A stretch of DNA of 64,000 nucleotides, from assembly GCA_965224195.1 (NCBI GenBank), contig OZ245040.1:864001-928000 (forward strand), in the 5' to 3' direction. Under the pieces are notes generated by a model. That model was not told the DNA's origin. It did no database searches and saw only the letters and a program-made list of their open reading frames with translations. How positions within the stretch are numbered: the stretch's first letter is position 1; every line of letters begins with the position of its first letter. A program made the translations under genes and the position numbers. Shown here in pieces: positions 1 through 64,000 of the stretch. This DNA is from Nitrosopumilus sp. (lineage in GTDB: Archaea; Thermoproteota; Nitrososphaeria; Nitrososphaerales; Nitrosopumilaceae).

Positions 1-264
1 TGGGAGGATTTTTTCCTTCAAACAGAAAGAGACATACAATTCTTACAACTTAAAAATCCTGATCTCTATGAAGACATGGTAAGAATAATTCAATCAAACA
101 GAGTATTATTAAATCCAAATAGATTTGAAAATATCCAGCCAACATTTGAACCAGATACCATGATTGCTTGGATAGGTAATATTAGAAGATTATTGCCAAT
201 CTTACGATCAGTAAATCATTCTTTTATTCAATTTCAAAATGAACATAGGACATTCCTAAATTAA
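1..264 (+). CDS. hypothetical protein, 5'-partial
   Basis: Frame open from base 1 (WEDFFLQTERDIQ...) to TAA at 262-264; no recognised motif. Confidence 0.55.
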   Translation, partial: WEDFFLQTERDIQFLQLKNPDLYEDMVRIIQSNRVLLNPNRFENIQPTFEPDTMIAWIGNIRRLLPILRSVNHSFIQFQNEHRTFLN

Positions 265-286
265 AAACACACACTTAACTGGATTT

Positions 287-1075
287 TTATTTTTTTGTCT
301 TTTTTAATCTGCGATGAATCTCTTCAATTAATTCTTGAATTTGAAAAAAAGCAAGTTCAGATTGTTTTTGTGTATATCTTTCTCCTGGATGTTGGGCTGT
401 ATTTCGTTTATTCCTCCTAAATTGAAGTAATCCTATAAGATGATCTTTTTCACCCAATTCCTTTTTCAAAGCTGCTTCTAAATCTCCCCAATTGGAATTT
501 TCTGGAGGTTCTTTCTTCATAATTTTTTTATAGAATTTTTTTACCATATGTTCTCCAACTCTATTCATTATCATTACTGCTGGAGTCGGAAGCCCATTTC
601 CAATACAACCATATGCATCACTAAGATCTTTTCTTGCTATCGGACCTACCATCTTAGATAATTTATTCACTTCAATACCTAATTTATCCAAATCAATTAA
701 TTCTGTAGATGGTTCTTTGAACTCGTTTGTTATTGTTTCATACCATGTTGAAGATTGTTTTTCGAGTTTTGTTGCATCTTCTAATGTTATGAACATTTTT
801 GTTTTTTCTTTAGATTCTAATTCATATTCTTCATCAAATTTCTTTATCCACTGTTCTATTTCTTCTGAAATTTTTTTAATTTCTTCATATCTTTTACTTA
901 GAGCAAGTGTTAATGGAATTGTATTCTTTAAAACATATAAAATGAAATTCTTACCTTTGACCTTGATTTCTGCATCATGTTGTGTCACTTTACGACATGA
1001 TTCATACACATATCCCAAGTCCCATGAAATTCTCATAAAATGTGGAATAAAATTTCTAGAAACCAATGTTTTCAT
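287..1075 (-). CDS. hypothetical protein with C-terminal HEPN/DUF4145-like domain
   Basis: 262-aa ORF with RNxxxH motif (KRNTAQH) in a helical C-terminal region. Confidence 0.6.
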   Translation of the reverse strand: MKTLVSRNFIPHFMRISWDLGYVYESCRKVTQHDAEIKVKGKNFILYVLKNTIPLTLALSKRYEEIKKISEEIEQWIKKFDEEYELESKEKTKMFITLEDATKLEKQSSTWYETITNEFKEPSTELIDLDKLGIEVNKLSKMVGPIARKDLSDAYGCIGNGLPTPAVMIMNRVGEHMVKKFYKKIMKKEPPENSNWGDLEAALKKELGEKDHLIGLLQFRRNKRNTAQHPGERYTQKQSELAFFQIQELIEEIHRRLKKTKK

Positions 1076-1379
1076 TTTAAGTAATAATATTTTAAATCAT
1101 GCCTTTGAAAATGCCAAAAATATGTCGTAATAGGTATGAATTGTAAAAAACTATGTTTGTTTGAATTGTATTTGCTTTGATGTATTTTTCAAATATTCTT
1201 TGCTTGCCAAGGTATATTGTGTATCTTAAATCCTAAAATTTAATCGTATTTTTCTTAGCGATCTTTTTCAATTTATTACTAATACCCCCTGCTTTGAAAG
1301 GAATATCTAATTCAAAGATCTCAGGCTCCATTTTCTAAAATGGTGAAACGTATTAATAATTTAAAAAGCGATTTTCAAT

Positions 1380-1541
1380 ATGGCAGAAGCTAGTATTGCA
1401 GCATTTGGTGCAGCGGCAGGAGCTGCAATTGCATTGGCAATAGTTTGCTTTATTCTTCGAGGTAAAGGACATTCTGAAGGCTCACATAACCACGATTACG
1501 ATAAAGTCACATCAGATGATGCCCATGTTCATCAGGATTAG
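1380..1541 (+). CDS. small single-TM protein with His/Asp-rich tail (53 aa)
   Basis: MAEASIAAFGAAAGAAIALAIVCFILRGKGHSEGSHNHDYDKVTSDDAHVHQD; TATA-like TTTAAAAA upstream; below ORF-track cutoff. Confidence 0.65.
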   Translation: MAEASIAAFGAAAGAAIALAIVCFILRGKGHSEGSHNHDYDKVTSDDAHVHQD

Positions 1542-1633
1542 TTGAGTTTCTATTTTTTAAAATTTATTTTAAAAATACTTTCAACAATTTCTTGGTTCGC
1601 AATAGTTTTTTAATTCAAATATCTAGAGTAACC

Positions 1634-2023
1634 ATGAAACATTCTGTTGCAGTTGAAATTCCACACTCATCTGACATACTTTTAGAATTAGATGATACGA
1701 ATTCCCCAAACACTGTAAATGATTTTGTATCAAAGTTACCTTTTACAGTAGATCTTAATGTTTGGGGTGATGAAATTTACACATCAAAATCCCCAATATC
1801 CCAACCTGAAGAAAATGCAAAGTCTCCAGTTGAACTCAATGATGTTGCATACTGGCCTACAGGTAAAGCAATATGTCTATTTTATGGCCCTACACCGATT
1901 GGCAATCCTGGAGACATTACTCCTGCATCGCCAGTCAATATCATTGGAAAGATTATTTCTCCAGACAAAAAAATCCTAAATAATATTCATAGCGAGCAAG
2001 CTACGTTTAGCCTACAATCTTGA
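1634..2023 (+). CDS. cyclophilin-like fold protein (DUF369/TM1367 type)
   Basis: WGDEIY and VAYWPTGKAICLFYGPTP motifs. Confidence 0.85.
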   Translation: MKHSVAVEIPHSSDILLELDDTNSPNTVNDFVSKLPFTVDLNVWGDEIYTSKSPISQPEENAKSPVELNDVAYWPTGKAICLFYGPTPIGNPGDITPASPVNIIGKIISPDKKILNNIHSEQATFSLQS

Positions 2024-2024
2024 A

Positions 2025-2414
2025 TTATTCTTCAATAGGAATTTCTACAATATCTGTTTCAAGCAAATATGCTCTAAAGTTTTTGTTGATTCCCGAATAA
2101 ATTATCCATGCAACTGGACTACTTTGCATAAATTTTTTATCTGTATTTGATGGGTATGCATCTGAATCTGGATGTGAGTGAAATATTCCAATTACTTCCA
2201 TCTCTTTCTCTTCGGCAATTTTGTAACCTTCGATTAGTTGTTTATTTGAAATTGTAAAATTTACTGGAGATTTTTCTATATTTTCTGTTAGAAATAAATC
2301 TAAAACTTGATCATTTTTACCAAATAAAATGGCACATGATTCATTAGGTTTTTGATTCTCTGAGTATTCTGATAGGATTTTTTTATCTGCTTCTGATAAT
2401 TTTATTTTCTGCAA
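2025..2414 (-). CDS. JAMM/MPN+ (Mov34) metalloprotease
   Basis: ESCAIL and FHSHP...PSNTD JAMM motif. Confidence 0.9.
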   Translation of the reverse strand: MQKIKLSEADKKILSEYSENQKPNESCAILFGKNDQVLDLFLTENIEKSPVNFTISNKQLIEGYKIAEEKEMEVIGIFHSHPDSDAYPSNTDKKFMQSSPVAWIIYSGINKNFRAYLLETDIVEIPIEE

Positions 2415-2416
2415 AT

Positions 2417-3508
2417 CTATTCTACGTTAACAGTTCCTACCATACATGGGTGGAATGTGCAGAAATAATCAAAAATTCCTGCATCTGTAAATGTAAATTC
2501 GAAAATATCTCCTGCTGACATCATTTCTGAATCAAAGGTACCATCTGTTTCTGGTACTTTTCCTGATGTTACTGTGTGTACTGTAGTATCTGCATTATCC
2601 CATGCAACTGTAGTTCCAACAGTAATGTCTATTGTTTCTGGATCATAGTAAATTTGTCCGTCTTCAATAATTGCTGCTCCTTGTGGAATTGTTACTTTGG
2701 TTGGTTCTTTTGCAGCTTCAATAACTAAAGTTGCAACCATCCAGGGATGAACGATGCACAAGTATTCGTGTTCGCCCACTTCCAAACCATTTGAGTCTAA
2801 TGAGTAAGATTCTCCTGGACCAAACAATCCTGAATCAAATGTTTCCCCAAAGCCTACTGTACTTGTAACTGTATGTGCGGCAGCATCTGCATTTGTCCAT
2901 TCAATTACATGACCTTGTGTAACAACTGCGACATCTGGCGAATAGTCTGGATTTCCTTCTGTTGCAGAATCTTTTAGAATTTCAATTGCAAATATTGGTC
3001 CTGATGGTGTAAGATCTTCTGCTGGTTCATCAACACCTACTTGTTGAGGAATCATGTATGTGTCAGGAGATGAGAACATTCCAAATGATACACACATGAT
3101 AATTCCTGTAGCTGCTGCCATTGAAACAATTGCCCCGATTGGCTTTGCTACTTCTGGATGTTTCATGTATAGATATGAAATTATAATTGCAGGAAATGCA
3201 ATTGCCATTAAAATTCCGGCTAATGTAATTGTATAATTTGATGTATTCATAACCATTGCATACATTCCAAATCCTAATGATATTGATAAAATCACCAAAG
3301 TCGTAGCTTTGGCTCTATTACTTGTTGAAACCCCTCCATCCAAGATACCTGCTGCAAGGAAAATTAATCCAACAAACATGGTCAAGCCTGTAAGTGCATG
3401 CATGCCATCGATGAATGTATGTGCAATACCTGCATACGACAATGTAAGACCAGCTAATCCTATAGCTGTTAGTCCCATTCCTGGCATCATGAGGTCCCAA
3501 TTACTCAT
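2417..3508 (-). CDS. membrane protein with two blue-copper (cupredoxin) domains
   Basis: N-terminal TM helices; two HTVT...YxCxxHPxM type-1 copper motifs. Confidence 0.9.
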   Translation of the reverse strand: MSNWDLMMPGMGLTAIGLAGLTLSYAGIAHTFIDGMHALTGLTMFVGLIFLAAGILDGGVSTSNRAKATTLVILSISLGFGMYAMVMNTSNYTITLAGILMAIAFPAIIISYLYMKHPEVAKPIGAIVSMAAATGIIMCVSFGMFSSPDTYMIPQQVGVDEPAEDLTPSGPIFAIEILKDSATEGNPDYSPDVAVVTQGHVIEWTNADAAAHTVTSTVGFGETFDSGLFGPGESYSLDSNGLEVGEHEYLCIVHPWMVATLVIEAAKEPTKVTIPQGAAIIEDGQIYYDPETIDITVGTTVAWDNADTTVHTVTSGKVPETDGTFDSEMMSAGDIFEFTFTDAGIFDYFCTFHPCMVGTVNVE

Positions 3509-3603
3509 TTAAGATAGCTGATAGGACTGAGATACTTATTCCTTGCGAAATTATATGGATCTAGACGAAGAAATTAAATGGCTTTGGAATAGGATAGAGT
3601 GAA

Positions 3604-4491
3604 TTGGGATTTAATGAAATACTGGAGATATCCAAACCCAGAATTGTTGTTCTTTTAGTAATTACTGCAGTTACATCCATGTATGCTGCAAGTAAGCTAG
3701 TTCCAGGTGTTCCTGAGCTAGATTATTGGTCTTATTTGCATATTATTATTGCAGGTGCCCTAGCTTCTGCTGGATCAAGTGCACTGAACCACTATTATGA
3801 TAAAGACATTGATCCTAAGATGACTCGAACTAGTACAAGACCAATTCCTTCTGGAAGGATGGCAGCATCAAATGTTTTGATATATGGATTAGCTGTAAGT
3901 TGCATCTCTGTAATCTATGGCTACTTTGCATTGAATGCAGTTTCTGCATTCTTTATTGCAGTGGGAATTTTCTCGTATGTTGTAATTTACACAGTTTGGC
4001 TAAAACGAAGAAACACATCCAATATTGTTATTGGTGGTATTGCAGGTAGTGCAGCAGCTTGGGCAGGATGGTCAGCAGCTACAGGCAGTATGGATTTGTT
4101 AGGATTTTTAGTTGGTTTCTTAGTTTTTGTTTGGACTCCTTCTCACTTTTGGTGTCTTGCAATGAAAATCAAAGACGAATACGCAAAAGCAGAAGTTCCA
4201 ATGCTTCCTGTTGTTATCGGAATGCAAAAAACCTCGAAATTTATTTTAGGTAACACCTTAATTTTAATTCCGTATTCTCTGATACTTTCATTTATTCCAG
4301 ATGGTATGGGAATTGTTTATACTGTTATTGCAATAGTTTCTGGAGCATTGATGCTTGTATATCATTACAAATTAACAAAGACACCTACATCTGAATTTGC
4401 ATGGAAAGCATACAAAGTAACTGCTCCCTATCTTACAATAATTTTTGTAGCTGTTGCATTAGATGCAGCATTCCATTATCCGTTATTCTAA
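3604..4491 (+). CDS. cyoE: protoheme IX farnesyltransferase (heme o synthase)
   Basis: NHYYDKDIDPKMTRTSTRPIPSG and WTPSHF UbiA/CtaB motifs. Confidence 0.93.
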   Translation: MGFNEILEISKPRIVVLLVITAVTSMYAASKLVPGVPELDYWSYLHIIIAGALASAGSSALNHYYDKDIDPKMTRTSTRPIPSGRMAASNVLIYGLAVSCISVIYGYFALNAVSAFFIAVGIFSYVVIYTVWLKRRNTSNIVIGGIAGSAAAWAGWSAATGSMDLLGFLVGFLVFVWTPSHFWCLAMKIKDEYAKAEVPMLPVVIGMQKTSKFILGNTLILIPYSLILSFIPDGMGIVYTVIAIVSGALMLVYHYKLTKTPTSEFAWKAYKVTAPYLTIIFVAVALDAAFHYPLF

Positions 4492-4494
4492 AAT

Positions 4495-4791
4495 TTATTT
4501 ATCTACGCCTGGGAAACTAGCTTCGTAATCACTTTCAGTAGTTTCTTTAATTTGTTGTTCATGCTTGTCAACTGTTTTTTCAATTATGACTACTTCGATT
4601 CTACGCTCATCTTTTGTAATCCATGAAACCGTGATGAGCCCAAGAATTTCTAAATCTAAAAGAATTTTATTGAATCTGTCGTCTGCAATCACATGTCCAT
4701 CTTTTACAAGACTCTTGAAAAGTTCAACATCTGTTAAACGAGTTGCTTCCTTAATTTTATCAAATACTGTATTTCTTATTGGTATTGCCAT
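4495..4791 (-). CDS. conserved hypothetical protein (wHTH-like)
   Basis: 98-aa ORF directly downstream of cdc48. Confidence 0.75.
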   Translation of the reverse strand: MAIPIRNTVFDKIKEATRLTDVELFKSLVKDGHVIADDRFNKILLDLEILGLITVSWITKDERRIEVVIIEKTVDKHEQQIKETTESDYEASFPGVDK

Positions 4792-4794
4792 TTT

Positions 4795-6963
4795 TTATCC
4801 GTAGAATGATTTATCCCCTGACTTTGGTACCACGTTAGATATACTTTCCTTTACTGTATTGTACCATTGGTCTACTTCTTTTGTGATTGATGGTTTGACT
4901 TGTTTCAAACTATTTGCAAAGTCATGACTTGAAATCTTTGATGAATCATTTCTCATTGCTTCGACTGCAGCTTCTCTGCATAATGCTGCCAAATCTGCAC
5001 CTGAATAATTTTGAGTGGCTACTGCAATCTCTTTTAATTTCACATCACTTGCTAATGGCATTTTTTGTGTTAAAATTTTGATAATCTCTAATCTTCCTTT
5101 TTCATCTGGTGGACTTACATAAAGCACCAAATCTAGTCTTCCTGTTCTGAGTAAAGAATTGTCTAAAACATCTGGACGATTTGTAATTCCAATAACTACT
5201 ACTCTTGATGAAATACCTTCTTCAATTTCTGTTAGTAACTGACTTAGGATTGTTTCACCCGTTCCACCATCTCCTGATTTGGAACGTGCAATGGAATCTA
5301 ATTCATCAAATATTACTACACATGGAGATGCTGCTTTTGCTTTTCTAAAAATCTCTCTTATTGCTTTTTCAGATTCCCCTAACCATTTAGAAAGTATTTC
5401 TGGACCTCTAACTAAAACCATGTTTGCTCCAGTTTCAGTAGCTAAGGCTCGGGCAAGTAGAGTTTTACCACAACCTGGTGGACCATAAATCAAAGCTCCT
5501 TTTGGAGGTTTTATCCCCATCTTTGTAAATTTGGCTGGCTCTTTCATAGACATAATGAGATTATCTGAAAGTGATTTTTTGATATTATCCAGTCCTCCAA
5601 CATCTTTCCACCATACTTTTGATCTTTCAACATAGAATTCTCTCATAGCTGTAGGAACAACTTCTTGCATTGCGTCGTAAAAGTCGATTAGTTTGATCTG
5701 CATTGATTGTAGTACTTCAGAAGGGATTTTTTCTGTTTCAAGATCAATCTCTGGAAGATATCTTCTGATTGATTTTAGAGCAGCTTCTCTACAAAGTGAT
5801 TTGATATCTGCGCCAGTATACCCGTGTAATTCTGATGATAAATCTTTAAGATCAATATCATCGCTGATTGGCATTCCTCTGGTATGAATTTCAAGAATCT
5901 CTAATCTTCCATCTTCATTTGGGACTGAAATCTCAAATTCCCTATCAAATCTTCCTGGCCTTCTAAGGGCAGGATCTACACTATCTGGTCTGTTTGTAGC
6001 TCCTAGAACAATTACATTTCCTCTATCATTAAGACCATCCATTAATGCTAATAGTTGAGCAACCACTCTTTTTTCTACATCTCCATATGCTTCTTCTCTT
6101 TTTGGTGCAATGGCATCAATTTCATCTATGAAAATAATGCTTGGGGAATTATCTTTTGCTTCTTTGAAAATATCTCTTAGTTTAGCTTCTGTTTCTCCAT
6201 AATATTTGTTCATTATTTCTGGACCATTGATTGGAAACATGTTTGCTTCTGATTCACTTGCCATAACTTTTGCAAGTAGAGTTTTACCACAACCTGGTGG
6301 GCCATAAAGTAAAATTCCACTATGTGGTTCGATTCCCAATCTTACAAATAATTCTGGATGTTTTAATGGAAGTTCAACAATTTCTCTCATTGCTTTTATT
6401 TCACGTCTTAACCCACCGACTTCTTCGTATGTTACTCTGACTTTTCTGTCAATTGAGGTTTCTGTTGAAATATTCAAATTTGTGGTACGGTCAATTTTGA
6501 CGACTCCTTTTGGAGTTGTCTTTGAAATTTTAAAATCCATAGAGTTTCCTAAAATCATAACTGAAATTTCATCTCCATGATTTATTGGCAATCCCTTCAA
6601 TCTATTTTTAACAAAGTCTGTGAATTCTTTGTCAACTGTAACTGAATCATTTACTGGTGTTAATGAAACTGTTTTTGCAAATTTTGATGTGACTTTTCTA
6701 ATTTTTACAAAATCATTTAATGATGCACCAACATTTTTTCTTGTTTGTCCATCTATTCGAATAATATCTGGCAATTTTTCGTCTTCATCAACTGGCCAGA
6801 CCACTGCACAACTAGATCTTGAACCCATCACTTCAATAATATCGCCTGGTGTAACTTTAAGAAAATCCATTGCTTCAGGACCAATTCGAGCACGTTTCTT
6901 TCCTACGTCTCGTTGCTTTGCTTCTCCAATTCTCATTTGCAAAGGCTCTTCTTTGCGTGCCAA
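4795..6963 (-). CDS. cdc48: CDC48/VCP family AAA ATPase
   Basis: N-domain plus two AAA modules (GPPGCGKT x2, IDEID/FDELD, RPGRFD). Confidence 0.96.
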   Translation of the reverse strand: MARKEEPLQMRIGEAKQRDVGKKRARIGPEAMDFLKVTPGDIIEVMGSRSSCAVVWPVDEDEKLPDIIRIDGQTRKNVGASLNDFVKIRKVTSKFAKTVSLTPVNDSVTVDKEFTDFVKNRLKGLPINHGDEISVMILGNSMDFKISKTTPKGVVKIDRTTNLNISTETSIDRKVRVTYEEVGGLRREIKAMREIVELPLKHPELFVRLGIEPHSGILLYGPPGCGKTLLAKVMASESEANMFPINGPEIMNKYYGETEAKLRDIFKEAKDNSPSIIFIDEIDAIAPKREEAYGDVEKRVVAQLLALMDGLNDRGNVIVLGATNRPDSVDPALRRPGRFDREFEISVPNEDGRLEILEIHTRGMPISDDIDLKDLSSELHGYTGADIKSLCREAALKSIRRYLPEIDLETEKIPSEVLQSMQIKLIDFYDAMQEVVPTAMREFYVERSKVWWKDVGGLDNIKKSLSDNLIMSMKEPAKFTKMGIKPPKGALIYGPPGCGKTLLARALATETGANMVLVRGPEILSKWLGESEKAIREIFRKAKAASPCVVIFDELDSIARSKSGDGGTGETILSQLLTEIEEGISSRVVVIGITNRPDVLDNSLLRTGRLDLVLYVSPPDEKGRLEIIKILTQKMPLASDVKLKEIAVATQNYSGADLAALCREAAVEAMRNDSSKISSHDFANSLKQVKPSITKEVDQWYNTVKESISNVVPKSGDKSFYG

Positions 6964-6971
6964 AAAATCAC

Positions 6972-7253
6972 CTATTTCATGTCAACTGACATTCTACTCA
7001 TATTGAGAACTTCAAACTCACTTACTCCGTCAGTTGATCTTATTGCGTTCTCTAGAGCATCACTTTGACCTTCTTTATCTTCCAGAACAAATTCTGCCTT
7101 GATGCATTCTAAACCAAATGCTAATGGTTCTTTTGCATGTCTTTTCATTGACATTCCTTCTGGTAATGAAGTTTTAATGGTCTCAGCCAATTTATCTAAA
7201 TCCACTTCCATTCCTTTGGGAAGAATTTTTGTTATGAATAATAATTGAGTCAT
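6972..7253 (-). CDS. ef1b: archaeal elongation factor 1-beta
   Basis: EPLAFGL motif; size and position next to Zn-ribbon gene. Confidence 0.9.
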
Positions 7254-7256
7254 TTT

Positions 7257-7439
7257 CTAAGGTCCCTGAAAATTACATGAGGAACAAGTATAGTTTCTTG
7301 CTGCTTCTCTGCAACTTTGACATCTCCAAATTAAATCTGCACCACAATTAGGGCAATTGAATTTTACACATTTATCATTAGGCATAATTGGTCTTTGACA
7401 GCAACTACATGTTGGTAACGATATGGTAGATGATGACAT
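7257..7439 (-). CDS. Zn-ribbon RNA-binding protein (DUF1610 type)
   Basis: Four CxxC pairs, FxCPNCG...GP end; upstream of aEF-1beta. Confidence 0.88.
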   Translation of the reverse strand: MSSSTISLPTCSCCQRPIMPNDKCVKFNCPNCGADLIWRCQSCREAARNYTCSSCNFQGP

Positions 7440-7492
7440 ACCCCAATTTTCTGTAAACATCATTTATACCTTCCTTAGAAATTATACGAATT

Positions 7493-8629
7493 CTAACCAA
7501 GTAATTTTTTGATTTCTCCACCAATTAGAGTTTGAGCTGTTTTAATTGAGCCTTTTAATCCTAGTAATTTTACAATTGACCCCGTATGAAAATCAAAATC
7601 ATCTTTTTCTGAAATCTCTTTTATGATTTCTGGAGTGATCGTCTCAAATAATTTGTTAATTGTATTGTTATCTATTCTTTCTAAAATCTTTCTAGCTAAC
7701 AATTGTTTTTCAAATTCTTTACCGAATCTATCAATCCATCTTTTTTGATATTGTTCTAAATCTTCTTTCTTGTTTGTTTTTAAAAATTTTGATATTGCTT
7801 GTCCTGCATACACTCCACCCATCCCACTAGTGAATATTCCTCCAGCTGTTGTTGGTTTTGCTTGCCCAGCTGCATCACCTATGATCACAGTATTACCTTC
7901 TACAAAATTTTTGATAGGCCCTTTAATCCAAATTGGAGCAAAGATTTTTCTAATTGTTGAAAATTTTCCTTTCTCTTTGAGAATATTCTCTAAGGTCTCT
8001 GATACTTTAATTCCTCTTCCAGCAATTCCTACTTTTCCTTTGCCTTCTCCTGATGGGATTATCCATGCAAAGAATCCTGGATATTTTTCTTGATCAAAAA
8101 TTACTTCTACTTTCCCTTTTTTTATCCAGTTCGCATAAATTTCGTATTGTGCTGATGATAAAATCCCGGTTCTATCTTTATAGATTAATGATGACACTCC
8201 ACGTGCATCAACAAAAATTTTACAGTCGATTTTTTCTTCACTAGTTCTAACTCCTGTATCTGTAATTTCTTGAAAACTTGTCCTAACTTTAATTTCTGCA
8301 CCATTTTTTTGAGCTTGGAAAGCAATTTGCTTATCTAATTCTCTTCTGCTAATCTCAATAACTTTTTGTTTCTTTGAATTAATTGTAAAACTATCTCCAT
8401 TTGGAGACATAATTTCAGCTGAGTCTATCATATGATCAAAAGTTTTTCTAAATGGTATCACTCCTAGTTCTGCTAATCCTGCTATGCTTACTAGACCTCC
8501 ACAATGTTCGGGAGTTCCTATCTCATAATCTTCCTCAATTACCAAAACTGAAAATCCATTTGAGGATATTTCTCTGGCACATAGTAATCCTGCAACACTT
8601 CCTCCAGCAATTACTACGTCATAGCTCAT
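7493..8629 (-). CDS. geranylgeranyl reductase family FAD oxidoreductase
   Basis: DVVIAGGSVAG, HCGG, IGDAAGQAKPTTAGGI. Confidence 0.88.
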   Translation of the reverse strand: MSYDVVIAGGSVAGLLCAREISSNGFSVLVIEEDYEIGTPEHCGGLVSIAGLAELGVIPFRKTFDHMIDSAEIMSPNGDSFTINSKKQKVIEISRRELDKQIAFQAQKNGAEIKVRTSFQEITDTGVRTSEEKIDCKIFVDARGVSSLIYKDRTGILSSAQYEIYANWIKKGKVEVIFDQEKYPGFFAWIIPSGEGKGKVGIAGRGIKVSETLENILKEKGKFSTIRKIFAPIWIKGPIKNFVEGNTVIIGDAAGQAKPTTAGGIFTSGMGGVYAGQAISKFLKTNKKEDLEQYQKRWIDRFGKEFEKQLLARKILERIDNNTINKLFETITPEIIKEISEKDDFDFHTGSIVKLLGLKGSIKTAQTLIGGEIKKLLG

Positions 8630-8695
8630 AGATTTTGTTTATTTGTCAATTATTTAATTCAAAAGTTTTTCATTAAGCCTAACTTTGATTATTGT

Positions 8696-9049
8696 ATGGG
8701 TGATATCAAACAGGTGATAGCTGTAAGAACTGATCTTGACATGGGAAAAGGAAAGATTGCAGCTCAGGTGGGTCATGCTTGTGTTCTTGGTGCAGAACAT
8801 GTTAGAAAATCACACCCTGAATGGTATCGAGAATGGTGGGGAGGACAAGAAAAAGTGGTCGTTAAAGTTTCTGGAACTAAAGAATTACAAGAAGTGAAAA
8901 GAGGTGCAATTGAACTTAATCTACCTTGGTCTGAAGTATCTGATGCAGGTCATACTCAGTTAGCCCCTGGAACTACCACATGCATATCTATTGGACCTGC
9001 TCCTGAGAATTTAATTGATAAAATTACTGGGGATTTTAAATTACTATAA
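8696..9049 (+). CDS. pth2: peptidyl-tRNA hydrolase Pth2
   Basis: MGKGKIAAQVGHA and DAGHTQ motifs. Confidence 0.95.
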   Translation: MGDIKQVIAVRTDLDMGKGKIAAQVGHACVLGAEHVRKSHPEWYREWWGGQEKVVVKVSGTKELQEVKRGAIELNLPWSEVSDAGHTQLAPGTTTCISIGPAPENLIDKITGDFKLL

Positions 9050-9099
9050 TTCCCATTTTCTTGGAATGAGATATAACAAGGTTCAATATTTTTTGTAAT

Positions 9100-10698
9100 A
9101 TGAAGAAGAAAGCAGTTGCAGTAACTATCTTTTTTGGATTCATTTTACTTTCATCAACTATAATGCTTGTACTACCTGGAATTGATCCTGGTACTGATAC
9201 TCCAGAACTTACTGTAACTGGAACACCTGCAGATAATTTCCCCGATGAACAACGTTCTCAATTTTGTGGTTCAAGTGATGCAAAGTCTACAGATTTTGTT
9301 CAAGAATTTTCAATTCCAACCTTGTGTACAAATCCTCTTGCAATTGTAACTGATTATGATGGAAACGTATGGTTTGCTGAAACTAATACTGGTAAAATTA
9401 CAAAATTTGATCCTATTTCTGAAACATTCACTGAATATGAAAATCCATTGTGGCCTCCAGGTGGACGTTCAATGATGTGGGGAATGGATTATGCTCCTGA
9501 TGGTTCTATATGGTATACTGACGAATCTTATGATTCTATATGGAAATTCTCAATTATTGATGAGACATATGATAGATTATCATATCCATCTGAAGGTGAT
9601 TCTTTACCTCAAAAACTTCTAGTTGATGGTTCTCAAATAATAATAAATGATTTTACTGGAAACAAACTCACATTTTTAGATCCTAATCAATCTGGTGAAG
9701 AAGTAAATTATCTTAGTATCCCATCCCCTACTGATAATTCTGTAACTGCAGACTTCGCAGTGGATGCAAATGACGATGTCTGGTACACTAATTGGTTATA
9801 TCAGCAAGGAGGAGTTTTAGTAAAATTTGATCAAAATGATTACCTTAACTCTGTTGCAAATTCTGGTAATCAATATCTTCCATTAACTGATTTTGTTGAA
9901 CTTTATCTGTTACCTGTCACACTTCTAACTCCTAATGGTATTACTGTGGCAGATGATGGTAATATTTGGATGGCTGATACAACATCTTCATCATTCTTTC
10001 ATTTTGATCCGATAACTGAGAACTTTGTACAATATGTAACATCTGATCCTATATTGAGCACATATGGTAATCAGACAGGCGTTGTAAAAACTCCAATATC
10101 CAGACCCTATTGGATTGAATCTGATGATCAAGGTAGAATTATTTTCAATGAACAAACTGCAAATAATATTTCTGTAATGGATCCAAAGTCTCAATCTCTT
10201 GTTGAATATCATATTCCTTCAAAGAATCCTAACTGGGCTGATTGTGATCCTGGAACAGGTATGATGTTGGCTGATTGTGGTGTTGCTCAAATCTTTGATT
10301 TCACTGTTGATGGTGAAAAAATCTGGTTCACTGAATGGGCAGAAAATAACATTGGGGTAGTTGATACATCTATTTCATTACCTTTGGAAATACAACTAAT
10401 ATCAACTTCTTTAACAACTACGCCTGGAAATTCAAAGCCAATTGACTTTGTAGTGTCATCTTTATCTCAAAAAGACCTACTTGATGTTTCATTAATTTTA
10501 TCTTCAACACATGATTTTTTAAATATTGGATTAGTTGATTCACCTGAAACATTCCAACTTGATTTTGATGCCCCTCGTCCGATCTCTCTTATCATTAATA
10601 CTACTGAAGATGCAATTCCTGGTACATACAAAGTTCTACTTGGTGCACAATTATCTGATGTTGCAATTAGCAAATATGTAACAGTGACAATAGAGTGA
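9100..10698 (+). CDS. secreted Vgb-lyase-like beta-propeller protein
   Basis: N-terminal signal/TM; repeated DGNVWF/DGSIWY blades. Confidence 0.8.
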   Translation: MKKKAVAVTIFFGFILLSSTIMLVLPGIDPGTDTPELTVTGTPADNFPDEQRSQFCGSSDAKSTDFVQEFSIPTLCTNPLAIVTDYDGNVWFAETNTGKITKFDPISETFTEYENPLWPPGGRSMMWGMDYAPDGSIWYTDESYDSIWKFSIIDETYDRLSYPSEGDSLPQKLLVDGSQIIINDFTGNKLTFLDPNQSGEEVNYLSIPSPTDNSVTADFAVDANDDVWYTNWLYQQGGVLVKFDQNDYLNSVANSGNQYLPLTDFVELYLLPVTLLTPNGITVADDGNIWMADTTSSSFFHFDPITENFVQYVTSDPILSTYGNQTGVVKTPISRPYWIESDDQGRIIFNEQTANNISVMDPKSQSLVEYHIPSKNPNWADCDPGTGMMLADCGVAQIFDFTVDGEKIWFTEWAENNIGVVDTSISLPLEIQLISTSLTTTPGNSKPIDFVVSSLSQKDLLDVSLILSSTHDFLNIGLVDSPETFQLDFDAPRPISLIINTTEDAIPGTYKVLLGAQLSDVAISKYVTVTIE

Positions 10699-11891
10699 TA
10701 CCTGACTTAGATTCACAAATTGGGATTTCAGTTTACAATACTAAATTCCCTGGTATAGGGGGTAAGATCCGAGTTGAACCTGAAGATTTCCAAGTTAGTG
10801 AATTAATTTCTGAAAAATCTAAAAAATCAATTAATGATCAACATGGATATGCTGTGTATAAATTAAAAAAGAAAAAAATTGACACCAATCATGCACTATC
10901 TGGGATTTTTAGACAAAAAGGTATCCGATTAAAATCTCTTGGATTAAAAGATGCATCCGCAGTTACAGAACAATTTGTTTGCTCTGGAAATAAGGGAAAA
11001 CCTATAGAAAATTTTTCTAGTGATAAATATTCTCTAGAGCACTTAGGTTTTGTAAAAAAACCGTTATCAAAAAAAGATATGATTGGAAATCATTTTAAAT
11101 TAAAAATCTCTGACTATAAAAATAAATTAGAATCTTTTACAGAATATGATAAAATTCTTAATTTTTATGGTTATCAGAGGTTTGGCTCTAAAAGACCAGT
11201 CACTCATCTGATTGGTAAGTCCATTTTACAGCAAGATTTTGAGAAAACTGTTGATTTGATATTATCATTTACCTCTTTGTATGATTCTAAGGAAAATACT
11301 GAAATCCGTCAAAAATTATCTGATAAGGCCAACTATCAGCAATATTTTGATCAGGTTCCACTTCAAATGGATATTGAAAGAATTGTTTTAAAGGAAATGA
11401 TAGAACATGGAGAGCCAATTCGTGCAATCAGGGCAATTCCTGTTTCATTAAGACGGTTTTATATTCAAGCATACCAATCTTTTATTTTCAATCAATCACT
11501 AAGTGCTGCATTTTTAGATGGTGAGGATCTTTTTGAAGCACAAACAGGAGATGTTTGTTTTGATGATCATGCTATTATTGGAAAATATGTTAAAGGCATG
11601 GATCAAAATTTAGCATTACCATTTGTTGGTTATTCATACTACAAAAAAACACGGTTTGATTTTCAAATTTCAAAAATCCTTCAACAGGAAGAAATTTTCC
11701 CAAAAGATTTCTTCATTAAAGAAATGCAAGAAGCAAGTAGTGAGGGTGGGTTTAGACAAGCTGCAATACAATGCTCAGATTATTCTGCACATGATGATAT
11801 TGTAGAATTTTCATTATCTAGAGGATCTTTTGCAACTATTTTGTTACGAGAGATAATGAAACCTCAAGATCCTATAATTGCAGGTTTTTAA
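10695..11891 (+). CDS. truD: tRNA pseudouridine(13) synthase TruD
   Basis: GLKD, NFYGYQRFG, LSRGSFATILLREIMK. Confidence 0.94.
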   Translation: MIPDLDSQIGISVYNTKFPGIGGKIRVEPEDFQVSELISEKSKKSINDQHGYAVYKLKKKKIDTNHALSGIFRQKGIRLKSLGLKDASAVTEQFVCSGNKGKPIENFSSDKYSLEHLGFVKKPLSKKDMIGNHFKLKISDYKNKLESFTEYDKILNFYGYQRFGSKRPVTHLIGKSILQQDFEKTVDLILSFTSLYDSKENTEIRQKLSDKANYQQYFDQVPLQMDIERIVLKEMIEHGEPIRAIRAIPVSLRRFYIQAYQSFIFNQSLSAAFLDGEDLFEAQTGDVCFDDHAIIGKYVKGMDQNLALPFVGYSYYKKTRFDFQISKILQQEEIFPKDFFIKEMQEASSEGGFRQAAIQCSDYSAHDDIVEFSLSRGSFATILLREIMKPQDPIIAGF

Positions 11892-11960
11892 GATCTGTTT
11901 TAAAAATATAATTTTTTAGATGTCTTTAAGTTGGTGTGTTTTTAAGAAAATATGATTTAA

Positions 11961-12191
11961 TTGGAAAAAGCATACATGTTGATTAGCTGTGAGATTGGAG
12001 AAGAACAATCAATATATTCACAATTAAAAGAAATTCCTGAAATCAAAAGTTGTTTGATCACTTATGGGAGTTATGATGTTGTAGCTGAATTTGTAACTGA
12101 TTCTGCTTCACAAATAAATGAAATAATTATATCTAAAATCCGAAAATTGCCTAAAATTAGAAGTACAATTACTCTTCGTGTTACAAATTAA
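11961..12191 (+). CDS. Lrp/AsnC ligand-binding domain protein
   Basis: TYGSYDVVAE...IRSTITL. Confidence 0.88.
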   Translation: MEKAYMLISCEIGEEQSIYSQLKEIPEIKSCLITYGSYDVVAEFVTDSASQINEIIISKIRKLPKIRSTITLRVTN

Positions 12192-12391
12192 TTTTTTTTG
12201 AGAATTACAAATCCGATACTCAAAATGATTATTCCTGCAACCATTATCTGCAAGCCATTACTTACCCATTCTGGGTTTGCATACATGAATGATGATTCTG
12301 GTCCCACTATTGATTGACCTTGAAGATGAAAAATCAAACCAAATATTCCTATAATAATCCCAATTATTGTAAGGATTTTTCCACCTTTCAT
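12188..12391 (-). CDS. small two-TM membrane protein
   Basis: MKGGKILTIIG... two hydrophobic segments; start taken at internal ATG. Confidence 0.7.
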   Translation of the reverse strand: MKGGKILTIIGIIIGIFGLIFHLQGQSIVGPESSFMYANPEWVSNGLQIMVAGIIILSIGFVILKKN

Positions 12392-12494
12392 GACCTTTTT
12401 TCTTAATTCTACTAAAAAAGGGTAAAGAGAATTGATAATTTGAGTAAATGATTTTTGGATTTGGTTTTTAATTATTTTCTTTTGAATCAATAAA

Positions 12495-13181
12495 GTGTCC
12501 AACTGGAATGATTACCAAGAATCAAGTGTGCGTAGTCATATGGGGCTAATTTTATTTGCAGTCTCTGCCTCTCTTGCTGTCCTTTTGTTTCTGATTTTTC
12601 ATCCTCAAATTGAAACGATTAACAAAGAATCCCCAATTCTTATCAACATCATGTTTTTCCCTGCTATGGCTGTAGGCTTTCTTTATGGAATTAGAATCAC
12701 TGAAAGGGCTGTAAAACCGTCAGAAATCCGTAGCCCTGTAAAAAGATCAATTATCAAATTATTCTTGTTCTTTTTTGTAATTGGTGGAATGTTTAGTTCT
12801 GTAAATTTTGCAATTAATGGTGGTAGTATAATGCCTGATATGGAAATATTGGATGAGGGATTGTTGCCTTGGATCAACAATTTCATCACTGCAAACGGTG
12901 GTGCAACTTTCCTGATTATCACAAGTATTGGTTTGATGGCAGCTGCCACTAAACGAATTGTTGGAATGAATACTGGAATAGTAAATAGAATGGTTACATT
13001 TGTTGGGACGTTTGTATTTTTTACAATGCTTGTGTTGAGTTTTACAAAATCTGATCCTACATCATCTGGAGTTTTCTTGTATACATTTTATCAAGCTGGG
13101 ATTGTGGGTGGAGCATTTTTTGCTATGAATCGTCTCACTAAAAATCAAAACATGGTAGAAGATTTTACAAATGGATACTAG
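12495..13181 (+). CDS. multi-pass membrane protein
   Basis: 228-aa ORF, about six TM segments. Confidence 0.75.
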   Translation: MSNWNDYQESSVRSHMGLILFAVSASLAVLLFLIFHPQIETINKESPILINIMFFPAMAVGFLYGIRITERAVKPSEIRSPVKRSIIKLFLFFFVIGGMFSSVNFAINGGSIMPDMEILDEGLLPWINNFITANGGATFLIITSIGLMAAATKRIVGMNTGIVNRMVTFVGTFVFFTMLVLSFTKSDPTSSGVFLYTFYQAGIVGGAFFAMNRLTKNQNMVEDFTNGY

Positions 13182-13182
13182 A

Positions 13183-13437
13183 TTATTTCCATTTTGATGG
13201 ATCTACATAAATTCCTGATGCTTCATTGTTAATTCGCTCTCTGTATTTTATACAATCATCTGGTACAAAATCATTTGATTTACATTCGTCAAATTGAGCA
13301 GTATTATCTCTTGAAATATTATCTGCAAATAACACATCATCTGCGGTAAAGAGTGCAATGAGGCCTATTGCTGCTAAGCTAGCTGATACTAAAATCATTG
13401 AGTATCCTACTTGAGCATAATTGTGAGGTTCTTTCAT
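13183..13437 (-). CDS. hypothetical membrane-anchored protein
   Basis: 84-aa ORF, one TM. Confidence 0.7.
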   Translation of the reverse strand: MKEPHNYAQVGYSMILVSASLAAIGLIALFTADDVLFADNISRDNTAQFDECKSNDFVPDDCIKYRERINNEASGIYVDPSKWK

Positions 13438-13557
13438 TTACGTGGAATCCATAACTCTCGAATTTAATCTTTTCAAGTTGAGATTTTGCGATCAAATTAT
13501 TAGCAATAGGGATTTTTTTGGGAAAAGCTGAAAAGAAAGTACTAGAAATTATCTTCA

Positions 13558-14058
13558 TTGAGTATTCAAATTCTACAATACGAGTTTCTTGGACCTATTC
13601 CTCTTGACGAATGGGGTCCTCCAATGGAAAAATTGGTCTACCTGATTCTTTCTAGAGATAAAGACAATTTCAATATTGTATATGTGGGCGATTGTGAAAA
13701 GACTGAAGATACATCATTTTTTATCAAACATTCTCAATACAAATGCTGGATTGAACATTCAGGCTCTGAAAAATCATTACATTTAGCAATCTTACCCCTT
13801 TTTGAATCTGATATTAAGCGTAGAAAAATTGTATTTCAAAAGATAATTGATCATTACAAACCTCTTTGCAATTCTGTAGATGTTTCAGAATCAAAATCTG
13901 ATTACGTAGTACGAAAATCTGAAGAAGCAAATACAGAATTAGAAAAAATTACTTGCCTTTGTTGTGGAGCTGAAATGAAACCTGAAAAACTTCTTGAAAA
14001 ATCTACTCTTTTTAGATGTACAGGCTGTGGGCTAAGTGACACTAAGATGAATTGTTAA
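13558..14058 (+). CDS. hypothetical protein, GIY-YIG-like N-terminus and C-terminal Zn ribbon
   Basis: LVYLIL...IVYVG; CLCC...CTGC. Confidence 0.65.
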   Translation: MSIQILQYEFLGPIPLDEWGPPMEKLVYLILSRDKDNFNIVYVGDCEKTEDTSFFIKHSQYKCWIEHSGSEKSLHLAILPLFESDIKRRKIVFQKIIDHYKPLCNSVDVSESKSDYVVRKSEEANTELEKITCLCCGAEMKPEKLLEKSTLFRCTGCGLSDTKMNC

Positions 14059-14281
14059 TTTTATTTTGAACATCAAATAATTGTAAAGTTAACAAATCAA
14101 TAGCTTTTTTCAAATGTTGAAATTCATTTATTGAATGCATTTGACCTTCCACAAGAGCTCTTTGAACTTTAATTGAATTTTTTTGGAAATCATCTGATGC
14201 AACAATTTCCATGGCGTTCAGTTTTGATAACAAATTATCTAAATCTTTAATCATCTCATCTGATGGTTTGTGTTTGTCCAT
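14042..14281 (-). CDS. hypothetical protein
   Basis: 79-aa helical ORF. Confidence 0.7.
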   Translation of the reverse strand: MDKHKPSDEMIKDLDNLLSKLNAMEIVASDDFQKNSIKVQRALVEGQMHSINEFQHLKKAIDLLTLQLFDVQNKINNSS

Positions 14282-14313
14282 GATTTAATGAAATTATTTT
14301 AATATATGAATCG

Positions 14314-14466
14314 TTACAAAAGATCCTCATCAATTTCTTGAATAGGATCTAAATATTGTTGACATGTGCATGCTGGAATTTGACATTCTGCTGCCTTCAT
14401 AAGGGAACTACTATTTTCATTTTTACTATGTGCTTCATCTGTATGGTGGCATCTTTTACAATTCAT
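14314..14466 (-). CDS. small Cys/His metal-binding protein (50 aa)
   Basis: MNCKRCHHTDEAH...CQIPACTCQQY; below ORF-track cutoff. Confidence 0.7.
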   Translation of the reverse strand: MNCKRCHHTDEAHSKNENSSSLMKAAECQIPACTCQQYLDPIQEIDEDLL

Positions 14467-14502
14467 ATCAAAAACATTCTCTCCTAATATTTAAGCCAAG
14501 AA

Positions 14503-15537
14503 TTAAGGAATTAAAACAGCTCTTGCTTCAATTTCAGAATCTTTTAATTTTTTGAGTGCTTCATTTGCTTGTTCTAATGGAAAGATTTGCGAAATAACTT
14601 CAATATTTTCTTCATCACATATCTTGATTACTTGTTCCATGTCTTTTGTAGAACCAATCAGAGTTCCACGAATTGTTTTTTCCTCAAATGGCATAAATGA
14701 TGGGTTCTCCCCAACAGTTGCAATCACGATTAATCCTCCTTTCTTTACTGATTTTATTGCAGTATCTGTGACTATGTCTGCCGGAGCAAATACTATGGCT
14801 GCATCTAAGGTACCGTGTTTTTCTTTTAATGCATCTAGAAACTCTTGTTGATTTTTAGAAAATACCATTACATCTGCGGCCCCTAATTTTTTAGCAACAT
14901 CAAGATGTTTCTGTGATCTTGAAAATGCAATGACTTCACAATTTTCTACTTTAGCAAACTGAATTGCCATATGTCCCACACCTCCAATTCCAAAAATTCC
15001 AATTTTTTTACTTTGTTTTGGTTCTGCAGCCTTTACTGCCTTGTATGCTGTAATGCCTGCACAAAATAATGGTGCGGCGTATTCTGACTTCATGTTATTT
15101 GGTACTTTGGTTGCAAAATCTTCTACAACTGTAATGTATTCTGTATATCCTCCTTTGAAAGATTCTCCTGTTATTATTGATGATTCACAAAGGTATTCTT
15201 TCCCTTCTTTACAGTACTGACATTCTTTACATGCTTCTAGAAGAGGAGTTATTCCTGCTCTATCCCCAATTTTAAATTTAGTAACTTTATCTCCAATCTG
15301 AACTACTTTTCCAACCACTTCGTGACCTGGAACTGTTGGTAATACTGGTGGAATTCCAATGTCTTTCCAATCTCCCTCAATTCCATGAAGTTGTGAATGG
15401 CAAACACCACAAGCTTCTATTTTTAATAAAATTTCATTTGATCTTTTAATTTCATGTTTATCAATTTGTGTAAGTTTTAATGGGTTTGTTTCAATTTTAG
15501 CACATTCTGAAAGTACCATTGCACGCATTTTTTCCAT
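14503..15537 (-). CDS. zinc-dependent alcohol dehydrogenase (MDR family)
   Basis: CGVCHS, GHE, structural Zn CxxCxxC...C, GIGGVG. Confidence 0.93.
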   Translation of the reverse strand: MEKMRAMVLSECAKIETNPLKLTQIDKHEIKRSNEILLKIEACGVCHSQLHGIEGDWKDIGIPPVLPTVPGHEVVGKVVQIGDKVTKFKIGDRAGITPLLEACKECQYCKEGKEYLCESSIITGESFKGGYTEYITVVEDFATKVPNNMKSEYAAPLFCAGITAYKAVKAAEPKQSKKIGIFGIGGVGHMAIQFAKVENCEVIAFSRSQKHLDVAKKLGAADVMVFSKNQQEFLDALKEKHGTLDAAIVFAPADIVTDTAIKSVKKGGLIVIATVGENPSFMPFEEKTIRGTLIGSTKDMEQVIKICDEENIEVISQIFPLEQANEALKKLKDSEIEARAVLIP

Positions 15538-15731
15538 AAATTCAATAATTCATCACGAAATTTTAACATTTGTAATTTTGATTATTAAATCCAACCATTG
15601 TTAAATTTCAAAAATTTAATTTGTAATCTCTGCATATGACAATTATTCTTAGACTCATATGGGATTATTTTTAGAATTTAGTATCCAGTGGGTGTTGAAA
15701 TTATCATCAATCTGATAAATCCAATGGTCAG

Positions 15732-15763
15732 AGATTGGTCTATCCTAAGCAATAGACCAATCT
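15732..15763. promoter_or_regulatory. perfect 12-bp inverted repeat (operator-like)
   Basis: AGATTGGTCTAT-N8-ATAGACCAATCT in divergent intergenic region. Confidence 0.45.
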
Positions 15764-15808
15764 TGCTTTTACGCTAAGATTTATTTGTAAAATTAATAAA
15801 TTGTGCAC

Positions 15809-16042
15809 ATGGCTGAAATTACAGATGAAGATCGTGAGAGGGTTAAATTATTACAACTCATTACAAGTTCTAAACATGAATTCAAAAAACTAACTCTGGA
15901 ACAATTAAAAAGATTACAAGAACTAGTTGAAAAAAAAGATTACAGTCATGATAAAAAAGCACACAAATCTAAAGTCAAATTACTAGCTAGGATTAACGTT
16001 AGAATTTATGAATTAACTGAAGGAAAAGGAATCTGGAATTAG
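15809..16042 (+). CDS. hypothetical basic protein
   Basis: 77-aa ORF from ATG. Confidence 0.7.
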   Translation: MAEITDEDRERVKLLQLITSSKHEFKKLTLEQLKRLQELVEKKDYSHDKKAHKSKVKLLARINVRIYELTEGKGIWN

Positions 16043-16086
16043 CCTATGCCAATTAGGTACAAATATTCAAACAAATCTGATAAGAT

Positions 16087-18114
16087 GTGGTAGAAAATAA
16101 TCTTATTCATGAAAGTAGTCCTTATCTATTACAACACGTGAATAATCCTGTTAATTGGTATGCTTGGAATGATGAGTCCTTAAAAAAAGCAAAAGATGAA
16201 AACAAACCCATTTTCTTAAGCATTGGTTACAGCGCTTGCCATTGGTGCCATGTAATGGCTCATGAATCTTTTGAAAATGAAGATGTGGCTGAATTTATGA
16301 ATGAACATTTCATTAACATAAAAGTTGACAGAGAAGAAAGACCTGATATTGATGATATATATCAAAAAGTTTGTCAAATAGCTACTGGTCAGGGTGGTTG
16401 GCCGTTGAGTATTTTCCTTACACCTGATCAAAAACCATTCTATGTTGGTACCTATTTTCCTGTTTTGGATTCTTATGGTCGTCCTGGATTTGGAAGTATT
16501 TGTAGACAACTCTCACAAGCATGGACAGAAAAACCAAACGATATAGAAAAATCTGCTGAGAAATTTGTTGCTACATTACAAAAAACTGAAACAATGCAAA
16601 CTACTTCAAAATTAGAACGAGCCATTCTTGATGAGGCAGCAATGAACTTGTTTCAATTAGGAGATGCAACTTATGGTGGATTTGGTTCAGCACCAAAATT
16701 CCCTAATGCTGCAAATGTGTCATTTCTGTTTAGATATGCAAAATTAACTGGATTGGGGAAATTCAATGAATTTGCGCTCAAAACTCTCAAAAAAATGGCT
16801 AATGGTGGCATCTTTGATCAAATAGGAGGAGGTTTTTCTAGATATTCTACTGATGCAAAATGGTTGGTTCCTCATTTTGAAAAAATGCTTTATGACAATG
16901 CTTTGATTCCTGTAAACTATGCTGAAGCATACCAAATAACCAAAGATCCTTTTTATCTTGATGTTTTGAAAAAAACACTTGATTTTGTTTTACGTGAAAT
17001 GACTTTGCCTGAAGGTGGTTTTTATTCTGCATATGATGCAGACTCTGAAGGCATAGAAGGAAAATTCTATGTGTGGAAAAAAAGTGAAATTAAAGAAATT
17101 CTAGGAAGTAATGCAGATCTATTTTGTTTATACTATGATGTAACTGATGGAGGAAATTGGGAAGGGAATAATATTTTGTGCAATAATCTTAACATCTCTA
17201 CTGTTGCCTTCAACTTTGGAAAAACTGAGTCTGAGGTTAGCGATATTTTAAAATCTTGTTCAGAAAAATTACTCAAAGTCCGTTCAACAAGAATTCCCCC
17301 TGGATTGGATGACAAGGTATTAGTTTCATGGAATTCATTGATGATTACTGCATTTGCTAAAGGATACCGTGTAACTGGAGATGAAAGATATCTTAATGCC
17401 GCAAAGAATTGTATTTCCTTCATAGAACAAAAACTTTTTGTGAATGAGAAATTATTGCGAACTTACAAAAATGGAGTCGCAAAAATTGATGGATATTTGG
17501 AGGATTATTCTTATTTTGTAAATGCGTTACTAGATGTATTTGAAATTGAACCAAATGAAAAATATCTTAAATTATCTGTGAAACTAGGACATCATTTAGT
17601 AGATCACTTCTGGGATTCTGAAAATAATAGTTTCTTTATGACTTCTGATGATCATGAAAAACTGATTATTCGACCCAAGAGTAATTATGATTTATCTTTG
17701 CCCTCTGGAAACTCTGTCTCTGCCTTTGCTATGCTTAGGCTATATCATCTATCTCAAGAAAAAATATTCCTTGAAATCACTACAAAAATAATGGAATCTC
17801 AGGCACAAATTGCTGCTGAAAATCCATTTGGATTTGGATATTTACTAAATACAATTTCGATGCATATTCAAAAACCTGTAGAAATTACTTTGATTAATCC
17901 TGAAAATTCTGAAATACGGAAATCACTTCATCTAGATTATTTGCCTGATTCTATTTTAATAACAATTCAAACTTCTGCTCAATTAGAATCTCTTTCAGAA
18001 TATCCATTTTTTACAGGTAAATCATTTGAAGATAAAACTAGTGTGTTTATTTGTAAAAATTTTACTTGCTCTTTACCTTTACATACACTTGAAGAAATAA
18101 ACTCAAATCTTTAG
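16087..18114 (+). CDS. thioredoxin-domain YyaL/SSP411 family protein
   Basis: [28 protein letters not shown]. Confidence 0.93.
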
Positions 18115-18431
18115 ATTTTTTTTAAATCTGTTGCAATAATATTTCCAACTTGCGGTCTTCCCATACTGTCATATCTTGATCTTGGCATTGCTATTGTCAT
18201 CTGAGTTTGTTGATATGATTTGATATTTACTTTTGGTTGTGCTTGTAGAATTGCTTCTAATAATGGCATTACTTGCTCTTTAGTTTCAGAATCTAAATTT
18301 TTTGCAACATTTTCTATGATCATTTGTTGTTGTGAAATAGGCTCGGTGGTGATGTTTTCAATCAAAGTTAATTGAATCATTTGACCATTATCTACTATTT
18401 GTGTAATTTTAAATTCATTTGTAGCTGACAT
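18111..18431 (-). CDS. hypothetical protein
   Basis: 106-aa ORF. Confidence 0.7.
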
Positions 18432-18462
18432 TGTTATACTTTGTTTCTTTGATGATTTATCT

Positions 18463-18555
18463 TTAACGAATTGAAAAGTACAATGCTACACCTGCAGTCA
18501 CTACGGCAGCAGCAACTCCTAAGAAAAAAATTATCTTACTTCCATCTACATTCAT
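18463..18555 (-). CDS. 30-aa single-TM microprotein
   Basis: MNVDGSKIIFFLGVAAAVVTAGVALYFSIR. Confidence 0.5.
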   Translation of the reverse strand: MNVDGSKIIFFLGVAAAVVTAGVALYFSIR

Positions 18556-18654
18556 AGACTTTGTTTATAATGGTTGGAATTAAACTATACTGATTTTTTT
18601 AAAATCTGCTTACTGATGATTTCTACGTAAGTGTTTTAATAGAAATTTGCTAAT

Positions 18655-18820
18655 CTTTGATATCGCATGCTAACTGTATTCATACATCTGCGATAGTACA
18701 ACCAGTCTAACCTGTAAATGGTGCTTGTATCGTTCCTAGTTTTGGATGTATTCATACATCTGCGATAGTACAACCAGTCTAACAGGAGTCATAAGGAGTG
18801 TCCAATTGGGCACTCTTTCA
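18655..18820 (+). ncRNA. candidate structured ncRNA (interrupted by unit A)
   Basis: TATCGCA/TGCGATA stem enclosing TGTAT/ATACA; 3' hairpin GAGTGTCC/GGGCACTC then TTT; TATA-like TTTTAATA upstream; no ORF. Confidence 0.4.
18675..18783. repeat. unit A: 37-bp direct repeat, 35-bp insert
   Basis: TGTATTCATACATCTGCGATAGTACAACCAGTCTAAC at 18675-18711 and 18747-18783. Confidence 0.95.
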
Positions 18821-18827
18821 TTATAAT

Positions 18828-19157
18828 CTAGTCTGTCTTTTCAGGCACGATTTTTGCGTCTTGCATGGCTTCATCTTTTGGAGGATTTATGATTGCCTTT
18901 TTGATTAATGCTGCTTTGTCTTTTATTATCTGATTAAATTCTTTCATGTCCTCTAAACTTGGTGTTTGTTGTTGATTTTGATATGCTTGTAAAAATCCAG
19001 AATATACACATCCTGTAATGATTCCAAATGCTGTATCTGGAATTGATTTTATCTCGGGAATAAAATTTTCTGCTATTTGTTTATATGATTCTGATTCGCT
19101 AATGTAATAATCAATCAAACTATCTATGAAATCTTTGTTTTCTTTAGAAATTGCCAT
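18828..19157 (-). CDS. hypothetical protein
   Basis: ORF of about 109 aa. Confidence 0.75.
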   Translation of the reverse strand: MAISKENKDFIDSLIDYYISESESYKQIAENFIPEIKSIPDTAFGIITGCVYSGFLQAYQNQQQTPSLEDMKEFNQIIKDKAALIKKAIINPPKDEAMQDAKIVPEKTD

Positions 19158-19232
19158 CATTATTGTCTTTATTTCCTAGTTTATTTAATTGTCTTTGATT
19201 AATCGTTTATTTATTCATCAACTCTTTGCAAG

Positions 19233-19691
19233 ATGTTGTGGAAATTAGAATCAGATGAGGGGTATTTTCGAATCTATGATTCCAAAAAACTCATTGCAGG
19301 ATATTTTGATCCTGATTATGGGGATATTTTACCCAAAGAAAATTCTGAAGAAATCATTTTTTCCATGTTGAAAAATCATGATAAAATTTTAGGTGGAATA
19401 CTTATGGTTCCTCTTGTTAAATTTAGATTATTTGACACTGATTTGAATACTTCATTGACAAATGTAGAATCTCAAGTAAATCGTGTTAATGACCATTTAC
19501 AAAAATGGAAATTATTTATATCTAAAATGAAATATGATTGGCATTCTGTAAGAATTTCTCATACTGACCAAGACATGCTTACTATATCATTCCAAATGAA
19601 ATTTTCAAAACCTACGCCTCTTGAAAATAAAGCATTACTTGAAGAACTCTTCAATACATTGGAAAATTTACAAAAATCTGAATTACTTTAG
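19233..19691 (+). CDS. hypothetical protein
   Basis: 152-aa ORF. Confidence 0.7.
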   Translation: MLWKLESDEGYFRIYDSKKLIAGYFDPDYGDILPKENSEEIIFSMLKNHDKILGGILMVPLVKFRLFDTDLNTSLTNVESQVNRVNDHLQKWKLFISKMKYDWHSVRISHTDQDMLTISFQMKFSKPTPLENKALLEELFNTLENLQKSELL

Positions 19692-19704
19692 TATATAAAA
19701 AAAT

Positions 19705-20394
19705 CTAAGGTAAATGTTCTTTTTTCCATTTTTCAGCCTCGTTAAAGCAGTTAAACCACTCTACTTCAATCTCATCTGAATCAAATTCATTTATTTCGTT
19801 TTTAAATTCTGAATCACATTTATTTTTCATATTTTCTGAAATTTGAATTACTTTTTGTTTGAGTACTTTATCTGGGGGTGAAAATTTACCTGTTTCATCA
19901 AATTCTATTATCCCTGCTTTTGCTAATTGAAATTCAATCAATCCTAAATTTTCATACTCATATGCTTCTTGAATTTGAGTATCTGATCTCACTTTGGCTA
20001 ATTCATCTCCAGTTCTAATCCATTTGATATACTCTACATCACTTTTTAATTGAGTTTCAGATGAAATCTTGAATAATTCTACTGAACTTTCAAACAACTC
20101 TGGGGTGACCAAGTTTTCATATTTAGAAATAATATTTTCAAATTTTTCTACATGTTCATCGTAGTATTCTAGCAGTTCTTCTTTTGTAATGTCCCCTTCA
20201 TTCCATTGTGTCTTTTCAGAATAAAATTTTGTTTGTAATTCTGCTACGTCTTGTTGAATTTGAGCAAGCTCATTTCCAAACTGAAACCCTTTCTGCTTGG
20301 CTTGCTCTGATGAATAGTTATATGCAATAATTGCAATGATGATAATAACTCCTATTGTCGCAATGGTGATATTTTGAATTTTATTTTTTTTCAA
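19705..20394 (-). CDS. membrane-anchored hypothetical protein
   Basis: N-terminal TM then helical domain. Confidence 0.75.
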   Translation of the reverse strand: MKKNKIQNITIATIGVIIIIAIIAYNYSSEQAKQKGFQFGNELAQIQQDVAELQTKFYSEKTQWNEGDITKEELLEYYDEHVEKFENIISKYENLVTPELFESSVELFKISSETQLKSDVEYIKWIRTGDELAKVRSDTQIQEAYEYENLGLIEFQLAKAGIIEFDETGKFSPPDKVLKQKVIQISENMKNKCDSEFKNEINEFDSDEIEVEWFNCFNEAEKWKKEHLP

Positions 20395-20681
20395 AGATAA
20401 TCTATATAATTTCCTTCTTCGTCTAACTTTAATTCAATTGTAAATTCAGTACCGCTGATAAAAGAGTTATTTCGTGTAGTTCTGACCCGTCCAATGACCA
20501 ACTCATATGGCCAAATCTCTACTACGATTGCACCCACTTTAGCTGTTGGCGTCTCTGTAATCTCCATGTCTTCACGCTTTACTCCGTGTCTTTCGAGCAT
20601 GTGTATGGCGTGGTCTAATAATGGCTCTGGATTATTGTAATTTAATACCCAAACCTTTCCTTCATAATCAATTTTTTGCAA
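20391..20681 (-). CDS. hypothetical protein
   Basis: 96-aa ORF overlapping next start. Confidence 0.7.
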   Translation of the reverse strand: MQKIDYEGKVWVLNYNNPEPLLDHAIHMLERHGVKREDMEITETPTAKVGAIVVEIWPYELVIGRVRTTRNNSFISGTEFTIELKLDEEGNYIDYL

Positions 20682-20714
20682 TTTGAAACAATCCTAAATT
20701 TACTCATATAACAA

Positions 20715-20948
20715 TTATTCGGGAACTATGACATTTAGGGTCATTGTACTAGCAACTCTGGATAATTTTCTAATAGTTGCAATTACTTTTTCAAATTCAT
20801 CCTGATTACTAGTTTGAATTTCAGCAATCACATCATATGCACCAAACGTAAGATATGCATTTCCAATATCCTGCATTTGTTTTAATTCATCTACGATATA
20901 TTCTTCTGCTCCTAAGTCACAATTTAATAAAATGAATCCTTTGTGCAT
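20715..20948 (-). CDS. Lrp/AsnC ligand-binding domain protein
   Basis: TFGAYDVIAE...VASTMTL. Confidence 0.88.
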   Translation of the reverse strand: MHKGFILLNCDLGAEEYIVDELKQMQDIGNAYLTFGAYDVIAEIQTSNQDEFEKVIATIRKLSRVASTMTLNVIVPE

Positions 20949-20998
20949 TGGTTTATCTTAAATTAATTACGTAGTTCAAGTCTTTAAGTTTTACAGTG

Positions 20999-22318
20999 TT
21001 ACCATCTACTACGTCCGCCGTAGCTATTTCTGTTTCCATCTCTACCGCTGCTTCTTCTTCTACCGCTTCTGTCATCTCTTGGGTTTCCTCCCCCTCTAGA
21101 ACCTCCGTATCCTCCAGAACGACCTCCTCTAGAATAATTGGATCTGGATTGTCCTCCGTATCTTCTTGATGGAGTTTGTCTTTTTAGTGGGTCTGGAATT
21201 GAGATTTGAATTCCCATTTCTTTATTTAAATCTGTAATTGGAACTTTGATTTGGCGTTTGACTAGATTCCAATCTCCTACTGATGAATATGACACAAATG
21301 TGATTGCTCTTCCTTTTGCACCAGCTCTTGCAGTTCTTCCAATTCTATGAAAATATGCCATCTCTTGATTTGGTACATCATAATTTACTACTAGTTCTAC
21401 TCTAGGAACATCAATTCCTCTTGATGCTACGTCTGTTGCAACAAGAATATCTGCTTTACCACTTCTAAATTTGCCCATAGATTGTTCTCTTCTATGCTGT
21501 GACATGTCTCCTTCGATAGCTACTGCGTTGTATTTTTCTTGATGGAGGAATTTTGCAACGTCTCTGGTTCTATATTTTGTTGAACAGAATACGATAATTT
21601 GTCCTTTAATTGGTTTAACAAAATCAATTAGATACTTGAATTTGTCCCGGTCTTTAATTACCAAATATGATTGGTCTATTCCTTCTCCACTAAGATCATC
21701 TGCATCTAGTAAGAATTGTTTTGGATTGTTTAGATATTCTTCTGATAATCTTAAAATCTCAGTTGGCATTGTTGCTGAAAATAATGACATTACTCTATCT
21801 TCAGGAGCTAAATCTAAAATGAATGAAATATCATCTACAAATCCCATATCTAACATGGTATCTGCTTCATCAAGAACGATATGAGAAATATCTCTTAGTT
21901 CAATTGATCCTCTTTTGAGATGGTCAATTAGTCTACCTGGAGTAGCAACAACAATTTCTACACCTCTGTGTAGGGCATCTAATTGAATTCCCATTCCTTG
22001 TCCGCCGTAAACAGTTGCAGTTCTAATTCCTGTATGCTTTCCGAATTTTTTGATTTCATCGCTGATTTGCATAGCTAATTCTCTTGTTGGCGCCATGATC
22101 AAACCCTGAATTCCTTGTTTTGGTTGAATTTTCTCTAACATTGATAATGCAAATGCTGCAGTTTTCCCAGAACCTGTATGTGCTTGTCCTACGACATCTC
22201 TACCTGATAGTAAAACTGGAATCACTGCTTCTTGAATTGGAAATGCTTCTTCGTAACCTTGATCTGTAATTCCTTTCAGCACATCGTCGCTTAATCCTAA
22301 ATCTTGAAATTTTGTCAT
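20999..22318 (-). CDS. DEAD-box RNA helicase
   Basis: Q motif, TGSGKT, PTRELA, DEAD, SAT, HRIGRTAR; RG-rich tail. Confidence 0.95.
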   Translation of the reverse strand: MTKFQDLGLSDDVLKGITDQGYEEAFPIQEAVIPVLLSGRDVVGQAHTGSGKTAAFALSMLEKIQPKQGIQGLIMAPTRELAMQISDEIKKFGKHTGIRTATVYGGQGMGIQLDALHRGVEIVVATPGRLIDHLKRGSIELRDISHIVLDEADTMLDMGFVDDISFILDLAPEDRVMSLFSATMPTEILRLSEEYLNNPKQFLLDADDLSGEGIDQSYLVIKDRDKFKYLIDFVKPIKGQIIVFCSTKYRTRDVAKFLHQEKYNAVAIEGDMSQHRREQSMGKFRSGKADILVATDVASRGIDVPRVELVVNYDVPNQEMAYFHRIGRTARAGAKGRAITFVSYSSVGDWNLVKRQIKVPITDLNKEMGIQISIPDPLKRQTPSRRYGGQSRSNYSRGGRSGGYGGSRGGGNPRDDRSGRRRSSGRDGNRNSYGGRSRW

Positions 22319-22419
22319 TTTGTTTTTCTCTCTTTGGCAATGACGAAAAAGCTCATTGCCCACTCGTCATTATTCTGATGCTTGATGTCGATCGTGGTCT
22401 AATAAACGCTTGTTATTTT

Positions 22420-23298
22420 TTATGAGTTTAGTTGAGCATCAATTACTTTTTTGAAACTCTCAAATGGTTGGGCTCCTTTTAATTCAACAAATCCAATTTG
22501 ATCATTTCCTACAAAGAATCCTGGTGTTCCTGAAATTCCATAATTTCTTCCATCATTAAGATCATTTTGAATTTCTGGAATGTGTTTTCCACTATTGAGA
22601 CATAAATCAAATAATTCTTGATCTAATTGCATGTCTGATGCATATTGACTGAATAATGATAATGCATCACTAATTTCTAGTCTATTCCAATTATTTTGAT
22701 TTTCAAATAATGCATCATGCATTTCTCTAAACTTATTTTGATCATTTGCACATTCAGCTGCAACTGATGCTGGTAATGCATTTGGATGAATACTTTGAAT
22801 TGGGAAATCTCTAAAAACTAATTTCACTTTACCTTGTTCGATATATTCCTCTAATAGTGATGGTAATGTTTGAGTGTGGAATCTTGCACAAAATGGACAC
22901 TGAAAGTCTGAAAATTCTACAATGGTGATTGGGGCATCAGGATTTCCTATGATGGGATCATTGTCCATTGAAATTTTTACTGGTTCTGCTGCTTGTTTAG
23001 TAGGTAATTGGTTTTGTAATAATTTTAACTGATCAAAAGGAATGAAACCTTCGCCACTATCAGAATGTTTAGTAGGTAATTGGTTTTGTAATAATTTTAA
23101 CTCTAGTTTTGCTATTGCCTCATCAAGATCTACTGTTGAAATCTGGTTTGAATTTAGATTTGATGTGTATGATCCTGCAAAAAATGCTGTAATCCCGACT
23201 AGAATTATTATTCCTATGACCAATCCATTAAAAGTAGATTTTTTTACAGAAATCTTTTCATTATTATTTTGATTTATTTCTGAATCATCTAAACTCAT
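22420..23298 (-). CDS. DsbA family thioredoxin-fold protein (with 24-aa in-frame insertion)
   Basis: EFSDFQCPFC, GTPGF; N-terminal TM. Confidence 0.92.
   Translation of the reverse strand: MSLDDSEINQNNNEKISVKKSTFNGLVIGIIILVGITAFFAGSYTSNLNSNQISTVDLDEAIAKLELKLLQNQLPTKHSDSGEGFIPFDQLKLLQNQLPTKQAAEPVKISMDNDPIIGNPDAPITIVEFSDFQCPFCARFHTQTLPSLLEEYIEQGKVKLVFRDFPIQSIHPNALPASVAAECANDQNKFREMHDALFENQNNWNRLEISDALSLFSQYASDMQLDQELFDLCLNSGKHIPEIQNDLNDGRNYGISGTPGFFVGNDQIGFVELKGAQPFESFKKVIDAQLNS
22994..23102. repeat. unit B: 37-bp direct repeat, 35-bp insert
   Basis: TGTTTAGTAGGTAATTGGTTTTGTAATAATTTTAACT at 22994-23030 and 23066-23102. Confidence 0.95.
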
Positions 23299-23373
23299 TT
23301 CTATTAAATCTAAATCTAGTATACTTAATCGTATTGCCAAATATTGGATTAAGGATGTTATAGAAAAGAAAAG

Positions 23374-23447
23374 AGCCAATGACGGGATCTGAACCCATGA
23401 CCTATTGATTACAAATCAATTGCTCTACCAGGCTGAGCTACATTGGC
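23374..23447 (-). tRNA. tRNA-Thr(TGT)
   Basis: Cloverleaf GCCAATG...CATTGGC, anticodon arm ATTGA-TTTGTAA-TCAAT, T arm GGTTCAGATCC; no intron. Confidence 0.95.
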
Positions 23448-23570
23448 ACGAAGTTGAATGAATTTTTTGACGGTTTAAAGTGTTACCTGTGGTTTATTTG
23501 AAAATAATTTTGTTCTAAAATCATTAAATTCACCGTCAGTTTATAATAATGCCATATTTTGATACCTGTT

Positions 23571-23801
23571 ATGAGGTACATCGAACCTACCCGAGTTAAA
23601 TTTTTGACGATGATGTTTGTTGCAACTGGTATACTTGGTATAGTTATTGGACTATCTGGTTTTACTCCTCCTTCATTTAAGATGATGATCACATTCATGA
23701 GTGTGATAAACATTGGATTGGGCGCATTTTTTGCATTTATCTATTTGACTCAGACTCGAAAAGACCCTGATAAACGAAAGAAGAAAAGAAAAACTGATTA
23801 G
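23571..23801 (+). CDS. two-TM membrane protein with basic tail
   Basis: Hydrophobic pair then KRKKKRK. Confidence 0.7.
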   Translation: MRYIEPTRVKFLTMMFVATGILGIVIGLSGFTPPSFKMMITFMSVINIGLGAFFAFIYLTQTRKDPDKRKKKRKTD

Positions 23802-23872
23802 GTTTTTCTAACAATTTTAAAATTATTTCAAAGATTTAGGTTCAATTAAAGTATAAATAATAACTCTCTATC

Positions 23873-24436
23873 ATGAATTCAGAAATGGTTGATCTAGTTG
23901 CAAAAAATTTGTTTCTTACAAAAGGAAAAGGAGTTCACGAAGATAGACTAACTAGTTTTGAATATGCACTTAGAGATGCTGGTATTGCTGGAACTAACCT
24001 TGTGTTAATTTCAAGTATTTTCCCTCCTCAAGCAAAATTAATTTCAAGAAAAGAAGGTTTGAAAAAAATTTCGCCTGGACAAATTCTATTTACAATTTAT
24101 TCAAAAAATCAAACAAATGAACCACATAGAATGTGTGCTGCATCTGTGGGTCTTGCTCAGCCAAAGGACAAGTCCCGATATGGATACCTGTCTGAATACG
24201 AATCTTTTGGACAAAATGAAGAACAAGCCGGAGATTATGCTGAGGATATTGCAGCACAAATGCTTGCGTCTTCTTTAGGAATTCCATTTGATGCTGATAA
24301 AGCATGGAATGAAAAAAGACAACAGTGGTCAATTTCTGGTGAAATTTATAAAACTCATAACATCACTCAAACCACTAAAGGTAACAAAGATGGAAAGTGG
24401 ACAACTGTTTTTGCAGCAGCTGTTCTTTTATTATGA
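23873..24436 (+). CDS. pdaD: pyruvoyl-dependent arginine decarboxylase
   Basis: SFEYALRDAGI...NLVLISSI self-cleavage motif. Confidence 0.92.
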   Translation: MNSEMVDLVAKNLFLTKGKGVHEDRLTSFEYALRDAGIAGTNLVLISSIFPPQAKLISRKEGLKKISPGQILFTIYSKNQTNEPHRMCAASVGLAQPKDKSRYGYLSEYESFGQNEEQAGDYAEDIAAQMLASSLGIPFDADKAWNEKRQQWSISGEIYKTHNITQTTKGNKDGKWTTVFAAAVLLL

Positions 24437-25585
24437 TTATTTTTTGTATCCTTTAAGAAAATACAATGCGGCTGCAATTGCAACAATTGTGATAATGGTT
24501 ACAACAATTATGGATTCATCAAATTCAAATTTTCCAGTTTGAATATTATTTCCACCTAATGAAAATTTTAATTTGTCTGCACTAACGGATGTTTCTTCAC
24601 CAAAAATGTATTTGCCTTGAATTCTTTCTCCTTCTTGAGGATCAAAAATCCATCCTTGTTTTTTAATGTCTGTGGGAATTTTCTCATCGTCGATAATTTG
24701 TGTTGGAACTATGTTTCCCTTAATGTTTGAAATATTGATACTTTCAGGCGATAAAATAACTATTTGAATGATTGAATTCAATGGATAAAACCCTGTAGAA
24801 AAATAATCTGATCTTTTGATCTCTTTAATTTGTAGAAATTCTAATGGGCTAATTTCTGATATTGTTGAAGCCTTGTTTGGATAGTTAACTGATAATTTTA
24901 ACTGTAAAAGAGATTTTGAATCTAATGGGACTATTGAGAATACTATTTTTGCATTTTCATCAAATGATAGTTTTTTAGCAACATCATAAAATCCTCCACC
25001 CTCTCTGATTATTTTTGGAATTAAGATTGTTGAGACTTTTTCATACATTGAATTGGTATCTTCCATTGGTAATGTGTACACTGCAGAAATTACTCCTTTT
25101 CCAGAAATAGCTCCTGAGGTTTCTAACGCTTGATTTGTTTTATCATCTGTATGTACAAAAACTGAATGAAATTCAGCATTTGTATCAAAAATTTGATTGA
25201 TTTCTTCAATGTATGTCTCTGCAATCATTTTTGTAGAATCTTGGATGGCGATGATGCCTCTATCCTCCATATTTCGTTTTACGTTAATCATAATACATGA
25301 TTGATCGATTACTCCAAGAACGCATTGATCTTGATTGGTGAATATGATTGCTGTTATTCTTTCATCTGCTCTAATGTTCTGTTCTAACTCAACTGGAATT
25401 TTAATTTCTTGAATACTGGTACTTTGTAAAGTTATTGAGGCTGTAACATTCTGAGATATACTCCTATCTACAACTATCTGTGCATTCTCTTGAAATGTTG
25501 CAAGATTTATTTCTTGAGCATATGTAAAACTAGTTGAAACACCTATCAATATGCTTAATGTAAAGAAAAGGATCTTTTTTTGCAT
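24437..25585 (-). CDS. secreted protein with C-terminal TM anchor
   Basis: Signal peptide and C-terminal TM plus lysines. Confidence 0.78.
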   Translation of the reverse strand: MQKKILFFTLSILIGVSTSFTYAQEINLATFQENAQIVVDRSISQNVTASITLQSTSIQEIKIPVELEQNIRADERITAIIFTNQDQCVLGVIDQSCIMINVKRNMEDRGIIAIQDSTKMIAETYIEEINQIFDTNAEFHSVFVHTDDKTNQALETSGAISGKGVISAVYTLPMEDTNSMYEKVSTILIPKIIREGGGFYDVAKKLSFDENAKIVFSIVPLDSKSLLQLKLSVNYPNKASTISEISPLEFLQIKEIKRSDYFSTGFYPLNSIIQIVILSPESINISNIKGNIVPTQIIDDEKIPTDIKKQGWIFDPQEGERIQGKYIFGEETSVSADKLKFSLGGNNIQTGKFEFDESIIVVTIITIVAIAAALYFLKGYKK

Positions 25586-25726
25586 TGATTGTCTTTTTAA
25601 AATGAAATTATTAAATTTACTCTTTTTTTGTTCGTATTACTCATTATTGTAATATTTTTTTTATTTTTTAATAAGAATATGTTATCTGGTAACTAATATT
25701 CTCATTAATACAAATATCTGGATAGT

Positions 25727-26299
25727 ATGGCACTAATTCCGATTCTAGTAGATCTTTTCCTTAATCCAGTTATTCAACTAATTGCAATTTTGAGCGCTTT
25801 TGGAATTGGGTTGTTTCAAGGAATAATTCTTGGTAGGGCAATATTGATGAGATTTCCTCGTCTACAAAATCATGTCAAAACTGTATCTATCACAATGTTT
25901 GTCTTATTTTTAATAAATGCAATTTTGAGTGTGCCGAGATTTGCTTCCCCTGATAAAGTGAGTCTGTCAAATTTGTCTGCAAATTCCACCGGTGAGATTG
26001 CATCTGGTCTTTTTTTGATTTTTGGGATGAATACTGGATTTTTGACTGTATTGGCAATTTCTGTAACTGTGATGAGCTTTGTTGTATTGAAGTTTACAAA
26101 TCTAACCGGTATCGCCAAAGGATTTATTTTCTTTTTCAGTGCACTTTTGTTAATATTGACTGCTGTAAGTCGTTTCACTGATCTTACACCTACTGCCTTT
26201 GAAGTTTTATTGTATTTTCTGTATCAGTTAGGAATAACTATTGGAATCCTTATAGGTTCTATTAGGAAGATAAAACCTAAAAAATCAAACTTGAAATAA
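25727..26299 (+). CDS. multi-pass membrane protein
   Basis: 190 aa, about five TM. Confidence 0.75.
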   Translation: MALIPILVDLFLNPVIQLIAILSAFGIGLFQGIILGRAILMRFPRLQNHVKTVSITMFVLFLINAILSVPRFASPDKVSLSNLSANSTGEIASGLFLIFGMNTGFLTVLAISVTVMSFVVLKFTNLTGIAKGFIFFFSALLLILTAVSRFTDLTPTAFEVLLYFLYQLGITIGILIGSIRKIKPKKSNLK

Positions 26300-26414
26300 T
26301 TTCAAACGTTTAAATCAGATTATCTGTGGTTTTTAATTGACATCGAATTCAAACCGTTCGGGGAACAAGCCGGCAGTCCATGCGTTGGACTGTCGGCCCC
26401 ATTTATTCTAAAAA

Positions 26415-28187
26415 TTAATTCAAAGATGCGAGTGTATTTACTTGCTCTTTTACGTAATCAAACCCTTCTTGCCAGAATTTTGGGCTAGCAATATCAAATC
26501 CATACTCTGAAAGAAGTTTTTCAGGTTTTTTAGAACCTCCAGCTTCCAGAATGCTCATGTATGCTGGAACAAAGTCTTTGCCTTCCTTTTTGTATCTCTG
26601 GAATAATGATAATGCAAGTAAATTTCCAAATGAATACGCATAACAATAAAACGGAGTATGATAAAAGTGCGGAATACAACTCCATTCTATTGCAAAGTCA
26701 TCTGACAAACTAACTGAATTCCCAAATTGAACTTTAAGATTTTTTAAATATGTTTTTGATATTTCGTCTATTGTGGTTCCTTCTCCAATTTGTTTATGTG
26801 CGTCAACTTCAAAGATTGTAAAAAATGATTGTCTTAGTATTGTGGCATACAAATCATCAATCTTTTCTGATAACATTGACTTTTTCTCATTGTCTGAAAT
26901 TTTGTTTGATAGGTTATCGTACAAGAGTAATTCTGAAAAAGTTGATGCCGTCTCAGCTAAAGGCAGTGGTGCATCTTGAACAAGAATAGATCTGTCTTGT
27001 GCTGCTTGACTGTGTACTGCATGACCCAATTCATGAGCTAAAGTAAATACATCTCTAGATTTGCCTGTGAAATTTACCAGTACGTATGGTGTAATTTTGG
27101 GAGTTAAAGTGCTACAAAATGCTCCATCTCTTTTCCCCTGTCTGATATCTGAATCAATATGATTTTCATTGAATACTTTACGTGCATACTCTTCTAATGT
27201 ACTGCTGAATTTACCCAGTGACTCAAAAACTAGTTTTACAGATTTATCGTATGAATAATTTTTTTCTTTAATGTTGGCAGCAGCTGGGGCATACAAATCA
27301 TACCTTCGTAGTTTCTTCATTTTTAACATCTTTGCTTTTTGAACAAAGAATTTTTGAAAAATAGGCGAATTTTTTTTACACACTGAAAGTAGGGATTCTA
27401 TGGTTTTGTCATCTACATCATTTCCGATATTCCTCATTGATATTGGCGATTTGTATCCTCTAATCTCGATTCCTTCATCTTTCCAATTCTGAACAATATT
27501 TTGATAAATTTCTCCCACCACTCCTTTGTTTTCAGAATATTTTAAAAGAATTGTTTTGTAAGCTGTTTCTCTAGTTTTTGGATTTGTACTTCGAACATAA
27601 TTTGTGAGTTCTTCCCTTGTCATTGATTTGATCTTATTTCCAACTTTCATTTTGTATTCAAAAGAATTTGTTATTTTATCATACAGTTTTACAAGTGCAG
27701 ATATTCCTGTCACATCTAATGTATTTATGATACGTTCTTCAGGTTCGCTTAATGCATACTTTGCAAATAATCTTTTATGTGAAAGATATTCTGTAATTTC
27801 TCCTGCATCTTTCATGAGTCTTTTGGCATTTTTTTCATCTACTTGTGTTTTCCACCATAAATCAAAAAATAAAATCTTGTTTGATATTTCAGAACCAAGT
27901 TTTGACATCTTGGTCATTAACGATGTTGCTTCATCTGATTGTGTATCTGAAGAATATGATAGTGATGCATAACCGCCAACCTTACTCATATTTTCTGAAA
28001 TTTTTTCAACTTGATGAAGAATATTCATAAATTGTTTAGATGATATTTTGGGATTTAATTTTGATTTGATCTTTTCAAATTGTTTTGCCTGCTTTTCTAA
28101 TTCTTGAATTTGTTTTTGAAATGCCGGACTTTTTGGATTTTTTACTAATTCTGTTAGATCCCATTTGCCTAACTGATATGATGACAT
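26415..28187 (-). CDS. pepF: M3 family oligoendopeptidase F
   Basis: HELGH, AETAS, HFYHTPFYCYAYSFG. Confidence 0.92.
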   Translation of the reverse strand: MSSYQLGKWDLTELVKNPKSPAFQKQIQELEKQAKQFEKIKSKLNPKISSKQFMNILHQVEKISENMSKVGGYASLSYSSDTQSDEATSLMTKMSKLGSEISNKILFFDLWWKTQVDEKNAKRLMKDAGEITEYLSHKRLFAKYALSEPEERIINTLDVTGISALVKLYDKITNSFEYKMKVGNKIKSMTREELTNYVRSTNPKTRETAYKTILLKYSENKGVVGEIYQNIVQNWKDEGIEIRGYKSPISMRNIGNDVDDKTIESLLSVCKKNSPIFQKFFVQKAKMLKMKKLRRYDLYAPAAANIKEKNYSYDKSVKLVFESLGKFSSTLEEYARKVFNENHIDSDIRQGKRDGAFCSTLTPKITPYVLVNFTGKSRDVFTLAHELGHAVHSQAAQDRSILVQDAPLPLAETASTFSELLLYDNLSNKISDNEKKSMLSEKIDDLYATILRQSFFTIFEVDAHKQIGEGTTIDEISKTYLKNLKVQFGNSVSLSDDFAIEWSCIPHFYHTPFYCYAYSFGNLLALSLFQRYKKEGKDFVPAYMSILEAGGSKKPEKLLSEYGFDIASPKFWQEGFDYVKEQVNTLASLN

Positions 28188-28395
28188 CTGAGTTTGTTGT
28201 TTTGTAACTATTAAAAAATGAATATACGAATTGAACTATTCAAGTTTCTTCATTTTTTGGAATTTTTTAAGAAATTTTGTCAAAGTTCTAAATTTTAGAA
28301 AATTTATTCCTAAAAACTAGGCTCGATCTTTTTCTCAAAAATTACCAAATAAGTCGTTTATATAGGAAATGATTAGCACAAAAGGAGTAATCCTT

Positions 28396-29328
28396 ATGGT
28401 TCAAGAAACTATCAATGCAGATTCGACCTGTGGTCGTTGTGGAAAAAATTCCATGCTAACTGACAATGTTACTGGAGAAAGATTCTGTGGAAAATGTGGT
28501 TATGTTATTACTGAAACTTTACAAGATTCTGGACCTGAATGGAGATCCTTTTCAAAAGAAGGTGGAGCAGATCCAACAAGAACTGGTGCTCCTACATCAT
28601 TAGCAATGCATGATAGAGGTCTTGCAACAATTATCAGTCCTATGAATAAAGACTCTTCTGGAAAACCACTTACATCTACAATGAAGAGTACAATTGAAAG
28701 ACTAAGAACTTGGGATAGTAGAAGTAAAGTCAATGCTTCATCTGACAAAAATCTTAGACAAGCATTAAGTGAATTATCTACATTAAAAGACAAACTTTCA
28801 TTATCTGATGCAGTTATTGAAAAAGCATCATACATTTACAGAAAAGCCTTAGAGAAAGGTCTTGTAAAAGGCCGTTCTATCTCTGCATTAATTGCTGCAT
28901 CTCTATATGCTGCATGTAGAGATACTGAAACTCCAAGAACACTAAAAGATGTTTCAGATGCAGGTAACATTAAGAAAAAAGACATCTCTAGATGTTATAG
29001 AATTTTACATCAAGAATTGGAATTAAAAATGCCTGTAGTTGATCCAGTACAATGTGTTGCAAGAATTGCAAGCTCTATTGGAATTACAGAAAAGACAAAA
29101 CGATTTGCAGTTAAAGTATTAAAAGATGCACAAGCCCATGAAGAATCTGCAGGAAAAGATCCTATGGGATTGGCAGCTGCAGCCCTTTACTTGTCTTGTG
29201 TAAAAAATGGCGAAGATAAAACTCAACGAGATATTGCTGAAGCTGCAAATGTTACTGAAGTAACAATTAGAAATAGATACAAAGGCTTAAGATTAGACCA
29301 AAATATGGATATGATGGGAGGCAAATGA
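28396..29328 (+). CDS. tfb: transcription initiation factor IIB
   Basis: Zn ribbon, GPEWRSF, two cyclin repeats, VTEVTIRNRYK. Confidence 0.95.
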   Translation: MVQETINADSTCGRCGKNSMLTDNVTGERFCGKCGYVITETLQDSGPEWRSFSKEGGADPTRTGAPTSLAMHDRGLATIISPMNKDSSGKPLTSTMKSTIERLRTWDSRSKVNASSDKNLRQALSELSTLKDKLSLSDAVIEKASYIYRKALEKGLVKGRSISALIAASLYAACRDTETPRTLKDVSDAGNIKKKDISRCYRILHQELELKMPVVDPVQCVARIASSIGITEKTKRFAVKVLKDAQAHEESAGKDPMGLAAAALYLSCVKNGEDKTQRDIAEAANVTEVTIRNRYKGLRLDQNMDMMGGK

Positions 29329-29329
29329 G

Positions 29330-29890
29330 ATGACTCAAACTAAACCTATTATTGCAATTGTGAATGTTGTAGCCTCTGCAACAATTGAACAAAAATTAGA
29401 TCTTGTTGATATTACTAAAAAATTCCCTGCAGTTGAATACCATCCAGAACAATTCCCAGGTGCAGTGTTCAGATTAAAAAGTCCAAAAACTGCTACATTA
29501 CTATTTGGTTCAGGAAAGATGGTATGTACAGGCGCTAAATCTCAAGAATTAGCTGAAACTGCTGTGTTTGAAGTAGTGAAAATCTTACGAAAGGGCAAAA
29601 TCAAAATTAAAAATGATCCTATAGTTTCAATTCAAAATATTGTATCTTCAATTAATCTTGGTGGTAAAGTAAACTTGGAGCAAGCTGCAAGAACTCTTCC
29701 TAGAAGTATGTATGAACCAGAGCAATTCCCTGGATTAATTCACAGAATGCTTGATCCAAAAACTGTAATTCTAATTTTTGCATCAGGTAAACTAGTCTGT
29801 GTTGGAGCAAAACTTGAAAAAGATGTTCACCGTTCTGTCAACCAAATCCATGCATTACTTGAAGAAAAAGAATTAATGGTTTACGATTAA
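29330..29890 (+). CDS. tbp: TATA-box binding protein
   Basis: NVVAS, YxPEQFPG x2, SGKMVCTGAK. Confidence 0.96.
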   Translation: MTQTKPIIAIVNVVASATIEQKLDLVDITKKFPAVEYHPEQFPGAVFRLKSPKTATLLFGSGKMVCTGAKSQELAETAVFEVVKILRKGKIKIKNDPIVSIQNIVSSINLGGKVNLEQAARTLPRSMYEPEQFPGLIHRMLDPKTVILIFASGKLVCVGAKLEKDVHRSVNQIHALLEEKELMVYD

Positions 29891-29923
29891 AATCATAAAC
29901 AATTCCTTATCTAATCTCTAAAA

Positions 29924-30187
29924 TTATTCTGGCTGATAATATTCCTCATGAATATAGCACCATTTCCAAATATTATCTGGAACTGCTTGCATTACAGGAT
30001 GTCCTGTTTCTTCAAAATGTTTAGTTGCATGTTTACCAATTGATGAATCACAACAACCAACATGCCCACATGTTAAACACATTCTAAGTGCAACAACTGG
30101 GAGGTGCTCTTTTTCACATTCTTCACAATTTTTTATATTTTGAGAAACTTTTTTTCCTTGTCTGAAATGTTCACATTCTTTTGTCAT
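29924..30187 (-). CDS. UBP-type zinc finger protein
   Basis: LRMCLTCGHVGCCDSS...HATKHF. Confidence 0.9.
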   Translation of the reverse strand: MTKECEHFRQGKKVSQNIKNCEECEKEHLPVVALRMCLTCGHVGCCDSSIGKHATKHFEETGHPVMQAVPDNIWKWCYIHEEYYQPE

Positions 30188-30188
30188 G

Positions 30189-30725
30189 CTAATATTTTTT
30201 CAAAGTATCTTTGTATCTGTTTATTGATTCTATGATTACGATTTTAGCTTCTTTAGCTGATTTCCATCCTAAGATTTCTACTTTCTTGCCTTCTAACTTT
30301 TTATACACTTGAAAAAAATGAGCAATTTCTGAACGATAATGATCCTCAATGTCTGTAATATCTGCTGTGTAAATATCTTGGATCGTTTGTTGCAACACAG
30401 ATTATTTTATCATCAAATTCCCCATCATCTTTCATTTGGAGTAACCCTATTGGTAGTGCTTCAATTAGAATTCCTGGATATGTTGGATTTGTAACTAGCA
30501 CTAGTGCATCAAGGGGGTCTCCATCTTCTGATAATGTTTGGGAATTAATCCATAATCTCCTGGATAGTGAAATGGTGAAAATAATACCATGTCTAATTTT
30601 ATCATGTTATGTTTTTTATCATATTCGTACTTGTTCATAGATCCTTTTGGAATCTCTACTATTGCATTAATAATTTCAGGAACATCATTACCTGATTCTA
30701 TGTCATGCCAAAAATTCTTACTCAT
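30189..30725 (-). pseudogene. ppa: soluble inorganic pyrophosphatase, frameshifted
   Basis: EIPKGS, YPGDYGLIP, then EDGDPLD and DDKII in a shifted frame, then HFFQVYK; two frameshifts. Confidence 0.85.
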
Positions 30726-30828
30726 TTTCTAGCTCTTGGTTTAGATATTCAGTATATGAATTCTATGAAATAATCTGTATGTTTAATTTTAGTGAAAATC
30801 TTTTATTCTGTTTAGATGTGATTTTTTT

Positions 30829-31398
30829 ATGGCAAAAATTGTAGTCATTGCAGGTTCTGTTAGGTCTGAAAGACATGGAATCAAAGTAGCCAAATGGGTT
30901 GTATCAAAACTAGAAGAAAAAGGTCATCATGTCTCACTTGTAGATCCTTTAGAATTGGGTTTGCCAATACTTGACAAGATGTACAAAGAGATGGAATCCC
31001 CTCCTGAAAAATTACAAAATCTACAAAAAATCATTAAAGAAGCAGATGGATATGTCCCAATTACGCCTGAGTATAATCATAGTATTTCTTCAGCATTAAA
31101 AAATACATTAGATTATTTTCTAGAAGAATATTTTTTCAAACCTTCTGCAATCATTTCATACTCTGTGGGTTCGTTTGGAGGCGTTACGGCTGGAAATCAT
31201 CTCCGTCAAATATTGGCAGAGATGGGAACGCTTGCAATTTCTTCACAACTTCCAATTTCTAAAGTTCATGAGGTATTTGATGATGGTGGAAAGTTATTAG
31301 ATGAAAATTATGAAAGAAGATTTTCTAGATTTTTAAAAGAATTTGAATGGTACATGTCTGCATTATCTAAACAGAGAGAATCTGGAACGCCTTATTGA
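30829..31398 (+). CDS. NADPH-dependent FMN reductase
   Basis: GSVR, TPEYNHS...LKNTLD. Confidence 0.9.
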   Translation: MAKIVVIAGSVRSERHGIKVAKWVVSKLEEKGHHVSLVDPLELGLPILDKMYKEMESPPEKLQNLQKIIKEADGYVPITPEYNHSISSALKNTLDYFLEEYFFKPSAIISYSVGSFGGVTAGNHLRQILAEMGTLAISSQLPISKVHEVFDDGGKLLDENYERRFSRFLKEFEWYMSALSKQRESGTPY

Positions 31399-31821
31399 TT
31401 ATACTAAATTATTAGCATTTGGGATTACTTTGTAAATTTTTACAGTATAATCTCCTTCAAAGATATTTACAAATTCCCCTGAATTGGAATCCAAACTTCT
31501 AACTCTGAATTTGTATTCATAAGAGCCATCTCCTTTAGTATCTACTTGTGCAAAGTGAACTGGATCTTCTCCTTTGTAAAATTGAATAATTATTGGATAT
31601 CTTTCAGAAACATCTGATGCTTCTCCTCTCACTGTTCCCCATGGCAGTTTGTTATCTTCTGGAACATTCATTGCTGTAATTGTTTTTTCCAAACTAATCT
31701 CCTCATTAATTGGTGTAACTGTAATTTGGTTTGATTCAGCAGAAATATTTCCTGGAATCGTCATGACTCCTAATACTGTCATGATTGATGCAATTAGCAA
31801 AATGTTTGATTTTGAACTCAT
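31399..31821 (-). CDS. secreted hypothetical protein
   Basis: Signal peptide plus beta-rich domain. Confidence 0.75.
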   Translation of the reverse strand: MSSKSNILLIASIMTVLGVMTIPGNISAESNQITVTPINEEISLEKTITAMNVPEDNKLPWGTVRGEASDVSERYPIIIQFYKGEDPVHFAQVDTKGDGSYEYKFRVRSLDSNSGEFVNIFEGDYTVKIYKVIPNANNLV

Positions 31822-31887
31822 ACTATCTTCGTTTTTTCAAAGTCATTTAAAAAATTTGTTATTAATTTGTACTAGTTTTGTTCCTAG

Positions 31888-32019
31888 TTATGGTAATTCA
31901 TCTTCCAAGTCACAACATGCTTTGTGAACCCATTGATCTTTAGAGTTTTTTAGAATATCTTTACCTGCTTTTATGATATCGCCACATTCAACACATTTTC
32001 CGGTAAATCTGGCTTTCAT
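31888..32019 (-). CDS. small zinc-finger protein (43 aa)
   Basis: MKARFTGKCVECG...WVHKAC. Confidence 0.7.
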   Translation of the reverse strand: MKARFTGKCVECGDIIKAGKDILKNSKDQWVHKACCDLEDELP

Positions 32020-32589
32020 AATGTTGGATTGATTTTGATCCCTTTAAACTAGCCTCATTATGATATACTGGTAAAATCATCCAAAAAATATCGAGATCTT
32101 ATCAAAAATAATATGTCTATTCCCTTTAGAGTTAGTTGTTAGGAGAAATGGTGATTATAATTGCTTAGTGAAGAGGATCTTATTGCACGTATTTTGAAAA
32201 TAAAACAACTCAAAGAAAATTGCTTCAAATATCTTGAAGAAAGTTCAAACCAATTATTAACTCAAAAAATCCTTTTTGCAATTTCAGAATTAACTGCTGA
32301 AGAAATGGGTCCTGTAAAACTATCTCAAATTGCTCAAAAGACAACTGGTGAGAAGGACAAATTAAAACAAGATTTAGTTCGATTGACAATTGAAAAGTCT
32401 CTTTTAAAATGTAGTCTAGTTGAGAAATTAAAATATGCATCAAATGATGTGAGGTATATTCTAACAGCATATCAATTTCAGAAAATTAAAGAAATTGATA
32501 GTTTTAGAGATGAGAGTTCTCAGCCTTTGGGTGATGTATTTCAAATATCTAAAAACACTTGGCCAATCTCTGATAATTTTTATCTACTA

Positions 32590-33655
32590 GATAAGTTGTG
32601 CAATTAGTCCAATTTGAGTATAATCTCAACATTTTCTAATCATAAGATCCAAAGCTAAGGCTGAATTATTTTCAATTCATGTTTAATTGCACAAACTGGC
32701 AAAAAAACCAAAGCAATTCCTGCCAATAGCAGGACTGACTGTTCCACAGTTTGATTCCCTATACAAGGAAACAAAGAAAAATTGCAAAACTGCAGAACAA
32801 AAGGGACTGTCCAAAAACAGAGAAAGGGACATTGGTGCAGGACACAAGTTTGACTTGTCCTTCAAAGGCAGAATTCTAATGTTTTTCATGTACTACAGAA
32901 TGTACACAACATATGACATGCCAGGGATGACATTTGATTTGGACAAACCAAACGTAATGAGAAACATCGGATGTTTGGAGCCTGCAGTGAAGCAGTCCAT
33001 TGTAATTGCTGCCAAAAAATATGCAGACTCAAAAGAGATTAACGGCATGCAGGAACTGCAAGAATTCTTTCCGGAATTAATTGCAATCACTGATGGCACA
33101 GAACAGCCCATCCCAAGACCAAAAAACAAAAAGAAAAGAAAGGCACACCATTCAGGCAAAAAGAAAAAGCATGCAGTACAAAATCAAATCGCCATAAATC
33201 TTGATGGGATAACAATCCACAAATCTGCACATTCGCCTGGCAGCCATCATGATTACAGAATTTACAAATCAAAGCATCCAACATTATCTGAAGGGTTGCT
33301 GCAGTTTTATGATCCTGGATATTTGGGGATGGAAAAAGACTTTCCAGAACAGGCAAGTGTTTTGCCATACAAGAAAAAGAAAGGAAAAAAATTGACTGTT
33401 ACTCAAAAGGAGTGGAACAAGATGCAGTCAAAAATTAGAATAAAAGTTGAACGTGCTATTGCACAAGTCAGGCAATTTCGGATAAATCGCGATGTGTTTA
33501 GAAACAAATTATGCAGATATGATGTGACAAGTGAAATTGTTTGTGGGACTGTCAGTTTCAAGATTAAATGGAAAGAAGAATTCATTGCAATTCCATAAAA
33601 TTAAAAATTAAATGATAGAAAAGTTAGATTTTTGTTTGTAATTACGCAACTCATC
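32590..33655 (+). mobile_element. IS5-family insertion sequence (DDE_Tnp_4 type)
   Basis: Imperfect TIRs GATAAGTTGTGCAATTA / TAATTACGCAACTCATC; flanking TACTA duplication. Confidence 0.88.
32687..33598 (+). CDS. transposase (IS5 family)
   Basis: TDGTEQPIPRP, HSGKKK, YDPGY, RIKVERAI. Confidence 0.9.
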   Translation: MHKLAKKPKQFLPIAGLTVPQFDSLYKETKKNCKTAEQKGLSKNRERDIGAGHKFDLSFKGRILMFFMYYRMYTTYDMPGMTFDLDKPNVMRNIGCLEPAVKQSIVIAAKKYADSKEINGMQELQEFFPELIAITDGTEQPIPRPKNKKKRKAHHSGKKKKHAVQNQIAINLDGITIHKSAHSPGSHHDYRIYKSKHPTLSEGLLQFYDPGYLGMEKDFPEQASVLPYKKKKGKKLTVTQKEWNKMQSKIRIKVERAIAQVRQFRINRDVFRNKLCRYDVTSEIVCGTVSFKIKWKEEFIAIP

Positions 33656-33839
33656 TACTATTAGCTAAAAAACATGGATATGAACAATCTTTAAAAAAAT
33701 TACATTCAGATTTTAATGGAGATATAATTCCACGTGGAAAATATGAAACTCTAAACAGTGAATATGCCAAATATTTGGATCAAATAAATGAAAAATTAGA
33801 TTCTACTTATTCTGGACTAGAAACATTGGTGATGACTGA

Positions 33840-35020
33840 ATGAAATTACTAGTAATTCTTGGTTTAGTTTTGCTTAGTTTTGTTTTGATGAATTATTCTA
33901 ATGATTTGGTGTATGCTCAATTTTCAAATCAGAATACTCTCAATGTAATCTTTGAAAATAATGTTTCTCCTTCATATGAAATGCCTCTAGTTCCAGGACA
34001 AACATTCACTCTAACTCAAAATCACTCTTGGGTTAATGATGAAACAAGTAGGTATAATCTTGAATCATATACTCTTGATGGTGAGAAAGTAAAAATTTCT
34101 AGAACTGCATGAGGAGATTTCACATTGAATATCTCAACTGATTCATCTCATGAAGTAGTCCTTTCAGCTGTACAACAATATGCCCTAAGTGTAGAGGGAA
34201 CAAATGATTCCTCTTTTCTTCCATCTTCTCCAACTAATGATAACTGGTTTGATGCAGGCTCTGAAGTATCATCATGTAAGAATCGAATAACAATTTTTTT
34301 TGTTTTAAATGATAACTGGTTTGATGCAGGCTCTGAAGTATCAGTTAACGTGCAAAAAACAACAGAAATTGAACCAAACAAGGTAGGACAAGAGATAACT
34401 GGCTGGTCATTAGACAAGGCAGAGTTTTGGGAAATAGATGATAATGGAAATACATCATTTACCACTCCTCCTGTATCTCTAAATGAATATCATTAGGTGA
34501 TTTCTTTGTTGCATATCAATACAAACTCAATGTAATTTCTGAATCTGGTGAAACTACTGGAAGTGGTTGGTATGAGCAGGGAATTACTGTCCCAATTGGA
34601 ATTGATGCAGGTGGAGATGGATTGGTGTTAAATTCTGTATCTGGATGGGATGGTGCAGATGTGACATATGATGGAAATATTGTCCAAGTGTTCATTGATG
34701 GTTCCGTAACTGTTTCAGCTAAAGTTGAAAAAAATTATTCTCTAATAATTGGAATGATTGTTATTCCAATATTGGTTATTGGTGTTGTTGGGTATAGAAA
34801 ATTCAAGAATAGACCTCCTATAGTAATTGAGAAGCCTGTTGAGCGAATTGTAGAAAAAGTCATAGAAAGAGTAGAGGCTCCGGAGAAAAAATATGAAGAT
34901 GGGTATGATAACAAACTCTCAGAATATTTATCAGAACAAATTCAATCAAAACTAGATGAGATGCTTTCATCTAAAATTATCTCTGAAACAAAATATTCAA
35001 AGATTAAAGAAACTCTATGA
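33840..35020 (+). pseudogene. secreted membrane-anchored protein, fragmented
   Basis: Signal peptide to C-terminal TM split by stops/frameshift across three ORFs. Confidence 0.75.
34236..34343. repeat. unit C: 36-bp direct repeat, 36-bp insert
   Basis: AATGATAACTGGTTTGATGCAGGCTCTGAAGTATCA at 34236-34271 and 34308-34343. Confidence 0.95.
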
Positions 35021-35077
35021 TCTCTTAAAAAATATCTGCAAAAATTTAAAATAAATTTAAGTTGGTATTTTTTTCTA

Positions 35078-36205
35078 CTACCAACATGAGTTCTGAGTAC
35101 CAGTTACCAATCCAGATGTAATACTACATGTTCCTGTGTTGGTTCCTATGAGCAATAGATCTCCACTTATCGAATTTGCAAGACCATCTATCAAAACATT
35201 TTGAGAATCTGTAATCTTAACAGTACTGCCAAATGTGTTGCCCGTAATGGTTATGTTTTGAGAATCAAAAATTTCCATTCCACTATCAATATCACTATTG
35301 GTAATTATCACTGGGTTTGAACTTGTTTCATCATTAACCTTGACAGCTCCATCAATGTCTGCACCGTTGATAGTAATTGAATTACTTCCACTCTCTGTAA
35401 TAACGTCGGATGAAACTCGTGAACCACTTTCCATTACAAGAGTTCCGCCTTGCATTTTGACGCTGCCAGTAACTGTACCGGTTCCTGTAATTAACCATGA
35501 TTGACCACTTGGAATATTCAAATCGCCACTGTGGGTTCCTGAAACAGTACCATCATATGCAGAATTTGTCGTAATACTTACTTGATCAGTATTCTGCAAT
35601 CCAGGAGTGCCATCATCAGTAACCGTTAATTCAAATACGTATGTCTTTGTGCTACCTGGAGTTGGGGAATCAAATGATGAATTTACAGTATCGTCATTGT
35701 TTAGTGTAAGGGTTTCTCCGTCAGCATCAATTATAGCCCAAGAGTATGTTGCAATTGCACTATCATCAGATGAACCTGTACCATCAAGATTCACAGTTAC
35801 TCCTTCTGTAACTGATTGATCAGGACCTGCATCTGCAGTTGGTGCATTATTTACACCTACATCATTTACTGTAATATCTACTGTATCTGCAGTAGATGAA
35901 TCACCATCATCATCAGTAACTATTAGTGAGAATGTCAAGGTTTCAGCATCTGCACCATTAGCTGGTGCAGTAAAGCTTGGGTGTGATGCGGTATTATCAG
36001 GAGATAATGTTACTGTAGTTCCTGCAGTTTGACTCCATGCATATGTGTCAACTGTTCCATCTGAATCACTTGATCCTAAACCAGTAAGATTGACAGCATC
36101 TCCTTCTGTAACTGATTGATCAGGACCTGCGTTTGAAGTTGGTGCATTATTTGCAGGAGGTGCACAGCCTGATAATTCATTACTTCCACTAATTTGATTT
36201 CCAGA
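35078..36205 (-). pseudogene. PKD-repeat surface protein with beta-helix tail, 5'-truncated
   Basis: Two NNAPT(A/S)xAGPDQSVTEG repeats; frame runs up to the 36200 junction with no start or signal peptide. Confidence 0.75.
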
Positions 36206-36423
36206 TACACCAAAGTTTGATATTTAGAATACTGCATGTTCATAACAGATGCAACAGCGCATGAAAAGTCAAAGTCCCAGATTATGCTGAAAATCGTAGT
36301 TTTAAGATCGGTTAATTATAAGCGATCTAATACAATAACAAAAAATACTCGCACTGTATCAATGTGGTATAATACTTGCGATTTAAGATCAGATATATCA
36401 AAGATATATCATACTATAATATT

Positions 36424-38496
36424 ATGAAACCTCATCTCTTGGCAGCAGTAGTATTGTTTTCTGCTGTATTGCTATTCCCTGCCAATGCATTTGCAAATAA
36501 TTATCTGCCAGGAGATGATAATACTGATACGTTTACTGGAAACAACGAGTTTGCAGATGACCATCCAGATTATACAAAGGATGGCAACTGGGAGACAAAT
36601 GAGACCGCCCTCAAAGAAGCTCACTCTGAAATAACAAATCTAATGACAACCCAAAACGATACCCCACTAGAACAGTATACGGGGCCTGACATCCCACTTA
36701 CAATGGTGTACATCGACGATGATACGCTGGTTGTGGGTCTTGACACGATGGCTGCATACTTTGATGTTCCAATAGAGCCAGAATATCTGCAGTTCTTTTT
36801 GGGCATAGATGAGCCAGTTGAGATAAAATATGTAGAGTTTCAGCCAGAGTCACATTCATCCCAAGACAGGATAAAACAATGGCAGGACAGGTACAAAACC
36901 TCCTGTATGCCAGTAAAGGCTGGATACCAAAAGGTATGTGAGATATACAAAAGAACTATGATGCAACTTCATGTGCCAATACCTGCTACTACAACTACTA
37001 CACCTACCACACCTGTAGTTGCACCTCCTACACAAACCACAACACCTTGTGATGACAGCCCAAAAAGCAATACATGCTATTACTACAAGCTGTACCAGGA
37101 CAGATGTACTGAGGGCAAAACGTACAAGCGATGTGGCACGTATGCAACTATGATCAAAAACGCAGGATATGATCTGCCTACTAGTAGCGGAACTGTACCA
37201 ACACCAGTACCAACACCAGTACCAACATACGAACTACAAAATATTAAAACGATAAAGTCTGGTGATTCCATAAGGGTATCCTGGGATGCGCCATCTGACT
37301 TTACCGTAAAATACTACAAGATGTATGTATCTGAGAATGGTGGATATGCTGCATACAAGGGTAAGATAACAAACACTGCCACATCTTACACGCTATCTGG
37401 TGTGCAAGAAGGTAAAGAGTACAAGTTTAAGATAAAAATGTACTATACTAATCAGCAAGGCAGTACAAGCATCAAGTATTTCTACTCTGATGTTGTTAGT
37501 GTACCGGTAACCACACCAACATGTACTGGCTCGCAAATACTGCAAGGTAACGTATGTGTTGATAGATGTCCAGCTAGTAATGAGGAGTGGCGCAACGGCA
37601 TGTGTATTGTGGTGTCATGTCCTATAGGCCAAGTGATACAGAACAATGTTTGTATAACAGTACTAAAGCCAGTTGTGATTACACCACCTATACAACAATG
37701 TAATGTACCCTCTAATGGAACACAGACACAATCTGGTCTAAGCTGTTTATTGGGTATGAGTAGTGGTATATTACGTGGTGGAGAACCAATTCAAATAACA
37801 GGTAATGATGTCGGTTCACCTTCAATATTAAACTTACCTGCTGAAGGTACAGTTGGTATTGTTTTAGAACACAACAACACAAATGTAATGCTCACAAACT
37901 CACATGTAGTACATGCATTTAGAAACGTTGATAGTATATGGTTTTCTGCATTAGAGTTTCCATTTGGAAAAGAAATTGGTGATGTAATTGCAGATTCAAA
38001 TTACCATCTATTAAATACAATGTATACTGATGCAGCACTTGTATCCATTACTGATGATACCATAGTTGCACATGCTAACGAGATAAGATATAATGATGAT
38101 ATTCTCAATGTCACAGATTATGGCAATTACCATGATCTAGATATTGGTCATGAGTTATACATTGCTGGCAGACATAATGATGGTTTTGGTGGACTAGCAT
38201 ATTACAATGCGACTATTGTAATTGCTGTAGAGAATAAACCCAATACACATGTAACCCTTAAAAATATGGGTGTAGGTTCCTATCCTAGTCAAGGTGGAGA
38301 TAGTGGTGCACCTATATTCACTAATAATACTGATGGTACTGCTACCTTTATGGGCATGCATGTAGGACAAGGATGTGCAATAATGTTAGAAAAACAAAAT
38401 GATCGACTAATAGATTTTGGCAACTGTGCTGAACCACCGTTTAAGTTATTTACCCCTTGGGTGAATATTAAAGCAGAGTTTGGACTACAAAACTAA
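36424..38496 (+). CDS. secreted multidomain trypsin-like (S1) serine protease with FN3 and Cys-rich regions
   Basis: Signal peptide MKPHLLAAVVLFS; FN3 VSWDAP...YKFKI; triad TNSH / TDAAL / GGDSGAP. Confidence 0.85.
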   Translation: MKPHLLAAVVLFSAVLLFPANAFANNYLPGDDNTDTFTGNNEFADDHPDYTKDGNWETNETALKEAHSEITNLMTTQNDTPLEQYTGPDIPLTMVYIDDDTLVVGLDTMAAYFDVPIEPEYLQFFLGIDEPVEIKYVEFQPESHSSQDRIKQWQDRYKTSCMPVKAGYQKVCEIYKRTMMQLHVPIPATTTTTPTTPVVAPPTQTTTPCDDSPKSNTCYYYKLYQDRCTEGKTYKRCGTYATMIKNAGYDLPTSSGTVPTPVPTPVPTYELQNIKTIKSGDSIRVSWDAPSDFTVKYYKMYVSENGGYAAYKGKITNTATSYTLSGVQEGKEYKFKIKMYYTNQQGSTSIKYFYSDVVSVPVTTPTCTGSQILQGNVCVDRCPASNEEWRNGMCIVVSCPIGQVIQNNVCITVLKPVVITPPIQQCNVPSNGTQTQSGLSCLLGMSSGILRGGEPIQITGNDVGSPSILNLPAEGTVGIVLEHNNTNVMLTNSHVVHAFRNVDSIWFSALEFPFGKEIGDVIADSNYHLLNTMYTDAALVSITDDTIVAHANEIRYNDDILNVTDYGNYHDLDIGHELYIAGRHNDGFGGLAYYNATIVIAVENKPNTHVTLKNMGVGSYPSQGGDSGAPIFTNNTDGTATFMGMHVGQGCAIMLEKQNDRLIDFGNCAEPPFKLFTPWVNIKAEFGLQN

Positions 38497-38776
38497 AAAG
38501 ATCATTATTCCTCTTTTTTCTTTGTATGTAGTTTTGTCATTATTAATTATAATATGGTTTTACGATGATAAAGACTTGTCTAAATGGTTGCCTGAACTAC
38601 AGAATTTTTACACTGCAATAAACAAGGATGAACAATTTATGTCGCATTGTTGTGAAGATGATAACCTATGTATAATACATCCACCTCCACATTATAATTC
38701 TATAACTGTGGATGCTGAAATTTGTGAGTTTATTGAAAAAAAACGATATGAAATGACACCTACAAAGTTACAGTGA
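38480..38776 (+). CDS. membrane-anchored Cys-containing protein
   Basis: N-terminal TM; overlaps protease stop. Confidence 0.6.
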   Translation: MDYKTKKIIIPLFSLYVVLSLLIIIWFYDDKDLSKWLPELQNFYTAINKDEQFMSHCCEDDNLCIIHPPPHYNSITVDAEICEFIEKKRYEMTPTKLQ

Positions 38777-38800
38777 TCATACTATACCGTACACCTTGGC

Positions 38801-39424
38801 ATGATAACATCAGGCCATGCTGTAATACTTGAGGTTGATCAAAGACTACGCCATTATAGTCTTGGCAATTCAACCCATATCACAATGTTTACTGATGCAG
38901 TTGCAACAGCTATAGACTCTGGTAATGTTGATGCGGCATTTACGTCGGTAACTGATCCTGACATTGTTATTAATAATGATAAGATTGAAACTGCCAATGG
39001 CACACTAATCGATGTAATTGAAGGCTCTCTATTTGATGTTGACATTGAACAACCTTTGTCTGTATTTGGCATATATAGTGAGACTACTAATGGTATGTTG
39101 TTGTTTAACAACGCATCATTTAGTTTCATTCATAATGATGGTACAAGTGATATGTTTTTCAACATGGGTATTGGTTACTACAACAGTACTGGTGGTGATA
39201 GTGGGGCTCCTGTGATTTATAATGCAGAGAACGGTACAAACTATTTGATAGGTATACATAAAGGAACAATGTGTAATTTTGATCACAATCTCTTAAATGA
39301 CCAACTTATTCCCCCTATCACTACTACTCTTTGTAATGGTAATGATGTTGATGATGCTGTCAACGACGTCTATAGAGTGTTTAGCGCATGGGAAAATGTA
39401 AAGACTGCGTTTAGTCTACGATAA
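38801..39424 (+). CDS. orphan trypsin-like protease domain (no N-terminus)
   Basis: TSGH / VDAAF / GGDSGAP; no signal peptide. Confidence 0.75.
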   Translation: MITSGHAVILEVDQRLRHYSLGNSTHITMFTDAVATAIDSGNVDAAFTSVTDPDIVINNDKIETANGTLIDVIEGSLFDVDIEQPLSVFGIYSETTNGMLLFNNASFSFIHNDGTSDMFFNMGIGYYNSTGGDSGAPVIYNAENGTNYLIGIHKGTMCNFDHNLLNDQLIPPITTTLCNGNDVDDAVNDVYRVFSAWENVKTAFSLR

Positions 39425-39430
39425 TATAAT

Positions 39431-40003
39431 ATGTATTATAAAATACCATTAATTGCATCCCTAATCATATTAATTATAATTATTGTAGTATTATTTGCAT
39501 ATATTGAGAATAATTATCAGAAGACGTCTGAAGATCTAGTGCCACAAACATGTGCCACAATACAACCTGTAATGACGGCGTTGTATGATGAAAATTATGG
39601 GCAAGGACTTGATATAGCATGTAGTTATGAGGATCCAACAAGACCATTAAACATGACAATTTGTCAGTATGATCATACCTTATCCAAACGGATCTGTGGT
39701 GTAGAAATAACTGGTACCATGGTGCCAACATCATGTCCTGAAAACGATCTTACAACATATATCACACCACCACCATATGAAATTTGCTATAAAACCCCTA
39801 GTGGTGATGATGCACTAAAACATGCAGACATGATTTACCAAGAATGTCTGTCTGAGTGGTATGATTATTACATACCAGAATTCAAAGATGCATATTTGGA
39901 ATTAAGACGTACTGCCACAATAGATGTACGTGTTGATCATGCAAATTTTACAACACTTGAGGATTATTTGAAAGGACATTGTGAATTATTATATGGTGAG
40001 TAA
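39431..40003 (+). CDS. membrane-anchored Cys-rich protein
   Basis: N-terminal TM, eight Cys. Confidence 0.7.
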   Translation: MYYKIPLIASLIILIIIIVVLFAYIENNYQKTSEDLVPQTCATIQPVMTALYDENYGQGLDIACSYEDPTRPLNMTICQYDHTLSKRICGVEITGTMVPTSCPENDLTTYITPPPYEICYKTPSGDDALKHADMIYQECLSEWYDYYIPEFKDAYLELRRTATIDVRVDHANFTTLEDYLKGHCELLYGE

Positions 40004-40998
40004 TATACAGTGAAAAATTAAAAAATCCTATTTAATTAGTTTGGTGATTATTATCCTCTCCCAGCCCAATTAATATTGATAGTTATTTCTATATTTTTTC
40101 TATCCATATCAGTACTGATGTCTTTTGCAATTAAAAAAAGTTGTAGGTTCTATCCTTGGAAAAACATTATATCAGAGTTGGATCTTGAGCCTTAGTACAC
40201 TACAAGCTTCATTAATCGTTGGTCTTTCTGTTTATTTTGGATCTATAACAATAACTGTTTTTATTGCATATCTATACATACATCTACAACTGATTGCATA
40301 TGAATAAAAAAATCGTTATTGCTGTTGGGATGGGTTCGTTTCTTTTGTACTGCCTTACCCTTTATGCATGGAGTTTGATAGTTGAGGAGGTTAGTCAGAA
40401 CCCAAGATTTGATTAACAATACCTAAGAATATTATAATCTCGATAAAGGAGTTAAGTAATGCCCATTAGTACTGTAAAAGCATCTATATTAGTTGGTGTT
40501 TTGGTATTTGTTGCATCTTTTGGGTTGTTAATGCTAATTTCATATATCTCTTAAATCATGAATAAGAAAATTGTAATTATTGTAGGTGTTGTGTTTTTAT
40601 TGCATTTTGGTTAATCGTTATTGGCCTGTTAACAGCTGCAATGTATAACTCTATGCCCACATTTGACATACCGTAACAGCTACAACTGCAACACCAATCA
40701 AAGTCAAAATTTTTGAAGACATAAGCTTCATACAGAAATTATAATGTCTAAGTTATTTAAAATATTATAATTAGAAAACTGAAATAAATCAACGAGGCAT
40801 GAAAATCAAACAATCTTCTTATATGTAATCAAGTGCAAGTATGGATTCACGGGATAGAGACAACTTTTATCAGCTGTTTTCCCACATTAGCACATTCTCA
40901 TGAATCTACTCTTGTCAAGGTGTTGCAAATATATTTTGATATTATAAACCATTAATCTGAAAATACGTTATTATCCAAGATGTAAAACTTGGCATATA

Positions 40999-41277
40999 TT
41001 GCCAAACTTTTATTTTGACATTGAGATTACTGGGCTTGACCCATCAGAACACGAAATCATAACCATACAGTATGTAGAACTAAATGATCAGACAGGCAAG
41101 CGTGAAGGTGACTTGAAGATACTAAAGTCATGGGAGCTTGGCGGTGAGAAAAACCTCCTACAAAAATTCACAGATGACACAGAGATATCCTCAGGAATTA
41201 AAACAATACAAAGAATCTTCATTTACAAATCATGGACCGTATCTTATGGTTTATTCAAACGGTACTGCAATGATTGA
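40999..41277 (+). pseudogene. DEDD/DnaQ-like 3'-5' exonuclease N-terminal fragment
   Basis: FYFDIEITGLDP...IITIQ ExoI motif; homology lost after about 65 aa. Confidence 0.6.
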
Positions 41278-41605
41278 TGAAAATGGATGTGCACTTTACA
41301 TAGACACTGACCAAGTTTGTCGTCATACAAATTACATGACACAGCTCAGATCTAGCTATCATTTTAATTGGCCTTAAAATTGAATAAAAAAATTGTAATT
41401 ATTATATTAGTAATTTTTCTTACATTTTGGATAGGCAATGTCTTAAGATCTTTGCCTTTTAAGAAACCTTGCAGCAATATCCTCAATTTCTGACATGTCT
41501 ATTCTTTCAGACTTTGGGTGATTCACTGCAATGTACTCATCAACTACAGCCCTGCCATTCTCTGGGAAATAATGAGATGTCAAGTCTTTTGCTCCTGCAA
41601 AGTTA

Positions 41606-42481
41606 TCCAGAATAGACCTCTAGTTATCCATGTAATTGCAGTTGCTGCAAATATTATTAGAACAATTTTTTCATTTCTATTCCAATTTCCAAGATTTTTT
41701 AATTCTTCAGTGATTATGTTTTTGTCTTGGAGTATTGGTTTTTTGTTATCCAATCTTGCAGAAGTTGTCATGTATATCCATAATGCTAAAAGAGAAACAA
41801 CACTAACTGGAACTCCTACTAACATCCAATCAAAGAAAATTATCTCTACTCCTGCAAGCGAATCACCTAGAGAAGCAAAAGTGCATTAGGTGCAGTGCCA
41901 ATCATAGTTGACAACCCTCCCAGACTAGCAGCATATGCAACACTGAGTATCAAACATGTTGCAAATCTTTTTTTCTGTGCAACATCTGTTTGTGATATTA
42001 CTGCAACTGCAATTGGAAGAATTAACAGAGTAGTTGCAGTATTTGTAATCCAGGTACTCATGTATCCTGTAACAATTATGAATCCCAAAATGATATTTTT
42101 TGGTTTTGTTCCAACAATTTTCAGAGTGTTAAATGCAAATCGCTTGTGAAGATTCACTTTTTCTATTGTCTTTGCAAGTAGAAATCCACCCATTAGCAAA
42201 AATACCAACTTGTCACCATATGCAGAAATTACTTTGTCAATATCTGCCACATTAAACAGTGGAAATACAAACAATGGAATTGATGCAGTAACATAAAATG
42301 GAATTGCCTCAGTGGCCCACCAAATTGCCATCCATACAGATAATCCTAAAACAAGCTTTGCCTCAAAGGCTAATCCATCAATAGGGTATGAGATGATAAT
42401 AGAAAATAGAATTGGAGATAGTACAAACCCTATAATTCGTAGTTTACTGTGTAATGGACTCCAATTATTAAAATTAATCAT
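41606..42481 (-). pseudogene. SLC13/DASS symporter N-terminal half
   Basis: WWATEAIP, ITNTAT, IGTAPN; frameshift near 41880; truncated at RGLFW. Confidence 0.85.
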
Positions 42482-42507
42482 TAAAACAATTCATCTCAGA
42501 ATTTTAT

Positions 42508-43185
42508 CTATCCCAAAATACATGAATTAGATTCAGAATCAAAAACAGTGCCAGCACCACATTTTGAATCAATTTCATCTGAACCTTGTGTGTTCACACT
42601 ACCAATAACACATGCATTTGTTTCAGGATCAAGCACAGTACCAGCACCACATTTTGAATCAAATTCACCATAGAAAATATCTTCATCTTCAATTACAGAT
42701 GTAGAAATTGTATCTGATGAGGAATCTAGCGCATTATCAAAATACCCTAGAGAATATCCAGATCCAAATAGTATCAAGATTAAAACAGGAACTCCAATAA
42801 TAATTGGAATTTTTAGTGGAATTGATTTTGAGAAACTATTAAATTTTGATTCAGGAATAGGTTGTGGATTTGCACCTATTTCAAAAATAGAAGTTCCACA
42901 AAGCATACAAAAGTTAGCACCTAACGGACCTTTTTTTCCACATTTCCAACAATGAATAGTTTCTTCATTTTCAGGTTCGTTTTCAAAAACAATCTCATCA
43001 GTTTGTGTATCAGTAGTGTGTTTAGCCAAATATTTTTGTCGTAAGTTTTTTAGATAATTTTCATCAGTAATCCAGATTTTTTTATTTTGAATAAATGTCT
43101 GTTTGATATGTTCTAATCGATATGGATCACCAACATCCAATTTCAATAAAGTATTAACTTCATCTACAATATCTGTGGAATCCAT
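42508..43185 (-). CDS. Zn-ribbon membrane protein with CGAGT repeats
   Basis: CWKCG...FCMLCG, TM, two DSKCGAGTV repeats. Confidence 0.8.
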   Translation of the reverse strand: MDSTDIVDEVNTLLKLDVGDPYRLEHIKQTFIQNKKIWITDENYLKNLRQKYLAKHTTDTQTDEIVFENEPENEETIHCWKCGKKGPLGANFCMLCGTSIFEIGANPQPIPESKFNSFSKSIPLKIPIIIGVPVLILILFGSGYSLGYFDNALDSSSDTISTSVIEDEDIFYGEFDSKCGAGTVLDPETNACVIGSVNTQGSDEIDSKCGAGTVFDSESNSCILG

Positions 43186-43257
43186 ATATTTCCTATTATG
43201 TCACGTGTCATTAAAAACTAATTGGATAAGAAGAATGAATTTCAGACAGATTTGAGG

Positions 43258-43363
43258 GTAGAAATGTCCAAGATGAATAGACCCAAATCCAGAAATCTTT
43301 TAGTTTATGGAAAACCTGGAACAGGCAAGTAGAAATGTCCAAGATGAATAGACCCAAATCCAG
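43258..43363. repeat. unit D: 35-bp direct repeat, 36-bp insert
   Basis: GTAGAAATGTCCAAGATGAATAGACCCAAATCCAG at 43258-43292 and 43329-43363. Confidence 0.95.
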
Positions 43364-43761
43364 TGTAAAACAATAGTAATTATTAAAATCTAGAAAACAA
43401 ACAAAGCATGTGAACGTTTTCCAGATAAAATTAGAAGTTGAAACATCAAAAGAAATTCTATTACAGACAATTTTAGAAAACAAGGAGAATTTGGATACAA
43501 ATATGATTGCAATTGCGATTAAAGATTATGTTAAAAACCATGAAAAATATGATATTGAGAAAAAAAGACTCTTAGATTTTATTTCAGATGTAAAAAAATA
43601 AAAAATTAATTTAGTTTTTAGGTTATTTTTGCCAATAGTTATGTGTGACTAGTATAGTTGACTTTGAATCATGCTGGAATTTTGGAGGATAATATTTCTA
43701 CAGTTTGAATATAATCATCAGAACTAAAAGGTCGCTTTTCATAACATTGTTCACATACAAG

Positions 43762-44215
43762 CCAGATTCCATGGGAAGTTTTGGTGTTGATTGGAGGAGG
43801 CTTGGCCTTGGCTAGTGGTTTTACTGCTACAGGCCTTGACATGTGGATAGCAGACAAGTTGTTATTTTTGGGGGAATTGGATTATTTTTTGATTGTACTA
43901 GTAATTGTTACAATTACAATGCTTACAAGTGAATTGATGAGTAACACTGCAGTAGATGCATTACTGTTGCCAATTATGGCAGTTTTAGGAGCAACCACAG
44001 AACTTGATCCAATTTTACTGATGGCTCCAGTTGCATTTGCTACAAGTTATGGATTTATGATGCCCGTTGGAACTCCTCCAAACGCAATTGCCATTGGAAG
44101 CGGATATGTATCAATCAAACAGATGGTTCGTTATGGATTACCATTTGATCTTATTTGCATTCCAATTATCACGGTAATGATAGTATTTTTGGTACCTTTG
44201 GTTTGGGGAAGATGA
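43762..44215 (+). pseudogene. SLC13/DASS symporter C-terminal half
   Basis: IPWEVLVLIGGG, MSNTA, MPVGTPPNAI; no N-terminus. Confidence 0.85.
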
Positions 44216-44330
44216 CAAATCTCTTTGAACAATGTAGCTGCTCACATTGAACCTGAATAGTATCATCTTACATCAAGCCTTTTTCTTGAGATAAGGTATC
44301 AATATGATTTAGTGAATTTTGTTCAAGAAA

Positions 44331-44585
44331 CTAGCAATTACACAAAAACTCTAGATTGTTTGCTTGACCACTATGTAGATCAGTTGTCAAAAACCAGCCA
44401 GAAAGCCAATTTCTTTTTGGATAGACATACGTCTTGTGTTCACCTTTGAATGTATAGAAATTGTATTTTTTAGTTCGTAACCAATGTACAATGGTCTCAG
44501 AACGAAGTAATCTCCCATTGATTTCTACATGCGTTATGTTTCCAAAAAAATCTTGTTTGACACAAGCGATCTCATATTCTTCCAT
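44331..44585 (-). CDS. DUF3892-like protein
   Basis: ITHV...FYT...FLTT...NNLEFL pattern. Confidence 0.65.
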   Translation of the reverse strand: MEEYEIACVKQDFFGNITHVEINGRLLRSETIVHWLRTKKYNFYTFKGEHKTYVYPKRNWLSGWFLTTDLHSGQANNLEFLCNC

Positions 44586-44684
44586 TCTGTACAACGTAAT
44601 TCAAATTTATTATAAAAGCAATTGTAACATAATATCCATAAAAATAATCATAATATTTTTAACTAAAATCATTACATTTTTTGC

Positions 44685-44789
44685 ATGAACAAACGTTTTG
44701 GTATGGTAATTGCTACCTTGGGAATCATAGTTACTTTTGCTGTGATAATTGGTTCACCAGCACTTGGTGGCTTTGATGCTATGAGATAA
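44685..44789 (+). CDS. 34-aa single-TM microprotein
   Basis: MNKRFGMVIATLGIIVTFAVIIGSPALGGFDAMR. Confidence 0.55.
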   Translation: MNKRFGMVIATLGIIVTFAVIIGSPALGGFDAMR

Positions 44790-44985
44790 TTTAGTAGCAT
44801 AAACTTCATTATTAATTTTTGAAACTAACATTAGTAATAACTCACATCGAGTCTGAATAGAGTAGTATACTTTATGACTATCACAAATAAAGAAAATGAA
44901 AACTAGATATTCTCACAAGGGGACCATCACTTTGGTTAAAGTCTCTGTAGGCTCAATTCTTAAACCATGATGATGTTATTTGGTT

Positions 44986-45438
44986 ATGGATAATGTAACA
45001 ATCCGAGACGTATGCGACAAGGATGTTCCTATACTTCTTGGATTATTGTATGATCTAGGGCGTCCAAAACCCCAAAAAGATTCTGATGTTGAAATATTTC
45101 GTAAATTAGTTACAAAATATGTGAAAGATTCAGACAAAACAATTCTTGTTGCAGAACTTGATGACATGAAAATTGTTGGCATGGTAAGTATTGTGTATTT
45201 GTCAAGATTAAACCAATCAACTTTGGAGATGTATGTTCCCGAATTAGTTGTTCTTCAAAAACATCAAAATCATGGAATTGGAAAAAAACTAATCCATTCT
45301 TGTATTACTCTTGCAAAAGAGAAAAAATGTCACAGAATTAGATTAGAATCTGGTAATCGACGAAAAGATTCTCATGAATTCTACAACCATTTGGGATTTG
45401 AACAATATGCTCTTTCATTTACATTGAATTTAGATTAA
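44986..45438 (+). CDS. GNAT family N-acetyltransferase
   Basis: LVV...QNHGIGKKL motif A; FYNHLGF. Confidence 0.9.
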   Translation: MDNVTIRDVCDKDVPILLGLLYDLGRPKPQKDSDVEIFRKLVTKYVKDSDKTILVAELDDMKIVGMVSIVYLSRLNQSTLEMYVPELVVLQKHQNHGIGKKLIHSCITLAKEKKCHRIRLESGNRRKDSHEFYNHLGFEQYALSFTLNLD

Positions 45439-45452
45439 CCGACATTTCTCAA

Positions 45453-45635
45453 TTAAGAATCTGAATTTGGAACATAGTCTTTACATGAACATTCACTACA
45501 TACTATGTTTGATTTCAATTTCCCCGAAGGCATTGAAGTTCCTGCTAGGAAATCCCCATCGCCATGACGATCTAACAAAAGTTGATGATCTTCTTTTGAA
45601 TGTGAACAATTTTTGCAATTATCATCTGTTATCAT
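45453..45635 (-). CDS. small Cys/His metal-binding protein
   Basis: CKNCSHSKEDH...CSECSCKDY. Confidence 0.7.
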   Translation of the reverse strand: MITDDNCKNCSHSKEDHQLLLDRHGDGDFLAGTSMPSGKLKSNIVCSECSCKDYVPNSDS

Positions 45636-46093
45636 GATTTATTTTGTATTTGTAAACTCCTATTTGTGGGTTTCACTAAACAATTCTCACAAGGGGAATT
45701 GTTTGATTGGTTCAAATTTTTACATATTCAACACTGAGATGGATTAATTATTTCAAAAATAAAACTAAAGATCCCATTACAATCAATATGCTTATGAAAA
45801 TTAACAAATTTCTAATGGGATTCCTAACAACATATCTTTCATCATGTTTTCTTAGGTGAAATCAAAGACTTCGCCCCTTTCAATTCTTTCCTTGAACTTC
45901 TCTTTGGATTTTTCATGGGCTATGTCATTTTCACTTTGTAGGGTTTTTTTTGACATGGATAATAATGACAGTTATTGAATTTATTGTAGCTAGTTGGAAT
46001 TCCTAAAACTTGTAAAGAAATTAACAAAAAAATTGAATACGTGTTCAATATGCTTTCCAATTACTTTTTGTTTTATGTTTGGTAATAGTAGTT

Positions 46094-46189
46094 ATGACTA
46101 GAACAGAAAGAAGACGAAATACTGCCCATCCTACACGGGATGGGAAACACAATCCAGTATGTGTTGATCCTAACTGTGAGGATTGTTAA
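46094..46189 (+). CDS. 31-aa Cys-tail microprotein
   Basis: MTRTERRRNTAHPTRDGKHNPVCVDPNCEDC. Confidence 0.5.
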   Translation: MTRTERRRNTAHPTRDGKHNPVCVDPNCEDC

Positions 46190-46197
46190 TTTGTAGG

Positions 46198-46226
46198 TGG
46201 TGGACCAAATGGGATTGAAGCCCTGG
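46198..46226 (-). other. degenerate tRNA 3'-end (Ala-like), att remnant
   Basis: Minus strand CCAGGGCTTCAATCCCATTTGGTCCACCA = decayed T arm plus acceptor end with CCA; no 5' half. Confidence 0.6.
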
Positions 46227-47484
46227 CAGTCGTGGGTTTATGATACATTCATCAGACGACTTAATGGTTGTTATAAAGGATGTCCTGTAGTGGTATAAGT
46301 AATAATACCATATGACAAGAATATCACTAAAGCGATGCAAACTTTTTGAGAACCTCAACACTAAGGGACTCCTCATGGTATTTTACCCCGTCTTTGTTTT
46401 CACTCTTTGTAATTATTACCCTGGGGCCGAGATCTTCTATCATCCTAACTATCTTCTTTTGTAGGACCATTACCAGGGAGAGTAGGGTATAATATTGTCA
46501 GTTATGATGTACTGGTGTCTTTACTGTTGCCAGTATGAGTATGGGAGAGGATATTTACAATGAGTGTTGAGGGTTTGTCAAAAAAACATCTTATGCAACT
46601 ACGAGAAGCTGGGACCAACTTTTATCCAACAAATAAGGATGGGAGAAAAGAGGGGATTTACAAAGATAAAGTGGTTGCCATAAAAAGAGAGGAGCAAATA
46701 TTTAGGACACTACAATCAACTGAGGAATTTGAGCATGCAATATCACAGCCGAATTTTTGTGCAGTGTTTACTACTAACTCTCTTGCATTTGTAATTGATG
46801 ATGATACTGAAGAAAATATCAAGGTGGCCAGAGACCACACCATATGCACGTACAGAAAAAAGATTGATCGCACAAGCTTCCACTATTTTGTAATTGCAAA
46901 AACCACGAGGATTTTGAAAAGCTTGCAGTAAAAGACGAGTATATCGAGCACCTTGAGGTGTTTACATATCATAAAATGCGCGTACTTGACGTCCAAGGCC
47001 ATTTTAGGCTTGACAACAACAAATCAGATCCCAAAGCATCATGGTTCCTAAAGGGTGGAGACTACCAAAGACTGCGGATATCCCCTCATTACATATGATA
47101 TGGCAAAGAACATACCAGAGTGGGGGTAAGCCTGATTCGTCTGGGGATGGCAAAAGCGTATCCCTGAAAAAATTTCAAGGAGTAGATATTAACAAGCCAC
47201 CAACACCACACATGACAAATACCAGATTTAACAGCATTGCAATAAAGTGTCTAAGTTATGAAGGCTGGAGTGATGAGAAGACATTAAAACACCTAGAGAT
47301 GCTAAATACAAAAAGAGCATATCCTCATACCAACGATCTAAAACAATATATCACCAATGCAAAAAAATACCTGGAGGATTTTAAAGATGATTTTAAGGAT
47401 GGCATCTACCCCATAACACTTGATAACCTAAATGATATAACAAACCCAAAATACGCAGACAAGCTTGTAACTGTTAGGGGAGTA

Positions 47485-47590
47485 GTATCAAGTAATATGA
47501 TATCATACAGCGTTCCATTTGTAAACAAAGCTGAGCTATTGAAGAAAGGTCTAATGGTATCAAGTAATATGATACCATACAGCGTTCCAT
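47485..47590. repeat. unit E: 34-36-bp direct repeat (1-2 mismatches), 36-38-bp insert
   Basis: GTATCAAGTAATATGATA(T/C)CATACAGCGTTCCAT at 47485-47518 and 47557-47590. Confidence 0.9.
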
Positions 47591-48526
47591 ACAAACTAAA
47601 AGTCAAATGCATCAATGAAGATGAGGGTCACATAACACATGACAATGAAGAAGACAGAACAAAGATTGTGACAATCAGAAAAAAAAACAATGCCTTTATT
47701 TGTTGATGCCAGTTATAGTGGAAAAAATAAAATATTAGGTCCAATATCGAAGATACCTTTTGATTCTAAATGTACCACTTTCTATAAGGAAAAAGAGCAT
47801 CTAACAATAAACAGGATGAAGATAAGGTCCATAATGCACTCACTAATCATTGATGGTAAAGAATTCCTAGATGATGATGAAAACAAATACTCCTCATATG
47901 ACATTTATGTACTGCAAAAGGATGCTGGCAACAATCTCACTGCTGGAAAAGAGATGGAGGTGAATGGATATGTTATTGCAGATCCCAAAAACGCCAAAAT
48001 CACAATCATGGCAGTACACGTAAGGGAACTAAATGAGAATAACTATAACATAGAAAAGATAAAGGAATTGCAGGTGCTTCACGCAGGCAAGTCACTACAA
48101 GAGATAGTGGACTGGTTTGCATCAGAGTTCACAAAATACACAAAGATAGTGAAACGCAAAGATCTCATATTAGGTGTCATCCTCAACATGTTTAGCTCAC
48201 TAGGTTTTGAGTTTGAGTATAAGATTGTACGTGGCTGGGTAAATATAATAGTAATTGGCGACTCTACTACGGGAAAATCTGAGATAGTGCGACTTGTGAT
48301 AAAACTGGCTAAGTCTGGGCAGATAGTAAGTGGTGAGATGGCAACTATCGCAGGAATTGCGGGTGCATCAATTCAGGCAACTGGTGGTCAATGGTTTACT
48401 GATTATGGACTATTACCATTACAGGACCGCAAGGCCTTATGGATAGATGGTGCACACAAGATACCAAAACATGAGATGGACAAGCTAGCAGAAGCTGAGA
48501 GGAGTGGAAAAATAGAGATAAACAAG

Positions 48527-48638
48527 GCATCAAAGGGCTCTGCATGGGCAAGAACCAGACAGCTGAGAGAGAAAGAATTGCAGCTGCCATTGCAGCTAAC
48601 TAGCATCAAAGGGCTCTGCATGGGCAAGAACCAGACAG
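48527..48638. repeat. unit F: 36-bp direct repeat, 40-bp insert
   Basis: GCATCAAAGGGCTCTGCATGGGCAAGAACCAGACAG at 48527-48562 and 48603-48638. Confidence 0.95.
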
Positions 48639-48672
48639 GGTAAAATTATGAACCCCCTTAATGATGAGGGGC

Positions 48673-48768
48673 GTGACACTACCACCATGAACAACTTTAT
48701 TTGAAATGGTGGGACACAACAACCAACGCTGCGATAGTGTGACACTACCACCATGAACAACTTTATTT
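48673..48768. repeat. unit G: 30-bp direct repeat, 36-bp insert
   Basis: GTGACACTACCACCATGAACAACTTTATTT at 48673-48702 and 48739-48768. Confidence 0.93.
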
Positions 48769-49160
48769 ATCCTATACAGGCACTTACAAACTCGTTCCAA
48801 TTACAAACAATTGCCCGCTTTGACTTGGTATTATTTGTGCTAGATGATGAGGCCACAAAGTATATTGTCAGTGAAAACCTAGACAAGCACGGTAAAACTG
48901 ATAATTTTGACTTGTCGTATATGGGTCAATAGTAAATATTAAATGCATATTATTTTATACTTTACTAGTAAAATAATAGGGGGTCAGTAAAATAATAAAG
49001 GTTTAGTAGAATAATTAATTATACATTGCAAGCACGTACTAGTATATCTTGATTTTAACATTGTAGGGACATATATCAAAACTACAAGTTAAAGTCAAAC
49101 TATAAAATTATAAAATATAAAACCATAAACTATAACATTGAGAATCACTAATCAAATATC

Positions 49161-49268
49161 ATGTCATATTTCTACAAGAGATGCCCAAAGTGCAATGAGA
49201 TATGTGCTGGTACCATAGAACTGGTAGGGCATTTCCAAGAAAACCCAAGTCATAGGCCAAAGCCATAA
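49161..49268 (+). CDS. C2H2-type zinc finger microprotein
   Basis: CPKC-x12-HFQENPSH, 35 aa. Confidence 0.55.
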   Translation: MSYFYKRCPKCNEICAGTIELVGHFQENPSHRPKP

Positions 49269-49327
49269 TTAAAACTATGATTAAACTTGATCAATAGTAA
49301 AATCAAAAACTGTTATGTACTATTAAC

Positions 49328-50416
49328 CTATTTGAAAAAGAATCCAAACACCTTGCTTATTGCTGATTTTTCATTTATTACACCAAAGGATATTGTAGGT
49401 GTTGGCTTTTCAACAAAGATACCCTGCGGTCTATACAGTAATACTGCAAGCAATATTACACCAAGTAATAAGAAATCAAGCCATACAACATCAAATGGAA
49501 CAAAGCCCTCCATAGAGTCCTTGAAAAATATTATAACCTTACGCAGTACTACAAAGATTAGTGTCCCAACTAGTACTCCCTTGTTGTTTGCCAACCCGCC
49601 AATGAGTATCATTAAAAATGGCCAAAATGTCCAGCTAGCCCTGTCGTATGCAAATGCAATTGTCCCGCCCACGTAAAATGCGTATAGTGCTCCACCAATA
49701 GCTGCAAGTGCAGCTGATATCATGATAATTTTTATCCTAACTTGTGTTGCATCTTTCCCCAAAGAGTTAGCTGCTACCTCATTATCCCTTACTGCCCGCA
49801 GCATTCTTCCCAGCGGTGAGCGAATCATCTTTTCACTATATATAAAAACTGCCATGGCAATTAGCACCAAACCAAATGTGGCTATAGGAAAACGCATCTC
49901 ATCAGGTAAAAACGATAACGGATCAGGAACCTGCACTCCCAAGGTTCCACCAACTAGCGGTGTGAAATTACTCCCAATTATACGGATACTCTCACCAAAG
50001 GCTAGCAATGTAATTGCCAGATAATCCCCACGCAGCCTGATTGCAGGGTATGATGTTATAATGCCCAAAGCCCCGCCAACTGCAGCAGCTACCCCCAATG
50101 TCAAAAAGAACACTGCAAACCCTACTCCAATATTATCTACCAACCATACATTAACTTGGGATATTATTGCTATGTTATCTGCAATATAATCACCTTCAAT
50201 GCCTGCCATGTTTACAAAAATCCTTCCTGGAACTGATGCTGCAACAAACGCACCAGCACCAACTGCTAGAACTTTACCAAAGTTTGGAATGCCTGTATAT
50301 CCAAACTCCATGTTTAAGCTAAGATTGACAATGGCATAGATTGCAAAGATTGCAAGCAAGTCTACAAGAAATATAGTCTCAGATTCTAAAACCATGGTTT
50401 TCTCAACTTTGACCAA
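49328..50416 (-). CDS. livM: branched-chain amino acid ABC permease
   Basis: LRGDYLAITLLAFGE, RAVRDNEVAA; exact start uncertain. Confidence 0.9.
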   Translation of the reverse strand: MVKVEKTMVLESETIFLVDLLAIFAIYAIVNLSLNMEFGYTGIPNFGKVLAVGAGAFVAASVPGRIFVNMAGIEGDYIADNIAIISQVNVWLVDNIGVGFAVFFLTLGVAAAVGGALGIITSYPAIRLRGDYLAITLLAFGESIRIIGSNFTPLVGGTLGVQVPDPLSFLPDEMRFPIATFGLVLIAMAVFIYSEKMIRSPLGRMLRAVRDNEVAANSLGKDATQVRIKIIMISAALAAIGGALYAFYVGGTIAFAYDRASWTFWPFLMILIGGLANNKGVLVGTLIFVVLRKVIIFFKDSMEGFVPFDVVWLDFLLLGVILLAVLLYRPQGIFVEKPTPTISFGVINEKSAISKVFGFFFK

Positions 50417-51306
50417 TTAATACCTGCAAGTCCACGTGGGGCTAGAAATAGTGTTATAACGATAAATATCAACGGAATTAACGGACGATACGCAATTAGC
50501 CATGCGCCAAACTCTCCTGCAAGTAATCTTGTCCCTAAAACTTCAGTTATACCTATTAGAATCCCGCCAGCTATTGCACCGTATATGCTAAAGAATCCCC
50601 CAACTATACTTGCAGCAAATATAGATGGGATTAATTGTGGTCCAAGATTTGGGTCTCCCTGAAACCATAGTGACATTAGAGCCCCTGCAATGCCTGCCAG
50701 CCCTCCACCTATCAACCACGATATGCCATAGACTAGCTTTACGTTAATCCCAACTATGCTGGCAAGATCAGAGTTTTCAGTAGCTGCCCTCATTGCAATG
50801 CCAAACTTTGTTTTTTTTAATACAATGTGCAGTGATACTGCAAGTACTGCTACAGCAGCTGGTGCAACAAATACTAATAATGGCATATCCATAAACTGCA
50901 CGTCATAACTTCGCAGGGTAAACTCCCTTGATGTTATCTGGTATGTCCTTACAATGTAATCAGCTGAGATGTTTAATATTGCAATTATGATCAAGTCAAA
51001 TGCCAGTGTAGCAATCATCTGTATTGCCTGTGATGCGCCTTTACGGATTAGAGGCTTTAGGATTAAACTGTATAGTGATATGGCAACTACTCCTGATATT
51101 ACAAAGGCAATTGGTATTGCAATGTATGGGGTAGAATCCCATATACGACAAGCAATTAGGGCAATGTATACGCCAATTGTAGCAAAGGATGCATGAGCAA
51201 AGTTTGGTACTCGTGTTGTAAGGTATGTGAGTGTGAGGCCAATTGATAGTAAAGCAAGAAGACTTGCAAAAATTATTGCATCTGAAAATATGGGATCAAT
51301 AATCAA
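50386..51306 (-). CDS. livH: branched-chain amino acid ABC permease
   Basis: IGLTL...NFAH, GIAMRA, IVGG. Confidence 0.9.
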   Translation of the reverse strand: MIIDPIFSDAIIFASLLALLSIGLTLTYLTTRVPNFAHASFATIGVYIALIACRIWDSTPYIAIPIAFVISGVVAISLYSLILKPLIRKGASQAIQMIATLAFDLIIIAILNISADYIVRTYQITSREFTLRSYDVQFMDMPLLVFVAPAAVAVLAVSLHIVLKKTKFGIAMRAATENSDLASIVGINVKLVYGISWLIGGGLAGIAGALMSLWFQGDPNLGPQLIPSIFAASIVGGFFSIYGAIAGGILIGITEVLGTRLLAGEFGAWLIAYRPLIPLIFIVITLFLAPRGLAGINWSKLRKPWF

Positions 51307-51360
51307 AACTGTTAATGTTGCCCAGAAAACCCTTTATTTCTTTGTACCTTTGTACCTTTA

Positions 51361-52116
51361 ATGGCAATTTTATCAATATCTGGCATAAGCAAGCACTTTG
51401 GAGGGTATACTGCACTTGATGGCATTGATATACGGTTGGAAAAAGGCAAGATGTATCAGATGATAGGCCCAAACGGCTGCGGTAAAACCACACTGATAAA
51501 TGTAATATCAGGACTGTTAAAACCAGATGCTGGAAAAATTATATTTGATGGAGATGACATTACAAAAAAAGGACTATACAATACTTTTAAGCTAGGCCTA
51601 GTAAGAACCTGGCAAATACCCCAGCCATTTGCTAGCTTGACTGTAATGGAGAACTTTATGTTATCAGGGGTAGGCAACACTGGTGAATCATTTTTGTATG
51701 CCCCAGTAAAATCAAAGTGGGAAACTGACGAGCAAAGAATTTCAGACAAAGCACTGGACATAATGGAGATGGTAAACTTGTCTGAAAAAAAAGACATTGC
51801 AGGCAATAGTCTTAGCGGTGGCCAACAAAAACTGTTGGAGCTTGGACGTGCCATGATGTCCGGTGCTAAAATGATTTTAATGGATGAGCCAATAGCAGGA
51901 GTTAACCCCACTCTGGCACAAGAGATTTTTGAAAAGATTTCTGAGATTTGTAAAAAACAAAAAATTACATTTTTAATTGTAGAGCACAGATTGGATATTG
52001 CACTGCAGTATGTGCAGCATGTCTTTGCAATGGATAGTGGGCAAATAATTACAGAGGGCACACCTGATGAGATTGTAAAGAATCCTAAAGTATTAGAGTC
52101 ATATTTGGGGAAATAA
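51361..52116 (+). CDS. livG: branched-chain amino acid ABC ATPase
   Basis: GPNGCGKTT, LSGGQ, DEP, VLESYLG. Confidence 0.9.
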   Translation: MAILSISGISKHFGGYTALDGIDIRLEKGKMYQMIGPNGCGKTTLINVISGLLKPDAGKIIFDGDDITKKGLYNTFKLGLVRTWQIPQPFASLTVMENFMLSGVGNTGESFLYAPVKSKWETDEQRISDKALDIMEMVNLSEKKDIAGNSLSGGQQKLLELGRAMMSGAKMILMDEPIAGVNPTLAQEIFEKISEICKKQKITFLIVEHRLDIALQYVQHVFAMDSGQIITEGTPDEIVKNPKVLESYLGK

Positions 52117-52117
52117 A

Positions 52118-52834
52118 ATGGCACAGGCTGTAATTAAAGTAGATAAACTAAACTCAGGATATGCAAATGCCCATGTGTTGTTTGATGTGGATTTTGAGGC
52201 AAGAAAGCAAAAAATTACCATAATTGTGGGACCCAACGGCAGTGGAAAATCCACGCTACTCAAAAGCATCTTTGGGTTGTGTTCTGTATATTTTGGAAAA
52301 ATTACCTACAATGAAGATATCATTACAAAGCTAGCGCCACATGAGATTGCCCGCAGAAAAATTGCATACCTGCCACAGATAAATAATGTGTTTGCAAATC
52401 TTACCATACATGAAAATCTCTTAATGGCAAGTTACACTTTGGATGCAAAAACCATACAGACAAAATTGCCTGAAACATTTGAGACATTTCCAATCCTTGA
52501 GCAATACAAAAATGCAAAAGCTGACATCCTAAGTGGCGGGCAACGTCAAATGCTTGCAATGGCAATGGCACTTGTACGTCAACCAAAAGTAATGCTCTTT
52601 GATGAGCCAACAGCCAGTCTCTCACCCAAACTAGCTGATGAGGTACTAGCAAAAATAAAGCAGATAAGAGAAAAGTATAATATTACAGTAATACTAGTAG
52701 AGCAAAACGTCAAGCGGGCACTAAATATGGGGGATTATGTGTATTTGCTGGCTAATGGCAAAAAGATATTTTGTGGGAAACCAGACAAACTCTTAGAGCA
52801 CCAAGAGCTTGGAAAACTATACCTTGGTATCTAG
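52118..52834 (+). CDS. livF: branched-chain amino acid ABC ATPase
   Basis: GPNGSGKST, LSGGQRQM, VEQN. Confidence 0.9.
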   Translation: MAQAVIKVDKLNSGYANAHVLFDVDFEARKQKITIIVGPNGSGKSTLLKSIFGLCSVYFGKITYNEDIITKLAPHEIARRKIAYLPQINNVFANLTIHENLLMASYTLDAKTIQTKLPETFETFPILEQYKNAKADILSGGQRQMLAMAMALVRQPKVMLFDEPTASLSPKLADEVLAKIKQIREKYNITVILVEQNVKRALNMGDYVYLLANGKKIFCGKPDKLLEHQELGKLYLGI

Positions 52835-52967
52835 ATAAAAAGATATGGGGATATTTTATTGGCATACCAGATAGTGTAATATCAAAATTATCTCTAGTTC
52901 TTTTGATAAGAGATCCCCAGAAAAAAGACAATTCATTTAATAGTGGTGTTATTAGCGTGATCATAAA

Positions 52968-54242
52968 TTGCGATTTAAAAACACTAAAACTGGGATTTTA
53001 TTTGGTTTAATTATTGCTGCAGTAATAATTGTTGCATTTGCCATATCAAACACATTACAAACCACAACTGATAGTACAGATAATACCACAACTGATACTA
53101 TAACTGGTTTATCAGGTGAGGTAAAAATTGGACTAATTACCCCGCTAACAGGGGATTTATCCACACATGGCAATGAAAACTATGAGGCATCAAAGCTTGC
53201 AGTATCTGATTTTAATGAACATCTAAAGGAGATAGGGGAGCCTTGGCATATTACCATGATATCTGAAGACTCTGCAACAAACCCTGTACTTGCCCTAGAA
53301 AAACTAGCATCCCTTAACGCAAAGGGAATAAAAGCAGTACTAGGACCTGAAACCAGCTCCAATGTGCGCAATATTATAGGATATGCAGATTATAATAATA
53401 TGCTACTGGTAAGCTGTTGCTCTACTGCTCCTGCACTTGCCATACCAAATGACAGTGTATACAGACTGGTACCAGATGACACAAACCAAGGAGCAGCACT
53501 TGCAAAACTCTTAGATAGTCAGGGTATAGATGTGGTAATACCTGTGTATAGGGGAGATACTTGGGGTGATGGCCTAAAGGATGCGACAGCACAATCTTTC
53601 TTATCTGGGGATAAAATAGTAGATGATGGTATTAGGTATAATCCAGAGTCCCCTGAATTTTCAGCCTCTACTTCCTTACTATCTAAAAAGGTACAAGAGT
53701 ACGTTGATAAATATGGTACAGACAAAGTTGCAGTTTTATATTTGGGCTTTGCTGAAGTGTTACAGTTTATGCAGTCATCATCACAGCATGATATATTAGA
53801 TGATGTGAGATGGTTTGGTCCTGGTGCTACTACAAAAGAGTACAGTTTGATAAATGATCCAATTGGTTTAGAGTTTTCAAATACAATAAAGTTTACCACA
53901 GTCCAGATGGCAGTATCTGCAAACCCAACTTACCAGCACGTGCAGGACTATCTGGTGGATTCTTTTGGCAGGGCACCTAGTACATTTGCACACTCGTCTT
54001 ATGATGCAGTGTGGGTTGTAGGGCTATCAATTTTGGAATCCCAGAGTTCTGATATATCTGATATTAAAAATATACTCCCCTCTGTTGCAGATAATTATAG
54101 TGGTGCAATAGGAAATACAAAGCTAAATGACGCAGGAGACTTGGCAAATGCCGACTATGAGGTGTGGGGCATTAGAGATGGGGCTTGGGTGTTGTTAGGT
54201 CAGTATGATTATGCTGATGGTACTATAACTTTAATAAAATAA
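52968..54242 (+). CDS. LivJ/LivK-type ABC substrate-binding protein
   Basis: TM anchor, KIGLITPLTG, YRLVPDD, YDAV. Confidence 0.88.
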   Translation: MRFKNTKTGILFGLIIAAVIIVAFAISNTLQTTTDSTDNTTTDTITGLSGEVKIGLITPLTGDLSTHGNENYEASKLAVSDFNEHLKEIGEPWHITMISEDSATNPVLALEKLASLNAKGIKAVLGPETSSNVRNIIGYADYNNMLLVSCCSTAPALAIPNDSVYRLVPDDTNQGAALAKLLDSQGIDVVIPVYRGDTWGDGLKDATAQSFLSGDKIVDDGIRYNPESPEFSASTSLLSKKVQEYVDKYGTDKVAVLYLGFAEVLQFMQSSSQHDILDDVRWFGPGATTKEYSLINDPIGLEFSNTIKFTTVQMAVSANPTYQHVQDYLVDSFGRAPSTFAHSSYDAVWVVGLSILESQSSDISDIKNILPSVADNYSGAIGNTKLNDAGDLANADYEVWGIRDGAWVLLGQYDYADGTITLIK

Positions 54243-54294
54243 TATCATACTGTTTTATTAAAAGTATTTATTTGTAATAATTACCGATCATACT

Positions 54295-54495
54295 ATGCGG
54301 CTGCCTAGTATGATGACAATGTTTTTGGTATTGTTTTTTGGTCCAATTGCAGGTATTGTTTTTAGATATAAATACAATAAAACCAATGACAGACAGATGG
54401 CCACATTTTTGTGGTATGTATCTTGGTTGTCTTTATTGGTTGGTGTAATATGTGCGGGATTTTATTATCCAGAATATTTTGATATGCCGTATTAG
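54295..54495 (+). CDS. small two-TM protein
   Basis: 66-aa hydrophobic ORF. Confidence 0.6.
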   Translation: MRLPSMMTMFLVLFFGPIAGIVFRYKYNKTNDRQMATFLWYVSWLSLLVGVICAGFYYPEYFDMPY

Positions 54496-54510
54496 ATGGT
54501 AATGGTTATT

Positions 54511-54648
54511 TTACAATGCTAGTCCAACATATGACCAGCTAGCATCCCCACAATTATCACACATTAAACTATCCAAACACTTTATGTTACATTGCTCCTC
54601 TGTAATTGTAATCTTTTTGCCACAACTGCCGCACTTAATTTTCCACAT
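54511..54648 (-). CDS. Zn-ribbon microprotein (45 aa)
   Basis: CGSCG...CDNCG. Confidence 0.55.
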   Translation of the reverse strand: MWKIKCGSCGKKITITEEQCNIKCLDSLMCDNCGDASWSYVGLAL

Positions 54649-54682
54649 AATAGATAATAGGATCACTATAGTATTATATCAT

Positions 54683-54943
54683 ATGGTATCCCCTACAACA
54701 CTCCAGGACAAATACATATACTTTGAGATTTCCCTAAATGAAAGCTGGAAAGAGATTAAAAATGATGATACAAAGTACAAGGCCTATCATGTTATAATTA
54801 CTGCAAGCAAGACTCCAACTATAACCCTCATGGATAAAAAAGGAAAAACAGCAAAACTGTGTTTTGATATGGGTGCAACTATCCTGTTAGAGGGTCCAGA
54901 TACCATATGGTATGATATAGATAATTTGATAGAGTGCTCCTAA
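54683..54943 (+). CDS. hypothetical protein
   Basis: ORF from internal ATG (MVSPTT), divergent from Zn-ribbon ORF. Confidence 0.5.
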   Translation: MVSPTTLQDKYIYFEISLNESWKEIKNDDTKYKAYHVIITASKTPTITLMDKKGKTAKLCFDMGATILLEGPDTIWYDIDNLIECS

Positions 54944-55114
54944 CTATACCCATAACTGATGAAGGCTTGTACAAAAAAATAAGCAATTCAATTTAGTATT
55001 GTACATTATAAGCGATCTAATATTATTATAATAAAATACTCATATTATATTAATGTTATATAATACTTGCGATCTGAAGATTAGATATATCAAAGTATAT
55101 CATACTATAATATT

Positions 55115-56172
55115 ATGAAACCTCATCTTTTGGCAGCAACAGTAGTCTTTTCATAATACTGCTTGTACCTGGCGGAGCATTTGCAAACCAGCTGCCAGGA
55201 GATGGCATTTTATCAATACTAAAACAATATGCAAGTGGTGTTCCACTAGATAACATACAGTGCAAAAACCCAGAACATTTTGTAGCGTTGCGTGATAATG
55301 GCAAGCCAATATGCGCCACAGAAAGAACACTTGAGCATCTGGGGCTGGACATGACCTATTACAATCCCAAACCAATTTTAAAAAATACTAAACTAATCAT
55401 TAATCCTACCAACCTTACAGGTATAATCCCACAAGACATTACTTTTGATTATGTTTTAAAAATGCCTCCTGATGATCCTGATGCATTTGCCCAAAGAATG
55501 GCTGAATTTTTTGACGATGAAATTATATCTTCAAGTCATGAAAGAAAAGAGCCAAGCCATCATGGACTGGATAAATACACTACAAAAAGAGGTTGGATTA
55601 AGATTGATAAGGAGTCTCTTTATGGTTTTCCTTTCACATATACTTTCTTTGGACCAGGCAGAATTCCACCTGCACAAGCAGAATCTGTTACAACGTCATT
55701 ACTAGATGAATTGGGAATAAAATTAGATGGAACAGAATATTTTGATAAAGGGGGCATGGCTTCAAATTATGATTATAAATATATGCAAACAATTGGAGAT
55801 TTTATAATCCCAACCAACGTGATAATTACTGATTTTGATCCAGGTTACACTTTTATCCATATTGGAAGTTGGAACTATAATTTATCAGAGATGGATTTTT
55901 TTGACATAAAACAAGCAAAACAAAACGGCAGAGAACATATTCTCAAATATCCAGAACTAACTGGACCTAACTGTGATGTTTTTTTTAGCACTATACCTAC
56001 CGGTATTGAAGATGAAAAGGTTTTGTACATTCTACATGAAAGACCCGTCTATAAGGTGTTTAGTGGCGCATGCAGTATACCATATATGACGGGACATTCT
56101 CAGATGTTTGACACGTTTGTTGATGCAATAACTGGTGAGCCTTTATACGTGCTAAGTAAGTGGATGTTCTAA
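55115..56172 (+). pseudogene. secreted protein with frameshift in signal peptide
   Basis: MKPHLLAATVVFS* then shifted frame continues through LKQYASGVP...C...KPIC motif into the 294-aa ORF. Confidence 0.7.
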
Positions 56173-56181
56173 TGTCTGTTG

Positions 56182-57179
56182 TTACTCTGTCAAACAAATC
56201 ATTTCTAACTAATGATTAATTTCATTTCCCTCAAACACTTGCAAATAAATTATACAGCTCGACTTTTAATTCCAATTCCTTTATCATGTATTTTCTTTTG
56301 TGAGCCATGACATACTCACCAAACATCCTTTTGAATGTAGAAAAGACACACTCTACAATCCATCTATTCCCATAGCTAACGCTGCGCTTCCACAAATCCA
56401 AATTATACATTTGAGCCAAAACTGATTTCTTTCGGGGATAACATTTTGTTTTGATAGATGATGTTTTTCTAACTTTAACTGCAGGCAGTGCATTTGTGTT
56501 GTGGTACAGATATGAAAAGTTGTTTTCTGAATCATATGCGCCATCAGCTAGAGCCTTGATTACATTTCCTTTGTACAATGCTTGTTGTACTAGTTCTGGC
56601 AGATGTGCAGGCATCATGGGATGAATCATCAATTATTTTCAGTGAAACTATTTTCTTTGATTTCACATCTGCACCAACATGGATTTTCAAGAATCCTTTT
56701 CTCATGTGCCATTTCTGTCGCATCCATTCACCTCTGTTTGCAACCTTGATTCCTGTACTGTCAATTGCTAAAATGATTTCATTGTTATCTCCAAGGAATT
56801 ATCAATTTTGATGTCAAGCTTGTTTATTCTCTTGTGGACTGGTGTAAAATCAGGAACTGATGGAATTCTATTACAATATGCACGAATCATTCCTTTCTGT
56901 TTGTCTGAATGGTAATCCAAAATAGATTCTGGCATAACCTGGCAATTTCATAAACGAGTCAGGATAGCCTGGACTTTCTACCTCTTTTGTTGTGATTCAT
57001 GACCTCTAGTTCTTTATGCCAGTTCTCAATAACATCAAATGACATGATGATCTTCACCTCTTCGGACTAGTTTTTCATTGTATTGACTCCAGTTAACCAT
57101 GAAAATAATCAGAATGTGAGATCCAAAGCTATTGTGGTGTAATGATATTGATCAGATTGTTATTTGTTCGACAAAGTAA
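56182..57179 (-). mobile_element. degenerate IS5-family element
   Basis: TIRs TTACTCTGTCAAACAAAT / ATTTGTTCGACAAAGTAA; frameshifted transposase from ATG 57100 (NWSQYNEKLVRRG...DSTG...ADGAYD...RWIVECVFS). Confidence 0.85.
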
Positions 57180-57420
57180 ATCTAAATCCTTCACTATTCA
57201 TATTTTTTTCCTAAACCGTTCTGTTTGGGTTTTTTGCACTTACAAGATGCAGTCTATCTTGTTCCATCTTCTCCTCGAATTGGTTTTTAATTTTTTCATC
57301 TGCTTCTCCCCATTCAGGAAGTTCTGATTTTGAAATCAACTCTAAAGACATATGCGATGGATATGTTTTTGCCTTTAATTTATTTTTCTATTACAAGGTT
57401 TTGTTAAATTGCGTAACATA

Positions 57421-57684
57421 TCAACAGATGCATCCCGTGCTATGATCAACTCGTCTCAAAACCATACAATACATCAAAAGTGATGCAATATTAACAAATG
57501 CCAGATAATTTTCTGCTACTCTTTCATATCTGATTGTTGTTCTTTTGAATCCATTTTTGAGCCAAGCAAAGAATCTCTCCACAACATGACGAATTTTATT
57601 GTATTTTTTGTATGATTTATTTTTTGTTGCTTTATTGTTATTTTTTCTAAATGGAATGCATGGATTGATATTTCTATTTTTCAA
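57421..57684 (-). pseudogene. IS5-family transposase C-terminal remnant
   Basis: RHVVERFFAWLK...IRYER. Confidence 0.8.
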
Positions 57685-57716
57685 AATTCAAACATAATGC
57701 ACAAAGCCTTCTAAAG

Positions 57717-58154
57717 ATGGGAAAAGATGTAGCAAAGAAGGTTCCCCGTGTCTTTGTAACAGATGGCTTATCAGTTTACAATGATGCCTTCAAAAAGGAA
57801 TATGCACCAAAAAATTTCTTACACAAGCCATCAAAACACGTTAGTGACATACATTTTAAGAACCAGCTAGCAAACAACAACATACAGGAAAGACTAAACG
57901 GTGAGTTTCGTGACCGTGAAAAGGTCTTTAGATGTCTTAAGAAAGTTGACAGTCCAGCAATTACAGGAATCAAATTACATCACAATTACATAAAACCACA
58001 CATGAGTTTAGATGAGCATACACCAGCTTTTAGAGCTGAAATTGAGATTAAGGGTGATAACAAGTGGTTGACAATCATTCAAAATGCCTCAAAAACTCCC
58101 GACACTTGACACGAAGAAAATTTTGATCTCATCTCCAGATTACTTGACAGAACC
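57717..58154 (+). mobile_element. IS6-family 3' remnant
   Basis: VTDGL, NNNIQERLN, HNYIKPH; IR TACTTGACAGAACC at 58141-58154. Confidence 0.8.
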
Positions 58155-58188
58155 TAGATAAGTAAGGCATACCAGTGTTATTCAATAT

Positions 58189-59013
58189 ATGAAAAAGACA
58201 ATAATATTTGCAATAATATTTACAATAATATTTACAATAATAGCTGGGATCTCAGTTTTGGTATTGGGACCTTTTGGAACATCTCATGTAGATACCATAG
58301 AGATGACAGATGCAGAAAAGACATGGCTTGGGACAAGACAAACTATAAGGGTGGCATATGACCCTGCTTGGTATCCATTTGAGTACATGGACAAAGAGTC
58401 CGGCAAGACAGGGGGACTTTCAGGCAAGTACTTTGCAGAGATAGAGTCATCTACAGGAGCAGACCTTGTTGCAATAGAGATATCTGACTGGGCAGATGCA
58501 TTAGAGTCAGTTAAAGACGGCAGGGCAGACATATTGCTCATGGTAGCTGACACTGAGCAGAGAAGAGAGTTTTTGGGATTTACAGAACCACACAGCAGAA
58601 TATCAGTGGACATGATCACAGTTGGAACGCAGACACTTGATGTAAAAGAGCTAGCAGAGCTCAGAGTTGCCACCGTAAAGGATTATGCAGTAGAGTCATG
58701 GCTTGATCAGAACAAGCCAGAGGTAAGGTATACATCATTTGAAAATGCCGCTGCTGCACTTGAGGCCCTGGAGGCAAAGAGCATGGATGTCTTTCTTGAA
58801 AATGAGCATGTGGCATCAATTACAGCTGCAAAGGCAGGCATAAGTGGAGTGTTTAATGCAGGCCCATCAGGATACGAGTATGTTCTGTCCATAGGCTTTG
58901 CAAAAGAGTCCGGTGAGCTTGGCACCATACTGCAAAAGGCCATTGATGCAATTCCGCAAGACCAAAAAGCACAGATGCTCAAAGACGTACTGGCAGAGAA
59001 CGACGGCATCTGA
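58189..59013 (+). CDS. membrane-anchored family-3 solute-binding protein (BvgS/EvgS periplasmic-domain-like)
   Basis: TDAEKTWL...IRVAYDPAWYPFEY, FTEP; no permease adjacent. Confidence 0.82.
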   Translation: MKKTIIFAIIFTIIFTIIAGISVLVLGPFGTSHVDTIEMTDAEKTWLGTRQTIRVAYDPAWYPFEYMDKESGKTGGLSGKYFAEIESSTGADLVAIEISDWADALESVKDGRADILLMVADTEQRREFLGFTEPHSRISVDMITVGTQTLDVKELAELRVATVKDYAVESWLDQNKPEVRYTSFENAAAALEALEAKSMDVFLENEHVASITAAKAGISGVFNAGPSGYEYVLSIGFAKESGELGTILQKAIDAIPQDQKAQMLKDVLAENDGI

Positions 59014-59060
59014 GCGCAGAGACAACTACTGCAGAGATTTGTATGAAAGGCAACTTGTTG

Positions 59061-59186
59061 CAGGTTTGATGCCACACATACAACTGATAAACTATCCATT
59101 TTCAATTTAACACCGTATCGCACAATAACTGACAAGGCAACAGGTTTGATGCCACACATACAACTGATAAACTATCCATTTTCAAT
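59061..59186. repeat. unit H: 46-bp direct repeat, 34-bp insert
   Basis: CAGGTTTGATGCCACACATACAACTGATAAACTATCCATTTTCAAT at 59061-59106 and 59141-59186. Confidence 0.93.
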
Positions 59187-59262
59187 AGGAATAAGATCTG
59201 TATTTGAGCTCCCGATAACTTGACAGTTCCCAAATATATTAAAATATATATGATATATTATT

Positions 59263-60450
59263 ATGGCAATACACATAATGACTACAAAAACAATATCTAT
59301 TGCAGCTTTTGTGGCTGTAATGGCAATATTAATGACTTCAAACATTGCATACGCTGACAATGCGCCGCAAGGCGTAGAACTGGCACGTAACGGTGATGGC
59401 ACGGCCACACTGTCATGGGCTGCACAAGATGGTATTAAAAAATACATCATAAAGAGTGCCTGTCTGGCTACCACAAATGATGATGGTAGTAAATTAAAGG
59501 GCAAAATAGCACTGGACGGTGATGTACAATCACATACCTTTGTTGTTGCAGATGACAAACTTTGCAAGGTTAGTATCCGTACATTAGATGAAAATAATGT
59601 CAGATCAGTCAATGTAAAGATAGTCATGGCAAGTAACGAGTCCACTGGAGAGATAGTACAGGATGTCAACAACAGAACACATCGTGCAACTGATGCTGCT
59701 CTTGGTCTAATTCCAACCTCTGTAACTGCTACGGCATGGGCTGATGATACAGCAACTGTAACATGGGCTGCACCTTCAAACACTGGTAGTAGAACCGTCG
59801 ATTCATACGTTGTAACGGAGATAAATGACTGCTTTAACAACTTGGCACATTCTGAACCAACATATGAAGAAAGTGTTGATGGCAATACCTTGAGCATTGA
59901 GACTGGTCCAGCATCACCAAACGCTGATGACTGTTCATTTAAGGTTCGCGCAGTCTTTACTGACGGCGACAAATCTGTCTGGTCTGCAAACGCAGACACT
60001 GATGTCTCATACCATACTGCATATGGCGGCGGCAAGCTAGGAAAAGTCACAAACTTTTCTGCCACAGCAGTAAAGGATAGTAACGGTGCAGACTTTACAG
60101 TAGAGTGGAGTCCACCTGCAAACGTTAGTGACGTTCCAGTAGACAGATACCATGTCAATTTATGTGTAGAGTCTAGCAAGTCAAAATACAGTCAGATCCT
60201 CTCAGGAGGTGATGCCTCGTACACTGCTACAATAAGTGACGTGTCCAAAGACGAATTCCACCAAACCAAGTTCTATTCTTCTGGCACGGATTTCACGAAT
60301 GCGGAAAAAACCAAACGTGGTGAGGTAATTCTCGACGCCAACGATCCTTTTGTGTGTACTGTTGCAGTAACTGCAGTAGGTGAAGGCAACTATAGGCAAA
60401 CTGCCGTAGTGTATGAGAATGTCGTCTGGAATAGTATACCAGCGTCTTAA
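59263..60450 (+). CDS. secreted protein with three FN3-like domains
   Basis: Signal peptide; LSWAA, VTWAAP...FKVRA, VEWSPP...VAVTA. Confidence 0.8.
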   Translation: MAIHIMTTKTISIAAFVAVMAILMTSNIAYADNAPQGVELARNGDGTATLSWAAQDGIKKYIIKSACLATTNDDGSKLKGKIALDGDVQSHTFVVADDKLCKVSIRTLDENNVRSVNVKIVMASNESTGEIVQDVNNRTHRATDAALGLIPTSVTATAWADDTATVTWAAPSNTGSRTVDSYVVTEINDCFNNLAHSEPTYEESVDGNTLSIETGPASPNADDCSFKVRAVFTDGDKSVWSANADTDVSYHTAYGGGKLGKVTNFSATAVKDSNGADFTVEWSPPANVSDVPVDRYHVNLCVESSKSKYSQILSGGDASYTATISDVSKDEFHQTKFYSSGTDFTNAEKTKRGEVILDANDPFVCTVAVTAVGEGNYRQTAVVYENVVWNSIPAS

Positions 60451-60531
60451 CATTGCAAAGCTGACAGCAAACAACACCCCCACCTTTTTTTATTTTAAAA
60501 TGTTAAAATACAACTATACTAAATTATTATT

Positions 60532-60675
60532 ATGGCATCAAAGCGCATAACCATAATGATTGATGAGAAAAATTACTCCAAAATACACAAAATTCAGGCC
60601 AAGAGAATTCTAAATGAGAATCGCGCTGTCAGCTTTTCTCGAGTTATTAATGATCAATTAGAAAAAAGTTTCTAA
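60532..60675 (+). CDS. ribbon-helix-helix-like small DNA-binding protein
   Basis: MASKRITIMIDE...SFSRVIN, 47 aa. Confidence 0.65.
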   Translation: MASKRITIMIDEKNYSKIHKIQAKRILNENRAVSFSRVINDQLEKSF

Positions 60676-61172
60676 AAATCTAGTTTCTGTGTATGGTATA
60701 ATCCATACACTTTTTGTAAAATACCTAAGGTCGTCCTAGCTTTATGTTTGGAGGCATTGGACAGCTTTTGGTTTTTACACCAGGTGCTCATTTGCCTTAT
60801 AGATGGTATCGCCTTTTTTGATGGATATCTTACAGTGCTTGCCAGGTACTATCAAACTTTGACTGCATTGTATTTGGTATGATTACAGTATTATTTTATG
60901 ATTATTAAATACTGTCTTTGTATCTATATTATTAACTAGGAGTTATCATTGGATCTTTATAGATTGGAGATAACAATTAGAGATGCAACTAGTAAGGATA
61001 TACCCATTCTCTTGGAGTTACTATACTTTAAAATGATGACCAAGAATTATGAAGCATAGTAGATGATCGCATATATGATCAAAGTCAATAATTATCTGAA
61101 AATAAGCAATAATTCCAAAGTATGACATGATAAGTAGGATTTATGTTAATTGTATTGTAGGAAGTTTGTGAG

Positions 61173-61262
61173 ATGACCGAAAAAGAAGTTGAAGAATTAC
61201 AGGAAATTGTAGAAAAAGCAATAGATGATAATCTAGAGTTCTTTGATGAACTTGCAGATTAA
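61173..61262 (+). CDS. putative acidic antitoxin peptide (29 aa)
   Basis: MTEKEVEELQEIVEKAIDDNLEFFDELAD directly upstream of Doc-like gene. Confidence 0.55.
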   Translation: MTEKEVEELQEIVEKAIDDNLEFFDELAD

Positions 61263-61278
61263 TTCTATTCTTTTACTT

Positions 61279-61680
61279 ATGGAGTTACAAGGTGTTTTAG
61301 GAATACATGAAATAATTAAGCAAAAATCTCCAAGACCAGTTACAGTTGGACCAATAGATGAAGGGATAATTATAGGAGTACTTGACAAAGCAATCACGAC
61401 TCTTTATGGTCATGAAAAATACATTACACCATATCAAAAAGCAGCTTGTATTTTAGAAGGTATTTGTAGACTACATCCATTCACAGATGGAAACAAAAGA
61501 ACAGCATTTTATTCAGCTTATGCATATCTACAAAGTCAAGGGTATTATTTAGATATGAAGTTAGTAGAATCTAGTTTTCTTGTGTATGTTGCATCAGTTA
61601 AAGAACTAACTACAGAAGACGAAATTGATATGTTGATAAATGAAATTGCGGATTGGTTAGAACATCGAATTAAAAAATAG
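61279..61680 (+). CDS. Fic/Doc family toxin
   Basis: HPFTDGNKRTA Doc-type motif. Confidence 0.88.
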   Translation: MELQGVLGIHEIIKQKSPRPVTVGPIDEGIIIGVLDKAITTLYGHEKYITPYQKAACILEGICRLHPFTDGNKRTAFYSAYAYLQSQGYYLDMKLVESSFLVYVASVKELTTEDEIDMLINEIADWLEHRIKK

Positions 61681-61923
61681 TAAATATCAATAATACATAT
61701 GAATTATTTCAAATCAAGTGTTGTGATCCCGTTCTTTCAGAAATTGAAAATTTTAAAAGAATAAAAGGTAATCCAACTCTTAAAAAAAAACAGTCCTAAA
61801 GTTTGATTTGCAGCAGACACGTTGCAAGTTTTTTGAATTTATAAAGATGTAAAAAAAACGAAAACCCCTGCCGCAGGCTTTATCACGGCATGTGTGTTTT
61901 TCAGCCTCTGTAATTTACTGCCC

Positions 61924-62247
61924 TCAAGACTGGCATCTTTTCAGAAACCTTGCAGAGATATTTTTTATTTCTGATATCTCTATCCTTTCAGAGTCTGGGT
62001 GATTCTCTGCAATGTACTTATCCAGTGCGTCTTTTGCTGATTCTAAAAAATAACACAACGTCAAATCCCGACAAGTTCCATAGTTATCCATGTAGGCCAG
62101 AGATTGATATTTAGAATACTGCATGTTCATAACAGATGCAACAGCACAGGCAAAATCCTCTCCCTTGATGAGACAAATATCCCAGCAGATACAGTCTCGT
62201 AGATATGTGCCGTATAATTCTAAAACTCTACATCGTATATAGAACAC
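61924..62247 (-). CDS. hypothetical protein (gene X family; paralog split at 36200/41610)
   Basis: Peptide similarity to fragments at 36202-36280 and 41443-41610; start uncertain. Confidence 0.6.
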   Translation of the reverse strand: MFYIRCRVLELYGTYLRDCICWDICLIKGEDFACAVASVMNMQYSKYQSLAYMDNYGTCRDLTLCYFLESAKDALDKYIAENHPDSERIEISEIKNISARFLKRCQS

Positions 62248-62611
62248 ATTACAAGGTCATTTATTTTCTCATTGTGAATGTCATATTTGATTCTGCATTT
62301 CTTGCCAAAGTACTCAAGGTTCAATCTGTTATTTTTATTTATTGCCGTTTATGAATTTGTTGGGGGATCTTGTTGCATACAATAAGGATTCACTCTTTTT
62401 GGTGAATATTTGCGTGAATTTGTAAAAATTTTCTGAAAAATGCAATTTTCATTCATATACTAAAATTATATAAACATTGGTTATACTTACTATATTGTTG
62501 TATTGTATATGATATGACAATTTATCCATTGATCTAAAAAAGGTTAATAAAAAATTGCCGTTTTTCATAATGTTAATAACAATTAACTAGCACCAAATAT
62601 TGTAAATCACT

Positions 62612-62704
62612 ATGCCAATGAGAAAAAAAAATAAACACATGAGACATGCTGATCAAAGGGCTGATACTCGCAAAAAAAAGAAAGCCGGCAAACCACGTTC
62701 TTGA
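62612..62704 (+). CDS. 30-aa basic microprotein
   Basis: MPMRKKNKHMRHADQRADTRKKKKAGKPRS. Confidence 0.45.
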   Translation: MPMRKKNKHMRHADQRADTRKKKKAGKPRS

Positions 62705-62746
62705 TCTAATCAACCTTTTTACATTCAAAACTGACGAGGGGTAATA

Positions 62747-63454
62747 TTGGATCCGCTAGTACGCTTCAAAAATGCACATTCTAAGGGAATTATTCCTGAT
62801 GATGTTTTTGATTTAACAATGAAACGATTTCCATTAGCTATTGAAGGAATTAATCGAATTGAAAAAGCATCTGGAATTAGATACCCTATTGCATACGTTG
62901 AACCATCCCTTGTAATTTCATCCCCAAATCCAAATTCATACGAATTTGGAATCTTATTTGCAAGAACCATTCCTATAATGTTTGAAGAAAAATTTCAAGT
63001 TGTTATTCAAATTTCTGCACCTTTGATTGCATATGGTCTAAAGGGAACAATCCATGCAATTTTGGCTCATGAGTTTTTACATTTCTTGGATTTAATGAGA
63101 AAAATCTCCAAAATGGAGTTGTTATCTGATGAAGTTTCTGGAAATTTATTTGAAAATGTTTACAGTGATGAAACTAGGTTGTTTGAACCCCGTGTTGTCT
63201 TTAAAGATCGTACCTTACTAAATCATATTACAAAAAAATTCCCTGCTGGATTTCGTGACTTTAAGCTTGAAGATAAGGTAATGAAATTCTGGGCTGAAAA
63301 AAATCTCCCAAAGACCAATATTTCTTTAGATACTAACACTGTCAAACTATCTGCTGAATCTCTTTCAAAAATAAAACTTGATCCTGCGTTTATTTCAAAA
63401 ATGGAATTATTGAAAGAAAAAAGTTCTAAAATTCATAAAAAACAACTTTACTAA
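62747..63454 (+). CDS. conserved hypothetical protein with HExxH motif
   Basis: LAHEFLH. Confidence 0.8.
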   Translation: MDPLVRFKNAHSKGIIPDDVFDLTMKRFPLAIEGINRIEKASGIRYPIAYVEPSLVISSPNPNSYEFGILFARTIPIMFEEKFQVVIQISAPLIAYGLKGTIHAILAHEFLHFLDLMRKISKMELLSDEVSGNLFENVYSDETRLFEPRVVFKDRTLLNHITKKFPAGFRDFKLEDKVMKFWAEKNLPKTNISLDTNTVKLSAESLSKIKLDPAFISKMELLKEKSSKIHKKQLY

Positions 63455-63485
63455 AATATTTTATAGGTAATTTTAAAATAATTTT

Positions 63486-63671
63486 TCATTGATTAAATTC
63501 GGTTAAACCACATTTACCGCATGTGTTTCTATCTTTGTGTTGAGCCATGAAAGTTCCTTTACCGCATCTAGAACATACTTTTTTAGTTCTTGATGTTTTG
63601 TCACCTTCAATTTTGTAATAAGATGCAATGCTGGGACTGGAACCTTTTTTACCTTTTTTCTCTACAGGCAT
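63486..63671 (-). CDS. rps27ae: 30S ribosomal protein S27ae
   Basis: CSRCGKGTFMAQH...CGKCG. Confidence 0.95.
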   Translation of the reverse strand: MPVEKKGKKGSSPSIASYYKIEGDKTSRTKKVCSRCGKGTFMAQHKDRNTCGKCGLTEFNQ

Positions 63672-64000
63672 TATTCAGATTTCTCCTCTTTTTTAGCTTC
63701 TTCAGCTGGTGCTTCTGCTTTAACTTCAGCAGGTGTTTCCTCTTTAGCTTCTTCAGCTGGCGCTTCTGCTTCCTTTGCAGCTGCATCAGCTTCTGCAAGT
63801 TTTGCTTTGGCTTTTTCTAGTCTTGAAAATATTGTTGGATTGATGTGTTTTTTAGCTAATACTTCATCATCATAAACATAGAATGTTCCTGTTATGAGAG
63901 ATTTACCGACTTGAGTTTTTAATCTCATTGGGATGACAACTTTGCCATCTAGTTTGAACTCTTTTGTAATCATATCTACAGCTTCAAGACTTTTGAGTTT
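63671..64000 (-). CDS. rps24e: 30S ribosomal protein S24e, 5'-partial
   Basis: Upstream of S27ae; LKTQVGKS...GTFYVYD; acidic Ala/Glu tail; frame open to window end. Confidence 0.85.
   Translation of the reverse strand, partial: KLKSLEAVDMITKEFKLDGKVVIPMRLKTQVGKSLITGTFYVYDDEVLAKKHINPTIFSRLEKAKAKLAEADAAAKEAEAPAEEAKEETPAEVKAEAPAEEAKKEEKSE

Follow-up and report, generated by a model that had tools for sequence, protein, structure and literature searches.

Solitary spacer-sized insertions in a Nitrosopumilus genome: probable natural off-target integration by the organism's own Cas1-Cas2

What process sets short, unrelated pieces of DNA between two copies of the host sequence at their site of entry? 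The window, the whole 64-kb stretch of Nitrosopumilus DNA analysed here, raises this question at eight places. A direct-repeat search of the window (seed 10, copies no more than 120 nt apart) yields 14 families, and among them are all eight of the dispersed duplication-insert units that a sequence-only reading had claimed, at the same positions:

18675-18783: unit A, copies at 18675-18711 and 18747-18783, duplication 37 nt, insert 35 nt; between short frames (non-coding or short ORF)
22994-23102: unit B, duplication 37 nt, insert 35 nt; in a DsbA/thioredoxin-like gene, 22420-23379, minus strand
34236-34343: unit C, duplication 36 nt, insert 36 nt; in a 123-aa ORF, 34125-34496, plus strand
43258-43363: unit D, duplication 35 nt, insert 36 nt, period 71; in a short frame or intergenic stretch
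47485-47590: unit E, duplication 34 nt (1 mismatch), insert 38 nt; in a 221-aa ORF, 47041-47706, plus strand, strain-specific element
48527-48638: unit F, duplication 36 nt, insert 40 nt, period 76; near the end of an MCM-like ORF, 47690-48643
48673-48768: unit G, duplication 30 nt, insert 36 nt, period 66; same dimensions as the 30-nt-repeat array described below
59061-59186: unit H, duplication 46 nt (over-long), insert 34 nt, period 80; between ORFs 58707-59159 and 59172-60179, minus strand
47690-48932, plus strand: MCM-like helicase gene carrying units F and G, in a small strain-specific element at about 45.4-49.3 kb of the window; the adjoining ORF carries E

The other families (D1, D3, D10 and D12-D14) were rejected as units, being imperfect, short-period or protein-internal repeats. 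In units A to H, direct duplications of 30-46 nt, perfect save for the mismatch in E, flank unrelated inserts of 34-40 nt, and the duplicated sequence is a different one each time, as had been noted. The inserts bear no likeness to their own flanks, their sole match within the window being a 13-nt chance match of insert G. The GT start ascribed to the duplicated segments is found in A, D, E and G and, after 1 nt, in B; over all units of the genome, G at +1 and T at +2 are likewise enriched.

A scan of the 2.07-Mb genome returned 45 candidates, of which 4 were left out as protein-internal repeats, leaving 41 solitary units. This amounts to about one per 50 kb, so that the density of one per 8 kb read from the window does not carry over to the genome. 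Chance does not produce such structures: two genomes simulated under a second-order Markov model contain no candidate pairs, against 745 in the real one. The period (repeat plus insert), a measure free of boundary ambiguity, lies between 70 and 76 nt in 35 of the 41 units. The duplication measures 35-39 nt in 31 units and 30 nt in two; the eight that fall outside these classes (25, 32, 34 and 42-54 nt) we read as reflecting an imprecise choice of the second site. Apparent insert lengths range from 29 to 40 nt and are mostly 34-38.

Far from being broad, these distributions are sharply peaked, and they peak at the repeat and spacer lengths of CRISPR arrays resident in the same genome. There are three large arrays, each adjoining its own Cas1-Cas2-Cas4 genes:

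Array 1: type I-G, 36-nt repeat, period mode 72-73, with a Cas4g/Cas1g fusion and Cas2
Array 2: type I-B, 30-nt repeat, period mode 66-67, with Cas1b, Cas2 and Cas4
Array 3: I-B-like operon, 37-nt repeat, period mode 72-73, with Cas1, Cas2 and Cas4

They hold 90, 68 and 132 repeats, all identical within their own array, and their spacers have modes of 35-37 nt throughout. The 36-37-nt and 30-nt classes of duplication mirror the resident repeats of 36, 37 and 30 nt, and the inserts match the resident spacers; unit G, at 30/36, also has the dimensions of an array. Cas1 matches in the genome number only these three (E values of 1e-72 or lower), all CRISPR-linked, with Cas2 and Cas4 or a Cas4 fusion adjoining each. 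None lies in the window, which upholds, for Cas1, the earlier remark that the window has no cas gene.

Comparison with relatives indicates that A to D arose by insertion. The site of unit A is empty in four of the five relatives searched (G015, G012, G019 and G017), where the match falls into two BLAST pieces with an overlap of 28-38 nt; that of unit B is empty, by alignment, in at least six relatives, and that of unit C in two of five (G012 and G019). At unit D, alignment shows both duplication and insert to be missing from three of five relatives (G015, G012 and G019) in a region that has diverged. Five relatives have no orthologous DNA for E to H; all four testable sites were found empty. 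On this sequence comparison, A to D are insertions into single-copy sites.

The inserts themselves come from afar. Eight of the 41 are full-length, sharp-ended copies of distant self DNA, five identical to their source and three differing by 1-4 nt. Insert B has an exact copy elsewhere in the genome, at C1:1253098-1253132, and insert E has two (C1:1093513-1093550 and C1:1101298-1101335); insert C agrees with C1:208000-207965 in 35 of its 36 nt, and insert D with C1:195966-195931 in 34 of 36. Self copies are wholly missing from the 287 canonical spacers (Fisher p 3e-8). Our searches returned no source for the other 33 inserts, and no protospacers for the spacers of the canonical arrays; the GC content of these 33 (41.9%) is close to that of canonical spacers (40.4-42.3%) and well above that of genomic 36-mers (33.5%; p 4.6e-7). 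The inserts derive from distant self DNA or from a pool of spacer-like GC, and not from adjacent sequence. The shared PAM that the first reading had suggested looking for did not appear: the eight self source sites have no common flanking motif, with one end unclear and three systems possibly mixed. No PAM is visible although all three modules have Cas4, which is a point against Cas1-Cas2 as the agent.

The sites of insertion are not random. Among the 82 unit ends, C occupies position -2 in 30 and G position +1 in 28 (p about 1e-6 each), giving the junction consensus C(-2)T(-1)/G(+1)T(+2), where the slash marks the junction. An oriented end model reaches 6.28 bits, whereas 60 random sets give 3.47 +/- 0.22, and when a PWM trained here is applied to 20 units of four relatives, they score higher than random sites do (p 1.2e-7). 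The a-priori test for likeness to RYTTCAAT, with which the resident repeats end on their 3' side, is borderline (19 of 41 versus 33% expected, p 0.055). Off-target sites of Pyrococcus furiosus Cas1-Cas2 show the motif CCCT/GTT, with G, then C, preferred at the attacked base (PMC6698737).

Units of the same kind occur in relatives that carry CRISPR. In 400-kb samples scanned as was the main genome, and from genomes that are kin rather than independent samples, we counted seven units in G014 and two each in G092 and G087. In G055, which has a single Cas1 match (type I-G), nine spacers lie at seven loci, including two 2-spacer neo-arrays, whose pseudo-repeat sites have already taken up a second spacer. 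The Cas1-free controls are few. One of like GC (G063) has no units in its 400-kb sample; two of 53-54% GC (G018 and G002) gave three rows and one row, which we read as probable protein-repeat fragments. The two units of G092 measure 37/35, yet its only Cas1 adjoins an array with repeats of 30 nt, and the genome lacks repeats of the I-G type. Casposase-like Cas1 matches are also found in the genus; they are weaker and of the 400-aa class.

The anatomy of the units, the match in lengths, the empty sites, the insert sources, the bias in site and the co-occurrence with CRISPR-Cas in relatives are all directly observed. The initial proposal of a Cas1-type integrase that writes measured fragments with repeat-length target duplications is supported by the modules, the peaked lengths, the empty sites and the insert sources, and we consider it very probable that the units represent natural, genome-wide ectopic spacer integrations by the organism's own Cas1-Cas2, a catalytic role that we infer from sequence. 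On this reading, the complex measures off a prespacer of about 35-37 nt, taken from foreign DNA or, about one time in five, from the host chromosome itself. The two 3'-OH ends of the prespacer then attack ordinary chromosomal DNA, one on each strand, at points separated by the length of a repeat: 36-37 nt with the type I-G or I-B-like modules and 30 nt with the third, though which module acted at each site is assigned by inference from length. Repair of the gaps duplicates the host segment between the attacks, leaving the order pseudo-repeat, spacer, pseudo-repeat. The choice of site probably reflects an intrinsic preference of the integrase for a junction resembling that between leader and repeat, as in the C(-2)T(-1)/G(+1)T(+2) consensus. 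Because the pseudo-repeats are unique host sequences, they are presumably not processed into crRNA, which would explain why self-derived spacers survive in units and not in real arrays.

Two familiar identities were tried and rejected. The units do not form a canonical CRISPR array, each having its own unique two-copy repeat of host gene sequence, far from cas genes. Nor are they an IS element, transposon or casposon, as the inserts are 29-40 nt long, all different and without shared ends, and the duplications span 25-54 nt.

Some other insertion process, be it the work of an integrase or recombinase other than Cas1, of a tiny mobile element, or of template switching in replication or repair, could be imagined, given that catalysis by Cas1-Cas2 is a proposal, that no PAM was found and that the units of G092 occur without a system of matching repeat length. 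We think it very unlikely. The inserts have no common sequence, terminal inverted repeats or coding capacity, each being a different self or foreign-like fragment, and the known kinds that we compared duplicate less of the target, casposons 14-15 bp and IS elements 2-15 bp. Slippage imports no distant DNA. Moreover, the 36-37-nt and 30-nt size classes mirror the resident arrays, and the junction bias mirrors the published off-target sites of Cas1-Cas2.

That the units are artefacts of assembly, amplification or sequencing, and absent from the DNA of the cells, has a minimal chance of being true. The relatives of this genome are metagenome-assembled, short-read contigs break inside the repeats and do not span the units, and one contig of depth 2 (X4) joins across unit D as though the site were empty. 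However, the duplications match the organism's CRISPR repeat lengths and the spacer-length inserts are precise excerpts of loci that lie hundreds of kb distant; we know of no artefact that yields such a combination. Contigs from the runs of two studies break at the same places within the repeat copies of E and F, as they should do if the reads contain the repeated 31-mers, and the same type of unit, with the same junction bias, recurs in four other separate genomes.

The notion that the units descend from canonical arrays now decayed, or came in with mobile elements as mini-arrays or solitary repeats, might draw on the location of E, F, G and H in strain-specific DNA and on the fact that viruses and plasmids can carry mini-arrays, but it is scarcely credible when each pseudo-repeat is a different host sequence without likeness to any of the three canonical repeats, and relatives have the target in single copy at the sites orthologous to A to D.

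The evidence indicates that the spacer-inserting enzymes misfired many times across the chromosome, breaking or lengthening genes. Units B, C and E are each read through in frame and add 24 codons, in agreement with the clean frames predicted upon their deletion. Unit F shifts the frame of the MCM-like ORF, which has a P-loop domain (PF00493, E 7.4e-16), near its end. Deletion of F and G had been said to restore this frame; removal of both does lengthen it from 317 to 366 aa, and removal of either alone does not. Unit H causes a frameshift where ORF 58707-59159 gives way to ORF 59172-60179. Genome-wide, we count 16 likely broken frames and seven in-frame insertions of 24 or 25 aa. Mobile DNA is among the targets, with three units within 1.3 kb of the MCM replicon gene cluster and one in an IS5 transposase; units also lie in cas-gene remnants.

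One might go further and view ectopic integration in Nitrosopumilus not as rare noise but as a sustained, genus-wide evolutionary force that gives birth to CRISPR loci, adds segments of 24-25 residues to proteins and preferentially disables mobile DNA without an interference step. We hold this broader idea to be unlikely; if true, it would make the adaptation machinery a mutagen with selectable outcomes. On the main reading, these Nitrosopumilus genomes offer a natural record of dozens of dated off-target events per genome, with identifiable target rules. The units give an unselected view of what adaptation captures (self DNA makes up about 20%, whereas none of the 287 spacers in the selected arrays is self) and a measurable cost of adaptation (about 16 broken frames in one genome), and the 2-spacer neo-arrays may represent the first steps of array birth. 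The origin of CRISPR loci, the cost of adaptation and the sorting of self from non-self before and after integration thereby become testable in an abundant marine archaeon.

These properties invite comparison with known systems. In 2018, Nivala, Shipman and Church reportedly described (Nat Microbiol) off-target integration and neo-CRISPR arrays for the type I-E system of E. coli with over-expressed Cas1-Cas2. There too, as citing papers describe it, Cas1-Cas2 places a spacer outside the array, duplicates a repeat-length segment of ordinary DNA and can seed new arrays. In contrast to that laboratory over-expression, the Nitrosopumilus events have become fixed in archaea in the wild and number about 41 per genome; the host has three different modules (I-G and I-B-type), the consequences for its genes can be seen, and a relative has 2-spacer neo-arrays. 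Among works citing the E. coli study, a preprint speaks of "circumstantial evidence" for off-target integration in two other species, and a paper calls its natural weight "unclear". A literature search covering the main texts of papers found no report of such a scale in wild genomes. In vitro, Cas1-Cas2 of P. furiosus attacks the two strands in pairs of points spaced by the length of a repeat, with a preference for G and a similar junction; that, however, is a test-tube reaction on a plasmid with 30-bp spacing, whereas ours are natural chromosomal products, mostly of 36-37 nt (PMC6698737). Ectopic acquisition at internal array repeats, reported for Streptococcus, also has the integrase use a site other than the leader-proximal repeat, but the target there is still a genuine CRISPR repeat and not unrelated host sequences chromosome-wide. 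Casposons, including the Nitrosopumilus family 1 casposase, share a Cas1-family integrase that makes target-site duplications. They span kilobases, are bounded by terminal inverted repeats and make short duplications, unlike the 29-40-nt inserts described here, in a genome whose only three Cas1 matches are CRISPR-linked. Off-target integration and the neo-CRISPR mechanism are already known from E. coli and Pyrococcus; what Nitrosopumilus adds is not a new mechanism but a natural, large-scale case.

Scattered along this Nitrosopumilus genome are solitary units, in which host DNA is directly duplicated, as a pseudo-repeat, around an unrelated, spacer-sized insert outside the CRISPR arrays. These units very probably record spacers that the resident Cas1-Cas2 complexes integrated ectopically. 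When the window was scanned for direct repeats, all eight loci picked out by the sequence-only reading, here units A to H, were recovered among 14 families; the other six are imperfect or short-period. The repeat and insert lengths of the units, in nucleotides, are:

Unit A: repeat 37, insert 35
Unit B: repeat 37, insert 35
Unit C: repeat 36, insert 36
Unit D: repeat 35, insert 36
Unit E: repeat 34, insert 38; one mismatch between copies
Unit F: repeat 36, insert 40
Unit G: repeat 30, insert 36
Unit H: repeat 46, insert 34

No two of these repeats are alike, and a search for likeness of the inserts to their flanks or to other window sequence found none. A 66-nt direct repeat at window 42512-42667 (83% identity, period 90, period being repeat plus insert) was rejected as a protein-internal repeat; the gene around it (42508-43185, minus strand) encodes a zinc-ribbon protein.

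If the units arose by insertion, as had been proposed, related strains should retain the unoccupied sites, and units A to D are indeed empty in relatives. In BLAST comparisons of the unit regions with Nitrosopumilus relatives, matching pieces that abut and overlap on the subject by the length of the repeat denote a single-copy, insert-free site. The site of unit B is empty by this measure in G015 (90-91% identity), G017, G019, G012, G003 and other relatives' genomes, with overlaps of 34-37 nt, and can be followed base by base in an alignment (A2). That of unit A is empty in four of five relatives searched. For unit C it is empty in two of five, and the other three are without one or both of its flanks. 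At unit D, duplication and insert are both absent from G015, G012 and G019, and the intergenic stretch has diverged. Units E, F, G and H had no counterpart DNA in the five relatives searched. Units E to G lie within a small element carrying an MCM-like helicase gene (PF00493). This stretch (window 45400-49300) is strain-specific, with no match in five relatives, and may be a small integrated element; the three units are packed into 1.3 kb of it, the densest cluster of the genome.

Read evidence was taken from Logan assembled contigs of public sequencing runs. Contigs of runs from two studies end within the first repeat copy and restart within the second; runs X1 and X2 do so at units D, E and F, run X3 at E and F. 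A graph built with k=31 is expected to break there if the reads contain the repeated words; the contigs, broken inside the repeat copies, neither span the units nor exclude them. One contig of a fourth run (X4, depth 2) joins across unit D as an empty site, skipping 71 nt (window 43257-43329) with 35 letters common to both sides; it may reflect an empty-site variant carried by a minority of the population sampled, or an artefact of the graph at low depth. At unit H, X3 has a 101-nt skip with unknown letters.

The whole genome (2.07 Mb, 33.6% GC) was scanned for repeats with a period of 60-92 nt and inserts no shorter than 25 nt, shorter internal periods being excluded. Four of the 45 isolated candidates obtained (at 906532, 963056, 1074068 and 1074101 of C1, the contig that holds the window at 864001-928000) were removed by eye as imperfect protein-internal repeats, leaving 41 units. 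Their dimensions are sharply peaked: the duplication measures 36, 37 or 38 nt in 26/41, 35-39 nt in 31/41 and 30 nt in two, while the period, which is unaffected by boundary placement, is 70-76 nt in 35. The two copies are identical in 29 units and differ by one mismatch in 10 and by two mismatches in two. Chance hardly produces such pairs: the detection rule that yields 745 candidate pairs in the real genome yields none in either of two artificial genomes generated by a second-order Markov chain. The spread along the chromosome is uneven, with no unit in the 480 kb of C1:200000-680000 versus 14 between 680 and 930 kb.

These size classes are those of the resident CRISPR arrays, a comparison that the sequence-only reading had proposed as a check. 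Three arrays are present, each made of identical repeats and each adjoined by a Cas1 gene (cas genes typed with NCBIfam models):

Array 1: 90 repeats of 36 nt, spacer mode 36-37 nt, period mode 72-73; type I-G operon with a Cas4g/Cas1g fusion, Cas2, Csb2, Cas3g and Csb1
Array 2: 68 repeats of 30 nt, spacer mode 36-37 nt, period mode 66-67; module of Cas4, Cas1b (type I-B) and Cas2
Array 3: 132 repeats of 37 nt, spacer mode 35-36 nt, period mode 72-73; type I-B-like operon with Cas7/Csh2, Cas5b, Cas3, Cas1, Cas2 and Cas4

The unit classes of 36-38 nt (period 72-74) and 30 nt (period 66-69) thus share the dimensions of the arrays with 36- or 37-nt and 30-nt repeats, respectively. Unit G (30/36, period 66) fits array 2, and the other units fit array 1 or array 3, two arrays that size cannot separate. 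A second cas cluster (C1:1228140-1236307 of this genome, G000), with homologs of the type I-G csb2 and cas3g genes, is devoid of Cas1. Elsewhere, two adjoining fragments at G000:C1:1159074-1159325 match the two extremities of the type I-G cas operon, near C1:723002-723084 and 716594-716698, at 90-95% identity; judged by this similarity, they look like the remnant of a second operon copy whose middle was deleted. The unit at C1:1159163 sits inside these fragments.

The choice of sites is not random. When both ends of the 41 targets were pooled and read inward (82 ends), the flanking base at -2 was C in 30 ends versus 13.8 expected, the first duplicated base (+1) was G in 28, and T was favoured at -1 and +2. 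An orientation-resolved two-end model reached 6.28 bits versus 3.47 ± 0.22 (maximum 4.14) for 60 sets of random sites given the same treatment. A weight matrix derived from this genome also recognizes the 20 units of four other genomes, which score 1.50 versus -4.08 for their random sites (p = 1.2e-7). These natural junctions have the same character as the off-target junctions described, in the part of the account drawn on here, for Pyrococcus furiosus, where Cas1-Cas2 alone carries out full-site integration at non-CRISPR sites with G or C one repeat-length apart, the junction motif being CCCT|GTT and the preferred attacked base G (PMC6698737). Whether the pseudo-repeats resemble the resident repeats at their 3' end was assessed with the a-priori motif RYTTCAAT at either end and offsets of -3 to +3; the outcome was borderline (at least 6/8 matches in 19/41 units versus 33% expected, p = 0.055), and no such likeness is claimed.

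The inserts fall into two groups. Eight of the 41 are full-length copies of other loci in the same genome, hundreds of kilobases distant, with identity ending exactly at the insert boundaries. The source is exact for three (the units at C1:690211 and C1:911485, the latter being E, and unit B, whose 35-nt insert equals C1:1253098-1253132); it differs by 1-2 nt for C, D and the units at 173581 and 1892823, and by 4 nt, near one end, for that at 1277616. The 38-nt insert of unit E matches two self loci. Outside the arrays, no canonical spacer (0/287) has a match in the genome, against which the self-derived fraction (8/41) stands out (Fisher p = 3e-8). Mean GC is 41.9% for the 33 non-self inserts; canonical spacers cannot be told from them (40.4-42.3%, p = 0.59), and 36-mers taken at random from the genome lie far lower (33.5%, p = 4.6e-7). 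On this composition the inserts look as if taken from the foreign pool that supplies the real spacers. No insert matches any of the 287 canonical spacers over more than 13 nt, and exact-match searches of IMG/VR, made for three non-self inserts out of 33 (those of units A, G and H), gave no hit. A search of phage records with window 18000-60000 returned only a tRNA-like match, due to a tRNA-Thr (TGT) gene (window 23373-23447, minus strand) that adjoins the start of the DsbA-like gene carrying unit B. A shared PAM, which the sequence-only reading had proposed to look for, was sought beside the self protospacers of the eight self-derived inserts, and no motif common to them was seen. A weak leaning to 5' T and 3' A is present at the ends of inserts and canonical spacers alike, too slight for use.

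Relatives served as controls. A sample of 81 genomes of the genus showed Cas1 in 32, some matches being weaker and casposase-like. Seven genomes were scanned over 400 kb each in the same way; rows whose repeats were 18-23 nt long or whose periods were odd were left uncounted, as were those of G018 and G002. G055, with one Cas1 match (type I-G) and 131 I-G repeats, gave 14 rows, nine of which have a period of 72-73 and fall at seven loci. Two of these loci (198815-199031 and 325797-326015 of the joined 400-kb stretch L026-L045 of G055:C1) have three pseudo-repeat copies and two different spacers, and are two-spacer neo-arrays in which one non-CRISPR site was struck twice; at both loci, one of the outer copies carries a single-base difference. 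G014, with five Cas1 matches spanning all three Cas1 classes, gave seven rows, all with periods of 72-74, and G087 (array period 70-72) two clean 35/34 units. The Cas1-free G063 (34% GC) gave no rows in 400 kb. G018 and G002, also Cas1-free (53-54% GC), gave three and one rows, which lie among or resemble protein tandem repeats of period 72-75 and are less probably units. A genome with the 30-nt system alone was predicted to carry 30/36 units, and G092 defeated this prediction. Its sole Cas1 adjoins an array whose 30-nt repeat is identical to that of array 2, and no I-G-type repeats were found in the whole genome; its two clean units (stretch L086-L105, G092:C1:500001-900000) are 37/35 and may date from a lost system.

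Once a unit (insert plus one copy) is removed in silico, 23 of the 41 sites lie within open frames of at least 100 codons. With the units in place, as in the actual sequence, thirteen of these frames are shifted, three have a stop inside the unit, and seven read through with 24 or 25 additional residues. The clean frames noted earlier at B, C and E belong to the last group, B lying in a DsbA-like protein. Periods modulo 3 are distributed 13/15/13 over the 41 units, so in-frame events are not in excess. Among the broken genes are those of an SDR oxidoreductase and an IS5-family transposase, and the csb2 homolog of the second, Cas1-less, I-G-like cas cluster, which is split by a 30/39 unit at C1:1228750. 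Restoration of the MCM-like frame held for units F and G removed together, which extends it from 317 to 366 aa; removal of either alone gives no extension.

Off-target integration as such is already known. Published accounts, as far as drawn on here, describe the same reaction in E. coli over-expressing Cas1-Cas2 and in Pyrococcus biochemistry (PMC6698737), and a preprint citing the E. coli work mentions "circumstantial evidence" in two other species. Full-text literature, main articles only, yielded no account at such scale for Nitrosopumilus or any other wild genome. The novelty lies in how much of it is recorded in nature, with about 41 events in a single genome and similar ones in four relatives, along with the rules of target choice, a share of self DNA (about 20%) seen before selection, the damage to genes and the two-spacer neo-arrays.

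Follow-up and report, generated by a model that had tools for sequence, protein, structure and literature searches.

Off-target integration by CRISPR adaptation proteins is so far known mainly from over-expressed Escherichia coli Cas1-Cas2 and from work in vitro, and its natural frequency, its cost and its part in the seeding of arrays are at stake. In E. coli over-producing Cas1-Cas2, off-target integration creates neo-CRISPR loci (Nivala, Shipman & Church, 2018, Nat Microbiol 3:310; as described in the accessible text of PMC7054753, PMC6698737 and bioRxiv 10.1101/148544), and the accessible part of the last of these calls the natural evidence for such integration in two other species “circumstantial” (bioRxiv 10.1101/148544). 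Cas1-Cas2 of the archaeon Pyrococcus furiosus integrates off target in vitro, at repeat-like sites (accessible text of PMC6698737). Two further systems share features with the locus described here: self-targeting spacers within canonical arrays (PMC6990116) and casposons, of which the family 1 casposase of Ca. Nitrosopumilus koreensis is an example from the same archaeal family (PMC8464041, both as far as the accessible text goes).

Here, we analyse a repeat-insert-repeat locus, unit D, in a 64,000-nt stretch of a Nitrosopumilus genome (the window; contig OZ245040.1, positions 864,001 to 928,000). Unit D is very probably the scar of an off-target (ectopic) Cas1-Cas2 spacer integration, or a “neo-CRISPR” unit, and as such it is a natural case of a known type of event that has rarely been documented in nature. 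It is an unusually well documented case, in which enzyme genes, empty sites, the source of the spacer and a control genome without cas1 point the same way; the genome-wide set of similar units is the more interesting result. A search of the full-text literature (supplements aside) found no reports of such scars in Nitrosopumilaceae.

Like the E. coli neo-CRISPR loci, unit D consists of a spacer-length insert and a repeat-length duplication at a non-CRISPR site, and the two cases also appear to share a need for adaptation genes and may share a target that partly resembles repeat ends (from the accessible E. coli text). The E. coli case involves a type I-E system, over-produced Cas1-Cas2 and 28-bp duplications, whereas the events here are natural, fixed and archaeal, occur alongside I-G and I-B modules, have 35-38-bp duplications, and number in the dozens, with donors known for eight. 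The P. furiosus work is alike in that an archaeal integrase puts spacers into non-CRISPR DNA at sites with repeat features and with ruler-set spacing (PMC6698737, accessible text); its targets were plasmids in vitro, while the scar of unit D is chromosomal and can be traced to a host-type donor. Within canonical arrays, self-targeting spacers also come from host-type genes (PMC6990116, accessible text). The spacer of unit D, by comparison, lies outside an array, is flanked by non-CRISPR repeats, and probably never gives rise to crRNA. Casposons span kilobases and make short duplications of about 14-15 bp; the insert here is 36 nt, and the genome holds three Cas1 homologues only, all beside arrays. 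What casposons have in common with unit D is an integrase of the Cas1 family, known from the same archaeal family, and integration with target duplication (PMC8464041, accessible text).

Unit D: insertion site and source of the insert

Unit D consists of two perfect 35-nt copies of GTAGAAATGTCCAAGATGAATAGACCCAAATCCAG, spaced 71 nt from start to start, which enclose a 36-nt insert. It lies between two divergent genes and upstream of both, 73 nt from the start codon of a zinc-ribbon gene and 47 nt from that of a small ORF:

42508..43185, minus strand: zinc-ribbon protein gene, 225 aa (Zn_Ribbon_1, 3.1e-06)
43258..43292, plus strand: first copy of the duplicated target (putative neo-repeat), 35 nt, identical to the second copy
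43293..43328, plus strand: insert (putative spacer), 36 nt, sense strand of an orc1/cdc6 Walker A (NLLVYGKPGTG), 34/36 to the host orc1/cdc6
43329..43363, plus strand: second copy of the duplicated target (putative neo-repeat), 35 nt, identical to the first copy
43410..43601, plus strand: small ORF, 63 aa, with DNA-level conservation in relatives

The 35-nt repeat has only these two matches in the window at up to 3 mismatches, none of 100 dinucleotide shuffles contained any match to it, and it occurs just twice in the entire genome of 2,067,682 bases (2 contigs). In runs X1 and X2, contigs end at the duplicated copies. The conserved A/T-rich boxes beside both start codons are intact and unit D lies outside them, with a conserved ATTATTAAAATCTAG box between unit D and the start codon of the 63-aa ORF. 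The surroundings, from 32000 to 60000, form a variable region that contains six of the eight two-copy units in the window as well as DDE transposase ORFs (32687-33595 and 56231-56629), and pieces of a DASS/CitMHS transporter lie on opposite strands around unit D (41580-42481 minus, 43781-44215 plus).

Comparison with relatives reveals the empty site. All five relatives that possess both flanks of unit D carry the target once, in diverged form, and lack the insert, leaving a 72-column alignment gap, and the segment measures 246-252 nt in these relatives compared to 321 nt here. A low-depth run contig from another related organism likewise skips 73 nt at this site. A single target copy without insert in 5/5 relatives indicates insertion with target duplication rather than an imported array. 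The same holds for two other window units, at 18675 and 22994, where the left-flank and right-flank alignments of these five relatives share 28-38 nt, so that a single copy without insert is present in 5/5 relatives at both sites.

The sequence-only reading had described the 36-nt insert of unit D as encoding NLLVYGKPGTG, and translation in the third frame confirms this (VYGKPGTG at 43303-43326). As it had also stated, this loop differs from the Cdc48 loop YGPPGCGKT (5461-5487 and 6280-6306, minus strand) and the MCM-like loop GDSTTGKS (48257-48280), both of which are present in the window. A scan of both strands of the genome with the insert, allowing up to 13 mismatches, gave one near-exact match on the minus strand at C1:195931-195966, with 2 mismatches (34/36), while the next best site had 11. 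The gene matched encodes a 402-aa protein with Cdc6_lid (7.6e-25), Cdc6_C (1.4e-19) and AAA domains in Pfam, and the match falls exactly on its Walker A, which bears out the earlier proposal that an Orc1/Cdc6-like Walker A fragment had been captured. The genome also has a weaker Cdc6_C paralogue, at C1:1112464, which the insert does not match at the nucleotide level.

The insert and the resident orc1 differ at two synonymous third positions (ACA vs ACT and GGC vs GGT). Of the 16 relatives examined, 15 have orc1 Walker A codons for SNLLVYGKPGTGK and one has codons for SNLLVYGKPGIGK; the corresponding 36-mer is 2-6 positions off from the insert in all 16, and the resident 36-mer is found exactly in three of them (G015, G017 and G021). 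The exact 36-mer of the insert was not found in viral_contigs, genome_contigs or metagenome_contigs, collections from which the window's own record was possibly left out. A protein-preserving degenerate pattern, fixed on ACAGGCAA, retrieved 65 metagenome loci and 23 genome loci, the titles of the genome records being almost entirely those of Nitrosopumilaceae and relatives. The best match outside this genome (locus L122) is identical at 35/36 positions, one better than the host itself, and natural orc1 alleles with the ACA-GGC combination exist. No viral contig with the pattern was found; there is thus no sign of a viral orc1 donor.

From these comparisons, the most likely donor of the spacer is an orc1 allele that is not resident in this genome and belonged to a different strain or species within the genus. 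The 35/36 outside match favours this, as do the synonymous nature of both differences (chance of 0.072 for two random substitutions), the absence of any change in the 70 nt of the duplicates, and the occurrence of the resident 36-mer in three close relatives, which indicates that the resident allele is ancestral. Donation by the resident orc1, with the two differences arising later, is unlikely on the same evidence, though it deserves some weight: the other self-derived inserts mostly match resident DNA at 97-100% identity, and none of the three public collections holds the exact 36-mer. The sequence-only reading had proposed a self-derived protospacer from the cdc6 of the host or of an element; the host-type orc1/cdc6 origin stands, while the resident copy is a less likely source than a congeneric allele. 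It had also expected the flanks of the genomic match to provide a candidate PAM. The coding strand carries CCATC before and AACAT after the protospacer, and the flanks of the eight self-derived protospacers in this genome have no shared PAM-like motif in either orientation.

Host CRISPR-Cas loci and the genome-wide set of units

The genome contains three CRISPR arrays, next to which lie its three Cas1 genes, each adjoining one array, together with three Cas2 genes and Cas4 or a Cas4-Cas1 fusion. These constitute three complete adaptation modules whose geometry matches that of the units. The neighbouring cas genes were named by NCBIfam and Pfam:

Array A1: 90 repeats of 36 nt, modal spacer 36-37 nt, period 72-73 nt; type I-G set with Cas4g/Cas1g fusion, Csb1, Csb2, Cas3g and Cas2
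Array A2: 69 repeats of 30 nt, modal spacer 36-37 nt, period 66-67 nt; type I-B set with Cas6, Cas7, Cas5, Cas3, Cas4, Cas1b and Cas2
Array A3: 132 repeats of 37 nt, modal spacer 35-36 nt, period 72-73 nt; I-B-like set with Cas7/Csh2, Cas5, Cas3, Cas6b, Cas1, Cas2 and Cas4

Array A2 contains an internal repeat-spacer duplication (C1:943550-943919), in which two consecutive spacers are repeated exactly 267 nt on. An orphan, degenerate two-repeat remnant akin to the A1 repeat (CTTCAATGGGACCGTAAC...) is present at C1:1626220-1626330, far from any cas gene.

Units of this kind were catalogued from a whole-genome scan for direct repeats, exact or near-exact, with offsets of 50-110 nt; curation by hand then excluded tandem and low-complexity rows and four doubtful loci. 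Among the latter, C1:146508 lies inside a coding tandem repeat, 1219629 is a three-copy coding repeat, and 1619794 falls in a repeat-protein region. A 25-nt pair at C1:196381/196443 has the wrong lengths for a unit and, from its position beside orc1, probably represents origin boxes.

About 39 isolated two-copy units remain in this hand-curated set, each with a different repeat. The duplications measure 36-38 nt in 27 of the 39 units and 30 nt in two, which mirrors array A2; the inserts measure 34-38 nt in 33, and the total length is 71-74 nt in 28. The two copies match perfectly in 28 units; in 9 units there is a 1-base difference between them, and in 2 units a 2-base difference. Outside offsets of 66-80 nt, the scan found no isolated non-tandem pairs of at least 30 nt, bar one in a repeat-protein region. 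Units with longer duplications tend to have shorter inserts (rho = -0.63), and three units have duplications far above the repeat length (46 + 34, 49 + 29 and 43 + 32 nt, duplication and insert respectively). The inserts are mutually unrelated, the best ungapped match of any two having 19 identities, and they do not fold beyond random 36-mers (mean MFE -1.53 vs -1.42 kcal/mol, P=0.88). Their GC content of 41.1% is close to that of array spacers (41.4%) and above that of the genome (33.7%; inserts against random 36-mers, P=2e-6).

Eight of the 39 inserts copy host DNA, mostly at 97-100% identity, and four of these eight are in the window. None of 288 array spacers matches the chromosome outside arrays (Fisher 2e-8 against the 8/39 ectopic inserts), which is the pattern expected if a self-spacer kills when it lies in an array and does no harm at an ectopic site. 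The window holds eight units, each with its own repeat (1.2 expected, P=2e-5), four units lie within 30 kb of A1 (1.1 expected, P=0.03), and C1:200-680 kb has none (9.1 expected). Reconstruction of the empty sites indicates that several units split long open frames, as at C1:739057, where a frame of 414 aa became frames of 327 and 120 aa, and that others insert 24-26 codons in frame. Besides unit D, the window contains the following units (duplication + insert; no strand assigned):

18675..18783: sister unit, 37-nt duplication + 35-nt insert; empty site in 5/5 relatives
22994..23102: sister unit, 37 + 35 nt, in frame in a DsbA-like thioredoxin gene; insert 35/35 to host C1:1253098-1253132; empty site in 5/5 relatives
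34236..34343: sister unit, 36 + 36 nt; insert 34/34 to host C1:207965-207998
47485..47590: sister unit, 34 + 38 nt, 1 mismatch between copies; insert 38/38 to a two-copy host sequence
48527..48638: sister unit, 36 + 40 nt, at the end of a truncated MCM-like ORF
48673..48768: sister unit, 30 + 36 nt, the other geometry, matching the 30-nt-repeat array A2
59061..59186: sister unit with long duplication, 46 + 34 nt

The 28-nt cores of two other window inserts had no match in viral_contigs.

Congeners provide a comparison with and without cas1. A Cas1 search in 40 congeners gave matches in 13. The complete 1.36-Mb genome of G010, which has no Cas1 match, was scanned alike and contains no unit of this geometry; its sole isolated row at an offset of 72 is a tandem repeat. 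In the Cas1-bearing G014, the scan covered the first 1.02 Mb, with one of the three cas1 neighbourhoods of this genome, and found 11 units, whose duplications measure 31-38 nt and inserts 35-41 nt, for totals of 72-74 nt. Its array of 140 repeats, whose 36-nt repeat is 3 positions off that of A1, lies beside a Cas4-Cas1 fusion, and 4 of the 11 units are found within 30 kb of this array (P=0.003). One of the G014 inserts is a 37/37 copy of that genome's own DNA. The presence of units thus follows cas1 across two comparison genomes, one of them partly sampled (0 in G010, 11 in the 1.02 Mb of G014, and 39 here). Within G014, C1:110030-125600 (loci L213-L214) holds four ectopic units in the 27 kb downstream of the 140-repeat I-G-type array, and insert GC averages 47% compared to 37% for the part of the genome scanned.

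Proposed integration event and its alternatives

The lengths of unit D (35 + 36 nt) lie close to those of the host arrays in which repeats measure 36/37 nt and spacers 35-37 nt. For the enzyme and the order of events, we infer the following. The Cas1-Cas2 adaptation complex of this archaeon, probably with Cas4, would have captured a prespacer of ~36 bp from an orc1/cdc6 gene, and this prespacer would have been joined to an ordinary intergenic site, and not to the leader-proximal repeat of an array. Two strand-transfer attacks, 35 bp apart on opposite strands, followed by gap repair, would then have duplicated the 35-bp target and left a neo-repeat, a spacer and a second neo-repeat. The responsible module is presumably one with 36-37-nt repeats, either the type I-G module with its Cas4-Cas1 fusion (A1) or the I-B-like module (A3), while the 30-nt-repeat module (A2) is an unlikely source of unit D. 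Several observations count against off-target integration: the 35-nt duplication is 1-2 nt under the length of either candidate repeat, the likeness of targets to repeat ends is modest and confined to a minority of units, duplication length falls as insert length rises, a few duplications far exceed a repeat, and the eight self-derived protospacers share no PAM despite the presence of Cas4 in the genome.

The target sites show modest similarity to repeat ends. An ATTGnAnC-like motif, resembling the repeat 3′ end, is located at or one base from the end of the duplication in 12 of 42 units (3.8 expected), and a match of at least 8/12 to the canonical repeat 3′ end is found in 6 of 39 units (1.0 expected); most units lack such similarity. 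The plus strand of unit D starts with GTAGAAATGTCC, identical at 8/12 positions to the beginning of the A3 repeat, while the minus strand ends with ATTTCTAC, which matches ATTGAAAC at 5/8, leaving the orientation ambiguous. Within the neo-repeat there is no counterpart to the 7-bp hairpin of the A1 repeat (0 kcal/mol for the plus strand), and an Rfam search of unit D found no CRISPR-DR family, returning only a sub-threshold chance match. A neo-repeat with neither an A1-type hairpin nor an Rfam family makes crRNA processing unlikely, and unit D is probably inert. Against the features of known elements, unit D departs from a canonical array in that its repeat occurs only twice in the genome, in addition to lacking the hairpin and the family, and the 39 unrelated, hairpin-free inserts are not those of a transposon or MITE.

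The alternative that fares best, though still very improbable, is a lineage-wide, Cas-independent process that adds about 72 nt by placing a short genomic copy and duplicating the target to a compensating length. The tight totals (28/39 at 71-74 nt) and the negative correlation of the two lengths are what such a process would produce, and the 8/39 inserts that copy their own genome, the lack of a consistent PAM and the three units with 43-49-nt duplications also agree with it. However, part of the negative correlation is to be expected, since a duplicate can by chance run on into the insert. The inserts do not form hairpins, and 31 of the 39 have no genomic source and a GC content as in array spacers. 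The two geometries (36-38-nt and 30-nt duplications) parallel the two lengths of repeat in the host's own arrays, and the cas1-less G010 has no units while the cas1-bearing G014 has its 11 in 1.02 Mb, clustered beside the array.

Filler-DNA capture at double-strand breaks is known in general terms, and the insert of unit D is chromosomal-type DNA, both of which favour repair of a break with stray filler, accompanied by a chance local duplication from end processing. Such repair does not predict a fixed ~36-nt duplication with a ~36-nt filler at 39 loci, a further 30-nt class, or the absence of units from a cas-less congener, and we regard it as more improbable still. A genuine two-repeat mini-array of a foreign system or mobile element, whether imported or decayed, would explain the repeat-spacer-repeat architecture and the CRISPR-like lengths, but is effectively refuted by the empty sites, where relatives carry a single diverged “repeat” copy as ordinary intergenic DNA at the orthologous position, and is further opposed by a repeat that is found nowhere else in the genome, has no Rfam CRISPR-DR family or stable plus-strand hairpin, and differs in every one of the 39 units.

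Possible off-target integration across the chromosome

Off-target Cas1-Cas2 integration, the preferred reading of unit D, leads to a broader and more tentative proposal, which we put at somewhat less than even. One adaptation module in this lineage of ammonia-oxidising archaea may integrate prespacers chromosome-wide and leave dozens of fixed scars, which would form an archive of naive adaptation unfiltered by autoimmunity and would make the integrase an endogenous mutagen. The type I-G module, with its Cas4-Cas1 fusion and 36-nt repeat, is the best candidate, since the congener G014 shares it. The archive follows if the scars are not made into crRNA, and about a fifth of the captured DNA would then be self or self-like. 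The role as mutagen, if true, rests on several disrupted long ORFs, one of them an MCM-like gene from a region rich in transposases. Taken together, the units suggest that adaptation often samples host-type DNA and that such spacers persist only where they are harmless, that integration is biased to the neighbourhood of cas loci and to dispensable regions, and that CRISPR adaptation can break genes. Unit D offers one natural event that can be dissected, with a donor gene, a target, empty sites and candidate enzymes, alongside about 39 sister events for statistics, and for archaea that grow slowly or cannot be cultivated, the scars provide a route from genome sequence alone to unfiltered preferences in spacer uptake.

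Three of the five uniquely placed self-derived protospacers (C1:195931, 207965 and 234869) lie within 39 kb of orc1 and a putative origin (P=5e-4, post hoc), which may reflect an origin-proximal hot spot of spacer uptake; in the archive proposed above, if true, the surrounding 40 kb would be over-sampled. Cumulative GC skew gave no origin signal, and the putative origin is placed from two boxes alone, the identical 25-nt direct repeats TAACCCCATTATTTCCACTCCAGGC at C1:196381-196467 (L012:10382-10468), which we take to be ORB-like from their resemblance to origin recognition boxes. They are 62 nt apart in an A/T-rich gap ~235 nt upstream of the orc1/cdc6 start.

Within the window, the region 47041-48768 has three integrations in 1.3 kb, comprising the units at 47485 (in an upstream ORF), 48527 and 48673. 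The MCM-like ORF at 47690-48640 (MCM P-loop, 7.4e-16) has just 317 aa, its end falling within the unit at 48527-48638. Further along, one contig of runs X1 and X2 has 14 other letters in place of the sequence between 58154 and 59247, at about a quarter to half of the local depth, which indicates that the sample also contains a form lacking these 1.09 kb and, with them, the unit at 59061.
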